Shown here: piece by piece, positions 1 through 64,000 of the stretch | Layout of the letters: the number at the start of each line of letters is the position of its first letter | Numbering within the stretch: the first letter of the stretch is position 1 | Origin: Podarcis bocagei | Taxonomy: Eukaryota | Strand: one strand, 5' to 3' | DNA length: 64,000 nucleotides | Assembly (NCBI GenBank): GCA_964188305.1 | Contig: OZ076897.1 | Program-made: the position numbers and the translations under genes | Notes under the pieces: model-generated | Told to the model about the DNA's origin: nothing | The model's input: the letters and a program-made list of their open reading frames with translations, nothing else | Database searches by the model: none

Positions 1-256
1 ACTATACGCATGTACAACTGAAGCTATCATTCCACGTTGGAAGCATGCAACTAGCAACTAGCAACCAACACTGACCACGCAGAATTGGAAGGAACCTTGA
101 CAGTCATGTAACACAGCCTGCTGCCACAGTGAAGCAGTGATTTCCTGGCTTTGGGGGAACCTTCACTAGACTTATACCTGGTTATACATAGTTGCATGCC
201 TCATCTTGTCATTGATTTAATCAGGAGTGGAAACTGACATTTACCCAATACAGCTA

Positions 257-440
257 TTTACCTTCCCACCGGAGCGGTACCTATTTATCTACTTGCACTT
301 TGAGGTGCTTTCGAACTGCTAGGTTGGCAGGAGCAGGGACGGAGCAACGGGAGCTCACCCCGTCGTGGGGATTCGAACTGCCAACTTTCAGATCGGCAAG
401 ACCTAGGCTCTGTGGTTTAGACCCAGCACCACCCGCGTCC
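257..440 (-). mobile_element. Sauria-type SINE, tRNA-derived 5' half (3'-truncated)
   Basis: The reverse complement starts GGACGCGGGTGGTGCTGGGTCTAAACC, has a B-box-like GTTCGAATCCCC and the body GCAGTTCGAAAGCAC...AAGTGCAAGTAGATAAATAGGTACCGCT. Same sequence as the full copy at 46934-47303. Confidence 0.88.
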
Positions 441-445
441 TTACC

Positions 446-875
446 TGTAATGAATATAGGGGTTGCTCGTGCGTAAGTTGCCACCACTCCTGGCTATGTT
501 GCCTTGTTAAACCTTTTCTGTCTGGACAGCCCTTCACTTCGTGGCTGCCTCAGTCGCTAGCAGAATCCGTCAGTGGGCGTTTCTTAAACCTTTTCCAGCA
601 TAAAAGCTGTTTGACGCCAAGTCTCCTCCTACTCTCCCTGCGCGGAAGTCTTCTGCGCAGGGAGGGTGTGGGTAGCGGAGGACCCATGCTCTCCCCGCTG
701 GTGTCCAGTGAAGAGTCCTGTAGCCCTCTCGCAGATTCCCCCATCTGCCCCCCTTTATCCCTGGTGTTGAGCTGATTTCCTTCCCCCGCTGAGCTACCTC
801 TCCCTGCTGGGTCCCTCTCCAGCATCACTTGAGAGCCTTCCCTCCGCCTCTGGCTCCGATGTCAGTTCCCTGACA
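446..875 (-). mobile_element. Solo LTR (Gypsy-like, family A) containing a coding frame
   Basis: Minus strand runs TGTCAGGGAACTG...TTCATTACA with a perfect 5-bp TSD TTACC (441-445, 876-880). Homologous at both ends to 23392-23874. Confidence 0.85.
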
Positions 876-994
876 TTACCCATTACAGTACCCTTCCATT
901 ATAAGCATTAAATGTGAAAGGGAAGTCATAAAGCAGGACTCCACTTCTAGAAGCGGGAGTTTGGCCTGTGTCCATTGGCTTTAATCCAGATTTG

Positions 995-1248
995 TTTGTT
1001 TGTTGCATTTATATGCTGCCCTTCCTCCAAGGAGCTCTGGGCATCATGCATGGCTTTACTCTGATTTTAGACTCCCAACATCCCTGCAGGGTAGGCAATG
1101 CTGAGAGATAGTTACTTGTCCAAAATCACCCAGTGAGCAAGGATCTGAAGCTTGGTTCAAGCCTGTTGGGCAAAAGATTCCTGCATTGCAGGGGGTTGGA
1201 CTAAATGACCCTTGGGGTCCCTTCCAACTCTATAATTCTATGATTCTA
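995..1248. mobile_element. Degraded SINE fragment followed by a CR1-type 3' tail
   Basis: 995-1140 resembles a minus-strand squamate SINE remnant. 1175-1248 is the CR1 3' terminus GGGGGTTGGACTAAATGACC...CCCTTCCAACTCTATAATTCTATGATTCT. Confidence 0.5.
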
Positions 1249-4200
1249 TCCACCACCTTGCACTGACTGTATGTGCACAGTAACAGTACTGTGACTATCA
1301 CAGTTTTCTGACTGTAAGTGCAGTTGCCACGCCAAGGAAACAGAGTCATGCAGAATCAAGTACATAATACTTGCCACATGCTTTCAACTGTTTCCGCATA
1401 CTCACTGCAGTATTCCGTGATACTTTCTATAGACTGGGCCATGGATCATTGTAACTGCTAATTGGGAGGAAAATAGATTGTACAAGCCATGCCAGCATAC
1501 ATAAAATTTATAAGCTGATATAGAATACCAAGTGAGGTGATTAAAGTAAATTAAATACTCCAGCAGCACAGTTATTGTGTTGTTTACTGCAAAGATGACA
1601 TATATTCAGGAGATATGGCATTGAAGGTTTAAAACAGAATAAAATGCCCACAGGTCTTGAAGAAGGATTTTGTTTGCTTATAGGCTTTATGAGTCCCAAA
1701 CATGATGCTTTGTTAACTTTTAGGGGTACTTATTACTGGCATCAAGAAAGAAGTAGAAGCAGAGTAACATAATACCTGTAAGGTTTCACTCCACTCCTGA
1801 CATCTCAAAGGCCAGGTTCCACAGATCCGCACACCATTAACTGCAGATGTGCAGACTATTTTCAGTCTTCCAGCCATAGCCACACTGGAACTCTTCATAC
1901 CCTTTCAGAGGCGTTGCCTGAGGTTTGAGTGGCTGTCACTGACTCTAGAGACTGGCATTGGTGTTAGACTGGCGTAATAGGTATATGTTATAGTTATGTG
2001 GAGGGGATGCGCTTAAAGTTAAAATAGTTCATAATAAAACATATAGTAACTCAACCTTTCCTTGTTCTGAATAGTTCTTGTCCAGAGAGTCATTAAGAAA
2101 ACGAAAACCAAATAAAGTGCTCAAACACATAGCATGTTATTTGAATGACTAATATATAAAAGACCGTGTAGCTAGGAAGGGAGCACACAAATTATTCCCT
2201 TTCAACAGAATGAAACATAAATAAACCTTGATAACTGTTGGCTCATGGATGATCAGCAGTTGCATAGGGCTATTCAGGATTTTTAAGGGAACTGTAGATG
2301 TTTATGATGCTTGCTTTTGAAAGCTATGATAGGAGCCCCACAGTATCCTGTCTGTTACTTTTTCAATGTTCCAGTCAGATCTGGAATCACATTCAATGGC
2401 AAGAAAAGCTTAATGGAAAAGATTTGCCATTAAGTGAAGAATCGAGGCATAATTGGGACAATTAAGGTGCCAAAAAAAGCCCTGAGCAATTACTGAATTG
2501 CTCACTTTTGCATTTCCTTACTACATGGGGCATTTTGATGATCTTAATCTTAAACCTTACTTTAGCATTAACACCAATGTTGAAATCCTGTTTTTTGGAG
2601 TTTCAGAACTTAATAATAAGAGAACACACTATGCTAGGAAGTTCTGTCTTGCCATAGAATATTTCTGCCAGTTTCCTGTCCTGAAATTATGATGTTAGTT
2701 GCCTGGAAAAGCCAAAAAAATGCTAAAAAGAACAAACTACAATGCTTATGTTGTAGTCTTAACACCCAGAGAGGGCCATAGGTTCCCCATCCCTGGTCAG
2801 CTACTGTACATTGAAACATATATTCCCAGCTTAAAATTCCAGCCCAGCTAAAGGTCTGTGTCTTCTGCATGGAAAGTTCTCCAGAGGAACGAGCAAGTCA
2901 GGCTGGCTTTGCAGTCCCTCTTCTGAAGAAGTGAAGTGAAGAATAAGACTTGCCTGGTTTAAAGCAGGAGGTTACACACTTCTTTCCATTTTATATTTCC
3001 GAAAAGGAGGCAAAAAGATGAAGGTGGTTTGGAGCACTGGCGTAGGGTGGGAGGGCACATGGACCATGCCCCACCCTGCATGCGAGCTCTTTTCCATTAG
3101 CAGCAGGGGCTGGGGAGTGTGGAGGGTCTCTTCACCCTCCACTCCTCTGCTCGGCGCACCAGTGCTCACCCGTTGGTAGCAGGGGCTGGGGAGCGGGGAG
3201 GGGGAAGAGCACCCTCTGCCCCCGCTCTGTGAGCCCCCACCTGGCAGCGTCAGTGGCGAGGGCTGGACAAGTGTGCTCCGCACCTGGCGCTGATGAACAG
3301 CCACTGGTTTGGAGACACTTAAAAAAAAAAAATTGCCGAAATCTACACTCCCAACATTTCCCCTGACATTCCAGTGATTTCCACCCAGACACTGTTTCCG
3401 AAGGCCGAATCCCAGCTATGTCTGGGAAATTCTGGACATATGGCAGCCCTAATTTTATGTATTGTGACTTGCTGTTATTTTTATCGATTATAGTTTGGTT
3501 TAGTAATTCCTTATTGTAATTGCTGAGAGTGGCTTTCAGTTCACTTGCTATTCTGAGAGGTAATTTTATTATGCCCTATTATATTCTAATCAATTATTGA
3601 CCATTACTTTATTTGGTATAAGATATTTATTTTAAAGTCATATTTTCATTATGACTTTTTTGGATTGGATTGTTCTAAGATGTGTGATATTTGTTGTGTA
3701 TTTTGTTGTTCCTTCAGCTTGCAAACCACCTTGTGAATAGCAATATAGAAACGTGGTATACAGATTAAAAGTGAAAATGAATTAAAATATTGTGAGGTTC
3801 AGATTTAATGCCCCTGGCCTGGTGTCACAAGAGCAGGCTCTGAGATTGAGGTTGGGTGTGCATGCAGTGGGAGCCACTGAGACCGGCAGAGCCATGCTTT
3901 GTTTGCTGAGCATGGCACAGCTTCTGGACTTGGCAGCAGTGCATTAAGGGCTCATACATTACATTTCAGTCTCCAGGATAACTGCTGCCTTTCAATCTCT
4001 AGGTAGCTGTAAGCCTTTCTGTGAGCAGAAATGTAAGTCACTGCAGGTTAACATTCACCAGAATACACATGCAACTTCAAATTCAATTCCAAATGTTCCA
4101 TGGCAACAAAATAATATTTTCCAAAACGTGTTGAAAAACTACCTTTCTGCAAGTGCACGGTGTGGGGTGGGAGAAAATAGGAATAACTACTCTAGATTTT

Positions 4201-4807
4201 CCTATTCATGTAATCAGTGATGCTTCCTGTGCTATACATATGTGGGGGCGACTCTTATCTAGTTTCTTTCAACCCTGGAAACCCAGCATGGAGAATAATC
4301 TCTGCAGACTATGCTGCTCATCCATGGCAGAATTATAGGAGAGCTGTCTCCTATAACTGGATGGATTCTTTCTTTCCCTAACCATTGCTGATGAATACAC
4401 AAACATGCCTAGATGCCATGAATTATAAAAGAGGCGGAAAATCAGCCCATTAATAAGATTCTGAGTGACTTTGTAGCAGAAGAAGTACCAAAGTTGTGAA
4501 ATGAATTGTGATACGTGCTATAATTTTCACTCATTTAGTATCTTCAAGGATAAATGTTACATATCTGTGCATCAGTCGGGCTGATCTCAGTCCAGTAACT
4601 ACAAATTATTGTAGTCCAAGACATTAGTTTCTTAGACGGGAAGATTGGAAATTTCAATCCATTTTATTGATGTTAACTTTGGGAAAGGACACCACTGTTT
4701 CAGTCTTGCTCCCCCCCCCCCCCCGAATGCTCTCTTTTTTAAATTAAAGAAATAAAGTGTGAGAAGGTTAATAAAAAATATCTAACTAAGTATTACTTCT
4801 TTCTCAG

Positions 4808-4880
4808 CTTTTTGCCTGATTACATCAGTGGGGACTTTGATTCTATTATGCCTGAAGTAAAGGAGTATTATACAGTCAAG
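4808..4880 (+). CDS. TPK1: Thiamine pyrophosphokinase 1, internal coding exon (73 nt): (S)[24 protein letters not shown]
   Basis: Polypyrimidine tract and AG acceptor (ttctttctcag|) with a GTAAGT donor. The peptide matches vertebrate TPK1 [24 protein letters not shown], including the GDFDS motif. Confidence 0.96.
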
Positions 4881-5299
4881 GTAAGTTTTTTTAAAATTAA
4901 AATTTCCTAGAAATCATCTTTAACACTCATTTTGCTGCTCTATCGCCTGACACGCTTGGGAAATACTTCCCCCTGTAGCAAACTGTTCTAAATAAGGAAC
5001 CCTGGGTTACTGGGTCTCAGGCAGAAGCAAATCAGTGTATTTCTGATATATATCACTTTCTTGTGATCCATAACACCATTCTATCCTTTTTCTTAATCTG
5101 TGAACTTAAAAAAAAAAAACACCTTACAAAAATCACATCTTAAATATGTATTTTCTCTCAAAACACATGCTTCAAAACATATATTGATAGGCCTTTTTTT
5201 GATCCAAGAACTGTGTTGGAATGTTTGGGAAGTAAGAATCTCAGAGCAGATCAGTTTGTGTTAGAATTCACAGTATCAAATTCCTGAAGCATCCCTAGT

Positions 5300-5531
5300 C
5301 AGGGCCGGCCCTACGATGAGGCAAAGTTAGCCATCTGCCTCAAGTGAAGGATGCTGAGGTATTGGGAGTGACCAGAGCTATGAGTGCCATGTGGCCCCTA
5401 TGTGAGTCTGTCCTTTCACCAGTATTGGAATAAGATTCAACTACTAGTCCTGTTGGCTTCTGTATGTGCCCCAGGGGAGGGCACCATCTTGTCCTTCGCC
5501 TCAGGCAGCAAAATGTCTTGAGCTAGTCCTG
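5300..5531. mobile_element. Non-autonomous DNA transposon (MITE, hAT-like)
   Basis: Imperfect TIRs CAGGGCCGGCCC ... GAGCTAGTCCTG and an internal GCCTCAGGCAGCAAAA motif also seen near 41335. Confidence 0.5.
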
Positions 5532-6144
5532 TCGCTGGTCAAGTGTTCCTCAGTGAGCATACTGCAGATGACAGACCAGCATCCCTTGAAGCAGTGTTTC
5601 CCAACCTTTTGCGACCTTGGCCCCCTTCCCATCTTGTTTCCTTCCTGTGCTCTCCACCCTCCCCCCCCCCACCAGCAGAAAGGTAGCTATTTAAATGTTT
5701 TGTTTGTAAATAGAACATGTTTGTTTAGAATTTTATAATATATACAAAATACAATTACATAAAATGATAAGAACATGATGAAATATTGTTGAAGCGGAAA
5801 AACAGATCTGGAAGGGACCCCGGGGTCATCCTTCTAGTGCAACCCCCTCAACGTAGGAAACTCTGCTGAAGCATCCATGGCAGATGGCCTTCCAACCCAG
5901 TAGCGTAGCCGGGGGCAGTGGGCGCCCCCGGTGGCACTTATCTTGGGGGTGGCACATCAGAGCCCCAGGCAAACAAGCAGGTCCCCTTGCCCAGCCCTTC
6001 CCATTGCCACCCCACCTCACACTTACCTGACCTGGGGGTTCTGGATCTCGGGCTCTACAGGTCAAAACAGGAGCCTCTGCAGTCGCCCGCTCCCCCCAGA
6101 AACAAACCAGACTCTTGGCAGAGTTGGAGTTCCAACAGATATCG

Positions 6145-6282
6145 CAGCCTTTCTCAACCTGTAGGTCCCCAGATGTTGTTGAACTACAACTCCCATCACC
6201 CCTAGCTAGCAAGGCCAGAGCTCAGGGATGATGGGAGTTGTAGTCCAACAACATCTGGGGACCCACAGATTGAGAACCGCTG
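6145..6282. mobile_element. hAT-type MITE (same family as 34655-34791)
   Basis: TIRs CAGCCTTTCTCAACCTGT / ACAGATTGAGAACCGCTG with a palindromic interior (GAACTACAACTCCCATCA ... TGATGGGAGTTGTAGTCC). Confidence 0.8.
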
Positions 6283-8010
6283 AGAAATTGGGATGTTGAA
6301 GTCTCCCATGACTACTATATCTCTCCTTTTTGAATGTTTGGTAATCTGCTTTTTGAAGTCATAATCCAGTTTTCAGGCAGTCATCCTGACATCCACAGTA
6401 GGGTCACTGTTGTTTCTCTCTCCTACAATTTTTACCCATATTCCCTCAATCTGCTTTCCGTGCTCCAGGTCATGGATTTCTTCACAAGTGTAGACGTTCT
6501 TTACATATAATGCTGCTCCTTCTCTCTTCCTGTTTGGTCTATTCCTTTTGAACAGGTTATCCCCCTCAATTCCTACATTCCACTCATGAGTCTTATCCTA
6601 CCAGGTTTCAGTAATGCCTACCTGTACTAAAAGCTCCAATTCATCTTGCTTGTTTCCCATACTTTGTGCATTTGTGTAGAGACAACTGAAACCCTGAGTC
6701 ACTCCCTCCAGCTGCCTTCTTCTTGTGATATCTTGCCCTAAAGCAGGTTTCAGGAGCACCACCTCAGTTTCCTGTGCATCAATGAAGCTATTATCCCCAG
6801 TACCATGAGTTCCTCTGTCCCTCCCCCTGAAGTTTAAAGCTCTCTTGAAGTGGAGACCTTGATTCAAGAAGCCAAACCCTTCCTGAAAACACCACCTGCA
6901 CAGCCAGTGGTTTACCTCCAGTATTTTCCTCTCTCTTCCTGGACCACGACTTTCAACAGGAAGGAGTGATGAAAAGACTACCTGTGCCCCAAGTCTCTTC
7001 AGCTCCCTGCCCAGAGTCTCATAATCCTTGAAGCCTGGTATTATTTGTACCGACATGAGTCAGAAGGAAGGGGTAGTGATCAGTGGGTTTTTTATGACTT
7101 GGGAACTTCTCAGTCACATCATGAATCTTTGCACCTGGAAGATAGCACACCTCCCAGGACATCCTGTTTCCTCCTCACACTACTGCCTCTGTCCCCCACA
7201 CATCTCTTCCTCCTCTGTGGAGTGGCAAGAATCGTTCTGTACATTTCCAAAGCCTGCTTGGAGTGTTCTAAGGTCTGCTACTGCTGTTCTTGAGTTTTCC
7301 CCTTCTGTCTGTTGGAGCTTATCTGAATATTATTAGAATAGGTTACAAGGGGTGGAACCTTATGGTTTGTGTACTTCCTACTCGTCCCTCTCAGCTTGCC
7401 TTCTCTACACTGCAATGCCATTTCTCTGATGTCTCCATGGAAGGTAGCAAGTGGGTTATCAACATCCTCATCTACCATCAGTAGCCTAGGATCTGAAGGA
7501 CTTAGGTCAAGAATGGAAAAAGACTCCTCCAAGTCCATCCCCTCCTGTCTCTTTCACCTCTGGGGCATGGCAGGAATTCTGCACACTGTACCTTTCACAG
7601 CCACCTTGGTGTATTTTGAGGTTGGCAACTGCTGCCTAGCTTTTCTGGACACCATAATCTGTGTCCAATGTGAGAGCATGGAAGCAATTTTGCAACTCTA
7701 AAGACAAAGTGTGGTTTGTGACTGTCCCACTTCTGTGTGTCACATTCCTCCAGAGGTTTCATCTCCTTGCACTGGGTGATCTTCCTGCTCCCTAGGGGCA
7801 CCCAATCTGTGTTGCTGTACCATCACAGTCCACTCAGCTCTGTTGAGAAACTGCATGTTGTCCTATAGCTGGAGGTATGGCTAGGCGGGCCTCAAGTTCT
7901 GTACCTTCTCTTCCGGCAAGACAACCAGTTTGCACTCGCTACAAGTGTACCGCTGCATGTTTTCCGGCAGAATGACAAACATGGCACAGGTGGCACAGGT
8001 CACTGCAGGG
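6283..8010 (-). mobile_element. CR1 LINE 5' part: degraded ORF1 (Cys finger, esterase domain) and start of ORF2 endonuclease
   Basis: Minus-strand peptides VTCATCAMFV...YTCSECKLV (ORF1 finger), DYETLGRELKRLGAQVVFSSLLPV...VNHWLCRWCFQEGFGF (CR1 ORF1 SGNH esterase) and CLYTNAQSMGNKQDELELLV...GITETW (APE endonuclease N-terminus). Contains stops and frameshifts. Confidence 0.85.
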
Positions 8011-8635
8011 TAATCCAAGTAAATTCACTTATAAAAACATGATAACTTGCCGGAAAATGTAATATTCCAAAGATACTTTCACTGTGTTTACAGTCTGAAG
8101 GGAATAGGCACCAGAAGTATCAAACCTACTGTGTCATTAATAAATACATTAACACTACAGATAGCTGTGTCATTAATCTTTCTCTTTTGAAGGCCCCCAA
8201 AGATACTCGGTAGAAATAGGCTTTCAGTGAATCTTTATGTCAACTTGCTTTTTATTCAAATGTCAGCAAGTTTACATGAAGATTATATAGCAGCTACTAT
8301 TAGTCCTTTGACAGAGTATCAATCATTTGGCAAATGGTATAGAGGGCAAATGGTGTACACTTTATTTTTCTTGATTTCTGCTTATCTTTTCTGGTTATTA
8401 TGTGAAGAAACAGACTGAGAGTGTAAAGCTGCTCAACTATGAAGTTTTATGGGATACTAATTACTGTTGAGTGACTTTCAATGGAATGTACAGTGGAAGT
8501 ATGGAGTTTTTTCTGGAACAGAAACATGCCTTTTCACATATTGAAGAAAGTCTGTGGTGGCCTTCAATTTAATAAATTAAATTTGCTATAATTTACAGGG
8601 AAATATCACCTATAACATTTTCTTTTTAAATTTCC

Positions 8636-8717
8636 TGTTGTTGTTGTTGTTGTTGTTTAGTCATTTAGTCGTGTCCCCATGGACCCCATGGACCAGAGCA
8701 TGCCAGGCACTTCTGTC
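8636..8717 (-). mobile_element. BovB 3' tail fragment
   Basis: (TTG)n followed by TTTAGTCATTTAGTCGTGTCC...CCCCATGGACCAGAGCATGCCAGGCAC, matching the tail of the copy at 28300. Confidence 0.75.
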
Positions 8718-10277
8718 AATACCATATTAAGACAGAGCTTCACAGATTCTAGCTAGGGTTTTTAAAAATGACCATTATTTCCTAGTACCCAGAAGTAACA
8801 CCCCACCATGAATATATCTACACTTAGCAAAATGCAATAAATTATTTTCATCAGGTTAAGAAATAGATAAAGTGAGTTTTTTATTTTTTAAAAAATGATG
8901 TAATTACTTAACTTTCAAAATTTTCATCCTTTTTTACATCAGAAACAAAATGTTTATAAAAAGTTGAAATGCTATATGTAGCATTTAAAGTTGCTGATTT
9001 TAAAGCCAAAAAAGTGAGAATGTATGGATCTCAGCAAATGATGCTGCAGCAAAACCCTCTAATTACTTGTTTCCCATTCAGCCTTAGGGGAGAAGTCACA
9101 CCTTCCCTTTAGCACACAAAGGACTGATAAGTGCTGTCTGGCAAAGACATGGTGAAATCAAGAAGTAATTATCAGTGCTATAGATATCTCCCCAACTTCC
9201 AAAAGGTGTCAAACAATCTGCCTGACTGACAAGGCACAGCCAGCTCTCAGTCAGTACCCACCAGGCTCTCAACTCTTAAATGTGGACTATAGCTTTATCT
9301 CTCACAGTCCCTCATCCCACTGCTGCTTTACACATGAGGAGACCAGAAACATGTTTGTAAGTAGCTATAATAGGCTAGAACAAGGGTCCCCAAACTAAGG
9401 CCCGTGGGCCGGACAAGGTCTGAGGGACTCGTTTATCCAGCAAGCGGCAACACCCCCTGCCGCCACCTGCTCTTACCGGGGCTGCACTTCTGGGTCGGAG
9501 GAGCACCCGAAATAGCTTGTGCCCAGAATAATTCCTGGCCAGGATTTTGAATTTGATTCCACAGTTTAACACATAATGTAATATCCTGAAGCTTACCATT
9601 TTTACAAATTATTTTTGTCCAGACCTTTCTTCTTCCCCCCTCCCCTACAATAAAACCTTCTTTGTTGTTGTGGACCTAATGTTTTGTATATTCCTATTTT
9701 AGTTCCTTCATTTTCTTTTTAGATATCTAGATATTGCTAATGAATATGTTTTGTAGTGTATTGATGAAGAATTGGTATTTCATTCACTTCGGAGCAAATT
9801 CACATATTATTAGATAGTGTATCAATGTTGAGATCTATTCACATGTGTGTATTAAATTTCTCAGCTTGCAATATTTCTCATGTACACTTTGGCCCCTAAA
9901 GCAATTCTCCATCATGAAGGAAGACAAAAATAGAATTCAGTAGAATAAATAACAATATAGTTCCCTGTCCATCAAATATTATAATCTTCCAGTGCACAAG
10001 AATGTAATTTAAATACTTTCCCCCATTTTATATAGTTATCTAACTATCCAAAAAAGAAAGAAAAGAAGCAGGCATTTGTTTCTGCAGTTGGAACTAAAGG
10101 TAACTTCATTTTACATACAAAAATCTTCCAGAGCAGCTGTTCCAACTGAATTCAAAATAGTAGAATAAGAAAACAGGATGAGAGGATCTTTAAAAGTGTA
10201 GCATTCACATTTTATAATGTCAGCTCCTCCTGTTGCTACAAATGGGCTAAAAGCAGATGCTTGCATAAATGGTTATA

Positions 10278-10503
10278 CAGTGGTACCTCTGGTTGCAAAC
10301 GGGATCCGTTCCGGAGGCCCCTTCGCAACCTGCAAAGAATGCAACCCGCGGGTCGCGATTTACCGCGTCTGCACATGCTCATGATGTCCTTTTGCGTGTC
10401 TGTGCATGTGCGAGTGGCAAAATCCGGAAGTAACCCTTTCCGGTACTTCTGGGTCGCCACGGGACGCAACCTGAAAACGCGCAACCTGAAGTAAACTTAA
10501 CTG
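10278..10503. mobile_element. Tc1/mariner-pogo (Tigger-like) MITE
   Basis: TA|CAGTGGTACCTC ... CTG|TA termini; related to 37520-37772. Confidence 0.75.
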
Positions 10504-10563
10504 TATAACTGTTTCTCCTGCATGACAGAAGCACCCCGCAGGATGGGGGCTAAGCTTACAGCA

Positions 10564-11096
10564 TGTCACAGACTGGGTGGACGCAGAGGAATGGTGGGAG
10601 GAATCATCTGGGGAACTCCCAAGGGAAGAAGGCTCAGAGTCCAGGGCCTGGTGGTGGGATGAGGGAGAAGACTGGGAGAAGGAGGTGTCAGAAGCAGGAG
10701 GTGGCTTAGTGAGCTAGAAGAGCCTGTGACAGAGAGAAGTCCAGGAGGAGGAAGGCCAAGAGGCAAGAGGAGCCTGGCAGGTGAAGAGTCACAGGTACAG
10801 CGAGCTCCTCTCCCCACCTGGTCTCCCAGAACCTGGAGAGGAATGAAAAGGGCAGAGAGGAAGTTAGCTTCACGCAGGTGCAGTCTCAGATTGCTTAGGG
10901 AAAACCTTGGGGAGGAGGGGACTTGGGCAGCTGTGGGGACCTTCCTTCTCAGCAACTGTTTCGTGAGGGCAAGACCTGCCTCAGAAGAGTTGCTTGTGCT
11001 CGTTAGGCCTGACACTCCTCTGCGAGTCCTGTTTTTGCTAATAAAGAGTAAACTCCAAGTTGCTTGGTGTGATTTAGTGCTGTCTCGCTCCTTTCA
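10564..11096 (+). mobile_element. Solo LTR (family B) with internal coding-like frame
   Basis: TGTCACA...CTTTCA ends, 5-bp TSD CAGCA (10559-10563, 11097-11101), AATAAA at about 11040 and a purine-rich U3. Confidence 0.8.
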
Positions 11097-14000
11097 CAGC
11101 ACTAGTGTGTTGGCAGAGAGGGATGCCTCATTCACTTGGAAACCAGAGTGTTTTTGTACATTAGTTTCTCATGTACTAAATGTACTAAAAATTAATACAT
11201 TTTTGTACATTTTGTACATTAGCTTCTGGTGTGACTGTTCCAGTATTGGGTGGTCCGTGCGAACTGGAGTTGGGAGCCATATCCGAAAATCCTTGAAAAC
11301 CATCTGACAAAACCACTCAAAACAAACCACAAAAAAATATGTGAAAGCAGATGAAGAGCTGGTCCAGAAGCCAAGAGGACCAGAGGCCACAGTTCGGCTA
11401 CATTTGCTTGTTGTGGGGTTTACTGCCTTGTGTGCTTGTACTGCAACATCGAATAAAACTGAGTTACTCATTTTCAGTGTTTATATATTACCATTAAGAT
11501 TTGAGAATGGGGTTTTCAGGGTGAAGTAAAATTTCTATTCAGCTTCAAACATGACATTTCATTCTGTCTTTTAGAAAATGCACAAACTTCTCAAGTTCTC
11601 AGAAGTTTGGTTTTTATGTCAGCTTGCCTCCAACTGTATGTAATTCCTTCCTCATTTTAAAACTTCTAAAGGTTTTCCCCATTTCTGCATTGGGTATGTC
11701 TTCCTAGCTCTTACACCATTTCTCCATTTCCTCTCCACCCCAATCACCCTGTGGGTAATTGGCCCATTAAAGATTTGCAACCCTAGTTTTCCTTTTCAGG
11801 GGCCTCAGAATCTTTGGAAATGAAACTTTGGGAAACAATGCTTCCTGACAGTTTATAGGTGCTTTCTAGTAAAACACCATCTCATTTAATACACTACATT
11901 TTTAAACCTCCCAATGAATATCTATCTGACCAAATGTAAACATCTCTATCTACTTAAATGCATACAGTATTGGCAGCAAAATAGTGACCGTCCTGGGTGG
12001 CAAAAGCCCTATCTAGCAGCATCCTGTTTTCACAGCATCCTGTCAGATGCCTGTCAGAAGCTTGCAAGCAAGACCTGTGTGTGACAGCACTCTCCTTGCC
12101 TGTTCCTAAATGAGAAAATACAGTTTCCCTGATCATCAAAAACTGGTTTGGGTCTTGCAAGGTGTTTGGATAATATTTCTGTAGCAAGCTGATGTAAATT
12201 GTATACTTACACATTAATCAACACAAACTGAACACTGTTGAAATATATAGAGACCAACTTAAGTTTGTTCTTGGTATAAGCTTTTGTGTGCATGCACACT
12301 TCTTCATGAACACTGTTGTAATTACTAGCACATAGCCAAAAATCACTCATTGAGTGCTTTTTTGAATATGAGTTCTGAAATATTCTGCTCTTTGGGATCA
12401 AGATTGGGATCAACCCTGGCTGCCTGAAATTTAACTAGTTTTCACTCAACTCCACGGAACAAACCAATTTGCATCCCAGGTCTTGAGCACCTTGCATGGC
12501 TGTCTTTTTGTATTTGAAGAGGCTAGTCATGAACTAATTCCATTCAGTTTCCCTTTTCAGATTAGGCTGTCACTGGTTAAAGCACTTCATGTATCTAATT
12601 TGCTTTCATTCTAGTGCATTTCAACTTTTTCTGTACATCCTGTATCTCAAACTGACAGGGGAAAATGTATTTTTAAAAGAAGACATGCAGCATGAAAGCT
12701 CTCTGTGCAAAAGAAACTTGGTTGAAGCTGCAATCCTGTGTATGCTTACCTGTGAGTAAGGCCTGTTGAACACAGTGGGAGTTCCTTTTGAGTAAACATG
12801 CTTAGAATTGCCCAGTTAATCCTTTTGGCCTCTTTTGCCTCAGGCTGTGCCTGATCTGCACAAACAGGAGGTAAGTTGCAATAGTAAACAGTTGTAAAAC
12901 ATTTCCTTGATTATACAACTAGAAACAGCAGGTGATTACATGACTGAATGCTTCTCCATATTAAAAGTTAGTGTGTGTGTGTGTGTGTGCCACACAAACA
13001 CACTGCACATGGAAGAACAGATGTCACAGCGAAGGGTTCTCAGAATTCTTGATTTTTTTATGGAGCAGCATCCAGTCATGTAACCCAAACTCTTCTTCCT
13101 GCAAAGAGATATGCTGTCACCAAACAAATTTACCCTTCACCTCATGGTTGTGAGAACTAAGCCTACTCATTAGAGGGGGGAAACAAATTTCCAGTCACAA
13201 AAGTCCTTAATTCATCACATCAGCAAGAAATGTTGATGTATAATATATTATTTCTAAGCATACATGTACATAGAAAAGGCATTGTTTTCAGCATAAAAAT
13301 ACATAGAAGAGTTAAACCCAATGGCATTTTCAGAAATAATGCTGATTGTTCCAGTAGACCTTACTCTACAGTTCTAGATTTACCTTTGAGCTTGTGAAAA
13401 TCACCTTTCATTGAGCTACCATTTAGTTGCTACTGGGAATTGTAGCATGTCAGTAGATGCCTCCTGTCTCCATTTTATCATTCCAAGCATGGATTCAGCT
13501 TCATTAAGATATGAAATAAACCTGTTGTCAGTTGGACCTTTCATTCCACAAACAAGGTAACTTACAGTTTTTCCATTGATGGCAGTCTTTCCCCATTGAA
13601 CTCAGTGGAGCTTTGTAAGTGCAAAGGCAGATACAGTGGTTTGAGGTTGCTGTCCTGTACACACCTTTCTGGGAGTAAATTTCATTAAACTCAATAGGAA
13701 TTACTTCTGAATCAATGTGCATAGGATTCCATTGTTACATCTCTATACAGGCTGCTGCTTTAGAAGAAAATTCTTTGCTTTTCTATAATGCTAGTACAGT
13801 AAACCTGTAACTTTTGCTTACATGATCACAGCTTTGAGTGTGTGCATGTGGAGGGCAATAAATAAATAAAGGGGGAGCTGGGGAACCCACTGTTCCCTGC
13901 TCTCTGTTTATTTATTACACCCTTGCACCCACCTGGTTTTCCTTGCTTAACTGGGCTTTGGGAAGGTGACACAAGGGCTCCTCTAGCAGCATCCCAGAGC

Positions 14001-14210
14001 CCTCATGCCTCTTTCCAAGACCCTGGTAAGCAGCCCTCCACCTTGGGGGGCATTTCTGGGGGTTCCTGACTTTGCACAATTTTGCATTTGCACATGGACC
14101 CCCAGAACCATACTCTCACAAAAACTACATTCCCACTGTAGTCTAAATCCAGTAAAGTTGCTCCTGGAAGGAGCCTGTCTGACTGTAGAATTTATCCTCA
14201 TGTTAGTCCG

Positions 14211-15098
14211 TGAACCCCAAAATCTGGGATCCCCTCCAAAACAGTGCCAAAATCTGGCAACAGTTTTGCAGCATTTTGCAGCAAAAATCCTGTGTTTTGA
14301 AGCACCCAATCAACTAAGCAATTGCTACTCAAAGCTAGGGTCATAGCTATCACCCCAAAACCCAGTGTTGACCAATTCACTGCAAAACAGTGCCAAAGTG
14401 TGGCAACAGTTTTGTAGCGTTTTGCAATAAAACCCCACATTTTGCAGCACCCCACCAACTGAGCAGATGCTCCGTAACTTCAGAAGCATAATGTGTGATG
14501 AGTGAATGGAAAGAGAACAGTCTGGGGAATGTGTCTGCAGATGCCACATTTTAACAACTTTAATATTAAAACACCATTTATGAACTGTAATGTGTAGTAA
14601 ACTTGAGTCTTTGGAAAGTTAGCAATTTAATAGTTGTGTGGTTTCCTTTCAGGAGTTATTCATATTTTAAAGGCAGCAGAATTTAAATATTGTCATCTTT
14701 ACAGAGATAAGAGGAATTCGATATATTCCCTGAAGGTCTCCAGGATATGTCTTGGTGGCAGTGTGGAACCAGGGATCCAGAAAGCTCTTCATGGAAGGTC
14801 ACCTGTAGGATTTGAATTATGTCAAGAAAAATGGGGATGGTGTATTGCCAATAATGTGAGTTGCAATTGCTCAGTTGGTGGGTTGCTTCAAGACATAGAA
14901 TTTTTGCTGGAAAACACTGGAAAACAGTTGACACACTTTGGCACTGTTGTTGAGTGAATCAGACAATGTGAATTGGGGTGATAGCAGTTGCTCAGTTGGT
15001 GGGGTGCTGCAAAACACGAAGTTTTTGCTGCAAAATACTACAAAACAACTGCAAAACTTTGGCACAGGCTTGGAGGAGATTCCAAATTATGGGGTTCA
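14211..15098. mobile_element. Foldback-like element with long modular inverted arms
   Basis: 14211-14465 and 14868-15098 are diverged reverse complements. Each arm holds two tandem subunits (ACAGTGCCAAA...TTTTGCAGCA...CACCCCACCAACTGAGCA). Confidence 0.65.
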
Positions 15099-15488
15099 TA
15101 GTTAATTTGCCTCCTTGGCTCCACTAATGTTAACCGATATTACTAGTTTCATTACTGTAACAGTTAATAGCTACAATATGCAGTGCAGATATGATTCATT
15201 TTGAAATAAGAATATAGTGAGGAGGCTGCAAAGGAAAAGATACCCGCAACAACAGCAACAGCAGAAGCATCTTCCAAAAGCAATCCCCAAATTAGGGTGT
15301 GAACATAAGACCATGTTCCTGTTCACTTTTACCTCTCATTTCATTGTGGTGTTTATAGGCAGCCCTAGAAAAATCGAAAACACTTAAAAAAAAAACACAA
15401 GCCCATGAGCTGATGAGGTTCTAAAGTTATTTGTGGTCTGGTTTTTTACTCAAGAAATATTTGCAGTATTTATCTGGTGGATTGTTAG

Positions 15489-15601
15489 TAGGGTTGCCAT
15501 ATTTTAAAAAGTGAAAATCCAAACACAATCCGGATTTTCCTGGCCATTTAAGCTATTTTCCGCCTGGACGTCTGAATCCCCGCCATGTCATGGCAACCCT
15601 A
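15489..15601. mobile_element. Short MITE with TAGGGTTGCCA TIRs
   Basis: TAGGGTTGCCAT ... ATGGCAACCCTA perfect 12-bp TIR; no clear TSD. Confidence 0.65.
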
Positions 15602-18600
15602 CGTTCGACAACCGAGCTTCCACTGTATATGGGTTTGTTCTTTATTTTATTTTAATGTACCTGTCTATTGGAAATATTTAAGTTGTGCACATTATTTTCA
15701 TGTCTGGACATCTGTTTGCTTGTGAGTCAGAGTTTGACCTTCCTTCCCAGGAGATATGCCTTCATGCTTTAAGATGCAAAGGTTTGTTTGTTTGTTTCTG
15801 TAAAATGTATACGCCACTTGATTGTAGTTAAAAAACCACAAAGTGTTTAGATGTATATTTAATATTTTACGTATTTCATAGAAGCATAGACTTGTAGAGA
15901 TAAAAGGTCTCCAAGGGTTCTCTAGTCCAACTCCCTGCAATGCAGGAATCCCAAACATGGTAGGTGGCCATCCAACATCTGCCTAAAAGCCTGCAAGGAA
16001 GGAGAGACCACCACCTCTCGTGGGAGTCTGTTCTCCTTAACATTTTCTTACATTTTGATTTTTATCATGACCAATCCTCATCAGTGAGTTTTTATGGATG
16101 GTGGGGCAGGTTATACCAGTCCAAGGCGACACAAGTCTGTATATGGATCTTTGCACACGGAGGTGCTGCAGATGTGCAAAAAGCAATACAGAAAAAATGG
16201 AGTCAGTGAGGAAATTAACGTAATGAAAACTGACAAAAAGGGCTGGTGCAAGTACACCCAGAGTGTGTTTTCTTGTTGAAATGAACCAGGACACCTCAGG
16301 GCAGTATTGCTCTCGCACAGCTCCCATTCACTGCATTTTGGCATACGCAGGATAATTTTTTTAGTGAATCCTTTGTTGCTGATTGCTGATGCCTTACCGT
16401 GCTGTCTCCAGCTATGGCTGCAGCTGCAAACAAAAAACGACAACCTCGTAGATAATTGTTGTTAAAATTGGAGTAGTATGGTAACATAAGCTAGGATGTG
16501 TCGTATTAGATCTATTATTTTGAAGAATTCTACTGCTTCAGTCTTTGATTTTAAAAAACGAAAATTAAAGGGACTTGTTATTCAAACCAGGAAATTGTGG
16601 GTGAGTCTTTTAAAAAGAAAAGAGGGGGGGAAATTGCAAGAGGAGCAGGGATTAGCAAAAAGTGAAGATTAAAGGCACAGTTAAAATGAGCAAATAGCTC
16701 AGAATTCAAAGGAGACAAAGTGGGTGGTAAATGAGGGAAATGTGTAGGAGTGTCAGAGTCAAGGGAAGGAAGACGGACCACTTCATTAAATCCAGAGCAT
16801 CCTACTTGGCTCAGATCACCAGATGGCCACCGAATGCAAGGGCACCCAGACCACAACTGCTGTTAGGGAAATGTGCAAACAAGGGCTAAGTCTCCCCTGC
16901 CTGTGCAGAATTGTAGAAATTTAGGATTAAAGGGACCAGGTATGGGTCATCCAGATGTGCTCCAGTTGCAAGAGATGATGACAATACGTGATGTATGCAT
17001 TTAACTTTTTATTTCTTTATATATTTCTTTATATAAATAAATCTAGATAACAGGACTCAAGGTGGCTTTTATTTATTTACAATGTTTGTATTATGCCCTT
17101 CTTTACCGACTGCATGGGGATTCTTGTGAGGGAATTGCTGACTTTTCCCTGGTTTAGGTTATTTTGGGCGCAGACCTTTCGGGGCCGTCTGCTGCTCATG
17201 CCCACTGGCTTACAAAAAAGAATGCAAATAATAAATGTAAATAAAACAGAATCACATTAATTGTGTCTCAGCTGGATCCAGAGTGCTGTTCTTTCATGGC
17301 TTTTTGTTTCTTTGGGCTATTGGAGAAAATGATCAGTACAGAAGCACAGCCTTTTGCGTTGTGGATGCTTCCCAAGGCAGGCTGGTAAAACACACAATTC
17401 CTTTGTTAAACACAGCTAAGTCTAACTTCCAGGCATCACAGACAAGGAATTCTTAGTAAGACATCATAAACTCTCCAGAAGGGCATGTCACAGGTCTTGC
17501 CTGCTTGCTGTGGTGTTTGTTGCAGGTTTATGTATGATATTTACAGAGTTTAGGGATTTCACTGAAGTATAGAATTGATAGTCCTGATTATATGCTTAGG
17601 TTGGTAGCAGTTAGAGCTTTCCTATTAGTTCTTTTGGGTACTACTTCATCACTTTGAAATAAATTTGTATTTACTTCTATATGAGCTGAGTTTGTGATCA
17701 TTGGGTATAATGGGGAAATGAATTAATTTATAATTATAAATTCAAATTTCATATCTTTTAAATCAATTAATTGTGTTGATTGGTGAGTACATTGGGGAAT
17801 TCAGTGGATTTATATTTATGAATAAATATAGTTCTGCTTAATTCCTTTTGGAATTAATTCATTGGGTTATTGATTGGGAGGTACATTGGGAAACTAAATG
17901 ATTTGTGCTGCTTTCTTTGATTCTGGCACATTTGCGAATTTGTTTAAAAGTGTTACCAAGTTCATAATAGTGTTTTGTCATAGTGGCTTCTCAATTAATG
18001 GAACCTAAAATTGCAACAATTATCAGGGGGGGGGTGTCCATGATATTTCCTGTGGTCATAAGGGGGTCCTCATACTCATAAGGGTTGGCAACCACTTCTT
18101 GTGAGAGTGAAACAGATGCTTCCCCCCAAATATGCTATGATACAAATGATAAATAAATAACAAATATTTATAATGGTTTGATTAAAGAACCAATGGTTGT
18201 CATAAGCCAAGCCACATCCGTTCCACATATGATGTCAAAACAAGTACAATTTGCTGAAGGGGCAGTGTGATATCTTCTCCAAAGGACAACATGAAATTGT
18301 CAGGTAGTTCTTAATTCTTGAAACTTTGTTCACTTTTAAGTAATTAGAAGGATAGAAAGACTAATGCAGCCTCACTGTCAAATTTTGGGATGAAAGTTGG
18401 CAGTGAGGAAGAAAAACATGACTCAGAAACTGAATGGATAGGCTTCGCTGTAAATAAATATCTGCGTCATCCCACCATTTAATTTTTGTAGGGATGTTTT
18501 AGCATATAAAATAATGTGCCATTTCAGGTTAATTTCTGCCCTGCAGAACTCCATGAAACACTCTAATGTTGACTAATAACAGCAATTTGTCATGTGAACC

Positions 18601-19054
18601 TATCAAAATAATTGGCTGTGCTTCATCGGCAACGGCTGATCAGTCTGCGTAGCAATACCTTCTGTCACCAAGATGATATACAGTAAGTGCACAGATGTTA
18701 TTTACGGTATCTCACTAATTCTTCTTGTATTATGGGCTGTATTTCTTCTTGTGCACAATCAGCTTGCCATTTTTAAAATGAGCCCTGCACAAGATCTTCA
18801 AATCATTTCCAAATTTATGGGAATAAGTGGGTACTTGAATGATGCTTTAGATGCTTTAAATCATGTTTCCTTTTGAAGTGTGTGGGAATTAGCAAAGTTT
18901 TTAATAATGTTGGATTGAGTGATAGGGACAAAAGACCCTTCTGAAATGTAGGTAGTTCCTATTCTAATTATAAAAGCTTCTTAACAGAATGCACAGAAAC
19001 ACACAGTTGCAGCAATGTCTGACAAATTATTGAACCGGAAGGCTGGAGCCAACT

Positions 19055-19656
19055 TAGAATCATAGAATCATAGAATCATAGAATTGGAAGAGACCACAAG
19101 GGCCATCGAGTCCAACCCCCTGCAAAGCAGGAAACACCATCAGAGCACTCCTGACATATGGTTGTCAAGCCTCTGCTTAAAGACCTCCAAAGGAGGAGAC
19201 TCCACCACACTCCTTGGCAGCAAATTCCACTGTCGAACAGCTCTTACTGTCAGGAAGTTCTTCCTAATGTTTAGGTGGAATCTTCTTTCTTGTAGTTTGG
19301 ATCCATTGCTCCGTGTCCGCTTCTCTGGAGCAGCAGAAAACAACCTTTCTCCCTCCTCTATGTGACATCCTTTTATATATTTGAACATGGCTATCATATC
19401 ACCCCTTAACCTCCTCTTCTCCAGGCTAAACATGCCCAGCTCCCTTAGCCGTTCCTCATAAGGCATCGTTTCCAGGCCTTTGACCATTTTGGTTGCCCTC
19501 CTCTGGACACGTTCCAGTTTGTCAGTGTCCTTCTTGAATTGTGGTGCCCAGAACTGGACACAGTACTCCAGGTGTGGTCTGACCAGAGCAGAATACAGTG
19601 GCACTATTACTTCCCTTGATCTAGATGCTATACTCCTATTGATGCAGCCCAGAATT
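19055..19656 (-). mobile_element. Young CR1 LINE, 5'-truncated 3' end (ORF2 C-terminus)
   Basis: [23 protein letters not shown]...[11 protein letters not shown] and an (ATTCTATG)n tail; near-identical to the copies at 38606 and 52696. Confidence 0.95.
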
Positions 19657-20127
19657 TGTATGCTTTATTCATACAGAATTAACATCCTTTGTACAGTGTA
19701 GATGAGAGTTTTGCAAGCTACCCTGCATTTAAAAAAATCCCAGCAATTAAAATACAAACAACACAGCAGGGTGGGGGTTTCCATCCAGGAAAGGGGACAA
19801 AGAGAAATGGCCAGATGATGTCCCTTACTTCCCCCTAACAATTGTTATGCCTTGTGTCCTGGAACTCAACCAAGGGAAACTAGAAAACATCCATAGAAGT
19901 ATAAATGACAGGACAATCTGGTTTGGCTATGGTTTGAACTGTTTCAAAAATAGCCCCACACTAAAAGGGGGAATTATGAATCTGACCACCTTGTGCACCC
20001 TTTGCAAGAAGCGAGAGAAGGACAAATAACAGGAGTTTTATCAGTGAATGTCATTTTTTCCATTTTTCTTCTTTTAAAGCAGGAATGAAAAATGTCCATA
20101 TTTTGCAGTCCATTTTACTATCTAGAC

Positions 20128-20352
20128 CAGGGGTCAGCAAACCTTTTCAGTAGGGGGCTGGTCCACTGTCCCTCAGGCCTTGTGGGGGAGGCAGACTATA
20201 TGGGGGGGGAATGAATTCCTTTGCCCCACAAATAACCCAGAGGTGCATTTTAAATGAAAGGACATATTCTACTCATGTAAAAACATGCTGAATCCTGGAC
20301 TGTCTGCGGGCCAGATTGAGAAGGCGATTGGGCCGGATTTGGCCCCGACCCA
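20128..20352. mobile_element. hAT-type MITE (degraded)
   Basis: Begins CAGGGGTCAGCAAACC and has GCGGGCCAGATT/GGGCCGGATTTGGCCC subterminal motifs typical of hAT MITEs. Confidence 0.55.
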
Positions 20353-20467
20353 TGCTCCTGACAGTGATCTGGGTAATGGGAGGTGTACTTTTTAATACAA
20401 CCAATGAACTTCTTATAGTTTCTATAATAAAGTTGATACTGTCTAGGATAAAGGTGACTCCGTTATT

Positions 20468-21715
20468 AGAGTGTCTCCACCCTCATTGTTCTACCCGGAC
20501 ACTGAGGTCCAGCTCCAAGGGCCTTCTGGCGGTTCCCTCACTGCGAGAAGCAAAGTTACAGGGAACCAGGCAGAGGGCCTTCTCGGTAGTGGCACCCGCC
20601 CTGTGGAACGCCCTCCCAGCAGATGTCAATAAACAACTACAGTGGTACCTCGCAAGACGAATAACCCGCAAGACGAAAGGGTTTTCTGTTTTGGAGGCGC
20701 TTCGCAAGACGAATTTCCCTATGGGCTTGCTTCGCAAGAAGAAAGCCCATAGGGAAATCTCCGGGGACCTCTTTTAAATGCTGGTGGTGGGGAGCAAAGC
20801 CTTCCCCCCCCCCCTCCGGCCTTCAGAAGAGGTCCAGGAAGGTCGGCGGGGGCCGAAAAGGCTTTGCTCCCCACCGCCAGCATTTTAAAAGCAGTCCGGG
20901 ATAGCAGGGAAGCGCTTCCTGCTATCCCGGACGGCTTTTGAAGGCAGGCGGGGGGGAGCAAAGACCTTCACCCCCCGCCCGCCTTCAGAAGAGGTCCTGA
21001 AGGCGGGCGGGGGGCGAAAGTCTTTGCTCCCCCCTGCCTGCCTTCCCGGGAGAGCGGAGAAAGGCAGCTGGTTTCTCCGCTGTCCCGGACGGCTTTTGAA
21101 GGCAGGCGGGGGGGGGCAAAGACTTTCGCCCCCCGCCCGCCTTCAGAAGAGGTCCAGGACCTCTTCTGAAGGCGGGCGGGGGGCAAAAGTCTTTGTCCCC
21201 CCTGCCTGCCTTCCCAGGGGCTTTTACATCGCCCCGGACAGCGGAGAAGTCCTCCGCTGTCCCGGGCGATTTTAAAATGCCGCCCGCCAGCATTTTAAGA
21301 TCGCCCCGGACAGCGGAGAAGTCCTCCACTGTCCCGGGGTTTTTTAAAATGCTGGGGGTGGGAAGAAAAGCCCTTGTCCCCCCCCCCCAGCCTTCAGAAG
21401 AGGTCGGGGGACAGACTGTCCCCGGACCTGGTCTGAAGGTGGTTTCCCTAGGAACGCATTAATTGATTTTCAATGCATTCCTATGGGAAACCGTGCATCG
21501 CAAGACGAAAAACTCGCAAGAAGAAAAAACTTGCGGAACGAATTAATTTCGTCTTGCGAGGCACCACTGTATCTGGCTCTTAGAAGACATCTGACGACAG
21601 CCCTGTTTAGGGAAGTTTTTAATATTTAATGCTGTATTGTGTTTTTAATATTCAGTTGGAAGCCACCCAGAGCGGCTGGAGAAACCGAGCCAGATGGGTG
21701 GGGTATAAATAATAG
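20468..21715 (+). mobile_element. L2 LINE 3' end, split by a MITE at 20640-21569
   Basis: Peptide RTLRSSSKGLLAVPS...RQRAFSVVAPALWNALP (L2 ORF2 C-terminus) resumes after the MITE. The 3' UTR ends GGGTGGGGTATAAATAAT. Confidence 0.85.
20640..21569. mobile_element. Tc1/pogo (Tigger-like) non-autonomous element with GC-rich palindromic interior
   Basis: TA TSDs (20638-39, 21570-71) and TIRs CAGTGGTACCTCGCAAGACGAA / TTCGTCTTGCGAGGCACCACTG. Confidence 0.9.
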
Positions 21716-21894
21716 ATGATGATGAAGATCATGATGTCAGGTATGCCAAGGCCTTCTGAGAGAGATGTGACATTAAAACATGGAATAGTTCAATTTCCTA
21801 CTGCTTTTGAGAACTTTTTTATAAGGAAACTATAGGAAAACCTTTTACCAAAATGGGGGAACATTTGATTAAAATTTGGTGGGTTTACTGGGTG

Positions 21895-22050
21895 CTCTCT
21901 GTGGCGCAATGGGCCAGTCCATCTGGCTGTTAACCAGAGGTTTGGTGGTTCAAGCCCTCCAAGGGATGGCTGTCGGCAGGATTCCTGCATTGTAGGGGAG
22001 TTGGACTAGATGACCTTTGGGTTCCCTTCCAACTCTGATTCTGTGATTCT
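21895..22050 (+). mobile_element. SINE with tRNA-Asn-derived head and CR1-derived 3' tail
   Basis: 21895-21968 aligns with vertebrate tRNA-Asn(GTT) (GTCTCTGTGGCGCAATCGG...GGCTGTTAACC...GGTGGTTCGAGCCCACCCAGGGACG). It is followed by the CR1 terminus GTTGGACTAGATGACC...CCCTTCCAACTCTGATTCTGTGATTCT. Confidence 0.75.
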
Positions 22051-22702
22051 GCTAGAGGCTAGCTATGACCCATGGACTCCCTCTTTAAAGCAGAGTTGGT
22101 TCGATTAGGAGAAGTGCACAGATCTTTTGGGGAACATAAATCATGTACAATTCTTTTTTTATGTCATTTTCATTCTCATCTACCAACCAAATCTTGTATG
22201 TGGTTTGAAAGAAATGCTCAGTTTCTATTATTATTATTATCATCATTATTGCTCCTCGGGAGGTCCATTAAAATAGGATATATCATTTTCCATTTGATTA
22301 GATTGCATTTAGCTAGCAATTTCGATAGCTAGCTGTCACTTTCAAAATACTGTCAAATTCTTATCTTCTTTTATTGTTGCACTTCTGTTATTACAACAAT
22401 AAGATTAGGGAAGATCAAAATATAGAAGCAGAATGTAATTGGTATCAAGCAGAATATTCTGTAATGTCATAGAATGGTGATTGATGGGTATGCAAACATA
22501 AAATGTTAATACCTTCAATTTATTGGGACGTTTGCTAGAAATTGTAACAGGCAAAAACTAAGCCTTTCTAAGCCCTTTGGTGGAACTCAGCTTTGGCCAC
22601 GTTATGCCCATTTTTGGTTTATGGCTGCCCTGAGATGCTTCCATTAAAAAGTGAAGAGTTTGTTTTCTCTTAAAGTTGCTAGAAGCCCTTATCAATGTAA
22701 AA

Positions 22703-23056
22703 AAAGGTAAAGAACCCCTGGACAGTTAAGTCCACTCAAAGGCAACTATGGGGTTGCAGCAATCATCTTGCTTTTCAGGCTGAGGGAGCCAGTGTTTGTC
22801 CACAGACAGCTTTCTGGGTCATATGGCCAGCAGGACTAAACCACTTCTGGCGCAACAGTGACAAGTGCCAGAGCACACGGAAACGCCGTTTACCTTTCCG
22901 GCAGAGCAGTACCTATTTATCTACTTGCACTGGCGTGCTTTCGAACTGCTAGGTTGGCAGGAGCTAGGACTGAGCAACGGGAGCTCACCCGAATTGCGTG
23001 GATTTGAACCGCCAACCTTCAGATCGGCAAGCCCAGGAGGCTGAGTGGTTTAGACA
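22703..23056 (-). mobile_element. Sauria-type SINE (older copy)
   Basis: AAAGGTAAAG tail at the left end, and the same body as 46934-47303 in reverse. Confidence 0.85.
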
Positions 23057-23167
23057 ACTTTCTCAACACTAGTAATGTACAGTGGAGCTTGCTTTGTTTT
23101 TCTTTGTTAGAAAATAACTTGAAGCATCCCAGTTCTTTAGAAAAATCAATGGTGGCACCTTGTTTTA

Positions 23168-25422
23168 TTTTTATTTTTTTTAAATCATATTTATTAGAGT
23201 TTCCAATAAAAACAGAAAAGAGATATAACAGAAAAGAAAAGATAGAAAAGATAGAAAAAAGAATTTAAATCCTTACTTTCATAACCTTCTTTCTAGGACT
23301 CCCTCCTCCCCCTCCCGACTATATTCCCCTTTCATTAATTTAGTTCCACAAGCTCTCATTCCCAATTTAAAACTTGATATGTTTAACCCATTGTCAGGGA
23401 ACTGCCATCGGAGGAACAGGTGGTGGAAGGGCTCACGGAGGCTGGGAGAGACTCAGCAGGGGAAGCAGGAACCAGCAGGGGGAGAGGTGGGTCTCTGGTG
23501 GAAGGGCTCACGGAGGCTGGTAGAGACTCAGCAGCTGAAGCAGGAACCAGCAGGGGAAGAGGTGGATCTCTGAGGGAAAGCGAGCAAGAGGGAGGGCTCA
23601 GGGACACGTCCAGCGAGAACAGTGGGGAGGTATCTGAAGCTCCCATAGGGAGACCCACTCCTCGCCGGAAACTGTCACGCCGCGAGTCCAGAAGACGTGT
23701 TTCTGTTAAGGAGCTTTTATGCTGGAAACGATTCCGAAAGCAACCACTGTCGGAATCTGCAAGTGACTAGAGCAGCCATGTCTGAGGGGCTCCGTCACAG
23801 ACAGAGGTTTGTGGACTTGCACAAACTCTGAGGGACTACGATTTTACGCACAAGCAGCTCATCATCCCATCACACCCATTAACCAATTTAAATTTATACA
23901 ATCTTACCATCCATCTTTAACAGAAAAAGAAAAAAGATTTCCCCCCCAAGATCTACCCCAATTTCCTTCCACGAATTCCCTCTTCTTTTTTTTAAACATG
24001 TTAGATCAAAATACCATGGTATACAAAAGTTATATAAAGAAATAGAAGATAAAAAATATAAGAAGATTCAAAAAGTTGGTTACATAGCCTTTGGATTCCA
24101 AAACTCCCCCTCCCTTCCCCGGTTTGAGTTCCCCATGTCCATCAGTCTATATGTTATCAGCCTGGAGGTCTCAAGTCCATAGCCAAATTTTTCCCATTCC
24201 ACCTTGCCGGTTTTCTTTTAATTTGTTTATTTTAATGATGTTTAACTTCAAAAATCCAGTCAAATAGAGGCCTTTAGTTTCCTTGGTCTTTGTTGCTCCT
24301 CCCATTGTTCTTTCCGTGTCGTAGTTGGTCCTTTGTTCTTTTTATTCCTTACTTTCTCAGGTTTCTTGTCTTGTTCAGCTGCTAAAACGTTCTTATTCCG
24401 AGATCTGGTATCTCTACAGAGGTTTGTTATTCAGGAACAAAAACTTACGTCCAGTCCCTTCCTTTCTTCAATAGAGAATTCTATTGTCTCCTTTTAATGT
24501 AAACACCTCTGTAGACAAAATACTATTTCAGTTTTGCAGCTTTCCCAGAGAATAAGTCCTGTGCTCAGCCCAGAGTAATTTTCCACATACGATCACTTGT
24601 AATGTCCCGAAACCCCTCTAGGGGGATTGCAGTAACTTTGTATCCTCTAATCCAAAAGTCAAGTTGTTGTTTCTTTCCCCCCCCCCCGACGTTTTATATC
24701 CATATAATGTCAATTTGTAACAGAATTAGCCAGCAAAATACTTGTAACAAAGTCCTCTTTATATTCTCAAGCTTTGACAGCTACTTTGACAGCTGTCAAA
24801 GTCTCCATCTCTCTTCGCCAGGCTCTGCGAATTGCCCCGGTTCCCAGGGGGGGTTGCCTTTTCCCTCTCACCCTCCACTCTTCTCCTCCAGCACAATTCT
24901 TGTAATTTCCCATCGTGGAATTAATAATTTTTATCAGCAGTAAACTTCTGAATCGATCTTGGTTACCCAGTCCTTGTTTTAGAATGTTTACAATCAGGGG
25001 GGGACTGACTTCCTTTTTAGATCACCCCCGCTCGTGCCGAATCCGAAAAAAAATTCTTTTTTTCTCCTTTTGTACCCGGTTTCCCAATTACTCACGGGTT
25101 GTTGTTAATAGTCCGAATTTCCAATGGAAGAAGCCAGCGCTCTCCGTTGAATGGCATGCGGCTGCGCTCAGCAGGGGAAGCAGGAGACTCAAAGCACCAC
25201 GCCATTCCCCGGCACCCGATCGGAAGCCTTTAAAAAGGCTCCTTCACGAGTCGGGAGGGCGCTAGCGGTGCCAGCCGAGTCACCATGTCCACGGGCTCCG
25301 TGCCCGTGGTTTTTAAGGGTCCCCGCGTCGCCGGCGCGGTAGGACCCAGCCCCTGCCGAGCAGACTCCCTCCAGAGCTCGGAGGGAGTCCACCATTCGGC
25401 GATGGCGCCAACCCGGAAGTCC
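23168..25422 (-). mobile_element. L1-derived non-autonomous retroelement (CpG-rich 5' UTR, degraded interior, A-rich tail, no ORF2)
   Basis: 17-bp TSD GGTGGCACCTTGTTTTA (23151-23167, 25423-25439). The minus-strand 5' end is GGACTTCCGG and there is a T-rich tract at 23168. Interrupted by the solo LTR at 23392-23874. Confidence 0.75.
23392..23874 (+). mobile_element. Solo LTR (family A) with an open reading frame from base 2 to a stop at 23770
   Basis: TGTCAGGGAACTG...CCCATCACA ends with a perfect 5-bp TSD CCCAT (23387-91, 23875-79). The frame VRELPSEEQ...LLCWKRFRKQPLSESASD* has no stops and contains an in-frame 75-bp tandem duplication. Confidence 0.87.
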
Positions 25423-27917
25423 GGTGGCACCTTGTTTTAAGACAAGCAGGTCTAGTCCTAGTCAAGCTCCTGAATGGGACACCAGTGGGAGCCCCAAGTA
25501 AGAACAGTATGTGAATATTTTTTAAAAGTTCAACAGTCTGATATTCTGTCTTTCTGAACACATTATATTCTTTCAAGAACCTTGTGAGGCATGTTACATG
25601 GTGAGAGCTGGTGCCTTAGAAAGCCCTTTTATGCCATGTTAGACAATTTGTCTAACTGACCTAGTGTTGTCTTCTCTGAGTAGCAGTGGCATTCCTGGGT
25701 TTGGAGGAGAGGTCTTTCACATCACCTACTGGATCCTTTTAACTGCTTCATGGCTGAGTGGGCATTTGAACCAAAGTCCCAGTCCAGTCCACCACTCCAC
25801 CCGAGCAGCACAACTGACTTTCATGCCAGCAACAGAATAAATTAAAATATTGTATCAAAAGACAAGGCTCATGTATGTGGTGGCACCTACCCTTCATTGT
25901 TGTTGTTTTTTTAAAAAATCCCTGCATATTGAAATTCGACTCTTTTTAAATTAACATTTTAATTACTGTTTATGTGTCTTGATTTCATAATGTGTGGCTA
26001 TAAGATAAGTGTGGTTAATAAGTGTGGTTAATGTGTGGTTAATAAGATGAAAAATTGTGAAAGAATGGAAGTCCACTCATGGTGATGTTTCCCTGAAAAG
26101 TTTGTTCAAAAATACATTGAGTTTGATTTGTATGCCCACAGTTAATTTGCATTAAGTATGTAGAGAATTCCAAAAATGCAGCATTCAGAGCGGAAGATGA
26201 AAAGATTAGTAATAGTGAATGCAATGCATTGCTGTGCAACTCCTGTCCACAGCCCTGTATTCATAAGGAAGCCCTTTCAAGGATTACACTGACACAGATT
26301 TTTCAAGTAATTACTCTCATGGGATGGAAGACTTCAGCTAGCTCAAAAAGCATTTGCTCTTGAAATTCATTCCTGTGGATTTGTTTTTCAGACATGTGGC
26401 TGCTCAAGTTGTAAGATCAGTTCAATATTTTGGTTACACTCTAAGAAATAGACTTTGATGCCAGTCAGGGGCTTCATTTTCTTTTTATAGTATAATAGAT
26501 TACATTTCAAAAGGTGCGGTAGTACGGCCGTAAAAAAACCAAAAACAAACCCTCAGCTCACCCTGTTTCTTCCACCTAAAAATCAAAATCAAAATTGCTC
26601 TTTACATAGTAATGCACTCGCACAAAGAAATATTAATGATAGTCCAGAAAGATTAATAGTCCAAAGAAATATTAATGATAGTCCATTAATTAACGATTAA
26701 TGATACTGTTGAACTACCGCATGAACATCAGTTGTCTTTTCACTTCTATTTTTTTCCTTGTCCAGTTCAAGAACATATTTTGCTGTTGTTTACACAAATG
26801 CAGACACAAAGCAAAGACACCATTAAATACCTCAGAGTCTTTTAAGGCGTGAATCTCCCATTGACACCAGAAGAATTTGTGCATATTTATACTTCACAGT
26901 AATGTACTCCACACTATTTATCTTCTCTTGTTTCATGTACGGTACACCAAATTCCATGTGGAATCTGAAATCTGGCCTATGCAGGCATTTCAGCTGTACC
27001 AAAACATATTTATTTCATATACATATGTACCACCTAATACTTCAGATGCTCTGTATTATATTATGATCCCTATGTTGCCAGCAATCTTCTATTGAGTTAA
27101 TCTAGCATGAGTAACATGCCAAGAACTCCAGGGGATAACGGTATGTAGATTTGTATTGGCTTGAGCTGAAGGCCCATCTTTAGCTTGGATTGCTGTATAG
27201 CTTTGGGCAAGCCTCTCTTGTAGCCTCTGTTCCTCGTATGTCAGATGGGAGAATTAAACACCTCCCTCACAGAGTTTTTATAAGGATGAACTAGAGAAGG
27301 ACTGTAAATTATCAAGCCCATCCAAAGAACTATAGTAGTAATGTGGAGACCCATGGAATTTTACAGACATTTGGTAGACCAAAGGCATTGGAGAACCATG
27401 CTCATGCTTCACTGGGAGTGGATTTCCATCCTGTCTTGGGTGAATGGAAGCATCCAGACATCACTTTCAGAATCAAGGTAAAATCTGTGCTAGCATACAT
27501 TCATCAGGAGTTCAGTGAAATGATCCAAAGTATAGAATAAGGGAAAACGCAAGGGAGAATGGGAGCTGAAAGCAAGGAATACAGGTGGGTACGGAAGTCC
27601 TGATTTGTAGGCAATAGATCCCTAACATCTTGGTGTTTATATATGACTCCTAGCAGATTTAGAGATTACTTTGGGAACTAGTCACAGCTTGGGAAATAAC
27701 TGACAGAAAGTGGAGAGGTTTCCTACTTCCTAAAGCTGTGAATCACATTTGGATGACTTCTGTACCTAACCTAGGATTTTTTTAAAATCCTGAAAGCCAA
27801 CAGACCCAGATTTCTAATGCCAGGAACACTTGCACTTCAGAAAGAATTTTAGAAATCTCGTGTGAGCCATGGAAGAATAACAAGAATGGAATAAACAAAG
27901 AACAGTACTTAAATACC

Positions 27918-27966
<49 letters not shown>

Positions 27967-28060
27967 TTATTACTTATACTCCACCACTCTGGCTGGGTTT
28001 CCCCAGCCACTCTGGGCAGCTTCCAACAAGAGATTAAAAAAACATCAATCATTAAAACCT
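27918..28060 (-). repeat. (TAA)n microsatellite forming the tail of an L2 3' fragment
   Basis: About 16 TAA units followed by CTGGCTGGGTTTCCCCAGCCACTCTGGGCAGCTTCC, as in the L2 copy at 33805. Confidence 0.8.
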
Positions 28061-28299
28061 CAGCATGCAGCAATCAGTGTGGCTAGTACAGAGCTAGCAC
28101 ATGCTCTGGTTGCATTGCCCCCACCAAAAACATTATGCATCAGTTGAAGCATCTGAACCGTCTTCAAAGACGGTTGAACATTGAAAATGTTACCATAGTC
28201 TGATCTAGATCTTAGTTGGGCATGCATTGCTGAGACAAGCTCCAGTTGTCCTGTATAGTATTGTAGCAGGCGTATTAGTCATTTTGTAAAAAGAATACC

Positions 28300-28921
28300 T
28301 TGTTGTTGTTTAGTCGTTTAGTCATGTCCGACTCTTCATGACCCCATGAACCAGAGCATACCAGGCACTCCTGTCTTCCAATGCCTCCTGCAGTTTGGTC
28401 AAACTCATTTTAGTAGCTTTGAGAACACTGTCCAACCATCTCGTCCTCTGTCGTCCCCTTCTCCTTGTGCCCTCCATCTTTCCCAACATCAGGGTCTTTT
28501 CCAGGGAGTCTTCTCTTCTCATGAGGTGGCCAAAATATTGGAGTCTCAGCTTCAGGATCTGTCCTTCCAGTGAGCACTCAGGGCTGATTTCCTTAAGAAT
28601 GGATACGTTTGATCTTCTTGCAGTCCATGGGACTCTCAAGAGTCTCCTCCAGCACCATAATTCAAAAGCATCAATTCTTTGGTGATCAGCCTTCTTGATG
28701 GTCCAGCTCTCACTTCCATACATCACTACTGGGAAAACCATGGCTTTAACTATACAGACCTTTGTCGGCAAGGTGATGTCTCTGCTTTTTAAGATGCTGT
28801 CTAGGTTTGTCATTGCTTTTCTCCCAAGAAGCAGGCGTCTTTTAATTTCATGACTGCTGTCACTATCTGCAGTGATCATGGAGCCCAAGAAAGTAAAATC
28901 TCTCACTTCCTCCATTTCTTC
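28300..28921 (-). mobile_element. BovB (RTE clade) LINE, 5'-truncated
   Basis: ORF FTFLGSMITADSDSSHEIKRRLLLGRKAMTNLDSILKSRDITLPTKV...RRRGRQRTRWLD is the recognisable BovB C-terminus; (CAA)n tail. Confidence 0.95.
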
Positions 28922-29077
28922 TACCTGTGCTGCTGCAAATTGCTGAGTTCAGGAGGATCCACAAGCTATGAACTTAGTCCTCTAAGGGGAGTGCAAGCCC
29001 ATACCTTAGCCACAGCAATTCTACAGCAGGTCCCAAATGCACTCCTTTCTCTCCTGTTTCAGTGGAGTGATTTTCTG

Positions 29078-29515
29078 TTGGTTGGTATCAGCCTGTCTCA
29101 GGAGACAATCTTCAGGGATGAAGTCAAATGGTTATAGAGAGTTGCAGTGCTTGCTGTGCCTGTAGAGACCAATGTGGGAGGGACACGTTTTGGTGGAGTG
29201 GGGGCAGATGAAGGAACCCGGTTTTGCTGCTACAGGTGCACCATGGCTTTTCCTCTTTCTGTGCTCCTCCCAGCAGTCATTCCTTCTCTGGTCACTGCTG
29301 TGGATACATGACCCTGACTGATTGTCTCCAGGCGCCGTGGTTATCTGCAAGGGATTCCCAGAAGGCAGGGTTGATGGTGCCAGCGTTCATGTCAAATATA
29401 TTTGTAACACAGAGTTGGTCTACCAGCATGCCTGTTGCTGGAAGCCAGCTCCCTATAAAGCACGTCCTTTGGGATCCTGCCGTCTGGCCAAACTAGGTCA
29501 CCACATTCTCCTCCT
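29078..29515 (-). mobile_element. RTE-clade LINE 3' fragment (non-BovB, degraded)
   Basis: Peptides PDGRIPKDVLYREL...GRPTL and FICPHSTKTCPSHIGLYRHSKHC (degenerate C-terminal C2H2-like finger of RTE elements). Confidence 0.75.
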
Positions 29516-30329
29516 GTAGCACCAGTGGAACTTATTTGGGCCCTTGGCACCACCTGCCTGTGGCAATTTCTCAATCTAGCCTGGAGCTTTCTTGTGCATA
29601 TCACTGGCTGAGAAAGTGGCACACATGATTTCAAGCAGAATGTATGTGGCCCCCTGTGAAGTTTACATTGCAAGAATTACATTGTACAACAGAATTTTCA
29701 GAGGAAGCATTACAATTAGAGACTTCATGTTGCTTGAACTCACTATCATTGGAAGGCTGCTAGAGTTAACGTTTCACAGGTGGGGGTATAATTGAACCCT
29801 TTGGTGAGAGTAATGGGAGATTTTCAAACAAGTTATTGTACTACTGTGCTACTGTTTGGTGTTTTCCAAAGTTAATAAAATTGTGTCCCCTCTCCAAGCA
29901 TACTAACTCTTCCATGCCTTTTCCTAGAAATTGTTGTGGGTACACCTGCCCATCTCCTACATCTTCTTCACCTGCCAACTCATTAACCAGGTGTGTGCAT
30001 CATTAATCCTCAGGCTCTTACACATCCCAGTCCCCACACCATTTAATCTCCCACCTGAAATCACTGGGGCTACCACATTTGAGCCAGGCCCAGCATTAGC
30101 CCCAGTAACCCCAGGTCAGGTAGCTGCCAAGGCTCCATTGCCACAGGAGTGGACCTCAGCATGCACACCTGAGCCAGCCTCTCTGCTGCAAGCCAACAAG
30201 CCAAGTAAAATGCTTCACCCCACCACCCCCACTCCACCCCAAATCTTGCTGGTATCATAAATGCATCTCTTCTAAGAGAGGTGTTATTTGGTTGTTGCTA
30301 TTTTGGTTATATAGTGGTTTTTATGTTGA

Positions 30330-30374
30330 TCTTTTCTGTGAACTGCCCTGAGACCTCCAGGTATAGGGCGGTAT

Positions 30375-30424
<50 letters not shown>
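30330..30424 (+). repeat. L2-type 3' tail with (TAA)n microsatellite
   Basis: TGTGAACTGCCCTGAGACCTCCAGGTATAGGGCGGTATA followed by about 16 TAA units. Confidence 0.7.
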
Positions 30425-32029
30425 GTGATATAAATTGTTCAGAAGGTTTGTTCCATCTTTCTGGTCCTTTTTTTACATTTTGAAAGCTTATGCAATAATT
30501 ACAGTCTTTTAAAGAAAGAAAAGGTAGTATTAAGGAAGAGCCCTTGAAAGTGATGTGGAAAAACTCTTTTGCTGCTGCAACTGTCATAGTAAATATATGT
30601 TGTAAAAAATCCACAGTCAACCAGAAACCAGATGCTGTCTCAGAGAGTTAACTACTTTGAAAAATAACACTTCAAGATAGGGAGGAAGAGGGGCGAAGGA
30701 ACCAGCATCTGCTGACGTTAAAAGTTTCAGCAGCAGAGGGGCTGGGAGAGCAGTTGTCAAATTTGACAAGTTCATATAGCTCTTGGTTTGAGGAGGTGTG
30801 CAGTGTTTCCTTACGTTTTGTGCCTTATGCCAGTTGGCCAGGCCAGCCCAGCCATGAGGCAAGGTGAAGAACCACTTAAGGTGCAGGGTCCACATGGGCA
30901 GCAGATTCCAATGTAGATCTTTGTTCTGGGCTGACCCACCCATGAAGCAAGGTAAGGCGACCGCCTCAGGCAGGACCAGATTAAAGCAGCCAGAAGCCCT
31001 GGGCTGGAAGACCTTGGGAAGCCCAAACTGAATAGCCTTTGATCATGAGAAACAAAAAAATCATTCTCTTCTTTATCTACTCATTGAAAGTAGAGCATTG
31101 CTGAAACGTTAGCATTGATAAAAAGATTGTTTATTAATTTATAACCTTTAATAAGTTTATAGAAGTAGGGAAATAATTAAGACATTCACACGGAACATTC
31201 ACAGAGGAATCATAGCTATGTTATAACATTATACTATATAAGAAGTCAGAACAGTTTCTTTCAAGCAAACTTATCAATTATATCAATAAAATAAAATATC
31301 AATAAAATCACAGTTCATCATTTTCTATGCAGACAATGCTTAGATCAGGCAATTGGTCTTGGGACATTGTTGACCATCGATCATTCTTTATCCTCTAGTC
31401 TAGAAAATGATATTTCACCATTAATGTTACCATAAAACACAGGAAGAATCTGAAATTTGTTTCCACATTTGGAAAAGCTGTGTGAACTTTCTCCTGGAGT
31501 ATTATTTGATACATGTTTTGGTGGCTGAAATTTTATTTTTCAGGGTGAGCTTCTTTGATGTACAGGTGGAAGTGTAGATATTAAACAACATGGGGGATAG
31601 GATTGAGCCCTGCGAAACCATTGAAGGTTCCACGGGGCTGAAAAGCATTCCTCAAGTAACACCCTCAGATACATAACGTCCATGTTTACAAGTTGAAGAA
31701 AATGAAGTAGACCACACTGGGCAGTCTGCACAGACTGAAGAACAACTAGCTTACATACAAAACGCAACCTCCCAAGAACTTCAAGGAGAACTGTTGTCAG
31801 TAACTACCACTAGAAGTACAGAAATGTCTGGAGAAAGTGACAATGAAAACCAAAAAACCAAAGAATTAACACAAAGTGCTGAAGGAACATGTCACAAGAT
31901 AGCTACACCAAAAGAAGCAGTTCAAGCTCATTACTGTCCTAAAAGAATTTGAAAGCAAAGTGAATGATTTCAGCAGAAACTTCAGGTAGTGCAGAATTCA
32001 GCAGCCAGGTTTTGACCAATTGGTTTTGA

Positions 32030-32455
32030 CCAATAAAGCCTTAAAGGGCTCAGGACTGCAATGCCTCAAGGACCACCTCTTTCCATACGAACCTACCTGG
32101 GCCCTGAGATCATCATCTGAGGCCCTCCTTCGTCAGCCTCCTCCTCGAGAGGTCCGGAGGGTGGCAACGTGAGAACATGGCCTTCTCTGCAGTGGCTCCC
32201 CGTTTGTGGAGTGCTCTCCCCAGGGAAGTTAGCCTGGCGCCTTCATTACACACCTTTAGGCGCCAGGCAAAAATGTTCCTTTTTAACCAGGCTTTTGGTT
32301 GGTCTATTTGATATCCTATACCCTTTTAAAATGTGGCTCTTTTCGGGAGGCGGGCGTGTTATTGGGTTATTGTTTTTATTCTGTTTATATACATTGTGAT
32401 ATTTACTGTGAACCACCCTGAGGCCTCCAGGTATAGAGCAGTATATAAACTCAAA
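32030..32455 (+). mobile_element. Older L2 LINE 3' fragment
   Basis: KALKGLRT...LRSSSEALL...AFSAVAPRLW-like degraded frame, with the tail GTGAACCACCCTGAGGCCTCCAGGTATAGAGCAGTATATAAA. Confidence 0.7.
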
Positions 32456-32457
32456 TA

Positions 32458-33110
32458 CAGCGGTGCCTCGCAAGACGAAATTAATTCGTTCCGCAAGTTT
32501 TTTCTTCTTGCGAGTTTTTCGTCTTGCGAAGCATGGTTTCCCATAGGAATGCATTGAAAATCAATTAATGCGTTCCTATGGAAACCGCTTGCCAGGCTGG
32601 CGGTGCGGAGAAGGGCTTTTCTCCCCACCGCAAGCCTTCAGGACAGGTACGGGAACAGAGGGGAAGGGGCGCAGCGCTTCTCCTCTGTTCCCGGGGCTTG
32701 CGGTGGGAGGAGGGTTTTTCCTCCCCACCGCCAACATTCAGAACAGCATTCTGAATGTTGGCGGTGGGAAGGAAAACCCTCCTCCCACCGCAAGTCTTCA
32801 GGACAGCCATCCGAAGGCTGGCGCAGGGAGAAGGTCTCTCCGCCCCACCGCCAGCCTTCGGAGGAGCCTTCTGAAGCCTGGCGGCGGGAGGAGGTCTCTC
32901 CGCCCCACCACCAGGCTTCGGAGGAGGTCCGAGGACAGTGGGGAAGACGCACTGCGCTTCCCCGCTGTCCCGGAGATTTCCCTATGGGCTTTCGTCTTGC
33001 GAAGGAAGCCCATAGGGAAATTCGTTTTGCGAAGCGCCTCCAAAACGGAAAACCCTTTCGTCTAGCGGGTTTTCCGTCTTGCAAGGCGTTCGTCTTGCGG
33101 GGCACCACTG
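32458..33110. mobile_element. Tc1/pogo (Tigger-like) non-autonomous element, same termini as 20640-21569 in opposite orientation
   Basis: TA TSDs and TIRs CAGCGGTGCCTCGCAAGACGAA / TTCGTCTTGCGGGGCACCACTG. Confidence 0.9.
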
Positions 33111-33802
33111 TAACAACAACAACAACATAGGGCTGTTTCTGCCTGCTGTACAAAGCAATATGACATGGTTGCCTTTAAATTTTGTGTTCTTTTTTGTCAC
33201 TTTCATTTACTAGCACCACTTTCATATTGCTTACTCATTATTAGTTTCACAAAAAGTCAAAATTAAATATTATTGTGATTCACAATGATATAAAAGAATA
33301 CTCACTTGTTCTCAAAATGCACACTATAATGATAGACAGTAATCTGAACACTTATTGCTTCATACCTTAACTTTATAATTTGATTCTAAATAGCTTTAAA
33401 GCCTCCGCAAACTTTACTAAACAGTAATATGCACTTTTGTAACTGTTATACAGTCATAGGCTCATATGTCATGTGCTTAATGTTACTAAGCAACTGAGCC
33501 TAGGTAGTAAAATCTGCATGCTTTAAAAAAGAAAATTGCAAGAGGCCGAGGCCACTCTAGATTATGAGGACCTGGGCTACAATCTGCTCTGAATGTATGT
33601 ACTGGTCCTTCTGGAGTTGTAGAAACCCAGCTCCCATCAGCCCCGGGCAGCGTGGCCAACAGCCAGGCATGGTGAGGCCACATCCGAGAACCACAGATTC
33701 CCTGTGGCTGCCACAAAGCATCATCATCAAACAGCTCTGTGCCAAAAATTTTGACAAACAGTTGTTTTTCACTGATAAGCTTTACTACCTGTTTAGTCCT
33801 AG

Positions 33803-34172
33803 CAATAATAATAATAATAATAATAATTTATTATTTATACCCCGCCCATCTGGCTGGGTTTCCCCAGCCACTCTGGGCGGCTTCCAAAAGAATATTAAAA
33901 TACTATGGTACATCAAACATTAAAAGCTTCCCTAAACAGGGCTGCCTTCAGATGTCTTCTAAAAGTCTGGTAGTTGTTGTTCTCTTTGACATCTGGTGGG
34001 AGGGCATTCCACAGGGAGGGCGCCACTACCGAGAAGGCCCTCTGCCTGGTTCCCTGTAACTTGGCTTCTCGCAATGAGGGAACCGCCAGAAGGCCCTCGG
34101 TGCTGGACCTCAGTGTCCGGGTAGAACGATGGAGGTGGAGACGCTCCTTCAGGTATACTGGACCGAGGCCGT
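33803..34172 (-). mobile_element. L2 LINE 3' end
   Basis: Reverse complement of the 20468 family, with a (TAA)n tail and a ...RQRAFSVVAPSLWNALPPDVKE frame. Confidence 0.88.
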
Positions 34173-34419
34173 TGGTTGGTTGGTTGGTTGGCTGCTTTAA
34201 AATGTGCTCACAATTACCCTGCTGAGCATGAAAGCACTCGTGTACATGAATTATGCCTCAGTATTGACCTCCCAGGCTTTTGTGAGAGAGGAACAGGAGA
34301 ACGGTGCCAACATATAATATGGAGGTTTTTGGATTGGACTCCATGTCTAACAGCGGCTTGTAAAACACTTATTTATGTGGTCACTTGTGGTGAGCAGGAA
34401 TCAGTAAGAGCAGCTCAGC

Positions 34420-35070
34420 TGTCAGGAATGGGCCAGCTCCTAGTGGAACTTTACAGCCGGCTGCAGAACAAAGAGGTTTAGATTATTATTATTATTATTA
34501 TTTGACGCAGGCGGAACAGCGGCCAGTGCCCAGTGCGACTCCCTCGGACATTGAAATGCCGGTTGCCAAGAGAACAACTGAGAGCGGGCTGGAACACAGC
34601 CAAAGCTCTCAGGAAGCTCAAACAAGTGCAAACAGACACAGAGACAGTCTAGATCAGCGGTTCTCAACCTGTGGGTCCCCTGATGTTGTTGAACTACAAC
34701 TCCTATCACCCCTAGCTAGCAAGGCCAGAGCTCAGGGATGATGGAGTTGTAGTCCAACAACATCTGGGGACCCACGAGTTGAGAACCTCTGGTCTAGAGG
34801 AACAGGAAGAGGTTGGAGCTGATCCAATAAGTCCAAAGAGTTGGCAAATGGGAGGGCCGCTGGACAGGAAGCAAAACAAGAGATGTAAGGTGCGAAAGTT
34901 CAATATCTTCTGCAGGAACCGGAAGGCGTCTTCAGAAGGGTCATTTTGAATGATAATGTCGGCAGCTTTGTTAGAGCCGCCCAGAGCTATCTGTTTGTTT
35001 TTGCAATAAATCCTCCTTTTTAATTACCTATGCTTACTGTGTTATCAAGCCGGAACCTGGACTCCTGACA
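34420..35070 (+). mobile_element. Solo LTR (family C) with an open frame, interrupted by a hAT MITE
   Basis: 8-bp terminal inverted repeat TGTCAGGA...TCCTGACA and AATAAA at about 35005. The flanks TCAGC/TCGAC form an imperfect 5-bp TSD. Confidence 0.75.
34655..34791. mobile_element. hAT MITE nested in a solo LTR
   Basis: TIRs CAGCGGTTCTCAAC / GTTGAGAACCTCTG with an 8-bp TSD GTCTAGAT/GTCTAGAG. Confidence 0.88.
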
Positions 35071-36254
35071 TCGACAGAGTGTAATTTCTTTCATGGGGGG
35101 GGGGCACCATTGTGTCACAAAAGCGAACGAAACATACATGTGGGAAAGTGGACTAGTAAAATTATTTGTCGGCTAATAATTTCTGTGGACTTATTTCCAA
35201 GATCAATGAAATGGTTTTATGTCAGTTCAGCTTTTCTGAGTGCTGAATGCCGCTGTATTCTGCCTACAGATACCAGATCAAATCTGCAAGGAAATGGATT
35301 TTAAAATGTCAGCTAGTGCCAAAGTAGTGAAGCAAAGAGTGCTGATGGCATTTTATATCTCTTATTTATAAACCAGTATCTGTAAACTGCTTACTTGTCT
35401 GGTACTCTGGAGCAAAAAAGAGAGAGGGAGACCCTGGGGGAAAACAGTCTTTATTTTTTAATCTAAGAGTAAAAGTGTGACCTCTTTGTCATTCTTCTAG
35501 TTCCAGCAGCTTATGTTGTTCCTGAAACACCAGCTGTCCTCTTGGTTTCATTCTTTCAAGAAAAGCTGTTATAGACAATGGGCTGTTGAGATTGAGAGCC
35601 TAGAGGTTAATTTCTTAGAAACAGCAAAAGATTGTATTTAAACAGTCACCCATATATTATAGATTCTCTCTGCAACTACAAAGACAGTGCTTTTCTTCCA
35701 TAAGAGGGCACCTCATGTGGACAAGCAGAAGCACAGTAGTTGTTCCATCTGGTTCTTCCTTCTGCATGTTCCATGCATTCCATCCTGCTCTGGATGTAAC
35801 GTTTGAGATGCAACAGTCGTGTGGATGTATGTATGATCTAGTTCTGTCCCAGGCCTGCACCACCTCTTCCTGGAGCCCTCAGCATCACCATGAGGAGTTA
35901 CCTATATCAATTTGCCCTTCCCATGTGTCAGTAGAATTTGGGATGTTCCTGAAGCAGTGTGGTTGCAAAGCACGCAGAAGTGGCAGTCACGCTTGCCAGG
36001 CAATCAGTAACATGTGGACTTGCAAATCACAAATTCTCCCACAAGCAGTAGTTGTTATTTCAGTAACTGTTACCGAACACATTACATTTTCACACATAAA
36101 CTCATGTACATGCACAGTCAACAAGTAGACTGAGGCCATATTTATATGTAAGAGAAAAATACTGTGTCATTCCTCAGTAACTTACCAAGGAATTTAGGTG
36201 ACCCTGAGAATCTGAGAATTCTAATAAATATCCTGTGATCCCAACAGATAATTT

Positions 36255-36432
36255 CTGTATTTACTCAAATCTAATGCTCACCTTTTTTGGCCAAATAATG
36301 TTGCGAAAATTAAGGTGCGCATTAGATTCGATTGCACACTTACATTCGCCAGCAAATACTTTTTGGTTTCAAGGTTTTGAAAATTGAGGTGCACATTAGA
36401 TTCAATGGCACATTAGACTCGAGTAAATACGG
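36255..36432. mobile_element. Tc2/pogo-like MITE
   Basis: TIRs CTGTATTTACTCAAATCTAATG / CATTAGACTCGAGTAAATACGG|TA with internal GGTGCGCATTAGATTCGA repeats. Confidence 0.7.
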
Positions 36433-37519
36433 TATATTTGCAAGTCTGGATTTAGTTATCTTATCTGCTGGCAGATGATGCTTTACTTTTTGAATTTCTG
36501 GACCTATATTTTTTAAAGCTGTCGTCTTTTGTTTTATTAGCCTTTCCTGAGCTTTAAATGGTATGTTCAGACTCATAATATAGAGGGGCTCACTGGTGAG
36601 GACCTAATTTTCTTATCAGTCACTACAGTACAAGGTAAAAGTATGAAATGAATCATATATGGATAGAGCCACAAAGCCTTTAAAGAGACCTTGAAGTAGT
36701 GGGTGAAGGAAACTCTAAATCTAGCAACTGTGGTCCTTATTATAATTTATGACGCTATATAGGTATTTTGTATCCTTGAAACCTCATTGAATGGCGACTT
36801 TATATGGTGGACATACTTCACTATTCCTTACTCAGCTCTTTAGCAGCAGCTTAGGAACTGTTTGAGCACTGAATTAAGAGATGCGAACTTGTGTATTGCT
36901 CCATTTTAACATAATCTTGACACCTATAACTTAGTGCAGTATGTAAGGAGTCTTATTTTTTTAAAAAGAAAAGAAATACTTAAAACAAACGCACCAAGCT
37001 ATAGGAAAATGATGTTTTTGTGCCCTCTGATTCAAGCATTCCATAATAGGTGAGCTATAGGTAGGGGGCTAAAATCAGCAAATGGTTCTATGCAGGGTGC
37101 TGAGCTTCCGAAACTTAGCTTGCTAAAAACCTTGGAAAGTCATGTGAGAGATGGAGCTTCACAAGCTTTCCTCCATTGTAGGTTGTCCTTTTCATCATGA
37201 TGCCACGTTCAGGGTCAGTGTCCACCACCTCAGCCATTCGCTGGTCTCATTATGAGGCGGGACCTGGAAAGAAGCTCCCCTTTTCTATAGGAAAACAATG
37301 GCAATTATTGTCAATGATGGCAGCCTTTGGGAGTAGATTTGCTGCTCCTTTTCTTATAGTAAGGCACCAGCAGTTAATTTTCTTCATTTAAGACCTTTTG
37401 CTATTATTAATATTTATTGTGGAGGAAGTATAAAATAAGAGGACCAGAGTTAAGAAAGTGTATTTGATATGAACACCTTTGTTTATGCTACAATACAGTG
37501 GTATACAATACAGTGGATA

Positions 37520-37772
37520 CAGTGGTACCTCGGGATGCGAACAGGATCCATTCCGGAGCCCTTTCGCATCCTGAATAGAACGTAAGACGCGACGGCGCAT
37601 CTGCGGGGGTAGCGTTTTGCCGCTTCCGCGCATGTGCGTGACGTCAATTTGAGCATCTGTGCATGTGCAAGCGGCGAAACCTGGAAGTAACATGCTCCGT
37701 TACTTCCGGGTTGCCACGGAGTGCAACCCGAAAGCGCGCAACCTGAAGCACATTCAACCCAAGGTATGACTG
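37520..37772. mobile_element. Tc1/pogo (Tigger-like) MITE
   Basis: TA|CAGTGGTACCTCGG ... CCAAGGTATGACTG|TA. Confidence 0.8.
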
Positions 37773-38414
37773 TACACATCAAAGCATCATTTTATATGGC
37801 AATGCAGATCAGCTCATCATATTTATTTGTTTGTTTGTTGAATTTATATACTGCCCTATACCTGGAGGCATTAGCATTAGTAAAAAAGTTATATATACAT
37901 TTACTTTTTTAAAAAAATTGCTTTTCTGGCCTTTTTTGTGAAATACTTAAAATCACAGTATGAAAATTAATTGTTTTGGCAATGTTGAATTCAGTATTTA
38001 CCCTGGCCAAATCCACAACAAATTCCTGAGACACTGTAGTCCTCAAATGATTCTTAATTAACTTGAGTTTGCTAAACAGAATTTACTGTTGCTGGAATTG
38101 TTAGTAGTATCCATATGCTAACACAAACATTTGGAAACAGGTCACCACATCTGTACTCCCTTAACAAGTTTAATGGCTTCAACTGCATTTACAAAAATTG
38201 CTTCATGTACTGAGGGTAAATGTTGCATTTCTTTTCCAAAACCATCACGTTAAGGTCAGTAGGGTGTTGTTATGATAAATATAAAGCTTTTCTCTCCACA
38301 TCACTTTTACATGTTGACAGAAGAGGAAGCGGGTGTGGGGAGTATTGTGGCATTATATGTTGTTGACTTCCATTTGTCAAACCGCTGTGTTAGATGCACC
38401 ATAGTGACACACAC

Positions 38415-40460
38415 ACCCCTTGACCTCGCTGATGTGGTCCGAAGGAAAGCAGAGCAATGCATCTGGCACCAGCTTGGCTGCAGGAGTTGCCAGAAGGAGG
38501 CAGACAAGATGCCGTCCAACCATCTTAGGGCCCCCACTCCAGATTTTTGTAGGGTTTACTCCTTAGCCTTTCTTCTTCTGAAGATATCCCACAAGGCAGT
38601 GGAGGTAGAATCATAGAATCATAGAGTTGGAAGAGACCACAAGGGCCATCGAGTCCAACCCCCTGCCAAGCAGGAAACACCATCAGAGCACTCCTGACAT
38701 GGTTGTCAAGCCTCTGCTTAAAGACCTCCAAAGTAGGAGACTCCACCACACTCCTTGGCAGCAAATTCCACTGTCAAACAGCTCTTACTGTCAGGAAGTT
38801 CTTCCTAATGTTTAGGTGGAATCTTCTTTCTTGTAGTTTGGATCCATTGCTCCGTGTCCGCTTCTCTGGAGCAGCAGAAAACAACCTTTCTCCCTCCTCT
38901 ATGTGACATCCTTTTATATATTTGAACATGGTTATCATATCACCCCTTAACCTCCTCTTCTCCAGGCTAAACATGCCCAGCTCCCTTAGCCGTTCCTCAT
39001 AAGGCCTCGTTTCCAGGCCTTTGACCATTTTGGTTGCCCTCCTCTGGACACGTTCCAGTTTGTCAGTGTCTTTCTTGAATTGTGGAGCCCAGAACTGGAC
39101 ACAGTACTCCAGGTGAGGTCTGACCAGAGCAGAATACAGTGGCACTATTACTTCCCTTGATCTAGATGCTATACTCCTATTGATGCAGCCCAGAATTGCA
39201 TTGGCTTTTTTAGCTGCCGCATCACACTGTTGGCTCATGTCAAGTTTGTGGTCAACCAAGACTCCTAGATGCTTTTCACATGTACTGCTCTCAAGCCAGG
39301 TGTCACCCATCTTGTATTTGTGCCTCTCATTTTTTTTGCCCAAGTGCAATACTTTACATTTCTCCCTGTTAAAATTCATATTGTTTGTTTTGGCCCAGTT
39401 CTCTAATCTGTCAAGGTCGTTTTGAAGTGTGATCCTGTCCTCTGGGGTGTTAGCCACCCCTCCCAGTTTGGTGTCATCTGCAAATTTGATCAGGATGCCC
39501 TTGAGTCCATCATCCAAGTCGTTGATAAAGATGTTGAATAAGACCGGGCCCAAGACAGAACCCTGTGGCACCCCACTAGTCACTCTTCTCCAGGATGAAG
39601 AGGAACCATTGATGAGCACCCTTTGGGTTCGGTCAGTCAGCCAGTTACAAATCCACTGAGTGGTAGCATAGTCAAGTCCGCATTTTACCAGCTTCTTTAC
39701 AAGAATATCATGGGGCACCTTGTCAAATGCCTTGCTGAATCAAGGTAGGCTACATCCACTGCGTTCCCTTCATCTACCAGGCTTGTAATTCTGTCAAAAA
39801 ATGAGATCAGGTTAGTCTGAAATGACTTATTTTTCAGAAATCCATGCTGTCTATTGGTGATCACAGCATTCCTTTCTAGGTGCTCACAGACTGTTTGCTT
39901 AATGATCTGCTCCAGAATCTTCCCTGCTATTGATGTCAGACTGACTGGGCGGTAATTATTTGGGTCCTCTCTTTTCCCCTTTTTGAAAATAGGGACAACA
40001 TTTGCCCTCCTCCAGTCTGCCGGGACTTCGCCTGTTCTCCAGGAATTCTCAAAGATGACTGCCAGTGGTTCTGAGATCACATCTGCCAGTTTAAGATCAG
40101 AGTTTCCTTCTCCTAGATGGGCCACCTTCCCAGGTTGGCAAGCCCTATCTGCCACTCACTTTTCTCCACAACACGCACAGAAACTGCCCTCTTGACCCAC
40201 TATTGGTCTCATCCACCCAATCCACCAGAGCCTGTCTTCTCATGCAGGAGAAGTACCTCACTCACTGTCAGCTCATCTGCTTAGCCAACCAGTCAGTGAG
40301 ACCCATCGGCCACCCTCATCTGGTTTAGCCGGACATTCAAAGTGTCCTGGTGCGTGGCCTCTGTTGCATGTTGACAGATTCTAGGAGCCACAGGTGAAAC
40401 CTCAGTGCAGGGTGGGAACAAAAGGTGGAGAAACTACCCCAGAGGTACTACCCTTCCCCT
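38415..40460 (-). mobile_element. Interspersed repeat (probably RTE 5' UTR-derived) split by a young CR1
   Basis: 38415-38605 is near-identical to 60735-60922. The repeat appears to resume at 40091 after the CR1 insertion. Confidence 0.55.
38606..40091 (-). mobile_element. Young CR1 LINE, 5'-truncated, RT domain with one frameshift
   Basis: ORFs 39697-40090 and 38774-39718 contain [27 protein letters not shown] and [11 protein letters not shown]. There is a 1-nt loss at LDFSK near 39738 and an (ATTCTATG)n tail. Confidence 0.96.
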
Positions 40461-40994
40461 AACACTCCATACACAAAACGTAAATGCTAGTCTTCACACA
40501 ATATACATAAGCACACATCTTCTGAGGTCTCAGAAAATTTCTGGCTCCCCACCTCTGGCTCCCAGACCCCACTTTTGACCCCTGGCAGGAGTGTAAAATA
40601 CCCTCTGCTCCCCTGTCTGCTGAGCCCTGTTTCATTGTTGTTGGCAGTCATTATTTTGCTCCTACAGGTGCACCATGCCATTTCTTCACAGACTAAAATC
40701 TGTGTCCCAGTCAGATAAAGAGAGGGAACAGGGTTGGCCCACCCATGAGGCAGCATTCACAGGCAGCGGGACCTTACAGGGGCAGTGCTCCTGCTGCTGG
40801 AGAAGCAGTGGCTTCTGCAAGATCTCACTGAACACTTGTGAGTTCTCATTGCTGCTGCTCACTTCTTCCATGGCAGAGGACAGCCAGCCCAGTGCCACCA
40901 GAGAAGCAAGGAGAAGCAGCTGCAGCTTCCAGAAGGATCATAGATCTCTCACGAGATCTTTGCATCACAGAATTGTAGAGTTGGAAGGGGCACA

Positions 40995-41245
40995 TGCCCT
41001 TCTTAAATTTCAGCTTGTCTTTCACCTCCTTATGCAGTGGCACCACTTTATTTGTGTGCCTCCTACTTTTCTTTCTTGTTTGCACTGCCTGCCTTTGTGC
41101 CTTCAATATTTCACCTTTGAAAAACTCCCATCCATACTGGACTCTGAGTATTTCTGACCATGGGATCTCATCCAGTAGCACCTTAAGCTTTTTGAAATTG
41201 GCCTTCTTAAAGTCCAGATTGTAGGACTGACTATGCTCCGCTTTC
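40995..41245 (-). mobile_element. Old CR1 ORF2 fragment
   Basis: LDFKKANFKKLKVLLDEIPWSEIL...WEFFKGEILKAQ matches the CR1 region between endonuclease and RT. Confidence 0.75.
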
Positions 41246-42318
41246 CCTTGCCTCTGTATAGTGAAACTCAAGAGGACATCTTGCTGGATACGGGGAAGCA
41301 AGGCTTTGGTGGGTGAGGGCATCTTTCTGTTTCACCTCAGGCGGCAAAACAGGACAGACGATCCTGAGATTAAAAGAATGGTCGTTTATAGAATTCAGAA
41401 ATCATTCCAGGGATCCATTATATATTTCCCTCTCTCTCACACACACACACTAATGGTGGACCTTGGCATCTCAAATTTTAGTAGTGCCCTCTGTAACACC
41501 AAAATCCAGCATTCCCCTGCTTCTCACTTTCCATTGGCTGCCATAGGTGCTACTGGATGAGATCCCATGGTCAGAAATACTCAGAGTCCAGTATGGATGG
41601 GAGTATGGATCCAGTATGGATCCAGCATTCCCCTGCTTCTCACTTTCCATTGGCTGCCATAGGTGCGGCGACCCAAAGGCTCTGCACCAATGTGACCACA
41701 CCAATCGCGCTCTCCTAGATCACACACACAATGGTGTCAGATACCTTTCCTCAATTTCAGAGATTACATGAGAGTGATAATGAGGGTGAGCCCTGTCCCC
41801 TGATTCCCCTGGTGGCTGTGTTCAGCGTTCAGCATAAGAATGTTTACCATCCCTCTAATGCATGCCTTATCTTACAGCATCATACACAATGTTTATAAAT
41901 ATTGATTGCTTATGGAGTTAAGGTTAAGGTTATGAGGTTTCCAGTGGTGCTCCTGAATTTAAATTCATTGACTCTTGTACATCAATAACAACCAATTAAT
42001 AAAAAAACCACATGCCTTCATTGGGTGGGTTTCATTGGGTTTGGTAGGTCACAAGTAGCAGAAACCTGCTTTCTGATGTCACAACAGCCACAGAATTAGA
42101 GACTTCATCATGAAAAATACATATTGAAATGTATTTGTAAAAGCTTGTCTCTAAATGGAGCTGGATTGAAGTCCGTATTTTGAAAAGAGTTCTTTCTATA
42201 CCGAGACACAAGTATCAAAGCAGCAAAAAGCAAGGAAAACAGTTGTGCTTGATTCTGAAGTTGTGCTTGATCCTGAACACCTGCCCTTTTCTTTCTGCTG
42301 TTTTATTACCTCCCATAG

Positions 42319-42414
42319 GGGTGTGAACTCATAGAGACTCCAGATCAAGACTTAACAGACTTCACCAAGTGCCTTCAGATACTCCAGCGGAAGATAGAAA
42401 AGAACAACTTGCAG
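42319..42414 (+). CDS. TPK1: Thiamine pyrophosphokinase 1, internal coding exon (96 nt): [32 protein letters not shown]
   Basis: Acceptor tcccatag|, donor |gtaacg. Matches TPK1 GCELISTPDQDHTDFTKCL, and phase 0 continues exon 4808-4880. Confidence 0.97.
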
Positions 42415-42614
42415 GTAACGGTAGCAACTCTTTAAATACACATTTTGTGACAGTGAATCTTTCTCCCAATGTTCACGGAATGGCATAGCCTTTCGAGAGT
42501 CTCTTGATGTTTTTCCAAGTCTAAGGCTCATTTATATTGTGTTAAGTCATGTTGTGTCATGTGGCTTGAGGTAGAAAGCAAAACAGACATCAGCTACCTA
42601 AAAAAGATTACTCT

Positions 42615-43790
42615 TTTTATTATTTATTTATAATATTTTATTAATACATTAAAATAAAAAATCTAATCTAAACAAAAACAAAACAAAGAAGAAGAGTTCT
42701 CACCTGGGAGCTTCCCTTTCTTTTCCCAACCTCCCATCCTGGGAGATCTTCCTTTCCCTGCCCCTCACACAGGGTCTTTCATCAACTCTCCATCACCTTC
42801 ATCTGCAAGTTAACCCTTCCTTAAACCCTGAGTAGAGGACCGTAAATAATACAACAGACAAAGCACAAACAAAAACAAAACAAAAAATAAAAGGGAAAGA
42901 GAAGAAAAAGCTAAGAATATTAAAGGAAGTAATAACAATAAAACGTTAAAGAAAAAAGGAAGAAAAGGGGAATAAGTAAAAGGGACTGCTAACTATTTGT
43001 CAGTCAGTTCCTCAAAATAGTCAAATATTCAATCCAGAGTAATATCTAGCTGTTCCTCCATCTGCTATACAATGTTTTCCCAGTTTTCTTCAGTTTGGGC
43101 ATCTCAAGTTCATTCTTTTTTCTTTCCAAACAAGAATTCCAAAAGAAGTTATCCAATACTTATTACAAGTCAGCCAGCAATAGTCTTCCTCCAACCCAAC
43201 TTCATCTGCAATATTTTAAAAAATAAATCATTCTTTGTTCTTTATTCTCTCAAGAGCTTATTTGCTGGTGTTATGTAATAAGACAATGATCCATACTTGG
43301 TTACTTATTTTATAGTCATTAATTCACACCCAAATCCATTTCTTTCCAATCCCATTTCAGATTGGCCATGATTTTCTGTCATTTTTTAGAAAAATATGAT
43401 TTCCATTCCTTCTCTTCCATTCTTTTTCCAAAAATGTTGCAAGAGACTTAGTTGCTGTTTCCTCTGAATTCAATCCAAACTGTACACAGAGACCTTTCTT
43501 TCTCAACCCTGTCTCTGCTGACACAGAATATTTCTTAATTTCTCCTTCAAGATCATAGCTCCAACATTATATGGTTCCTGTCCTTCAGACATCTGTGTAA
43601 AGCCATTCACTTGATGTGGCAGATCATCATTAGTGTTTTCCCCTGAAAGCTGTAAATCTTCTTCAGCCTCTGCTTCATCCAATACATTTCCATTGAACAT
43701 TTTCTGTTTCCACTCTTAATTCCTTTTAATTGTTCATCAAATAATTGTTGTACAGCCCTTTAGTGGTGTCTCCCTTTAAGCCAGCCATTG
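42615..43790 (-). mobile_element. Probable degraded L1-type ORF1/3' UTR element
   Basis: T-rich tail on the left, A-rich coding-like minus strand, and composition like 23168-25422. No TSD found. Confidence 0.4.
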
Positions 43791-43844
43791 AGTTGTATTT
43801 TCAATGAAAAAGATGGTTCTTGTGACAGAGAATGAAATTGGAAA

Positions 43845-43903
43845 GAATCATAGAATCATAGAGTTGGAAGAGACCACAAGGGCCATCGAGTCCAACCCCC
43901 TGC
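43845..43903 (-). mobile_element. Extreme 3' tip of the young CR1 family
   Basis: AGAATCATAGAATCATAGAGTTGGAAGAGACCACAAGGGCCATCGAGTCCAACCCCCTGC is identical to 38607-38666. Confidence 0.9.
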
Positions 43904-45264
43904 AGTAGAAAAGTGTAATGGTTGTGGGACCCTTTAGTTACCCTCACATAGCCTGAGTAAATGCATGTTCCAGGCATGTCAAAAAGGTGAAATTTCTTAC
44001 TGTGTCCTGGAACTCTAATGCTATATTTATTTATTTATTTATTTCATAAAATTTATATATCACTTGATCATAAAAAACCCTCAAAGCAGTTTATGAAAAA
44101 TAAAACAATAAAATCAAGCAAAATTCACAACTGTACTTTAAAACAAAATTCAAAATACTGAATCAGATTAAAATTACCTCAACCTTTAAAGCATCTGGGT
44201 GAGCTTGTCTAAACAAGAATGTTTTTTGCAGATGCCGAAAAGACTCCAGTGAAGATGCCTGCTTGATATCAATAGGCAGGGAGTTCTATAGTGTTGGCAC
44301 TGCTACACTAAGCACTAAATCATGTTACTGTTGCTTTTTGGCCAAAAAAGCGCTGCCGCCCCCCAAGGCAGCTTACAAATAATGAACACCACAACTGCAA
44401 ACAACAAACAATACCAAATGATAATATTTCCAAACAAAAACTTAACATTTCAAAAGTCTCAAAATGGCAAATACATTTGAAGAGCATTCACTCAACAAAA
44501 ATGTTGAGAGAGCAAGAATAAGCACTTACGCAGAATCTCCTCTTTAAAAGCGCTCCAGTCATGGAAGTGGGACAATGAAGGTGGAAAATCTTGCCCTTGC
44601 TGGTTCTAGCAGTCTCTCCTCTGTAGATGGCTTTAAAAGGAAATTTGACAAATTTAGCTGGTACCAGAATCACCCTACCTGTGAAAAAGGGATGCAACAG
44701 GAATATGCAGAATCCTGATTAAAAAGCAGACTCACCCAATTTGATCCATATGGATCATGTCGTGGATCAGATCACGGGCCTATATTAGAACCTGCGGTCC
44801 TGCAGATCCGTTTGTGTGGCAGTCCAAGGCCTGCAGGGTCATCTCTATCCCTTAAAAATATCCTTTTGAAAAAGCCCAGAAAAGGTTGTCTGTCTCCACA
44901 GCCTGGAGCAGCTATTGCACACACCTCCAATTGCAATAAAGCGAATCCCCCTGGGAGCAACAGGACTTGGTGATGTTCCATTGCTCTCAGAAGAATCCAA
45001 CAGAAAGAAGCATGTCTGTTCCCAGGCTGTGGGTGGCTGGGTGACATATTTTGGAGCTTTTTAAAAAGGACCCCAACAGCCTTCAGACTGCCTCAAGGGA
45101 TCTGCAAAACTTTGCAGCCCAATCTTCACTATACATTTAAACCCCTTTCAACAGTCATGGCTTCCCCCAGAGCTTCCTGGGAACTGTAGTTTCTAAGGGT
45201 GCTGAAAGTTGTTAGGAAACTTCTTATTTCAGTGTGGTATAACGGTTAGAGTGTCAGCCTATGG

Positions 45265-45756
45265 CAGGGGTCAGCAACCCGCGGCTCCGGAGCCGCATGT
45301 GGCTCTTTTACACCTTTGCCGCGGCTCCGGGGTGGATACTAGCGAGGGGAGGAGGCGCATTGTGCGCCCCGACACTCCCCACTGTGGTGGGCGCTGTACT
45401 GGCTGTGACGTTGCATGGGGGCGGTGTGTGCGTTAGTCACGCACCGTCCTGACGTCACCTTCCCGCCCGCCCGCTACATTGTAAGGGGCATGTACGCTGG
45501 TCACTGCATTGAAAGGGGGCATGTACGCTGGTCACTGTTTTGAAGGGGAGTGAAGAACACACACACAAAAAAGGTAACTTGTTAATTTAATGTTTATTTC
45601 TATGAGGAGGAGTAATTCTGAGGGGTCAAACAAAGAAATAATTAAAAAGTGACAAAAAAGTTATTTTTATAATGACGAGTTTTGCAGCCCCCAGGTTTTT
45701 TTTCTTTGGAAACGGGTCCAAGTGGCTCTTTTTGTCTTAAAGGTTGCAGACCCCTG
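45265..45756. mobile_element. hAT non-autonomous DNA transposon, recent
   Basis: TIRs CAGGGGTCAGCAACC / GGTTGCAGACCCCTG, perfect 8-bp TSD GCCTATGG, and retained CpGs. Confidence 0.92.
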
Positions 45757-46735
45757 GCCTATGGGAAGACCACAGAAGGGACAAAAAGCAGTAGCCCTCT
45801 CACACCGTTGTTGCTCAGCGACTGACGCTGACAGTTTGGAATGGATGGACCCAGTGAAGTCCAGTCAGGCCAGTTTCCAAAACACTCTCCCAGTCTCCTC
45901 AGAACAAACTCTTCAGTCCCCCATGACAACTCACAGGGACAAAAAGGGCCGTGCTGCAGATATGCTCCACAGGATCACACGTGATCATAGCAGACCCTCA
46001 TTTAAAGACAGGAGGCTCACCCTTAATTCTGACTTTATCTACTGGTTCTTCCATTCATTTTGCACTATATTACAGAATCAAATAGTCAAATCACAGGGCT
46101 TTATGCCACAGAGCAAAGGTTTAGAAGAGAATTTTTTTAATTGCCTCCATTAAAATCCTCCCTGGGAGCAATTGGCAGAGTTTTCATTTTTTGTTTCTCT
46201 GCTCCCTTGGCAGTTCTGGACTGGAATGCCGTTCTTTTCACTTTGGTTACAAAGCCTGCAGAATCTCATTGGGCCTAAATAAAGGTTGATGAGGCTTTTC
46301 GTGGTATGTTGCTTTACAGACAAAAGTCAACTTAGTCTAAATTTAGAGCTTTGGCTGGGGTGGGGGAATCTTTGGTGACAGTCAAAGCCTCTGACGTTAT
46401 ACAAAAGATTCAGATGTATTCCAAGTCACAAGTATATTTTCATGCAGCTTTGCTAAGAAATAACGAAATGCTAGAACCACAGGACATCTTATAAAATAGT
46501 TCATTTTAAACTTGCTGCATTTTATATAACAAAAGGTAAATACTTGTCTTACGTGCAGGAGTCCTCCATTTAGTTGATCCCATCTTTCCTTGTTGGTGAA
46601 AGCTTTCAAGAATAAATCAGTTAAGGCTTAATTCCCAAGTCTTTCTTTGTATTGTTTCTATTGCATTCATACATACATTTTAGGCTCTGGTTTTTTGTTT
46701 GTACGGTAATTCTTCCTTCAATCTTACACGCCCCC

Positions 46736-46738
<3 letters not shown>

Positions 46739-46780
<42 letters not shown>
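46739..46780. repeat. (AC)n microsatellite
   Basis: About 21 uninterrupted AC units. Confidence 0.95.
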
Positions 46781-46784
<4 letters not shown>

Positions 46785-46933
46785 ACAGAAACTGAGGCTT
46801 GCACTTATATTAGACTTACTTCCATTGCTTTCTGTGGCAAAAATTTACTATTCTTTAATTTTCTCTCTCTACATTGTTCTACAATTGCAGTACAGTTCCG
46901 TAAAAGAATTGTATGTGTGTACAGGGGTTTTAA

Positions 46934-47303
46934 GGAGGACGCGGGTGGTGCTGTGGGTAAAACCTCAGCGCCTAGGGCTTGCCGATCGCATGGTCGGTGG
47001 TTCGAATCCCCGTGGCGGGGTGAGCTCCCATGGTTCGGTCCCATCTCCTGCCCACCTAGCAGTTCGAAAGCACAATTAAGTGCAAGTAGATAAATAGGTA
47101 CCGCTTTCTAGAGGGAAGGTAAACGGCGTTCCGTGTGCTGCTCTGATGCCGGTTCGCCGGAGCAGCTTCGTCACGCTGGCCACGTGACCCGGAAGTGTCT
47201 GCGGACAGCGCTGGCTCCCGGCCTCTAGAGTGAGATGAGTGCACAACCCTAGAGTCTGTCAAGACTGGCCCCTACGGGCAGGGGTACCTTTACCTTTACC
47301 TTT
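46934..47303 (+). mobile_element. Full-length Sauria-type SINE
   Basis: tRNA-like head with B-box GGTTCGAATCC, (ACCTTT)n tail, and TSD TACAGGGGTTT(T)AAG on both sides. Confidence 0.93.
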
Positions 47304-49198
47304 TACAGGGGTTTAAGTGTCAAACTCTTTATACACATACTCCGTGTTAGAAACTGAAATATGAAAACTAGGAGCTAAATGGCACCTTAAACCTAGGTTA
47401 TGGGTGCAACAACGGAATGTCTCAGTGTGATTTTTTATAACAAGAATACAAAGCTGAAAATGAATGAACTGCAGCTAAAATATTATGTTCATAATATTAT
47501 TTTTCACATGGTCTAGTCCTTCCCCCTAATATTTTTTAAGAGGGTCTCTTCTCCAATATTCAGAGAGTAGCTAGAGGTGGGGAAACAGAAAAAAGTCCTC
47601 CTTTCCTTCCACTCTGCAGTTTTAATCTGAAATATTAGGTGCTGTATTGTGCCCAGAGCTCAGAAACTGCTCGCGCTAATGAAATTCCCTGTCGCAAAAT
47701 GTGCCTAGAACAATGGGAGTTTTGAACACTGCACTCACTGATTCCAAATAAAGTGTTGGCCGTAGGTAACTTAGTGCCCAATTCTGGGGCTTTAGCCATC
47801 ATATATCCTTCACTCTTGAGTTTCATTACATTTAGTAATTTATAAGTTCGCTAGTGAAGTTCTCCTTTCTTCTTCCTATGTGAGGTATTAATTTTAATCA
47901 ATTGTTCCCTTATATCTTTATCAATTATTATGTCCACCTTAGTTATTCCTAGTCTCCCATTGTGTCTTGCGGCACTGTTGACTTGGTGTCACTCTAGAGA
48001 GATCTCTCCTTTTTGTTATCCAGCTCCTCTGATTACAGCTGTAAAATTCTATTGCCATTACTTTCAATCCCAGGAGGGGGGTTGCCTGGCGCCCCGCCAA
48101 ACCTTGGCAAGTTCTCAAAGTCCAATCCATCCTCCCCTCAGTCAAGGAAAAAATAAGAATTAACTCTGTCGAGATTCCAAGTCTTTTAAAAATTATTCCA
48201 TACTATTATGTTTTCCTCACACAGCTCCGTTTGTCATTGTAATCCATATCTATACTCCCGTCTTCCTTCAACTTCACTTGCTATATGGAAAAAATAATAA
48301 TGACATTCTCCCTTGCTGAATCATTTATGTAAAAAAGGATTTATAATGAAGCCATTGGCTCCCCCCCAACACATACTGTCTTTTAGATCAAATGAAGTCA
48401 TATTTCCTAAATGCCTGCAAGAAGAGATGAGTCCTTACTTGGCATGGAAAGGATGTTGATGATTGGGCCAGGCATATCTCACAGGGGAGAGCATTCCACA
48501 AGTGGGAAACCATGACTGGAAAGGGATCTCTCGCTCATCACCACCCTCCAAACTTCCCTCAGAGGGAGCACCTGGAATACAGCCTCAGATCAAGATTGAA
48601 GGGTCCAGCTAGCTTTACACGAAACCATATTAGGACAAGTTATATTCCATTTATGGGGCAGGGAAGTTCTCTAAATTATCATAAATAAATATCAAATTTC
48701 AATATCTAAGAAAATTGCACATTACAAAACACCACAGTGAGCAGCTAAACAGGGTTTCCTCTAAAGCATCAGAATAAAACATTGTGCATGAAGATCACCT
48801 ACAAAAATACTATGAACATTTCATATTTTAAACAAATACCCATTAAAGCATCAGAATAAAACATTACAAATTGAGATCAGTTGCAAAAGACACCGAGTAA
48901 AAAGTCCACTTATTTAAATAACACAATTAACAACCAAGCAAAAGAAAAGTAAACACACTGTCAACATATGACCAATGAACCATACAGTTAAGCAAGCCAA
49001 TCCAATTAAGTTCCCAATCCCCTGTAGAACAACAAACACAACTTAATCTAACTACTGCTAAAAGTGCCTTCCATTCAGTTTCACTCCAGCACACTCTTAC
49101 ATAGTCAACACACAACGTAAATACAATAAACAATACTCTTAAACTTCACTCTCCTGGTACACACAGTATCCATACTCTGCAACCACTCTCATAATTCA

Positions 49199-49436
49199 GG
49201 GCTCATCCAGACTTGCTTTGTCCCACCACTTTCCCCCAGGGAAACCCTGTCCTTACGGCTGAATCAGAGCAAACATCAGTCGGGTTTTCTCCAGCTTGAC
49301 TTTCACTCCTATTTATTGCTAAAGAGCGGTTTTCTGGGGGAAAGTGGTGGGGCAAGGGCAAAACTGCAGGACAAACAAAAAAGCGCTTGGACACATGGCT
49401 TCTAGGCACAGAACAAGCACAAGCCCGGATGAGCCC
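49199..49436. mobile_element. Palindromic MITE (PIF/Harbinger-like termini)
   Basis: TIRs GGGCTCATCCAGACTTG / CAAGCCCGGATGAGCCC plus an inner inverted pair CCCACCACTTTCCCCCAG / CTGGGGGAAAGTGGTGGG. Confidence 0.65.
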
Positions 49437-50402
49437 ATAGTCTTAAATTCTTACTCAACAGCCTACTCTCACGTATACGCCGTGAAATCCTGATAAAGCC
49501 GGACAAATGCTGATGAACAAAGGCCGCAGCAATATACAAACATTCTTATCAGGTTTCTCCCTTTGCATCTCACTGAGTGGGTGCGGGAGGGATCTACCCC
49601 CAATAGTGGGCTCTCATCTCAGGGGTATCAAAACCTGCTTCTCCAACTTTATGACAAGCAGGCAATCACACTTAAGCCTTATGTATCTGTGTTTAAATGG
49701 TAACATCCTTAGGTCGGAACCTGTCAAAACTGATTTTGTAAAGCACCATGTGCATAGATGGTGCTGTGTTATATTACCGTGTTAATTGTAAGAATAAGAA
49801 ATGCATAATTGGTATCTGGAGGAATTTTTTGATAATATTGTGTACACCTCTGTGTGCTCTGCAGTATATCTCATGCAGAAATCGTACATTGAACCTCCCT
49901 GCAGGATTGCCACCAGTTGAACACTAAGCCACTCAGTCTCAAGAGGTGAAAGTGTCTCACTGAAATAAAAAGTGCTATTTTTCTAGAAAAAGAGGTGCCA
50001 GAACTCACCATGAACACCTCCCTCATTCTCTTAGAACAGCAATGGCGTCCACCTGAGAGGTGCCAGAATTGAGTTCCAGCAAGTTCCGGCTGAATAAAAG
50101 CCCTGCATCCAAGTACAGTGCTTTGATTTTATCCATAGGAGTGACTGGCAGACATTCACTTGTATGGAGGCTAAGGGCTACACTCGGGGAAATCATGCAG
50201 GTGGGGCTAAATGTGCCCGATCTGTTCAGCTCCCTCTGCATCTTCCAGGTTCTCCGAATACTCTGCAAATAGCGTGCTAGATATTTCTGTAACCTCTTGG
50301 GCATCCCCTTAAACTGTATTTCTGCACTTTGTACATATGAGAAAAAAGTACAGCAGATGCTCTCAGTGATATTTACCAATGTTTGCTTTATGTCTCTTTT
50401 AG

Positions 50403-50549
50403 ATTGACATGATTGTAACGCTGGGTGGACTTGGAGGTCGCTTTGACCAGATCATGGCATCTGTGGAGACACTCTTTCATGCAGTTAAGATAACACCCTT
50501 TCCGGTCATAGTTATTCAGGAGAGTTCCCTAATATACTTACTTCAACAT
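50403..50549 (+). CDS. TPK1: Thiamine pyrophosphokinase 1, internal coding exon (147 nt): [49 protein letters not shown]
   Basis: Acceptor tctcttttag|, donor |gtaagt. Matches TPK1 [21 protein letters not shown]...ESLIYLLQ; phase 0-0. Confidence 0.97.
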
Positions 50550-52695
50550 GTAAGTAAAATGAAGCAACATTTTTTGTTTTGAAAAAAACAACAGTCTAAG
50601 AAGACTGATGATGTTGGTCTTCTAAAATTATTTCACCTTCAGTAAGACTTATGTCTATTCCAGCCTGGAAATCAATATGTATCATCAAAGGCAACCAATG
50701 TGTTGTTTCTATCTATTCAAGTTTACAATGAAGTTATTGATTCAGAAATAAAAGACCAAGGGCATGATTCAGCCAAAGTTCAGTTATTTTTCAGTCCCAT
50801 TAATTTCAGGGGAAGAGATTTAAGCTCCTGTTGAATTCTTCCACTGATACTGATATCAGACTTTGAAAAAGCTTAGCTCCAGCTGGATGTTAACTAGATT
50901 GCGCTATGCAACATTTTCTGTTTGCTGCTTAATTTAAAATCAGAAGTTAGGGTCACTCAGGTCTTCCAGCAGCTGCCTCTGTGCTTCTGGTTACTTCTCG
51001 GTTTGGTGGCCTAGAATGAAAACTCCAAGAAGGGGATATGTACAATAATGCACACTAGGGTAGCATTAGCTCATTCTTCAGACTATTTGTCTCCATGGAG
51101 CTTGCAAAAAGATTGGCCATGTGTTTGAGACAGGTGACAGTTCTCCTGCTTTATTCTGTCTCAGAGAACCACTGAGCAAATAGTGAACTGGTTTCCTTTG
51201 AGTCAGATTCCCTCCCTGCCCCTGATGGATACTGTCTGAGATACAACTTCATCTGTGAAATAACGTGCTTGGAAGAGCCACAAGATTTGCACAAGTAGAA
51301 AAAAAGTTTTAGAAAAGAAAACCTAAGGGGGTGACTATCCAACAAAAACAGCCCAGTGAAGACTGGTTGTACACAGTGGCCATTATTGGGCAGTAGTGAT
51401 GGAAAAGAAAAATGGAGCATGGGGGGCAGGGAAGAAGGATACTGGAATACCCTGCTTGGAAGAAATGGCTGGCTGGAACCCTGAGCAGGAGCCCCCCTTT
51501 TAGACAGGAGGATACACTATAGTATTTTGTTGTTCAGTATAGTTGCTGACCAGAGGTAATACACTGAAATTCAGCAGTAAATAATGTTTCCTCAATTTAT
51601 GAGACCCTCAAAGTTTTAAGAAGGATTCTGAACATAGGAAGTCATTTGCTATTACAGTGAGAAATTACTGTTATGGTTATTTGCAGAGCAGAAAACTCTA
51701 GAAACATTTTTATGCAAATGAAGGTCTGAAGGGGAATTGTGATGCAGTTTGAAATTAGGGAGTAGTTTACAAGGAAACAATTTGCACACATTGACACGAA
51801 ATTAAATTTAGATGGCTTTGGGGGGAAGCTGGTTAGAACCTTTCAAAGAGTCTCAACAAGTGAGTGCTGACCCATTCAGAACAAAAAATGGTTGGCTTCA
51901 CTTCAGTGTTGTATTAAGGCACCTAAATGGGTTTTGAAATGCCATGTTAAAAGTCTGTGAAAAGGGATCATGTGAAGCAATAATGAAACCACTAACAATT
52001 TTGCAAACTGCCTCATTATTAATAATTGTATCTTATGTGTTACCGCTTAACTTCAGAATGCCAGGCTGTTACTATGTTTAGCTGGCAGTTATTTACCATC
52101 CTCCACTTTACTCAGTTGGTAAATATGCTAATAGGGAATCTTCAAGTGGAACTTACAATAATCTTATTTCTTCTTAGTGGTCATCCTTTTTAGGAAAAAA
52201 AAAGTTTTTATCCCTCAGTTGCAAAGTAACTAGAACAGCCTAGAACAAAGTGGTACAATTCTGTTGGGTGACCAAAATGAGAAATGAGCCTTAAATGACA
52301 GCCGTATGAGTGATGAATTGTCACAAGTTATGGAGTCTCAAGTGCCACAAAGCAGACTCAGGTAGTCATAGTAAAATACTGGAACATTGTTAAGCCAGCC
52401 AATGGATGGGCAGTCTGGGATATATATATATCCAGAACAACTAGTAATCTACTAAGAAAATACAGCTCACCATCCATACATTTATTATTTCTTCATATAC
52501 TACGTTTAGATACTTCCTTCCTCCTATGATGGTAAGGGAACACCTAGCTACTTTAAATAAATTCAGATCTCCAGGCCTTGATGAGCTGCACTCAAGGGTA
52601 CTAAAGGAGTTTGTGGATGTAATGTCAGAGCCTTTGTCCATAATCTTTGAGAATTCAGGAGAGCAGGTGAGGTCCCGGCAGACTGGATGTGGGTG

Positions 52696-54262
52696 AATCA
52701 TAGACTCATAGAGTTGGAATAGACCACAAGGGCCATCGAGTCCAACCCCCTGCCAAGCAGGAAACACCATCAGAGCACTCCTGACATATGGTTGTCAAGC
52801 CTCTGCTTAAAGACCTCCAAAGTAGGAGACTCCACCACACTCCTTGGCAGCAAATTCCACTGTCGAACAGCTCTTACGGTCAGGAAGTTCTTCCTAATGT
52901 TTAGGTGGAATCTTCTTTCTTGTAGTTTGGCTCCATTGCTCCGTGTCCGCTTCTCTGGAGCAGCAGAAAACAACCTTTCTCCCTCCTCTATATGACATCC
53001 TTTTATATATTTGAACATGGCTATCATATCACCCCTTAACCTCCTCTTCTCCAGGCTAAACATGCCCAGCTCCCTTAGCCGTTCCTCATAAGGCATCGTT
53101 TCCAGGCCTTTGACCATTTTGGTTGCCCTCCTCTGGACACGTTCCAGTTTGTCAGTGTCCTTCTTGAGCTGTGGTGCCCAGAACTGGACACAGTACTCCA
53201 GGTGAGGTCTGACCAGAGCAGAATACAGTGGCACTATTACTTCTCTTGATCTAGATGCTATACTCCTATTGATGCAGCCCAGAATTGCATTGGCTTTTTT
53301 AGCTGCCACGCCACACTGTTGGCTCATGTCAAGTTTGTGGTCAACCAAGACTCCTAAATCCTTTTCACATGTACTGCTCTCAAGCCAGGTGTCACCCATC
53401 TTGTATTTGTGCCTCTCCTTTTTTTTGCCCAAGTGCAATACTTTACATTTCTCCCTGTTAAAGTTCATCTTGTTTGTTTTGGCCCAGTTCTCTAATCTGT
53501 CAAGGTCGTTTTGAAGTGTGATCCTGTCCTCTGGGGTGTTAGCCACCCCTCCCAGTTTGGTGTCATCTACAAATTTGATCAGGATGCCCTTGAGTCCATC
53601 ATCCAAGTCGCTGATAAAGATGTTGAATAAGACCGGACCCAAGACAGAACCCTGTGGCACCCCACTAGTCACTCTTCTCCAGGATGAAGAGGAACCATTG
53701 ATGAGCACCCTTTGGGTTTGGTCAGTCAGCCAGTTACAAATCCACTGAGTGGTAGCATAGTCAAGACCGCATTTTACCAGCTTCTTTACAAGAAGATCAT
53801 GGGGCACCTTGTCAAATGCCTTGCTGGAATCAAGGTAGGCTACATCCACTGCGTTCCCTTCATCTACCAGGCTTGTAATTCTGTCAAAAAACGAGATCAG
53901 GTTAGTCTGACATGACTTATTTTTCAGAAATCCATGCTGACTATTGGTGATCACAGCATTCCTTTCTAGGTGCTCACAGACTGTTTGCTTAATGATCTGC
54001 TCCAGAATCTTCCCTGGTATTGATGTCAGACTGACTGGGCGGTAATTATTTGGGTCCTCTCTTTTCCCCTGGCAGTTCTTTTAATACTCTTGGATGCAGT
54101 TCATCTGGCCCTGGAGACTTGCATACATCTAAACTAGCCAAGTATTCTTGTACTATCTCCTTAGTTATTCTGGGCTGTGTTTCCTCTGCTGAATTATTTG
54201 CTCCAAATTCTTCAGGTCGGGCATTGTTTTCTTTATCGGAGAAGACTGAGGCAAAGAAGGCA
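52696..54262 (-). mobile_element. Young CR1 LINE, 5'-truncated, with 394-aa RT ORF and an internal deletion near 54070
   Basis: ORF 52770-53954 has [20 protein letters not shown] and FVDD (for FADD). A block present in the 38606 copy (about 39980-40085) is missing. Confidence 0.96.
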
Positions 54263-55235
54263 TTGTTGTTCCCATCATCAAAAGGGGGAGGAAAGAAGAT
54301 CCAGGTAACTACTGACTGGTGAGCTTGACATAAATACCAGGAAAGGTCCTAGAACAGATCATTCAGCAGTCGGTCTATGAAGTTGTGATGCTGTGATTAC
54401 CAAGAACAACTGTGCCCAAAGTAACAAAATGAATTTCAGTAGGGACAAATGTCAGGTTCTGCACTTAGGCAGTAAGAACCAGCTGCACAAATATAAGATG
54501 GGGGACACCTCATGTAGTGGACCTACCACTAAATGCAAAGTAGTAAATGCACAGCTTCTCCTAAACTACAGTTGCTAAAAAAAAATCAGTTGTTGCACTT
54601 CAGGTAGATGTTCAGGTTTCTAGAATAGATAGTAAAATGCTTAACTTCGTTTCTGTTCCTTCCCTCTCGTTCCTTTACTTAGTTATGATCGGTATTACAG
54701 TTAAATACTTTTAACACAGCACAGCTTCCTTCACTGTTTAGAACTTTGGTTCATGAGCAAGGGGCACTTTTTGTCAGTTACAATCCCATTCCTGAGGTAT
54801 TAGTCTAACAGACCAGGGGATCCCCTCACCCCTCTTAACAGGCTTGTGAGTCTTCTCTAGCTAGAAAATCTCTCCCCTCCTGACTGGAAGGAGACCCAAG
54901 GAGACTTCATCCTCACAGCTTCTACTTCTCTTGCTCAAACTCAGCCCTCCAGTTCACTCCTATCTGAATACTCTCCCAAGACACTCAACACCATCTTCCT
55001 AGCTAAGCTATAAGGCTTCTTCCTCTAGCTGTAGATATTCCCCTCAGAGCGGATGTTAAACTCAAATTTGAACCAACTCTCTCAGACGAACCCTATCCTG
55101 TGTCGAGATCTCCGCTTGGCCAAGCTGATAGAGCTCATCCTCCTCCGACCGAGTCCAACATGATTAATGACCTGAGCCTTTGATGAGGCCTCAGGCACAT
55201 TCCCATTCAGCAGAGAATCCAGCAGCATGCGGAAG

Positions 55236-55473
55236 TGATGAGATTTATGGCTACATTGCAAAGAGTTTTATTTTACTAACTACGCAGACAGAAAAGACAT
55301 CCTCTCTCTGTGAAAGCAGAGAGCAACTGAAACAAAGGAACAAAGGAACAGGAACCAGTAACGTCACATCCGTCTCCCATCTCCCGTGAGACTTCCAACA
55401 GTATGGAATGTGTGGAATGTAAACAGAGTCTTGTGACTCCAAAGCACTGCTCAGTGGCAAACAGAAACTAACA
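55236..55473 (-). mobile_element. 3' LTR of a Ty1/Copia element
   Basis: Minus strand: polypurine tract AGAAAGGGGGAGGA (55474-55487), then TGTTAG..., AATAAA near 55270 and an end ...CTCATCA. The left boundary is approximate. Confidence 0.7.
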
Positions 55474-55520
55474 TCCTCCCCCTTTCTGTGAACACCACTG
55501 GGCAGTGTGTCAGTACAATC

Positions 55521-56277
55521 TCAGTACAAACCCAGTTTCTGTACATAGGTACAGTGTTGATCCTTCGGAACCACCTTGGACAATAAATCAGCAGGAATTT
55601 CATTACCTGGCATGTAGGACACCATTACGAGTCCTTTCTGAACACATTCTCTAGCATGTTGCAGCTTCAATTGCAAGTGCTTTGTGCTTTGCTTACAACC
55701 TTCAGAAGTCAGCAAAGCACGAAGCACTTGCAATTGAAGCTGCAACATGCTAGAGAAACATGCTTTGCTGTCCTGATAAACATGGATTGGACACTTTATA
55801 GGAATTCTCATGTCTTTACACAATTGTAACAACCATTCACAATCCACAAGTGAATAAGACAGTACATTCAGTTCAGCTTCACAAGAACTTAAGCTTACTG
55901 TTGTTTGCTTCTTGCACGACCAATCAAATAGACCCTGGTTGTACATGTAGAAAACTCCAGACATGCTTTTCATGTCTGTAGTGTCACTTCCAAAACTCGC
56001 ATCAGCAAATATCTCAAGACCAGACTTCTGATTGTTAAATCTCAGTCTGTAGTGTATAGTGCCTTTCAAATAGCATGCTATGCGTTTCAGAGCTTTCCAA
56101 TCCTTAACAGCAGGATTGTTGACTTGTCTGCTTAGCAAGTTTGTGCTAACTGCAACGTCCGGTCTTGAACATCTGGCAATGAAGTTTAGTTTGCCTAGCA
56201 CACTTCTGTACAGTGTAGTGTCAGAAAATGCTTCTTCGGTATCATCTACCTGATAACCTGTTGTCATTGGTGTGCAG
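55521..56277 (-). mobile_element. Ty1/Copia pol fragment: RT C-terminus and RNase H
   Basis: YRSVLGKLNFIARCSRPDVAVSTNLLSR, LKRIACYLKGT, FADASF, KKQTTVSLSSCEAE, YQDS, TKHLQLKLQHARE and PADLLSK are the Copia RT/RNase H motifs in the expected order. Confidence 0.93.
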
Positions 56278-58451
56278 AGGAGGACGACCAAACGTGTGAA
56301 GATCAAGATGATCAAGGGTATGGAAACCAAGCCTTACGAGGAAAGGTGGAGGGAGTTGGGGGATATTTAGCCTGGGAAAGAGGAGGCTGAGAGGAGATAT
56401 GATAGCCATCTTCAAATATCTAAAAGGCTGTCATATGGAAGGAGCAAGCTTGTTTGGCCATCTGTCATGGATGCTTTAGTTGAGATGTCAGCATTGCAAG
56501 GGGTTGGACTAGATGACTCTCGGGGTCCCTTCCAACTCTACGATTCTTTCTTCTTCTTCTTCATTTATTTATTTATTTATTATTGATTTCATTTTACATG
56601 AAACTCTACAATTCTATGAACTTCTGAGTACCTAATGTTGAAGAGCACTGATCTAGTGCACCCAGCTGCTGCTTTGAGTGGCAGCCGCTCTCCAGGGACT
56701 CGGACAGGGGACTTGAGGGCTGGGAGTGCCAAGGAAGTTCAGAGTCTTCCATTTGGATGGCACATACTCTCCTGCCCCTAAAGCTAAGGCTCTTCTCTAG
56801 TAACCCAGTCAGATTCTGAGCAAGAACGATTATGTTTTGCTGAGAGAATCTGAAGAGGAATGAAAGACGCAGGTGGCTCAAACGTTTTGTTCTATTCTCT
56901 TTTAAAATGAAAGCCAGAATAACAAAAAAGGGGAAAGAAAAAGGCAGGAGCAGATCAGAAAGTGGAACGAGCCCCATGGAATGTTAAAAGTGGGAATTCT
57001 GAGAAACAAAATGCTATTTTTAACTTTGAAACTTTCAGCTATTAATGTAACAGCCCGAAAGGCAGTTTAACACTTTGACCATGAATTGCAAGGAAGCCTT
57101 TGATGAGATGCACATTTGGAAGCTGAAGGCCAGGGGTAATATCTTATGATTTCTTAGGTCTTCCTCTCACCCCTTGTTCTCTGGCACAAGGCTCAATTTT
57201 TAAAAAAACGGGGGATGGGGAGAGAGAATTGCTAGTTTCTTTGATGAAAATTGCCTGAGGAAAATACCATGCTAATAAGAAGCAGGCGAAGCTTTATGCA
57301 GTAGATGTGAAAATTGCTAAGACTGCAGAGAGGAAAAGAATAATTTGTTCTCTCTGTTCCAAGAAAACAAAGCTCCACATATAAAGTTAAAAAGATGTAA
57401 CCCTATTCTTTCCCAAATGTATTTTGCACTCCACCCCTAAAAGATGGACAGAAATGGACCCCAAGTGCATTTTTCACACAGGCAGTTGAAATTGATCCTT
57501 ACCCAAGTTATGGACTTTAAAAATACAACCTTTGAGGCCTCTTGTCCCATTTAAATGTGGGTTTTATGCTCTGGGGAAGCAGTAAACTATAATTCCAGTT
57601 TCATATTTTGAGAGTCCAGCAACCCTGGAGCAAAAGAGCAATGGGAAGGTAATTTCAGATCATGAAGATCCAGAGTCTCTTAACCATACATGCATCCACT
57701 ACCTGTTCTGCGTCATCTTGACTGACTGATTGCCTGAAGCAGCAGATGCTGTGGGCATTCTGGTGCATCATGAAAATAAATGGAAGACTTTTGATTGAAG
57801 AGTAGGCAGATGCCTTAGTTGGCCGTGTGCACTTGATCTAAGGACAGACCCTCATGAACTGACATATTCTGTGCATGTGAGGGCTCAGGGGACACAAAGT
57901 CAGTATTCTTGAGGGGTGGGTGGGAATGCTCCCCTGTACAAAGTGAAAAGCCATCTGTGTAAGCTGCACAATATAATTTATTTGTTGCTTTATACAAAAA
58001 AAGGTCTTAAAGTGACTTTCAAAAGGTTAAAATAACAAAACATTCATGACACGCTGGTCCTGCGACCTATGCTGCATACAATGTGTGCTGATGGAACCAG
58101 GGTAAACCGATTCCTTCTGCGCGTGTACAGTGCAGTTCTAAAGCATTGCAATAGATCTCTCTTAAACTTCAGTGTGCATTTGCACTAAGACATGTGCACA
58201 ACAATACTATTCATTTACTGAAAGCATTTTTAATCCCACTCTTTTATCATAAAAGGCTCTCAGAGTTCAGTAGCAAGCCAATCTTTGCTCTCAGGCAAAA
58301 GTCAAAACACACAAGGATAAGGGGAGCAGACAGGTAAAGAAAGCTCAGGCACCAGTTCTGAAAGTTACCGTTTTAAACATGACTGGTTGGAATGTTAACT
58401 GCTTAGGTAGTCTGATGGAATAGCCATTGCTATGTGACGTTATTCACTGCA

Positions 58452-58660
58452 AACATAGGAACTTAGGAAGAGCCCTCCTGGTTCCAAGCCAAAGACCTGT
58501 CTACTCCAGCTTCCTGTTCTCTCAGTCACCAACCAGATACCTATGAGAAGCATGCAAGCAAGACTTGAGTTTAATAGCACTCTTCCCGCTCATGTTCTCA
58601 AAAACTGGTATACAGCCGTATTGTCACCAATTTTGGAGGTACTATTGCCATTGTGACTAG
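58452..58660 (-). mobile_element. Ancient CR1-type 3' fragment
   Basis: ACATAGGAACTTAGGAAGAGCCCT...CCAAAGACCTGTCTACTCCAGC resembles old CR1 tails; a similar remnant lies at 11975-12115. Confidence 0.5.
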
Positions 58661-59604
58661 TCGCCATTTATTGCTTTGTACTCTATGAAATATATATTGT
58701 TCATCCCCCAATGAGATAAGTGAGAGTTTTCCCCAATTAGGCCTTGTGCAAAAATGACCATAGAATGGACCCATAACCTCTTTGCTAAATTATTTTTCTG
58801 GTTCATTTCAGAAAAAGCAGGTATGTAAATTACATACATATATACTTCCTAATTCTCTAACAGAAGGACACTGGCTATATATCCAACATTAAATAACTGG
58901 GCTCTCATAGAAGGACTGCAATACCCTGACAGCCGTCTAATCTCATTACAAAAATGTACTACACTGAGCAGTATTTAAAAATATAAAATATAAGAACACA
59001 AGGCAGGAATGATTTAACTTTGAAACAGTTACAATCACCAGCTGCATTCCTCCCCTGTAATCTCAAACCCCACAAAGTTCTTCAAAAGACACGTCAAATA
59101 AGTATATATATGCAAAAAAAACTCCACAGTGGGTATGCAATTTTAATGAGCAGTTTGCTCATGAATTTGTTTGAAATCCATGTGACTTAGAAGCAGAAAC
59201 AGGAGCATGCTCTGAAATTCAATATACAAAGGCTGCTCTGCTCAGCAGGTGGGAGTGAGCTCCAGAATTGATAGCCTCTGTGCATTATGTGAATTGAAGT
59301 CCATGTGCTCCAGTATGTAGGCACCCTAGTGCTACCCACTATGGCAAGGAAACCATATGGAATTCGAAGTACCTATCGCACTGTGTTTATTCATAGATCC
59401 AGAAAGATATCAGGAAACAAACTAGTCCCAGATGTGTGCAGGAGCAGTGAGGAACAGGATTCAGTGATGAAGCTCATCTGATCTGCATTTTGTATTTATG
59501 AATTTTGATGTTTTTGAAGGTTTGCTGTAAGCCACTTTGGGCACAACTTGTGGAAGAAGCAGCAGTCAATGTACAGTTTCCTGGTTCACTCCCCTACCCT
59601 ACCA

Positions 59605-60152
59605 TAGAATAATAGAATCTTAGAGTTGGAAGGGACCCCAGGATTCATCTAGTCCAACCCCCTACAATGCAAGAATCTCAACTAAAGCATCCACAACACA
59701 TGACCATCCAACATCTGCTCAAAAACCTCCAAGGAAGAGGAGGCCACCACCTTCTGAGGGAGTCCATTCCACAGCTGAACAGCTCCTACTGTCAGAAATT
59801 TCTTCACGTTTAGTTGTAATATCCTTTCTTGTAACTTGAAGCCATATGTGTGGGCCCTACCCTCCAGAGCAGGAGAAAACAACCTTGCTCCATCTTCCAT
59901 GTGACAGCCTTTGAGATATTGGAAGATGGCTAGCATATCTCCTCCCAGTCCCCTCTTTCCCAGGCTAAACATCCCCAGCTCCCGCTACTGTTCCTCATGA
60001 GGTTTGGTTTCCTTCCTTGATCATTTTGGTCAGCCTCCTCTTCACATGTTTCAGCTTGTCAATATCGTTCTTAAATTGTGGTGGCCAGAACTGATCGCAG
60101 TGGGGTGGGGTCTGACCAAGGCAAATAGAGCAGTACTATTACTTCCCTTGAT
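59605..60152 (-). mobile_element. Older CR1 3' fragment
   Basis: MFSLGKRGLGGDMLAIFQYLKGCH...WNGLPQKVV with a CR1 tail. Confidence 0.88.
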
Positions 60153-60609
60153 CAGGACAGTAGGCTATAGTTGTTGGGTTACCTCTCCCACCATCCATCA
60201 CCATTGGCTAAGCTGGCTGGGGAAGGCAAGAGTTGGAAAACAAGAACATGCAGGGGGCACTGTGCATGATACATCACTGATATCACTCAGCATAAGGAAG
60301 CTCCTTAAGTTTATATCTAAATAATGTGTATATTTATAATATTTATAACTAAAAAAGGCTAATGGCCCTGGGTATTTTATTAGCTTCTCCTACAACTTGC
60401 TTCATTTGATGGAGTCCTCTAGAGCTATTGGCTCTGCCAGCCTCTTTTGTGGTCCACTTGCTGTCTCCTGGTATCACACTGTGGCCTGGATTGTGTAGGC
60501 TGAGTTGTGGGCTGAGTAGATGGATGAAGGAGAGAATATCTTTCCTACAACAGTGGATGGTGATGCCTTTAAGTCCCTTACAGCTCCATGATTCTGAAGC
60601 CTGCCAGAC

Positions 60610-60922
60610 AGTTGTTGGCATCCATCTGTCTCAGGGCACAAGTCAGACCCCTGTGTTAGCAGCACCAAAGTGACCTCCCCTGGGCGCAAGCCTGGGCAGT
60701 ATGTATGGAGGTCCTGGGCTGTGCAGATGACAAGACCCCCTTCTTGGCCTCACTGATGTGGTCCAAAGGAAAGCAGAACAATACATTTGGCACCAGCTTG
60801 GCTGCAGGAGTTCCCGGAAGGAGGCATGCAAGACTTCATCCAACCGTCTTAGGGACTTCACTCTGTATTTGTGTAGGGTTTACTCCTTAGCCTTTTCTTC
60901 TCCTGAAGCTGTCCTACAAAGC
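60610..60922 (-). mobile_element. Short RTE-related non-autonomous repeat
   Basis: Shares its body with 38415-38605. The left end GTTGGCATCCATCTGTCTCAGG resembles the RTE 3' terminus at 29080 (GTTGGTATCAGCCTGTCTCAGG). Confidence 0.55.
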
Positions 60923-61018
60923 AAGTATTCACAGTATTGTACACCTATATGAGCAACCAGTAGACAGAGCAATGGCATAATTGATGCTTAATGTAGACTT
61001 TCTCCAAGACTGGATGCA

Positions 61019-61153
61019 NNNNNNNNNNNNNNNNNNNNNNNNNNNNNNNNNNNNNNNNNNNNNNNNNNNNNNNNNNNNNNNNNNNNNNNNNNNNNNNNNN
61101 NNNNNNNNNNNNNNNNNNNNNNNNNNNNNNNNNNNNNNNNNNNNNNNNNNNNN
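61019..61153. other. Assembly gap (135 N)
   Basis: Run of N. Confidence 1.
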
Positions 61154-61229
61154 GGGCAGCTGAAGAATAATTATAATTATCATCATTATTTATCTCAATT
61201 TAAATTTATTTGTTGCTTCGCATCATTTA

Positions 61230-61398
61230 CCGTATTTTTTGCACCACAACACTCACTTTTTTCCTCCTAGAAAGTAAGGGGAAATATCTGTGCGTGTTAT
61301 GGAGGAAATGCCTACGGGTGGCATGCCTACAGATTTTCCTCCTCTAAAAACTACGTGCGTGTTATGGTCGGGTGCGTGTTATAGAGCCAAAAATACGG
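61230..61398. mobile_element. Tc2/pogo-like MITE
   Basis: TA|CCGTATTTTT ... AAAAATACGG|TA with internal GTGCGTGTTATGG repeats. Confidence 0.8.
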
Positions 61399-61928
61399 TA
61401 TATCACACATTTTGAAGTACTCAAAGTGCTCCCTCACATTATTTTTTTCAATATTCATTACAACATTTCTATCAGGTAGATATTAATCTTATCCCTTTGT
61501 TGCAAAAATTGAGATAGTGGTTTGCCTATGGGCTCAGGGTGGTAAGTTCATAGCGCCATCTTTCTTGACTACTCTGTTGTCTACTAGTGACCCAAATCTC
61601 ACCTTTGGGTGGCCTTTGGCAAGCCATTATCTCTGTTCCTCATCAAGTTGTTGTCAGGATTGCCAGGTGTGGAATGCTGTAAGCAGTGGTTCCCAATTGG
61701 TGGTTCGTGTACCCCAGGGAGTCCATGTAACCCACCCAAGGAGTCCGGGGCACCATTCACATAGCAAAAACTACCATAGAGATATCAAAATTTTCAAAAG
61801 TCTATGGCTTGGCTTTGGAAAAAGTTTAGTGCTCATTTCCTGGTTAACTGCTTCCCGGGGGGGGGGGGACATTTGCAACCCTGTTAACCCAAAAAATCAT
61901 AAGGGGTTTGCACTGTAATCATGGATTG

Positions 61929-61977
<49 letters not shown>
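61929..61977. repeat. (CTG)n trinucleotide microsatellite, intronic
   Basis: About 16 uninterrupted CTG units. Confidence 0.95.
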
Positions 61978-61978
<1 letters not shown>

Positions 61979-64000
61979 ACACAATTTGGGGCCATAATCC
62001 AGCATGCAGTTCTTTTCCTCATGGGAGAATCATGGGAAAACAAAAATGCACATGCACATAAAAGGTGGCAACCTGTCTGGTGATGTCTGCTGCAGTGTCA
62101 CACTCTGCCCTTTGGTGTGAAATTTAGCTTAATATGGTGGCATATTGATCAAAAAATGATCAACAGGTAAAACATTGTAAAAGGAACATTAGAAATTGGG
62201 GCAGAAGCACGAACATAATCCCACATCTGAATGCCCCTTTAAGTATGATTTTACTTCCTTGAACCTCAAATGTCTTTAAATTCCTTCCAGGACAGATCCT
62301 CCCCCTAATTAACTGATGTGGCATCATCAAAGGTACTTTTACATAATATACTGCAAATTAATACTCCCATATGCAATTCAAAGAAATGTGATTGAAACTT
62401 TTCTTTTGATTTAAGCACAAAAGATTTCAAGCTATATAACGATTATCACGATATACACTGTAAGGCCGTTAATCAGTGAGCTGTTGATATTGAAGTTAAA
62501 CAAGTTCTTGCATAAACTCTGTAGATAATGACTTTCAAATTATTGGTGTAAACTTAGACACAGCTTGATTGGAACAGTCTTGTATATAATTATCCAGCAC
62601 AACAATTTAAAACATGCTTTTGGAGGCCAAATATCGCTTGCATTGAATCATCTGAGAGAGCAGGAGAGCATCAGTTCTACCTGTATAAGTTTTCTACCTA
62701 TATAAGGCCTGCCTAGCAGTCATGGGCTCTGCCACCATACGCTGCCAGAGTTTCCCTGAGTCTTACATGACCCTGTTTGTAAATTACTGAATTTGACTAG
62801 GCTCATAAAAACTGCTTACATTGTTCAAACAGATATGCTCAAAACCTAAAGGACAAAACTATTAATAATGATGAACCAAGAATGTCCTTGCCACGTGTCC
62901 AGGTAAGCCCCATCTCCTGAAAATATCCAACTATTTTTCTCCCAGCTGGAATATATATATATTTCTTCCCACCTCCCCTACCTGCTTTTCAGAGAAAAGG
63001 GCTAAGTTGATAAGTAAACATGATACATTAAGGGAGAAATTGTGTGACATTTGCTATGTGCTTTGACGTAGCTGGGCGTCGGGGGCAGGGTTGAGCTGGA
63101 ATCGGAACATGACATGGGAGAAGGAATTTGTCTGCATTGTGGTCCCAATTGCATTTGCTAGGCCCCTTCCCCCAGCACCTGCTATCTGTAGTGCCCTCTC
63201 CTCTCATACCCCATGTTCCTGAATCTGGTGCCTTCCTTTCTCTGGAATTCAAGAGGTCCGACATTTGCCCTCCCAACTTTCCTACTACTGTAACTAGAAA
63301 TTGAGGCAAGGTTCCAATTTTTGAGGTTTTTGAGCCCAAGTAATAGTTATTATGCTTTTCTTTATGCCTAGGATGTGCCCCAGAATCCTCAGCAGACAAT
63401 GTGGAAAGGGTTGCCCTGAATGTAGAAAGCTTGAAAACTACAGTTGTAATCTATAGTGAAGTCTGCACTTTTCTGTGTCTCATGCCACAATACCCCACAA
63501 ATTAAATATGATGAAATGGAGCCACCTTTTAAAAATATTATGAGCATTGATCAATTTGGCAAGGGCAATCATTTAAATGAAGGAGTACGTAATAAGCAGT
63601 AGATATCATTATCTTGTTTTTTCCTAGAACAGTAATAAAAGGGTAGCACAGGTTTCTGTTCCTGCATGACTTATAGCCATTCTCAGTGTGTTCCTTTCCA
63701 ACCATCCATTTTATTCCTTCATACAGAATAGTTACAACTCTATGGTTAATAAGTTCCTCTTCAAAAATACATGTTCATTTCTTGGAAACACATTATTAGG
63801 TATATAATGAAACAAGTTAAAATGTTATTTCTTTGCTGGATAAGATGTGCCCAGGAAAAAAAGCTAATAAGCTTATTCCATGCATTTCTGAATATAACTG
63901 TGGGAGGTTGGGAGAAGCTGGCTTGTGGGGGAATGATGAATATTGTTTTGTGAACCTAACATCTAATTTGCCAGGAAAGGGTTTTGTTTCATTCTTGGAG

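Follow-up and report, generated by a model that had tools for sequence, protein, structure and literature searches.

The window, a 64,000-nt stretch of Podarcis bocagei contig OZ076897.1 (assembly GCA_964188305.1), holds two diverged solo LTRs, one on each strand, for which a preliminary description made from the letters alone reported a peptide conserved through synonymous changes. The locus thus raises the question of which protein of the parent element such a peptide belongs to, and why it should be encoded in an LTR. The reading favored here, at a probability of about 0.6, is that both LTRs were left by chromoviruses whose Pol continues past the chromodomain and the polypurine tract (PPT) to a selected 38-residue end, likely a nuclear or nucleosome-docking peptide. 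Integration-site choice by vertebrate LTR retrotransposons is largely unknown.

Both LTRs (copy 1 of family 1 and copy 2 of family 2; Table 1) carried the TG...CA ends and perfect 5-bp target site duplications (TSDs) reported earlier, and both start with TGTCAGGGAACTG. The stop codons, TGA in copy 1 and TAG in copy 2, lay exactly 104 nt before the LTR end in each case, and the coding share agreed with the earlier figure of about three quarters (326 of 430 nt or 76% in copy 1; 379 of 483 nt or 78% in copy 2). The in-frame duplication with a 75-nt period was recovered in copy 2 and is missing from a sister subfamily (L237). The 2-bp slip proposed for copy 1 was located near LTR nt 73 by comparison to sister copies (5/5 compared), and because of these two missing bases copy 1, read from base 2, stays open for 26 codons only. 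Conserved residues were indeed written with different codons: over the last 30 codons 23 residues were identical, 12 of them via another codon, and over the last 38 codons 27 were identical, 14 via different codons (pN 0.20, pS 0.76, Fisher p ~1e-7). Among LTR copies chosen solely through DNA searches, the base-2 frame reached the reported stop unbroken in 30 of 30 family-2 copies and 23 of 30 family-1 copies. A first look at the genome gave 2390 and 3851 candidate LTRs, which are candidates and not copy numbers; the copy 2 LTR was 99% identical to the LTRs of young two-LTR family-2 copies.

Table 1. Positions of LTR features in the 64,000-nt window
Feature	Position	Strand
Solo LTR, family 1, 430 bp, Tf1/sushi-type chromovirus; frame interrupted near LTR nt 73	446..875	-
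TSD GGTAA (copy 1)	441..445, second copy 876-880	-
Last 38 Pol codons and stop, copy 1: Arg-rich stretch, LLCWKRF, PLTDSASD	550..666	-
11-nt self-primer complementary to the family-1 PBS; first base is the putative transcription start (U3/R border)	564..574	-
TTTTAT within the LLC codons, a possible TATA-like element ~31 nt before the putative start	600..605	-
Solo LTR, family 2, 483 bp	23392..23874	+
TSD CCCAT (copy 2)	23387..23391, second copy 23875-23879	+
125-codon frame, Pol C-terminus relic, no ATG, upstream of the putative transcription start	23393..23770	+
Acidic Gly/Ser/Glu-rich linker, weakly constrained (pN/pS 0.73)	23393..23653	+
75-nt duplication within the linker, copy 2	about 23421-23578	+
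Selected 38-codon basic/LLCWKRF end and stop (pN/pS 0.27)	23654..23770	+
11-nt self-primer complementary to the family-2 PBS, overlapping codons P-L-S-E-S	23746..23756	+

The parent protein was identified from two-LTR copies of both families, where the LTR carries the last stretch of the Pol/integrase frame, read across the PPT, the first of the two origins that had been proposed. The elements are laid out as gag, PR-RT-RH-IN-chromodomain, acidic FxGF motif 1, motif 2 and PPT, followed by the LTR, which encodes a linker, a basic-CW-basic end and the stop. A 1353-aa frame with Pfam domains RVP, RVT_1, RNase H, rve, SH3_Tf2-1 and Chromo stops at LTR nt 379, and in the two-LTR copy L149 Pol ends at LTR nt 331. 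Ahead of 13 of 14 family-2 3' LTRs the frame was open over 132 codons or more, and in family 1 it was open from chromodomain to motif at 18 of 30 3' ends. The Pol frame enters the LTR by 110-125 codons (linker 65-87, selected end ~38), and three other chromovirus lineages of this genome also carry Pol into the LTR. Of the LTR copies, just the 3' one would be translated, from full-length RNA; solo LTRs would for that reason be silent relics, and the candidate solo LTRs of this genome, which number in the thousands, may represent remnants of Pol coding DNA.

The second proposed origin, a spliced accessory gene, is not needed. A separate accessory protein, either spliced or internally initiated in the manner of sag or nef, or a solo LTR peptide used by the host, would accord with the frame being open in most solo LTRs and with an open antisense mirror frame, whose low ratio (0.36) is as expected for shared wobble positions. 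This alternative is extremely improbable: the frame runs on from Pol without an ATG of its own and precedes the putative transcription start, reads from four RNA runs contained no splice-like joints (coverage was low in both directions and the reads mostly 88-95% alike), and within-family variation was near neutral (7 synonymous, 21 nonsynonymous and 1 stop in family 1; 5 synonymous and 12 nonsynonymous in family 2). Inserted copies, including both LTRs of the window, appear to be decaying neutrally. The sparse, diverged reads of the four runs mapped neither the start nor the end of the transcript.

The domain order PR-RT-RH-IN, with a chromodomain at the integrase C-terminus, places the elements among the chromoviruses. 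The primer binding site (PBS) is complementary to the element's own LTR and not to a tRNA: the 11-nt complement was found at 10 of 12 distinct 5' LTR junctions (of the other two, one had 7 nt and the other none), L149 and L237 fit the same pairing, and the self-primer and PBS differ between families 1 and 2 by two compensatory changes. By these features both are solo LTRs left by Tf1/sushi-type chromoviruses (Ty3/gypsy) that prime themselves. Known Tf1/sushi (V-clade) elements share the PR-RT-RH-IN-chromodomain order, SH3_Tf2-1 and the 5-bp TSD, as well as a PBS complementary to their own LTR (PMC6317226); the window families differ from them in a degenerate chromodomain cage and in an extension of ~200 residues beyond the chromodomain, 100-125 of which the LTR encodes. 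Type I chromodomains have a Y-W-Y aromatic cage (PMC3605345). The window families do not have the three aromatics: the third position was E in 16 of 16 copies, and the Y that family 2 has at the first is missing from family 1. The chromodomain of these families, lacking the third cage aromatic and in family 1 also the first, is therefore likely no reader of methyl-lysine; that of lineage B, a lineage without FxGF, retains all three.

Selection was measured as pN/pS over 102 between-group pairs of 16 natural copies, which were chosen for unbroken frames and whose pairs are not independent. Ratios were 0.28 for the chromodomain, 0.28 for the motif-1 region, 0.20 for motif 2, 0.74-0.78 for the PPT and first LTR codons, 0.73 for the LTR linker and 0.27 (0.17-0.40) for the last 38 codons. 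The last value rose to 0.33 when the 6 columns used for picking copies were removed and to 1.57 in shifted frames. The selected domain of about 100-125 residues suggested earlier is therefore not supported: strong selection is limited to the last ~38 codons of the LTR-coded part, where it acts on protein, and the linker is nearly free. Nor does AlphaFold favor such a domain, the tail being predicted disordered (pLDDT <50 over most of it).

Within the 38-codon end, pN/pS was 0.31 for codons 1-20, 0.13 for codons 21-29 (part of which served in picking the copies), 1.56 for codons 30-35 and 0.03 for codons 36-38 (ASD). Codons 30-35 showed almost no synonymous change and overlap the 11-nt self-primer; judged from this overlap and the compensatory changes, they are kept as RNA and not as protein. 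The T/S and D/E replacements, which had been taken as conservative at the protein level, fall within the self-primer and change together with the PBS, so protein conservatism is not supported for them. Conservation of the whole end as DNA or RNA (promoter and self-primer), with the protein extension a tolerated read-through, does describe codons 30-35 and probably the first LTR codons and PPT, and the weak constraint on the linker suits it too. As an account of the whole it is highly improbable, since codons 1-20, 21-29 and 36-38 vary mostly synonymously, mismatches by codon position were 0.22/0.14/0.43 (first/second/third), shifted frames gave the ratio above, and linker length differences between subfamilies preserve the frame. 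For codons 1-29 and 36-38 it is already refuted, unless a larger codon-model analysis overturns this result. A putative transcription start 129 nt from the LTR end would make all of U3 coding and put the stop ~25 nt into R. The TTTTAT site is weak as a TATA-like element, as synonymous changes occur there. Promoter, self-primer and protein would overlap within about 120 bases, which matters for LTR annotation and for reading selection.

Just upstream of the LTR lie the two selected motifs, each with a putative helix, an acidic linker and FxGF or a variant of it, which are the more novel part of the tail and putative ligands of the IBD. The TFIIS-N/IBD-interacting motif (TIM or IBM) is defined as a short helix with an F/V/L/I anchor, an acidic linker and, for LEDGF/HRP2, FxGF (PMC9987994). 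Motif 2 reads FRGF in 16 of 16 copies and motif 1 FxGF in 12 of 16, the four family-2 copies having LEGF, so that the FxGF of LEDGF/HRP2 ligands is present overall with an LxGF variant in motif 1 of family 2. The acidic linker with Ser/Thr is 8-9 residues long in both motifs, within the TIM range of 8-16, and the helix-anchor position holds a conserved aromatic residue (AlphaFold helix at residues 57-64, preceding motif 1, pLDDT ~50). Across lineages xGF is kept, mostly as FxGF. These motifs fit the definition of LEDGF IBD ligands, and binding is putative; the host genome encodes two IBD genes. When motif 1 of family 1 (36 aa) was modelled together with the PSIP1 IBD of Podarcis muralis (89 aa), the complex scored 0.29 against a mark of 0.34, in a prediction that used no alignments and had no controls folded. 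The acidic-motif region gave no match to PDB sequences at E<=10. Short motifs of this kind may match acidic or basic low-complexity tails by composition alone.

The LTR-coded end of the window families reads RRESRRR-x-x-VK-x-LLCWKRF. The LTR peptides had no match in Pfam (E<=1), the last 41 aa none among PDB sequences (E<=10), an Atlas search returned chromodomain clusters only (scores <=0.80) with the LLCWKRF end unmatched, and the 261-aa tail had no homologues among proteins of 143-457 aa. A core of LLCW or ACW between basic flanks is retained by lineage C and by P0135, whose integrase is 59% identical. The LTR-coded tail of lineage B ends in RRSARL, matching residues 1-6 of the acidic-patch consensus of HMGN (PMC13347269); this HMGN-like core is absent from the window families. 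Homology of the lineage-A and lineage-B ends was not significant, with 85 of 1000 shuffles scoring as high, and a suggested likeness of the end to the CENP-C motif gained no support from any analysis.

The end might instead be only a nuclear localization signal (NLS) or non-specific nucleic-acid-binding patch, and the acidic motifs spacers with no host partner, a possibility considered rather unlikely. The net charge of +9 to +11, in two basic clusters flanking a hydrophobic core, would suit such a patch, and a C-terminal NLS is known in Ty1 integrase and proposed for Beetle chromoviruses (PMC3605345). A plain basic NLS would need neither the L, C and W, invariant in codons 21-29 despite synonymous variation, nor the ASD, and the acidic xGF motifs, with fixed aromatic spacing, were carried by 5 of 150 chromodomain-bearing representatives, all in the window families' clade. 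On the favored reading, docking on host chromatin is likely aided by the acidic motifs and the LTR-coded end: tethering would come from the tail in place of methyl-lysine reading. The acidic FxGF motifs would bind the TFIIS-N/IBD domain of LEDGF or HRP2, and the LTR-coded end would contact nucleosomes through an arginine anchor, act as an NLS, or do both. The bolder form, that a squamate chromovirus clade swapped methyl-lysine reading for host mimicry, with tandem TIM/IBM motifs that bind LEDGF/HRP2 and an LTR-encoded nucleosome anchor, is offered tentatively, at somewhat less than even odds.

Lentiviral integrases bind LEDGF via the folded catalytic-core dimer and not via a TIM-like motif. 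If the FxGF motifs bind, the elements would have converged on the HIV-1 cofactor by a different route; if the host-mimicry form is true, a retrotransposon would have arrived independently at the LEDGF tether of lentiviruses, by way of a linear motif, and its entire U3 promoter would also be coding sequence. The elements supply short selected peptides, two fitting the LEDGF/HRP2 ligand definition and one a basic end coded by the LTR. The TIM/IBM proteins JPO2, MLL1, IWS1, POGZ and JIL-1 share with the window families the acidic linker, FxGF and disordered region, and a hydrophobic helix position that is putative in the window families, and in JPO2 the motifs are likewise two in series (PMC9987994 and 10.1101/624023), whereas the putative ligands here sit in a retrotransposon integrase tail. 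Arginine anchors (HMGN RRSARLSA, foamy virus Gag CBS and LANA) and the elements described here both place a short Arg-rich motif in a disordered tail. At the equivalent LTR-coded position lineage B has RRSARL, and the window families, which lack it, have a putative anchor.

MMTV sag and HIV nef had been cited as precedents, but the CR motif of plant CRM chromoviruses is closer. Entry of Pol into the 3' LTR is already known from CRM elements, whose targeting motif is encoded there (PMC3059260); the Pol frame of CRM group A and of Beetle and Bingo from Beta vulgaris likewise extends into the 3' LTR, the LTR part holding a putative targeting motif (PMC3059260 and PMC3605345). The window families differ in keeping a recognizable chromodomain upstream of the PPT, where CRM group A has CR in its place, and in the two acidic FxGF motifs; their basic-CW-basic end is unrelated to the CR motif, and they are self-priming elements of a vertebrate, whereas CRM elements are primed by tRNA-Met in plants.

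Targeting of L1 LINEs by young copies was considered from L1-like flanks in 6 of 33 family-2 and 2 of 35 other cases, and was rejected because the six family-2 cases all come from one contig, C19, on which L1-like sequence was seen in 67 of 264 control tiles, compared with 7 of 1056 elsewhere. A tail 65-82% identical to those of the LTR families is present in automatic Podarcis muralis gene predictions (P0005-P0007), which UniRef names 'Gypsy retrotransposon integrase-like protein 1'; the names are automatic, and the tail they have in common with the window families is unannotated.

The reading frame in both solo LTRs is accounted for as the terminal part of a chromovirus Pol, and its identity as a selected Pol tail is given a probability of about 0.95. 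The features given in the preliminary description (TG...CA termini, flanking 5-bp TSDs without mismatch, and a stop codon 104 nt before the LTR end) were confirmed for both. DNA searches of the 1.6-Gb genome, in which the window lies on contig C12, recovered numerous sister LTRs, several as pairs. Two-LTR copies of family 2 contain frames for both gag and Pol; the 1353-aa Pol frame of one copy matches protease, RT, RNase H, integrase, SH3_Tf2-1 and chromodomain and terminates at LTR nt 379. Pol of a family-1 two-LTR copy terminates at LTR nt 331. A stop in this frame shortly before the 3' LTR had been named as evidence against Pol coding; the frame is open for at least 132 codons upstream in 13 of 14 family-2 3' LTRs (in the remaining one it is closed by a stop 40 codons upstream), and from chromodomain to the basic-LLCWKRF motif in 18/30 family-1 3' ends, counts that are biased to well-preserved copies because the copies were the best-scoring search matches. 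Among named proteins, those of Podarcis muralis are most similar, which together with a PSIP1 exon (see below) points to a squamate host, likely a lacertid; UniRef already lists the same sequences, predicted automatically. At the gag-pol junction of one copy (L061:4335-5318), Gag and Pol overlap and are read in different frames. An apparent family-1 LTR pair at another locus, L073, was rejected as a duplicated solo LTR around an L1-like element.

Positions of repeats and related features in the window
Feature	Position	Strand	Length	Remarks
Family-1 solo LTR	446-875	-	430 bp	
Family-1 LTR beyond stop	446-549	-		
Third solo LTR	10564-11096	+	533 bp	TG...CA, TSD CAGCA
LINE fragments, presumably CR1-like	19140-19664, 38774-40155, 52770-54080	-		young, 97-98% alike
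Family-2 solo LTR	23392-23874	+	483 bp	
Family-2 LTR beyond stop	23771-23874	+		
Fragment taken to be RTE/BovB-like	28322-28948	-		
Frame presumed to resemble Ty1/copia RT-RNase H	55521-56333	-	270 aa	

The architecture is already known from plant CRM elements, yet the element here is not CRM. A literature search confined largely to openly available papers turned up no account of vertebrate chromoviruses whose integrase tail is LTR-coded; an earlier note may exist in other papers or in Repbase, Dfam or GyDB. Further background was taken from excerpts of PMC11640333, 10.1101/624023, PMC3601003 and PMC9040877.

Between the window pair, pN was 0.20 versus pS 0.76 over the last 38 codons (Fisher p about 1e-7). 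Sixteen natural copies in six groups, chosen from 64 loci for an unbroken chromodomain-to-motif frame, were then compared across 102 between-group pairs, which have common ancestry, so that intervals are only approximate. The chromodomain and the region through acidic motif 1 both had a pN/pS of 0.28, acidic motif 2 had 0.20 and the last 38 codons had 0.27; values for the PPT region and the LTR linker were 0.74 and 0.73. Removal of the six columns used for picking copies raised the value for the last 38 codons to 0.33, and shifted frames gave 1.57; the antisense frame gave 0.36, as expected because the mirror frame shares wobble positions. By block, pN/pS was 0.31 for codons 1-20, 0.13 for 21-29, 1.56 for 30-35 (overlapping the self-primer) and 0.03 for 36-38. 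The selected part is narrower than the LTR-coded domain of the preliminary description: about 38 codons, six of them held as RNA. Variants within families, counted in DNA-picked LTRs, were 21 nonsynonymous, 7 synonymous and 1 stop in family 1 (27 of 30 anchored copies) and 12 nonsynonymous and 5 synonymous in family 2 (30 copies); both are near the neutral 3:1 ratio, and selection therefore acted in replicating lineages, not on inserted solo LTRs.

The sequence directly after the 5' LTR has an 11-nt complement 129 nt before the LTR end at 10/12 distinct junctions, with two compensatory changes between families, and the self-primer bases encode P-L-[TS]-[DE]-S. Butler (2001) and Lin and Levin (1997) are reportedly the sources on self-priming of Tf1/sushi elements. 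The complement matches the same self-priming, as described for those elements in excerpts of PMC6317226. If the self-primer marks the RNA 5' end, the whole U3 would be Pol-coding with the stop about 25 nt into R, and the peptide of a solo LTR, whose frame lacks an ATG, would lie upstream of its own promoter's start. Beyond the stop the families agree at only 50/104 positions, ungapped; the TTACGCAC element near the LTR 3' end is retained in nearly all subfamilies, and AATAAA is absent from both window LTRs.

Upstream of the LTR, the more interesting neighbour of the LTR-coded end is a tandem of FxGF motifs. Of the cage aromatics defined in PMC3605345, the third is missing from the chromodomain and, in family 1, also the first. 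The chromodomain is followed by two motifs in which an aromatic residue precedes 8-9 acidic residues with Ser/Thr, and FxGF comes next (LxGF in motif 1 of family 2). Excerpts of a TND review (PMC9987994) define the TIM by a helix, an acidic linker of 8-16 residues and FxGF, the last needed by LEDGF and HRP2, and describe tandem TIMs in JPO2; the word "transposon" was not found in them. Motif fit and selection suggest that the acidic motifs may bind a TND/IBD. The host carries PSIP1, with an exon identical to that of P. muralis and two other squamates, and a second IBD gene, likely HDGFL2. An acidic [FL]xGF was present in 5 of the 150 best tail-matched representatives, all five within this chromovirus clade. 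The literature search mentioned above likewise turned up no account of an FxGF motif in a retrotransposon integrase, although an earlier note may exist. AlphaFold gave a confident fold for the chromodomain only.

An acidic linker and basic end in the LTR occur in 4/4 lineages examined in this genome, which is not an unbiased survey because lineages C and D were found via the tail. Lineage B (47-48% Pol identity) has an intact cage and lacks FxGF; its Pol extends 110-116 codons into the LTR, and the basic stretch at its end includes RRSARL, which matches the beginning of the HMGN acidic-patch consensus (excerpts of PMC13347269). Homology between the ends of lineage A (the window families) and lineage B was not significant. 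Lineage B (loci L209-L211 and L181-L208) is a young family that encodes gag-pol as one frame of 1558/1564 aa, with an intact type I chromodomain and a self-priming PBS. Lineage C (65% identity) combines two FxGF motifs with an end of basic-ACW-basic type, its LTR ends being only partly fixed, and lineage D (57-58%) has one FxGF motif and extends 102 codons into the LTR. Database protein P0135, 59% identical over the integrase, retains one acidic FLGF motif and LLCWKR.

Most likely, full-length RNA would yield a Pol whose integrase bears a long disordered tail that would act as a chromatin tether for the integration complex; the acidic motifs would dock on an IBD/TND reader, and the LTR-coded end may contact nucleosomes and/or importin. 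The sequence comparisons establish the layout, the selection and the complementarity of the self-primer; where transcription starts, that the tail is translated and which partners it binds are inferred. A specific chromatin-docking role of the tail is somewhat favored, and guidance of integration by LEDGF/HRP2 is a tentative suggestion.

The third solo LTR belongs to an older family and is about 72% identical to other members. An acidic frame starting at base 2 is broken in it, and other copies share a recurrent WSPRT-RGMKRAE-KLAS-R-SL stretch, so this LTR too may encode a Pol tail; the internal region of this family was not found. L1-like LINEs with long open ORF2 frames (L062-L063, L070-L071, L073) lie inside two chromovirus copies. 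One 96.5-Mb contig (C19 of genome G000) is rich in these chromoviruses and L1-like sequence (67/264 control tiles) and contains many repeats of one and the same insertion site; it could represent a W-like chromosome, an amplified chromosome or an assembly duplication.
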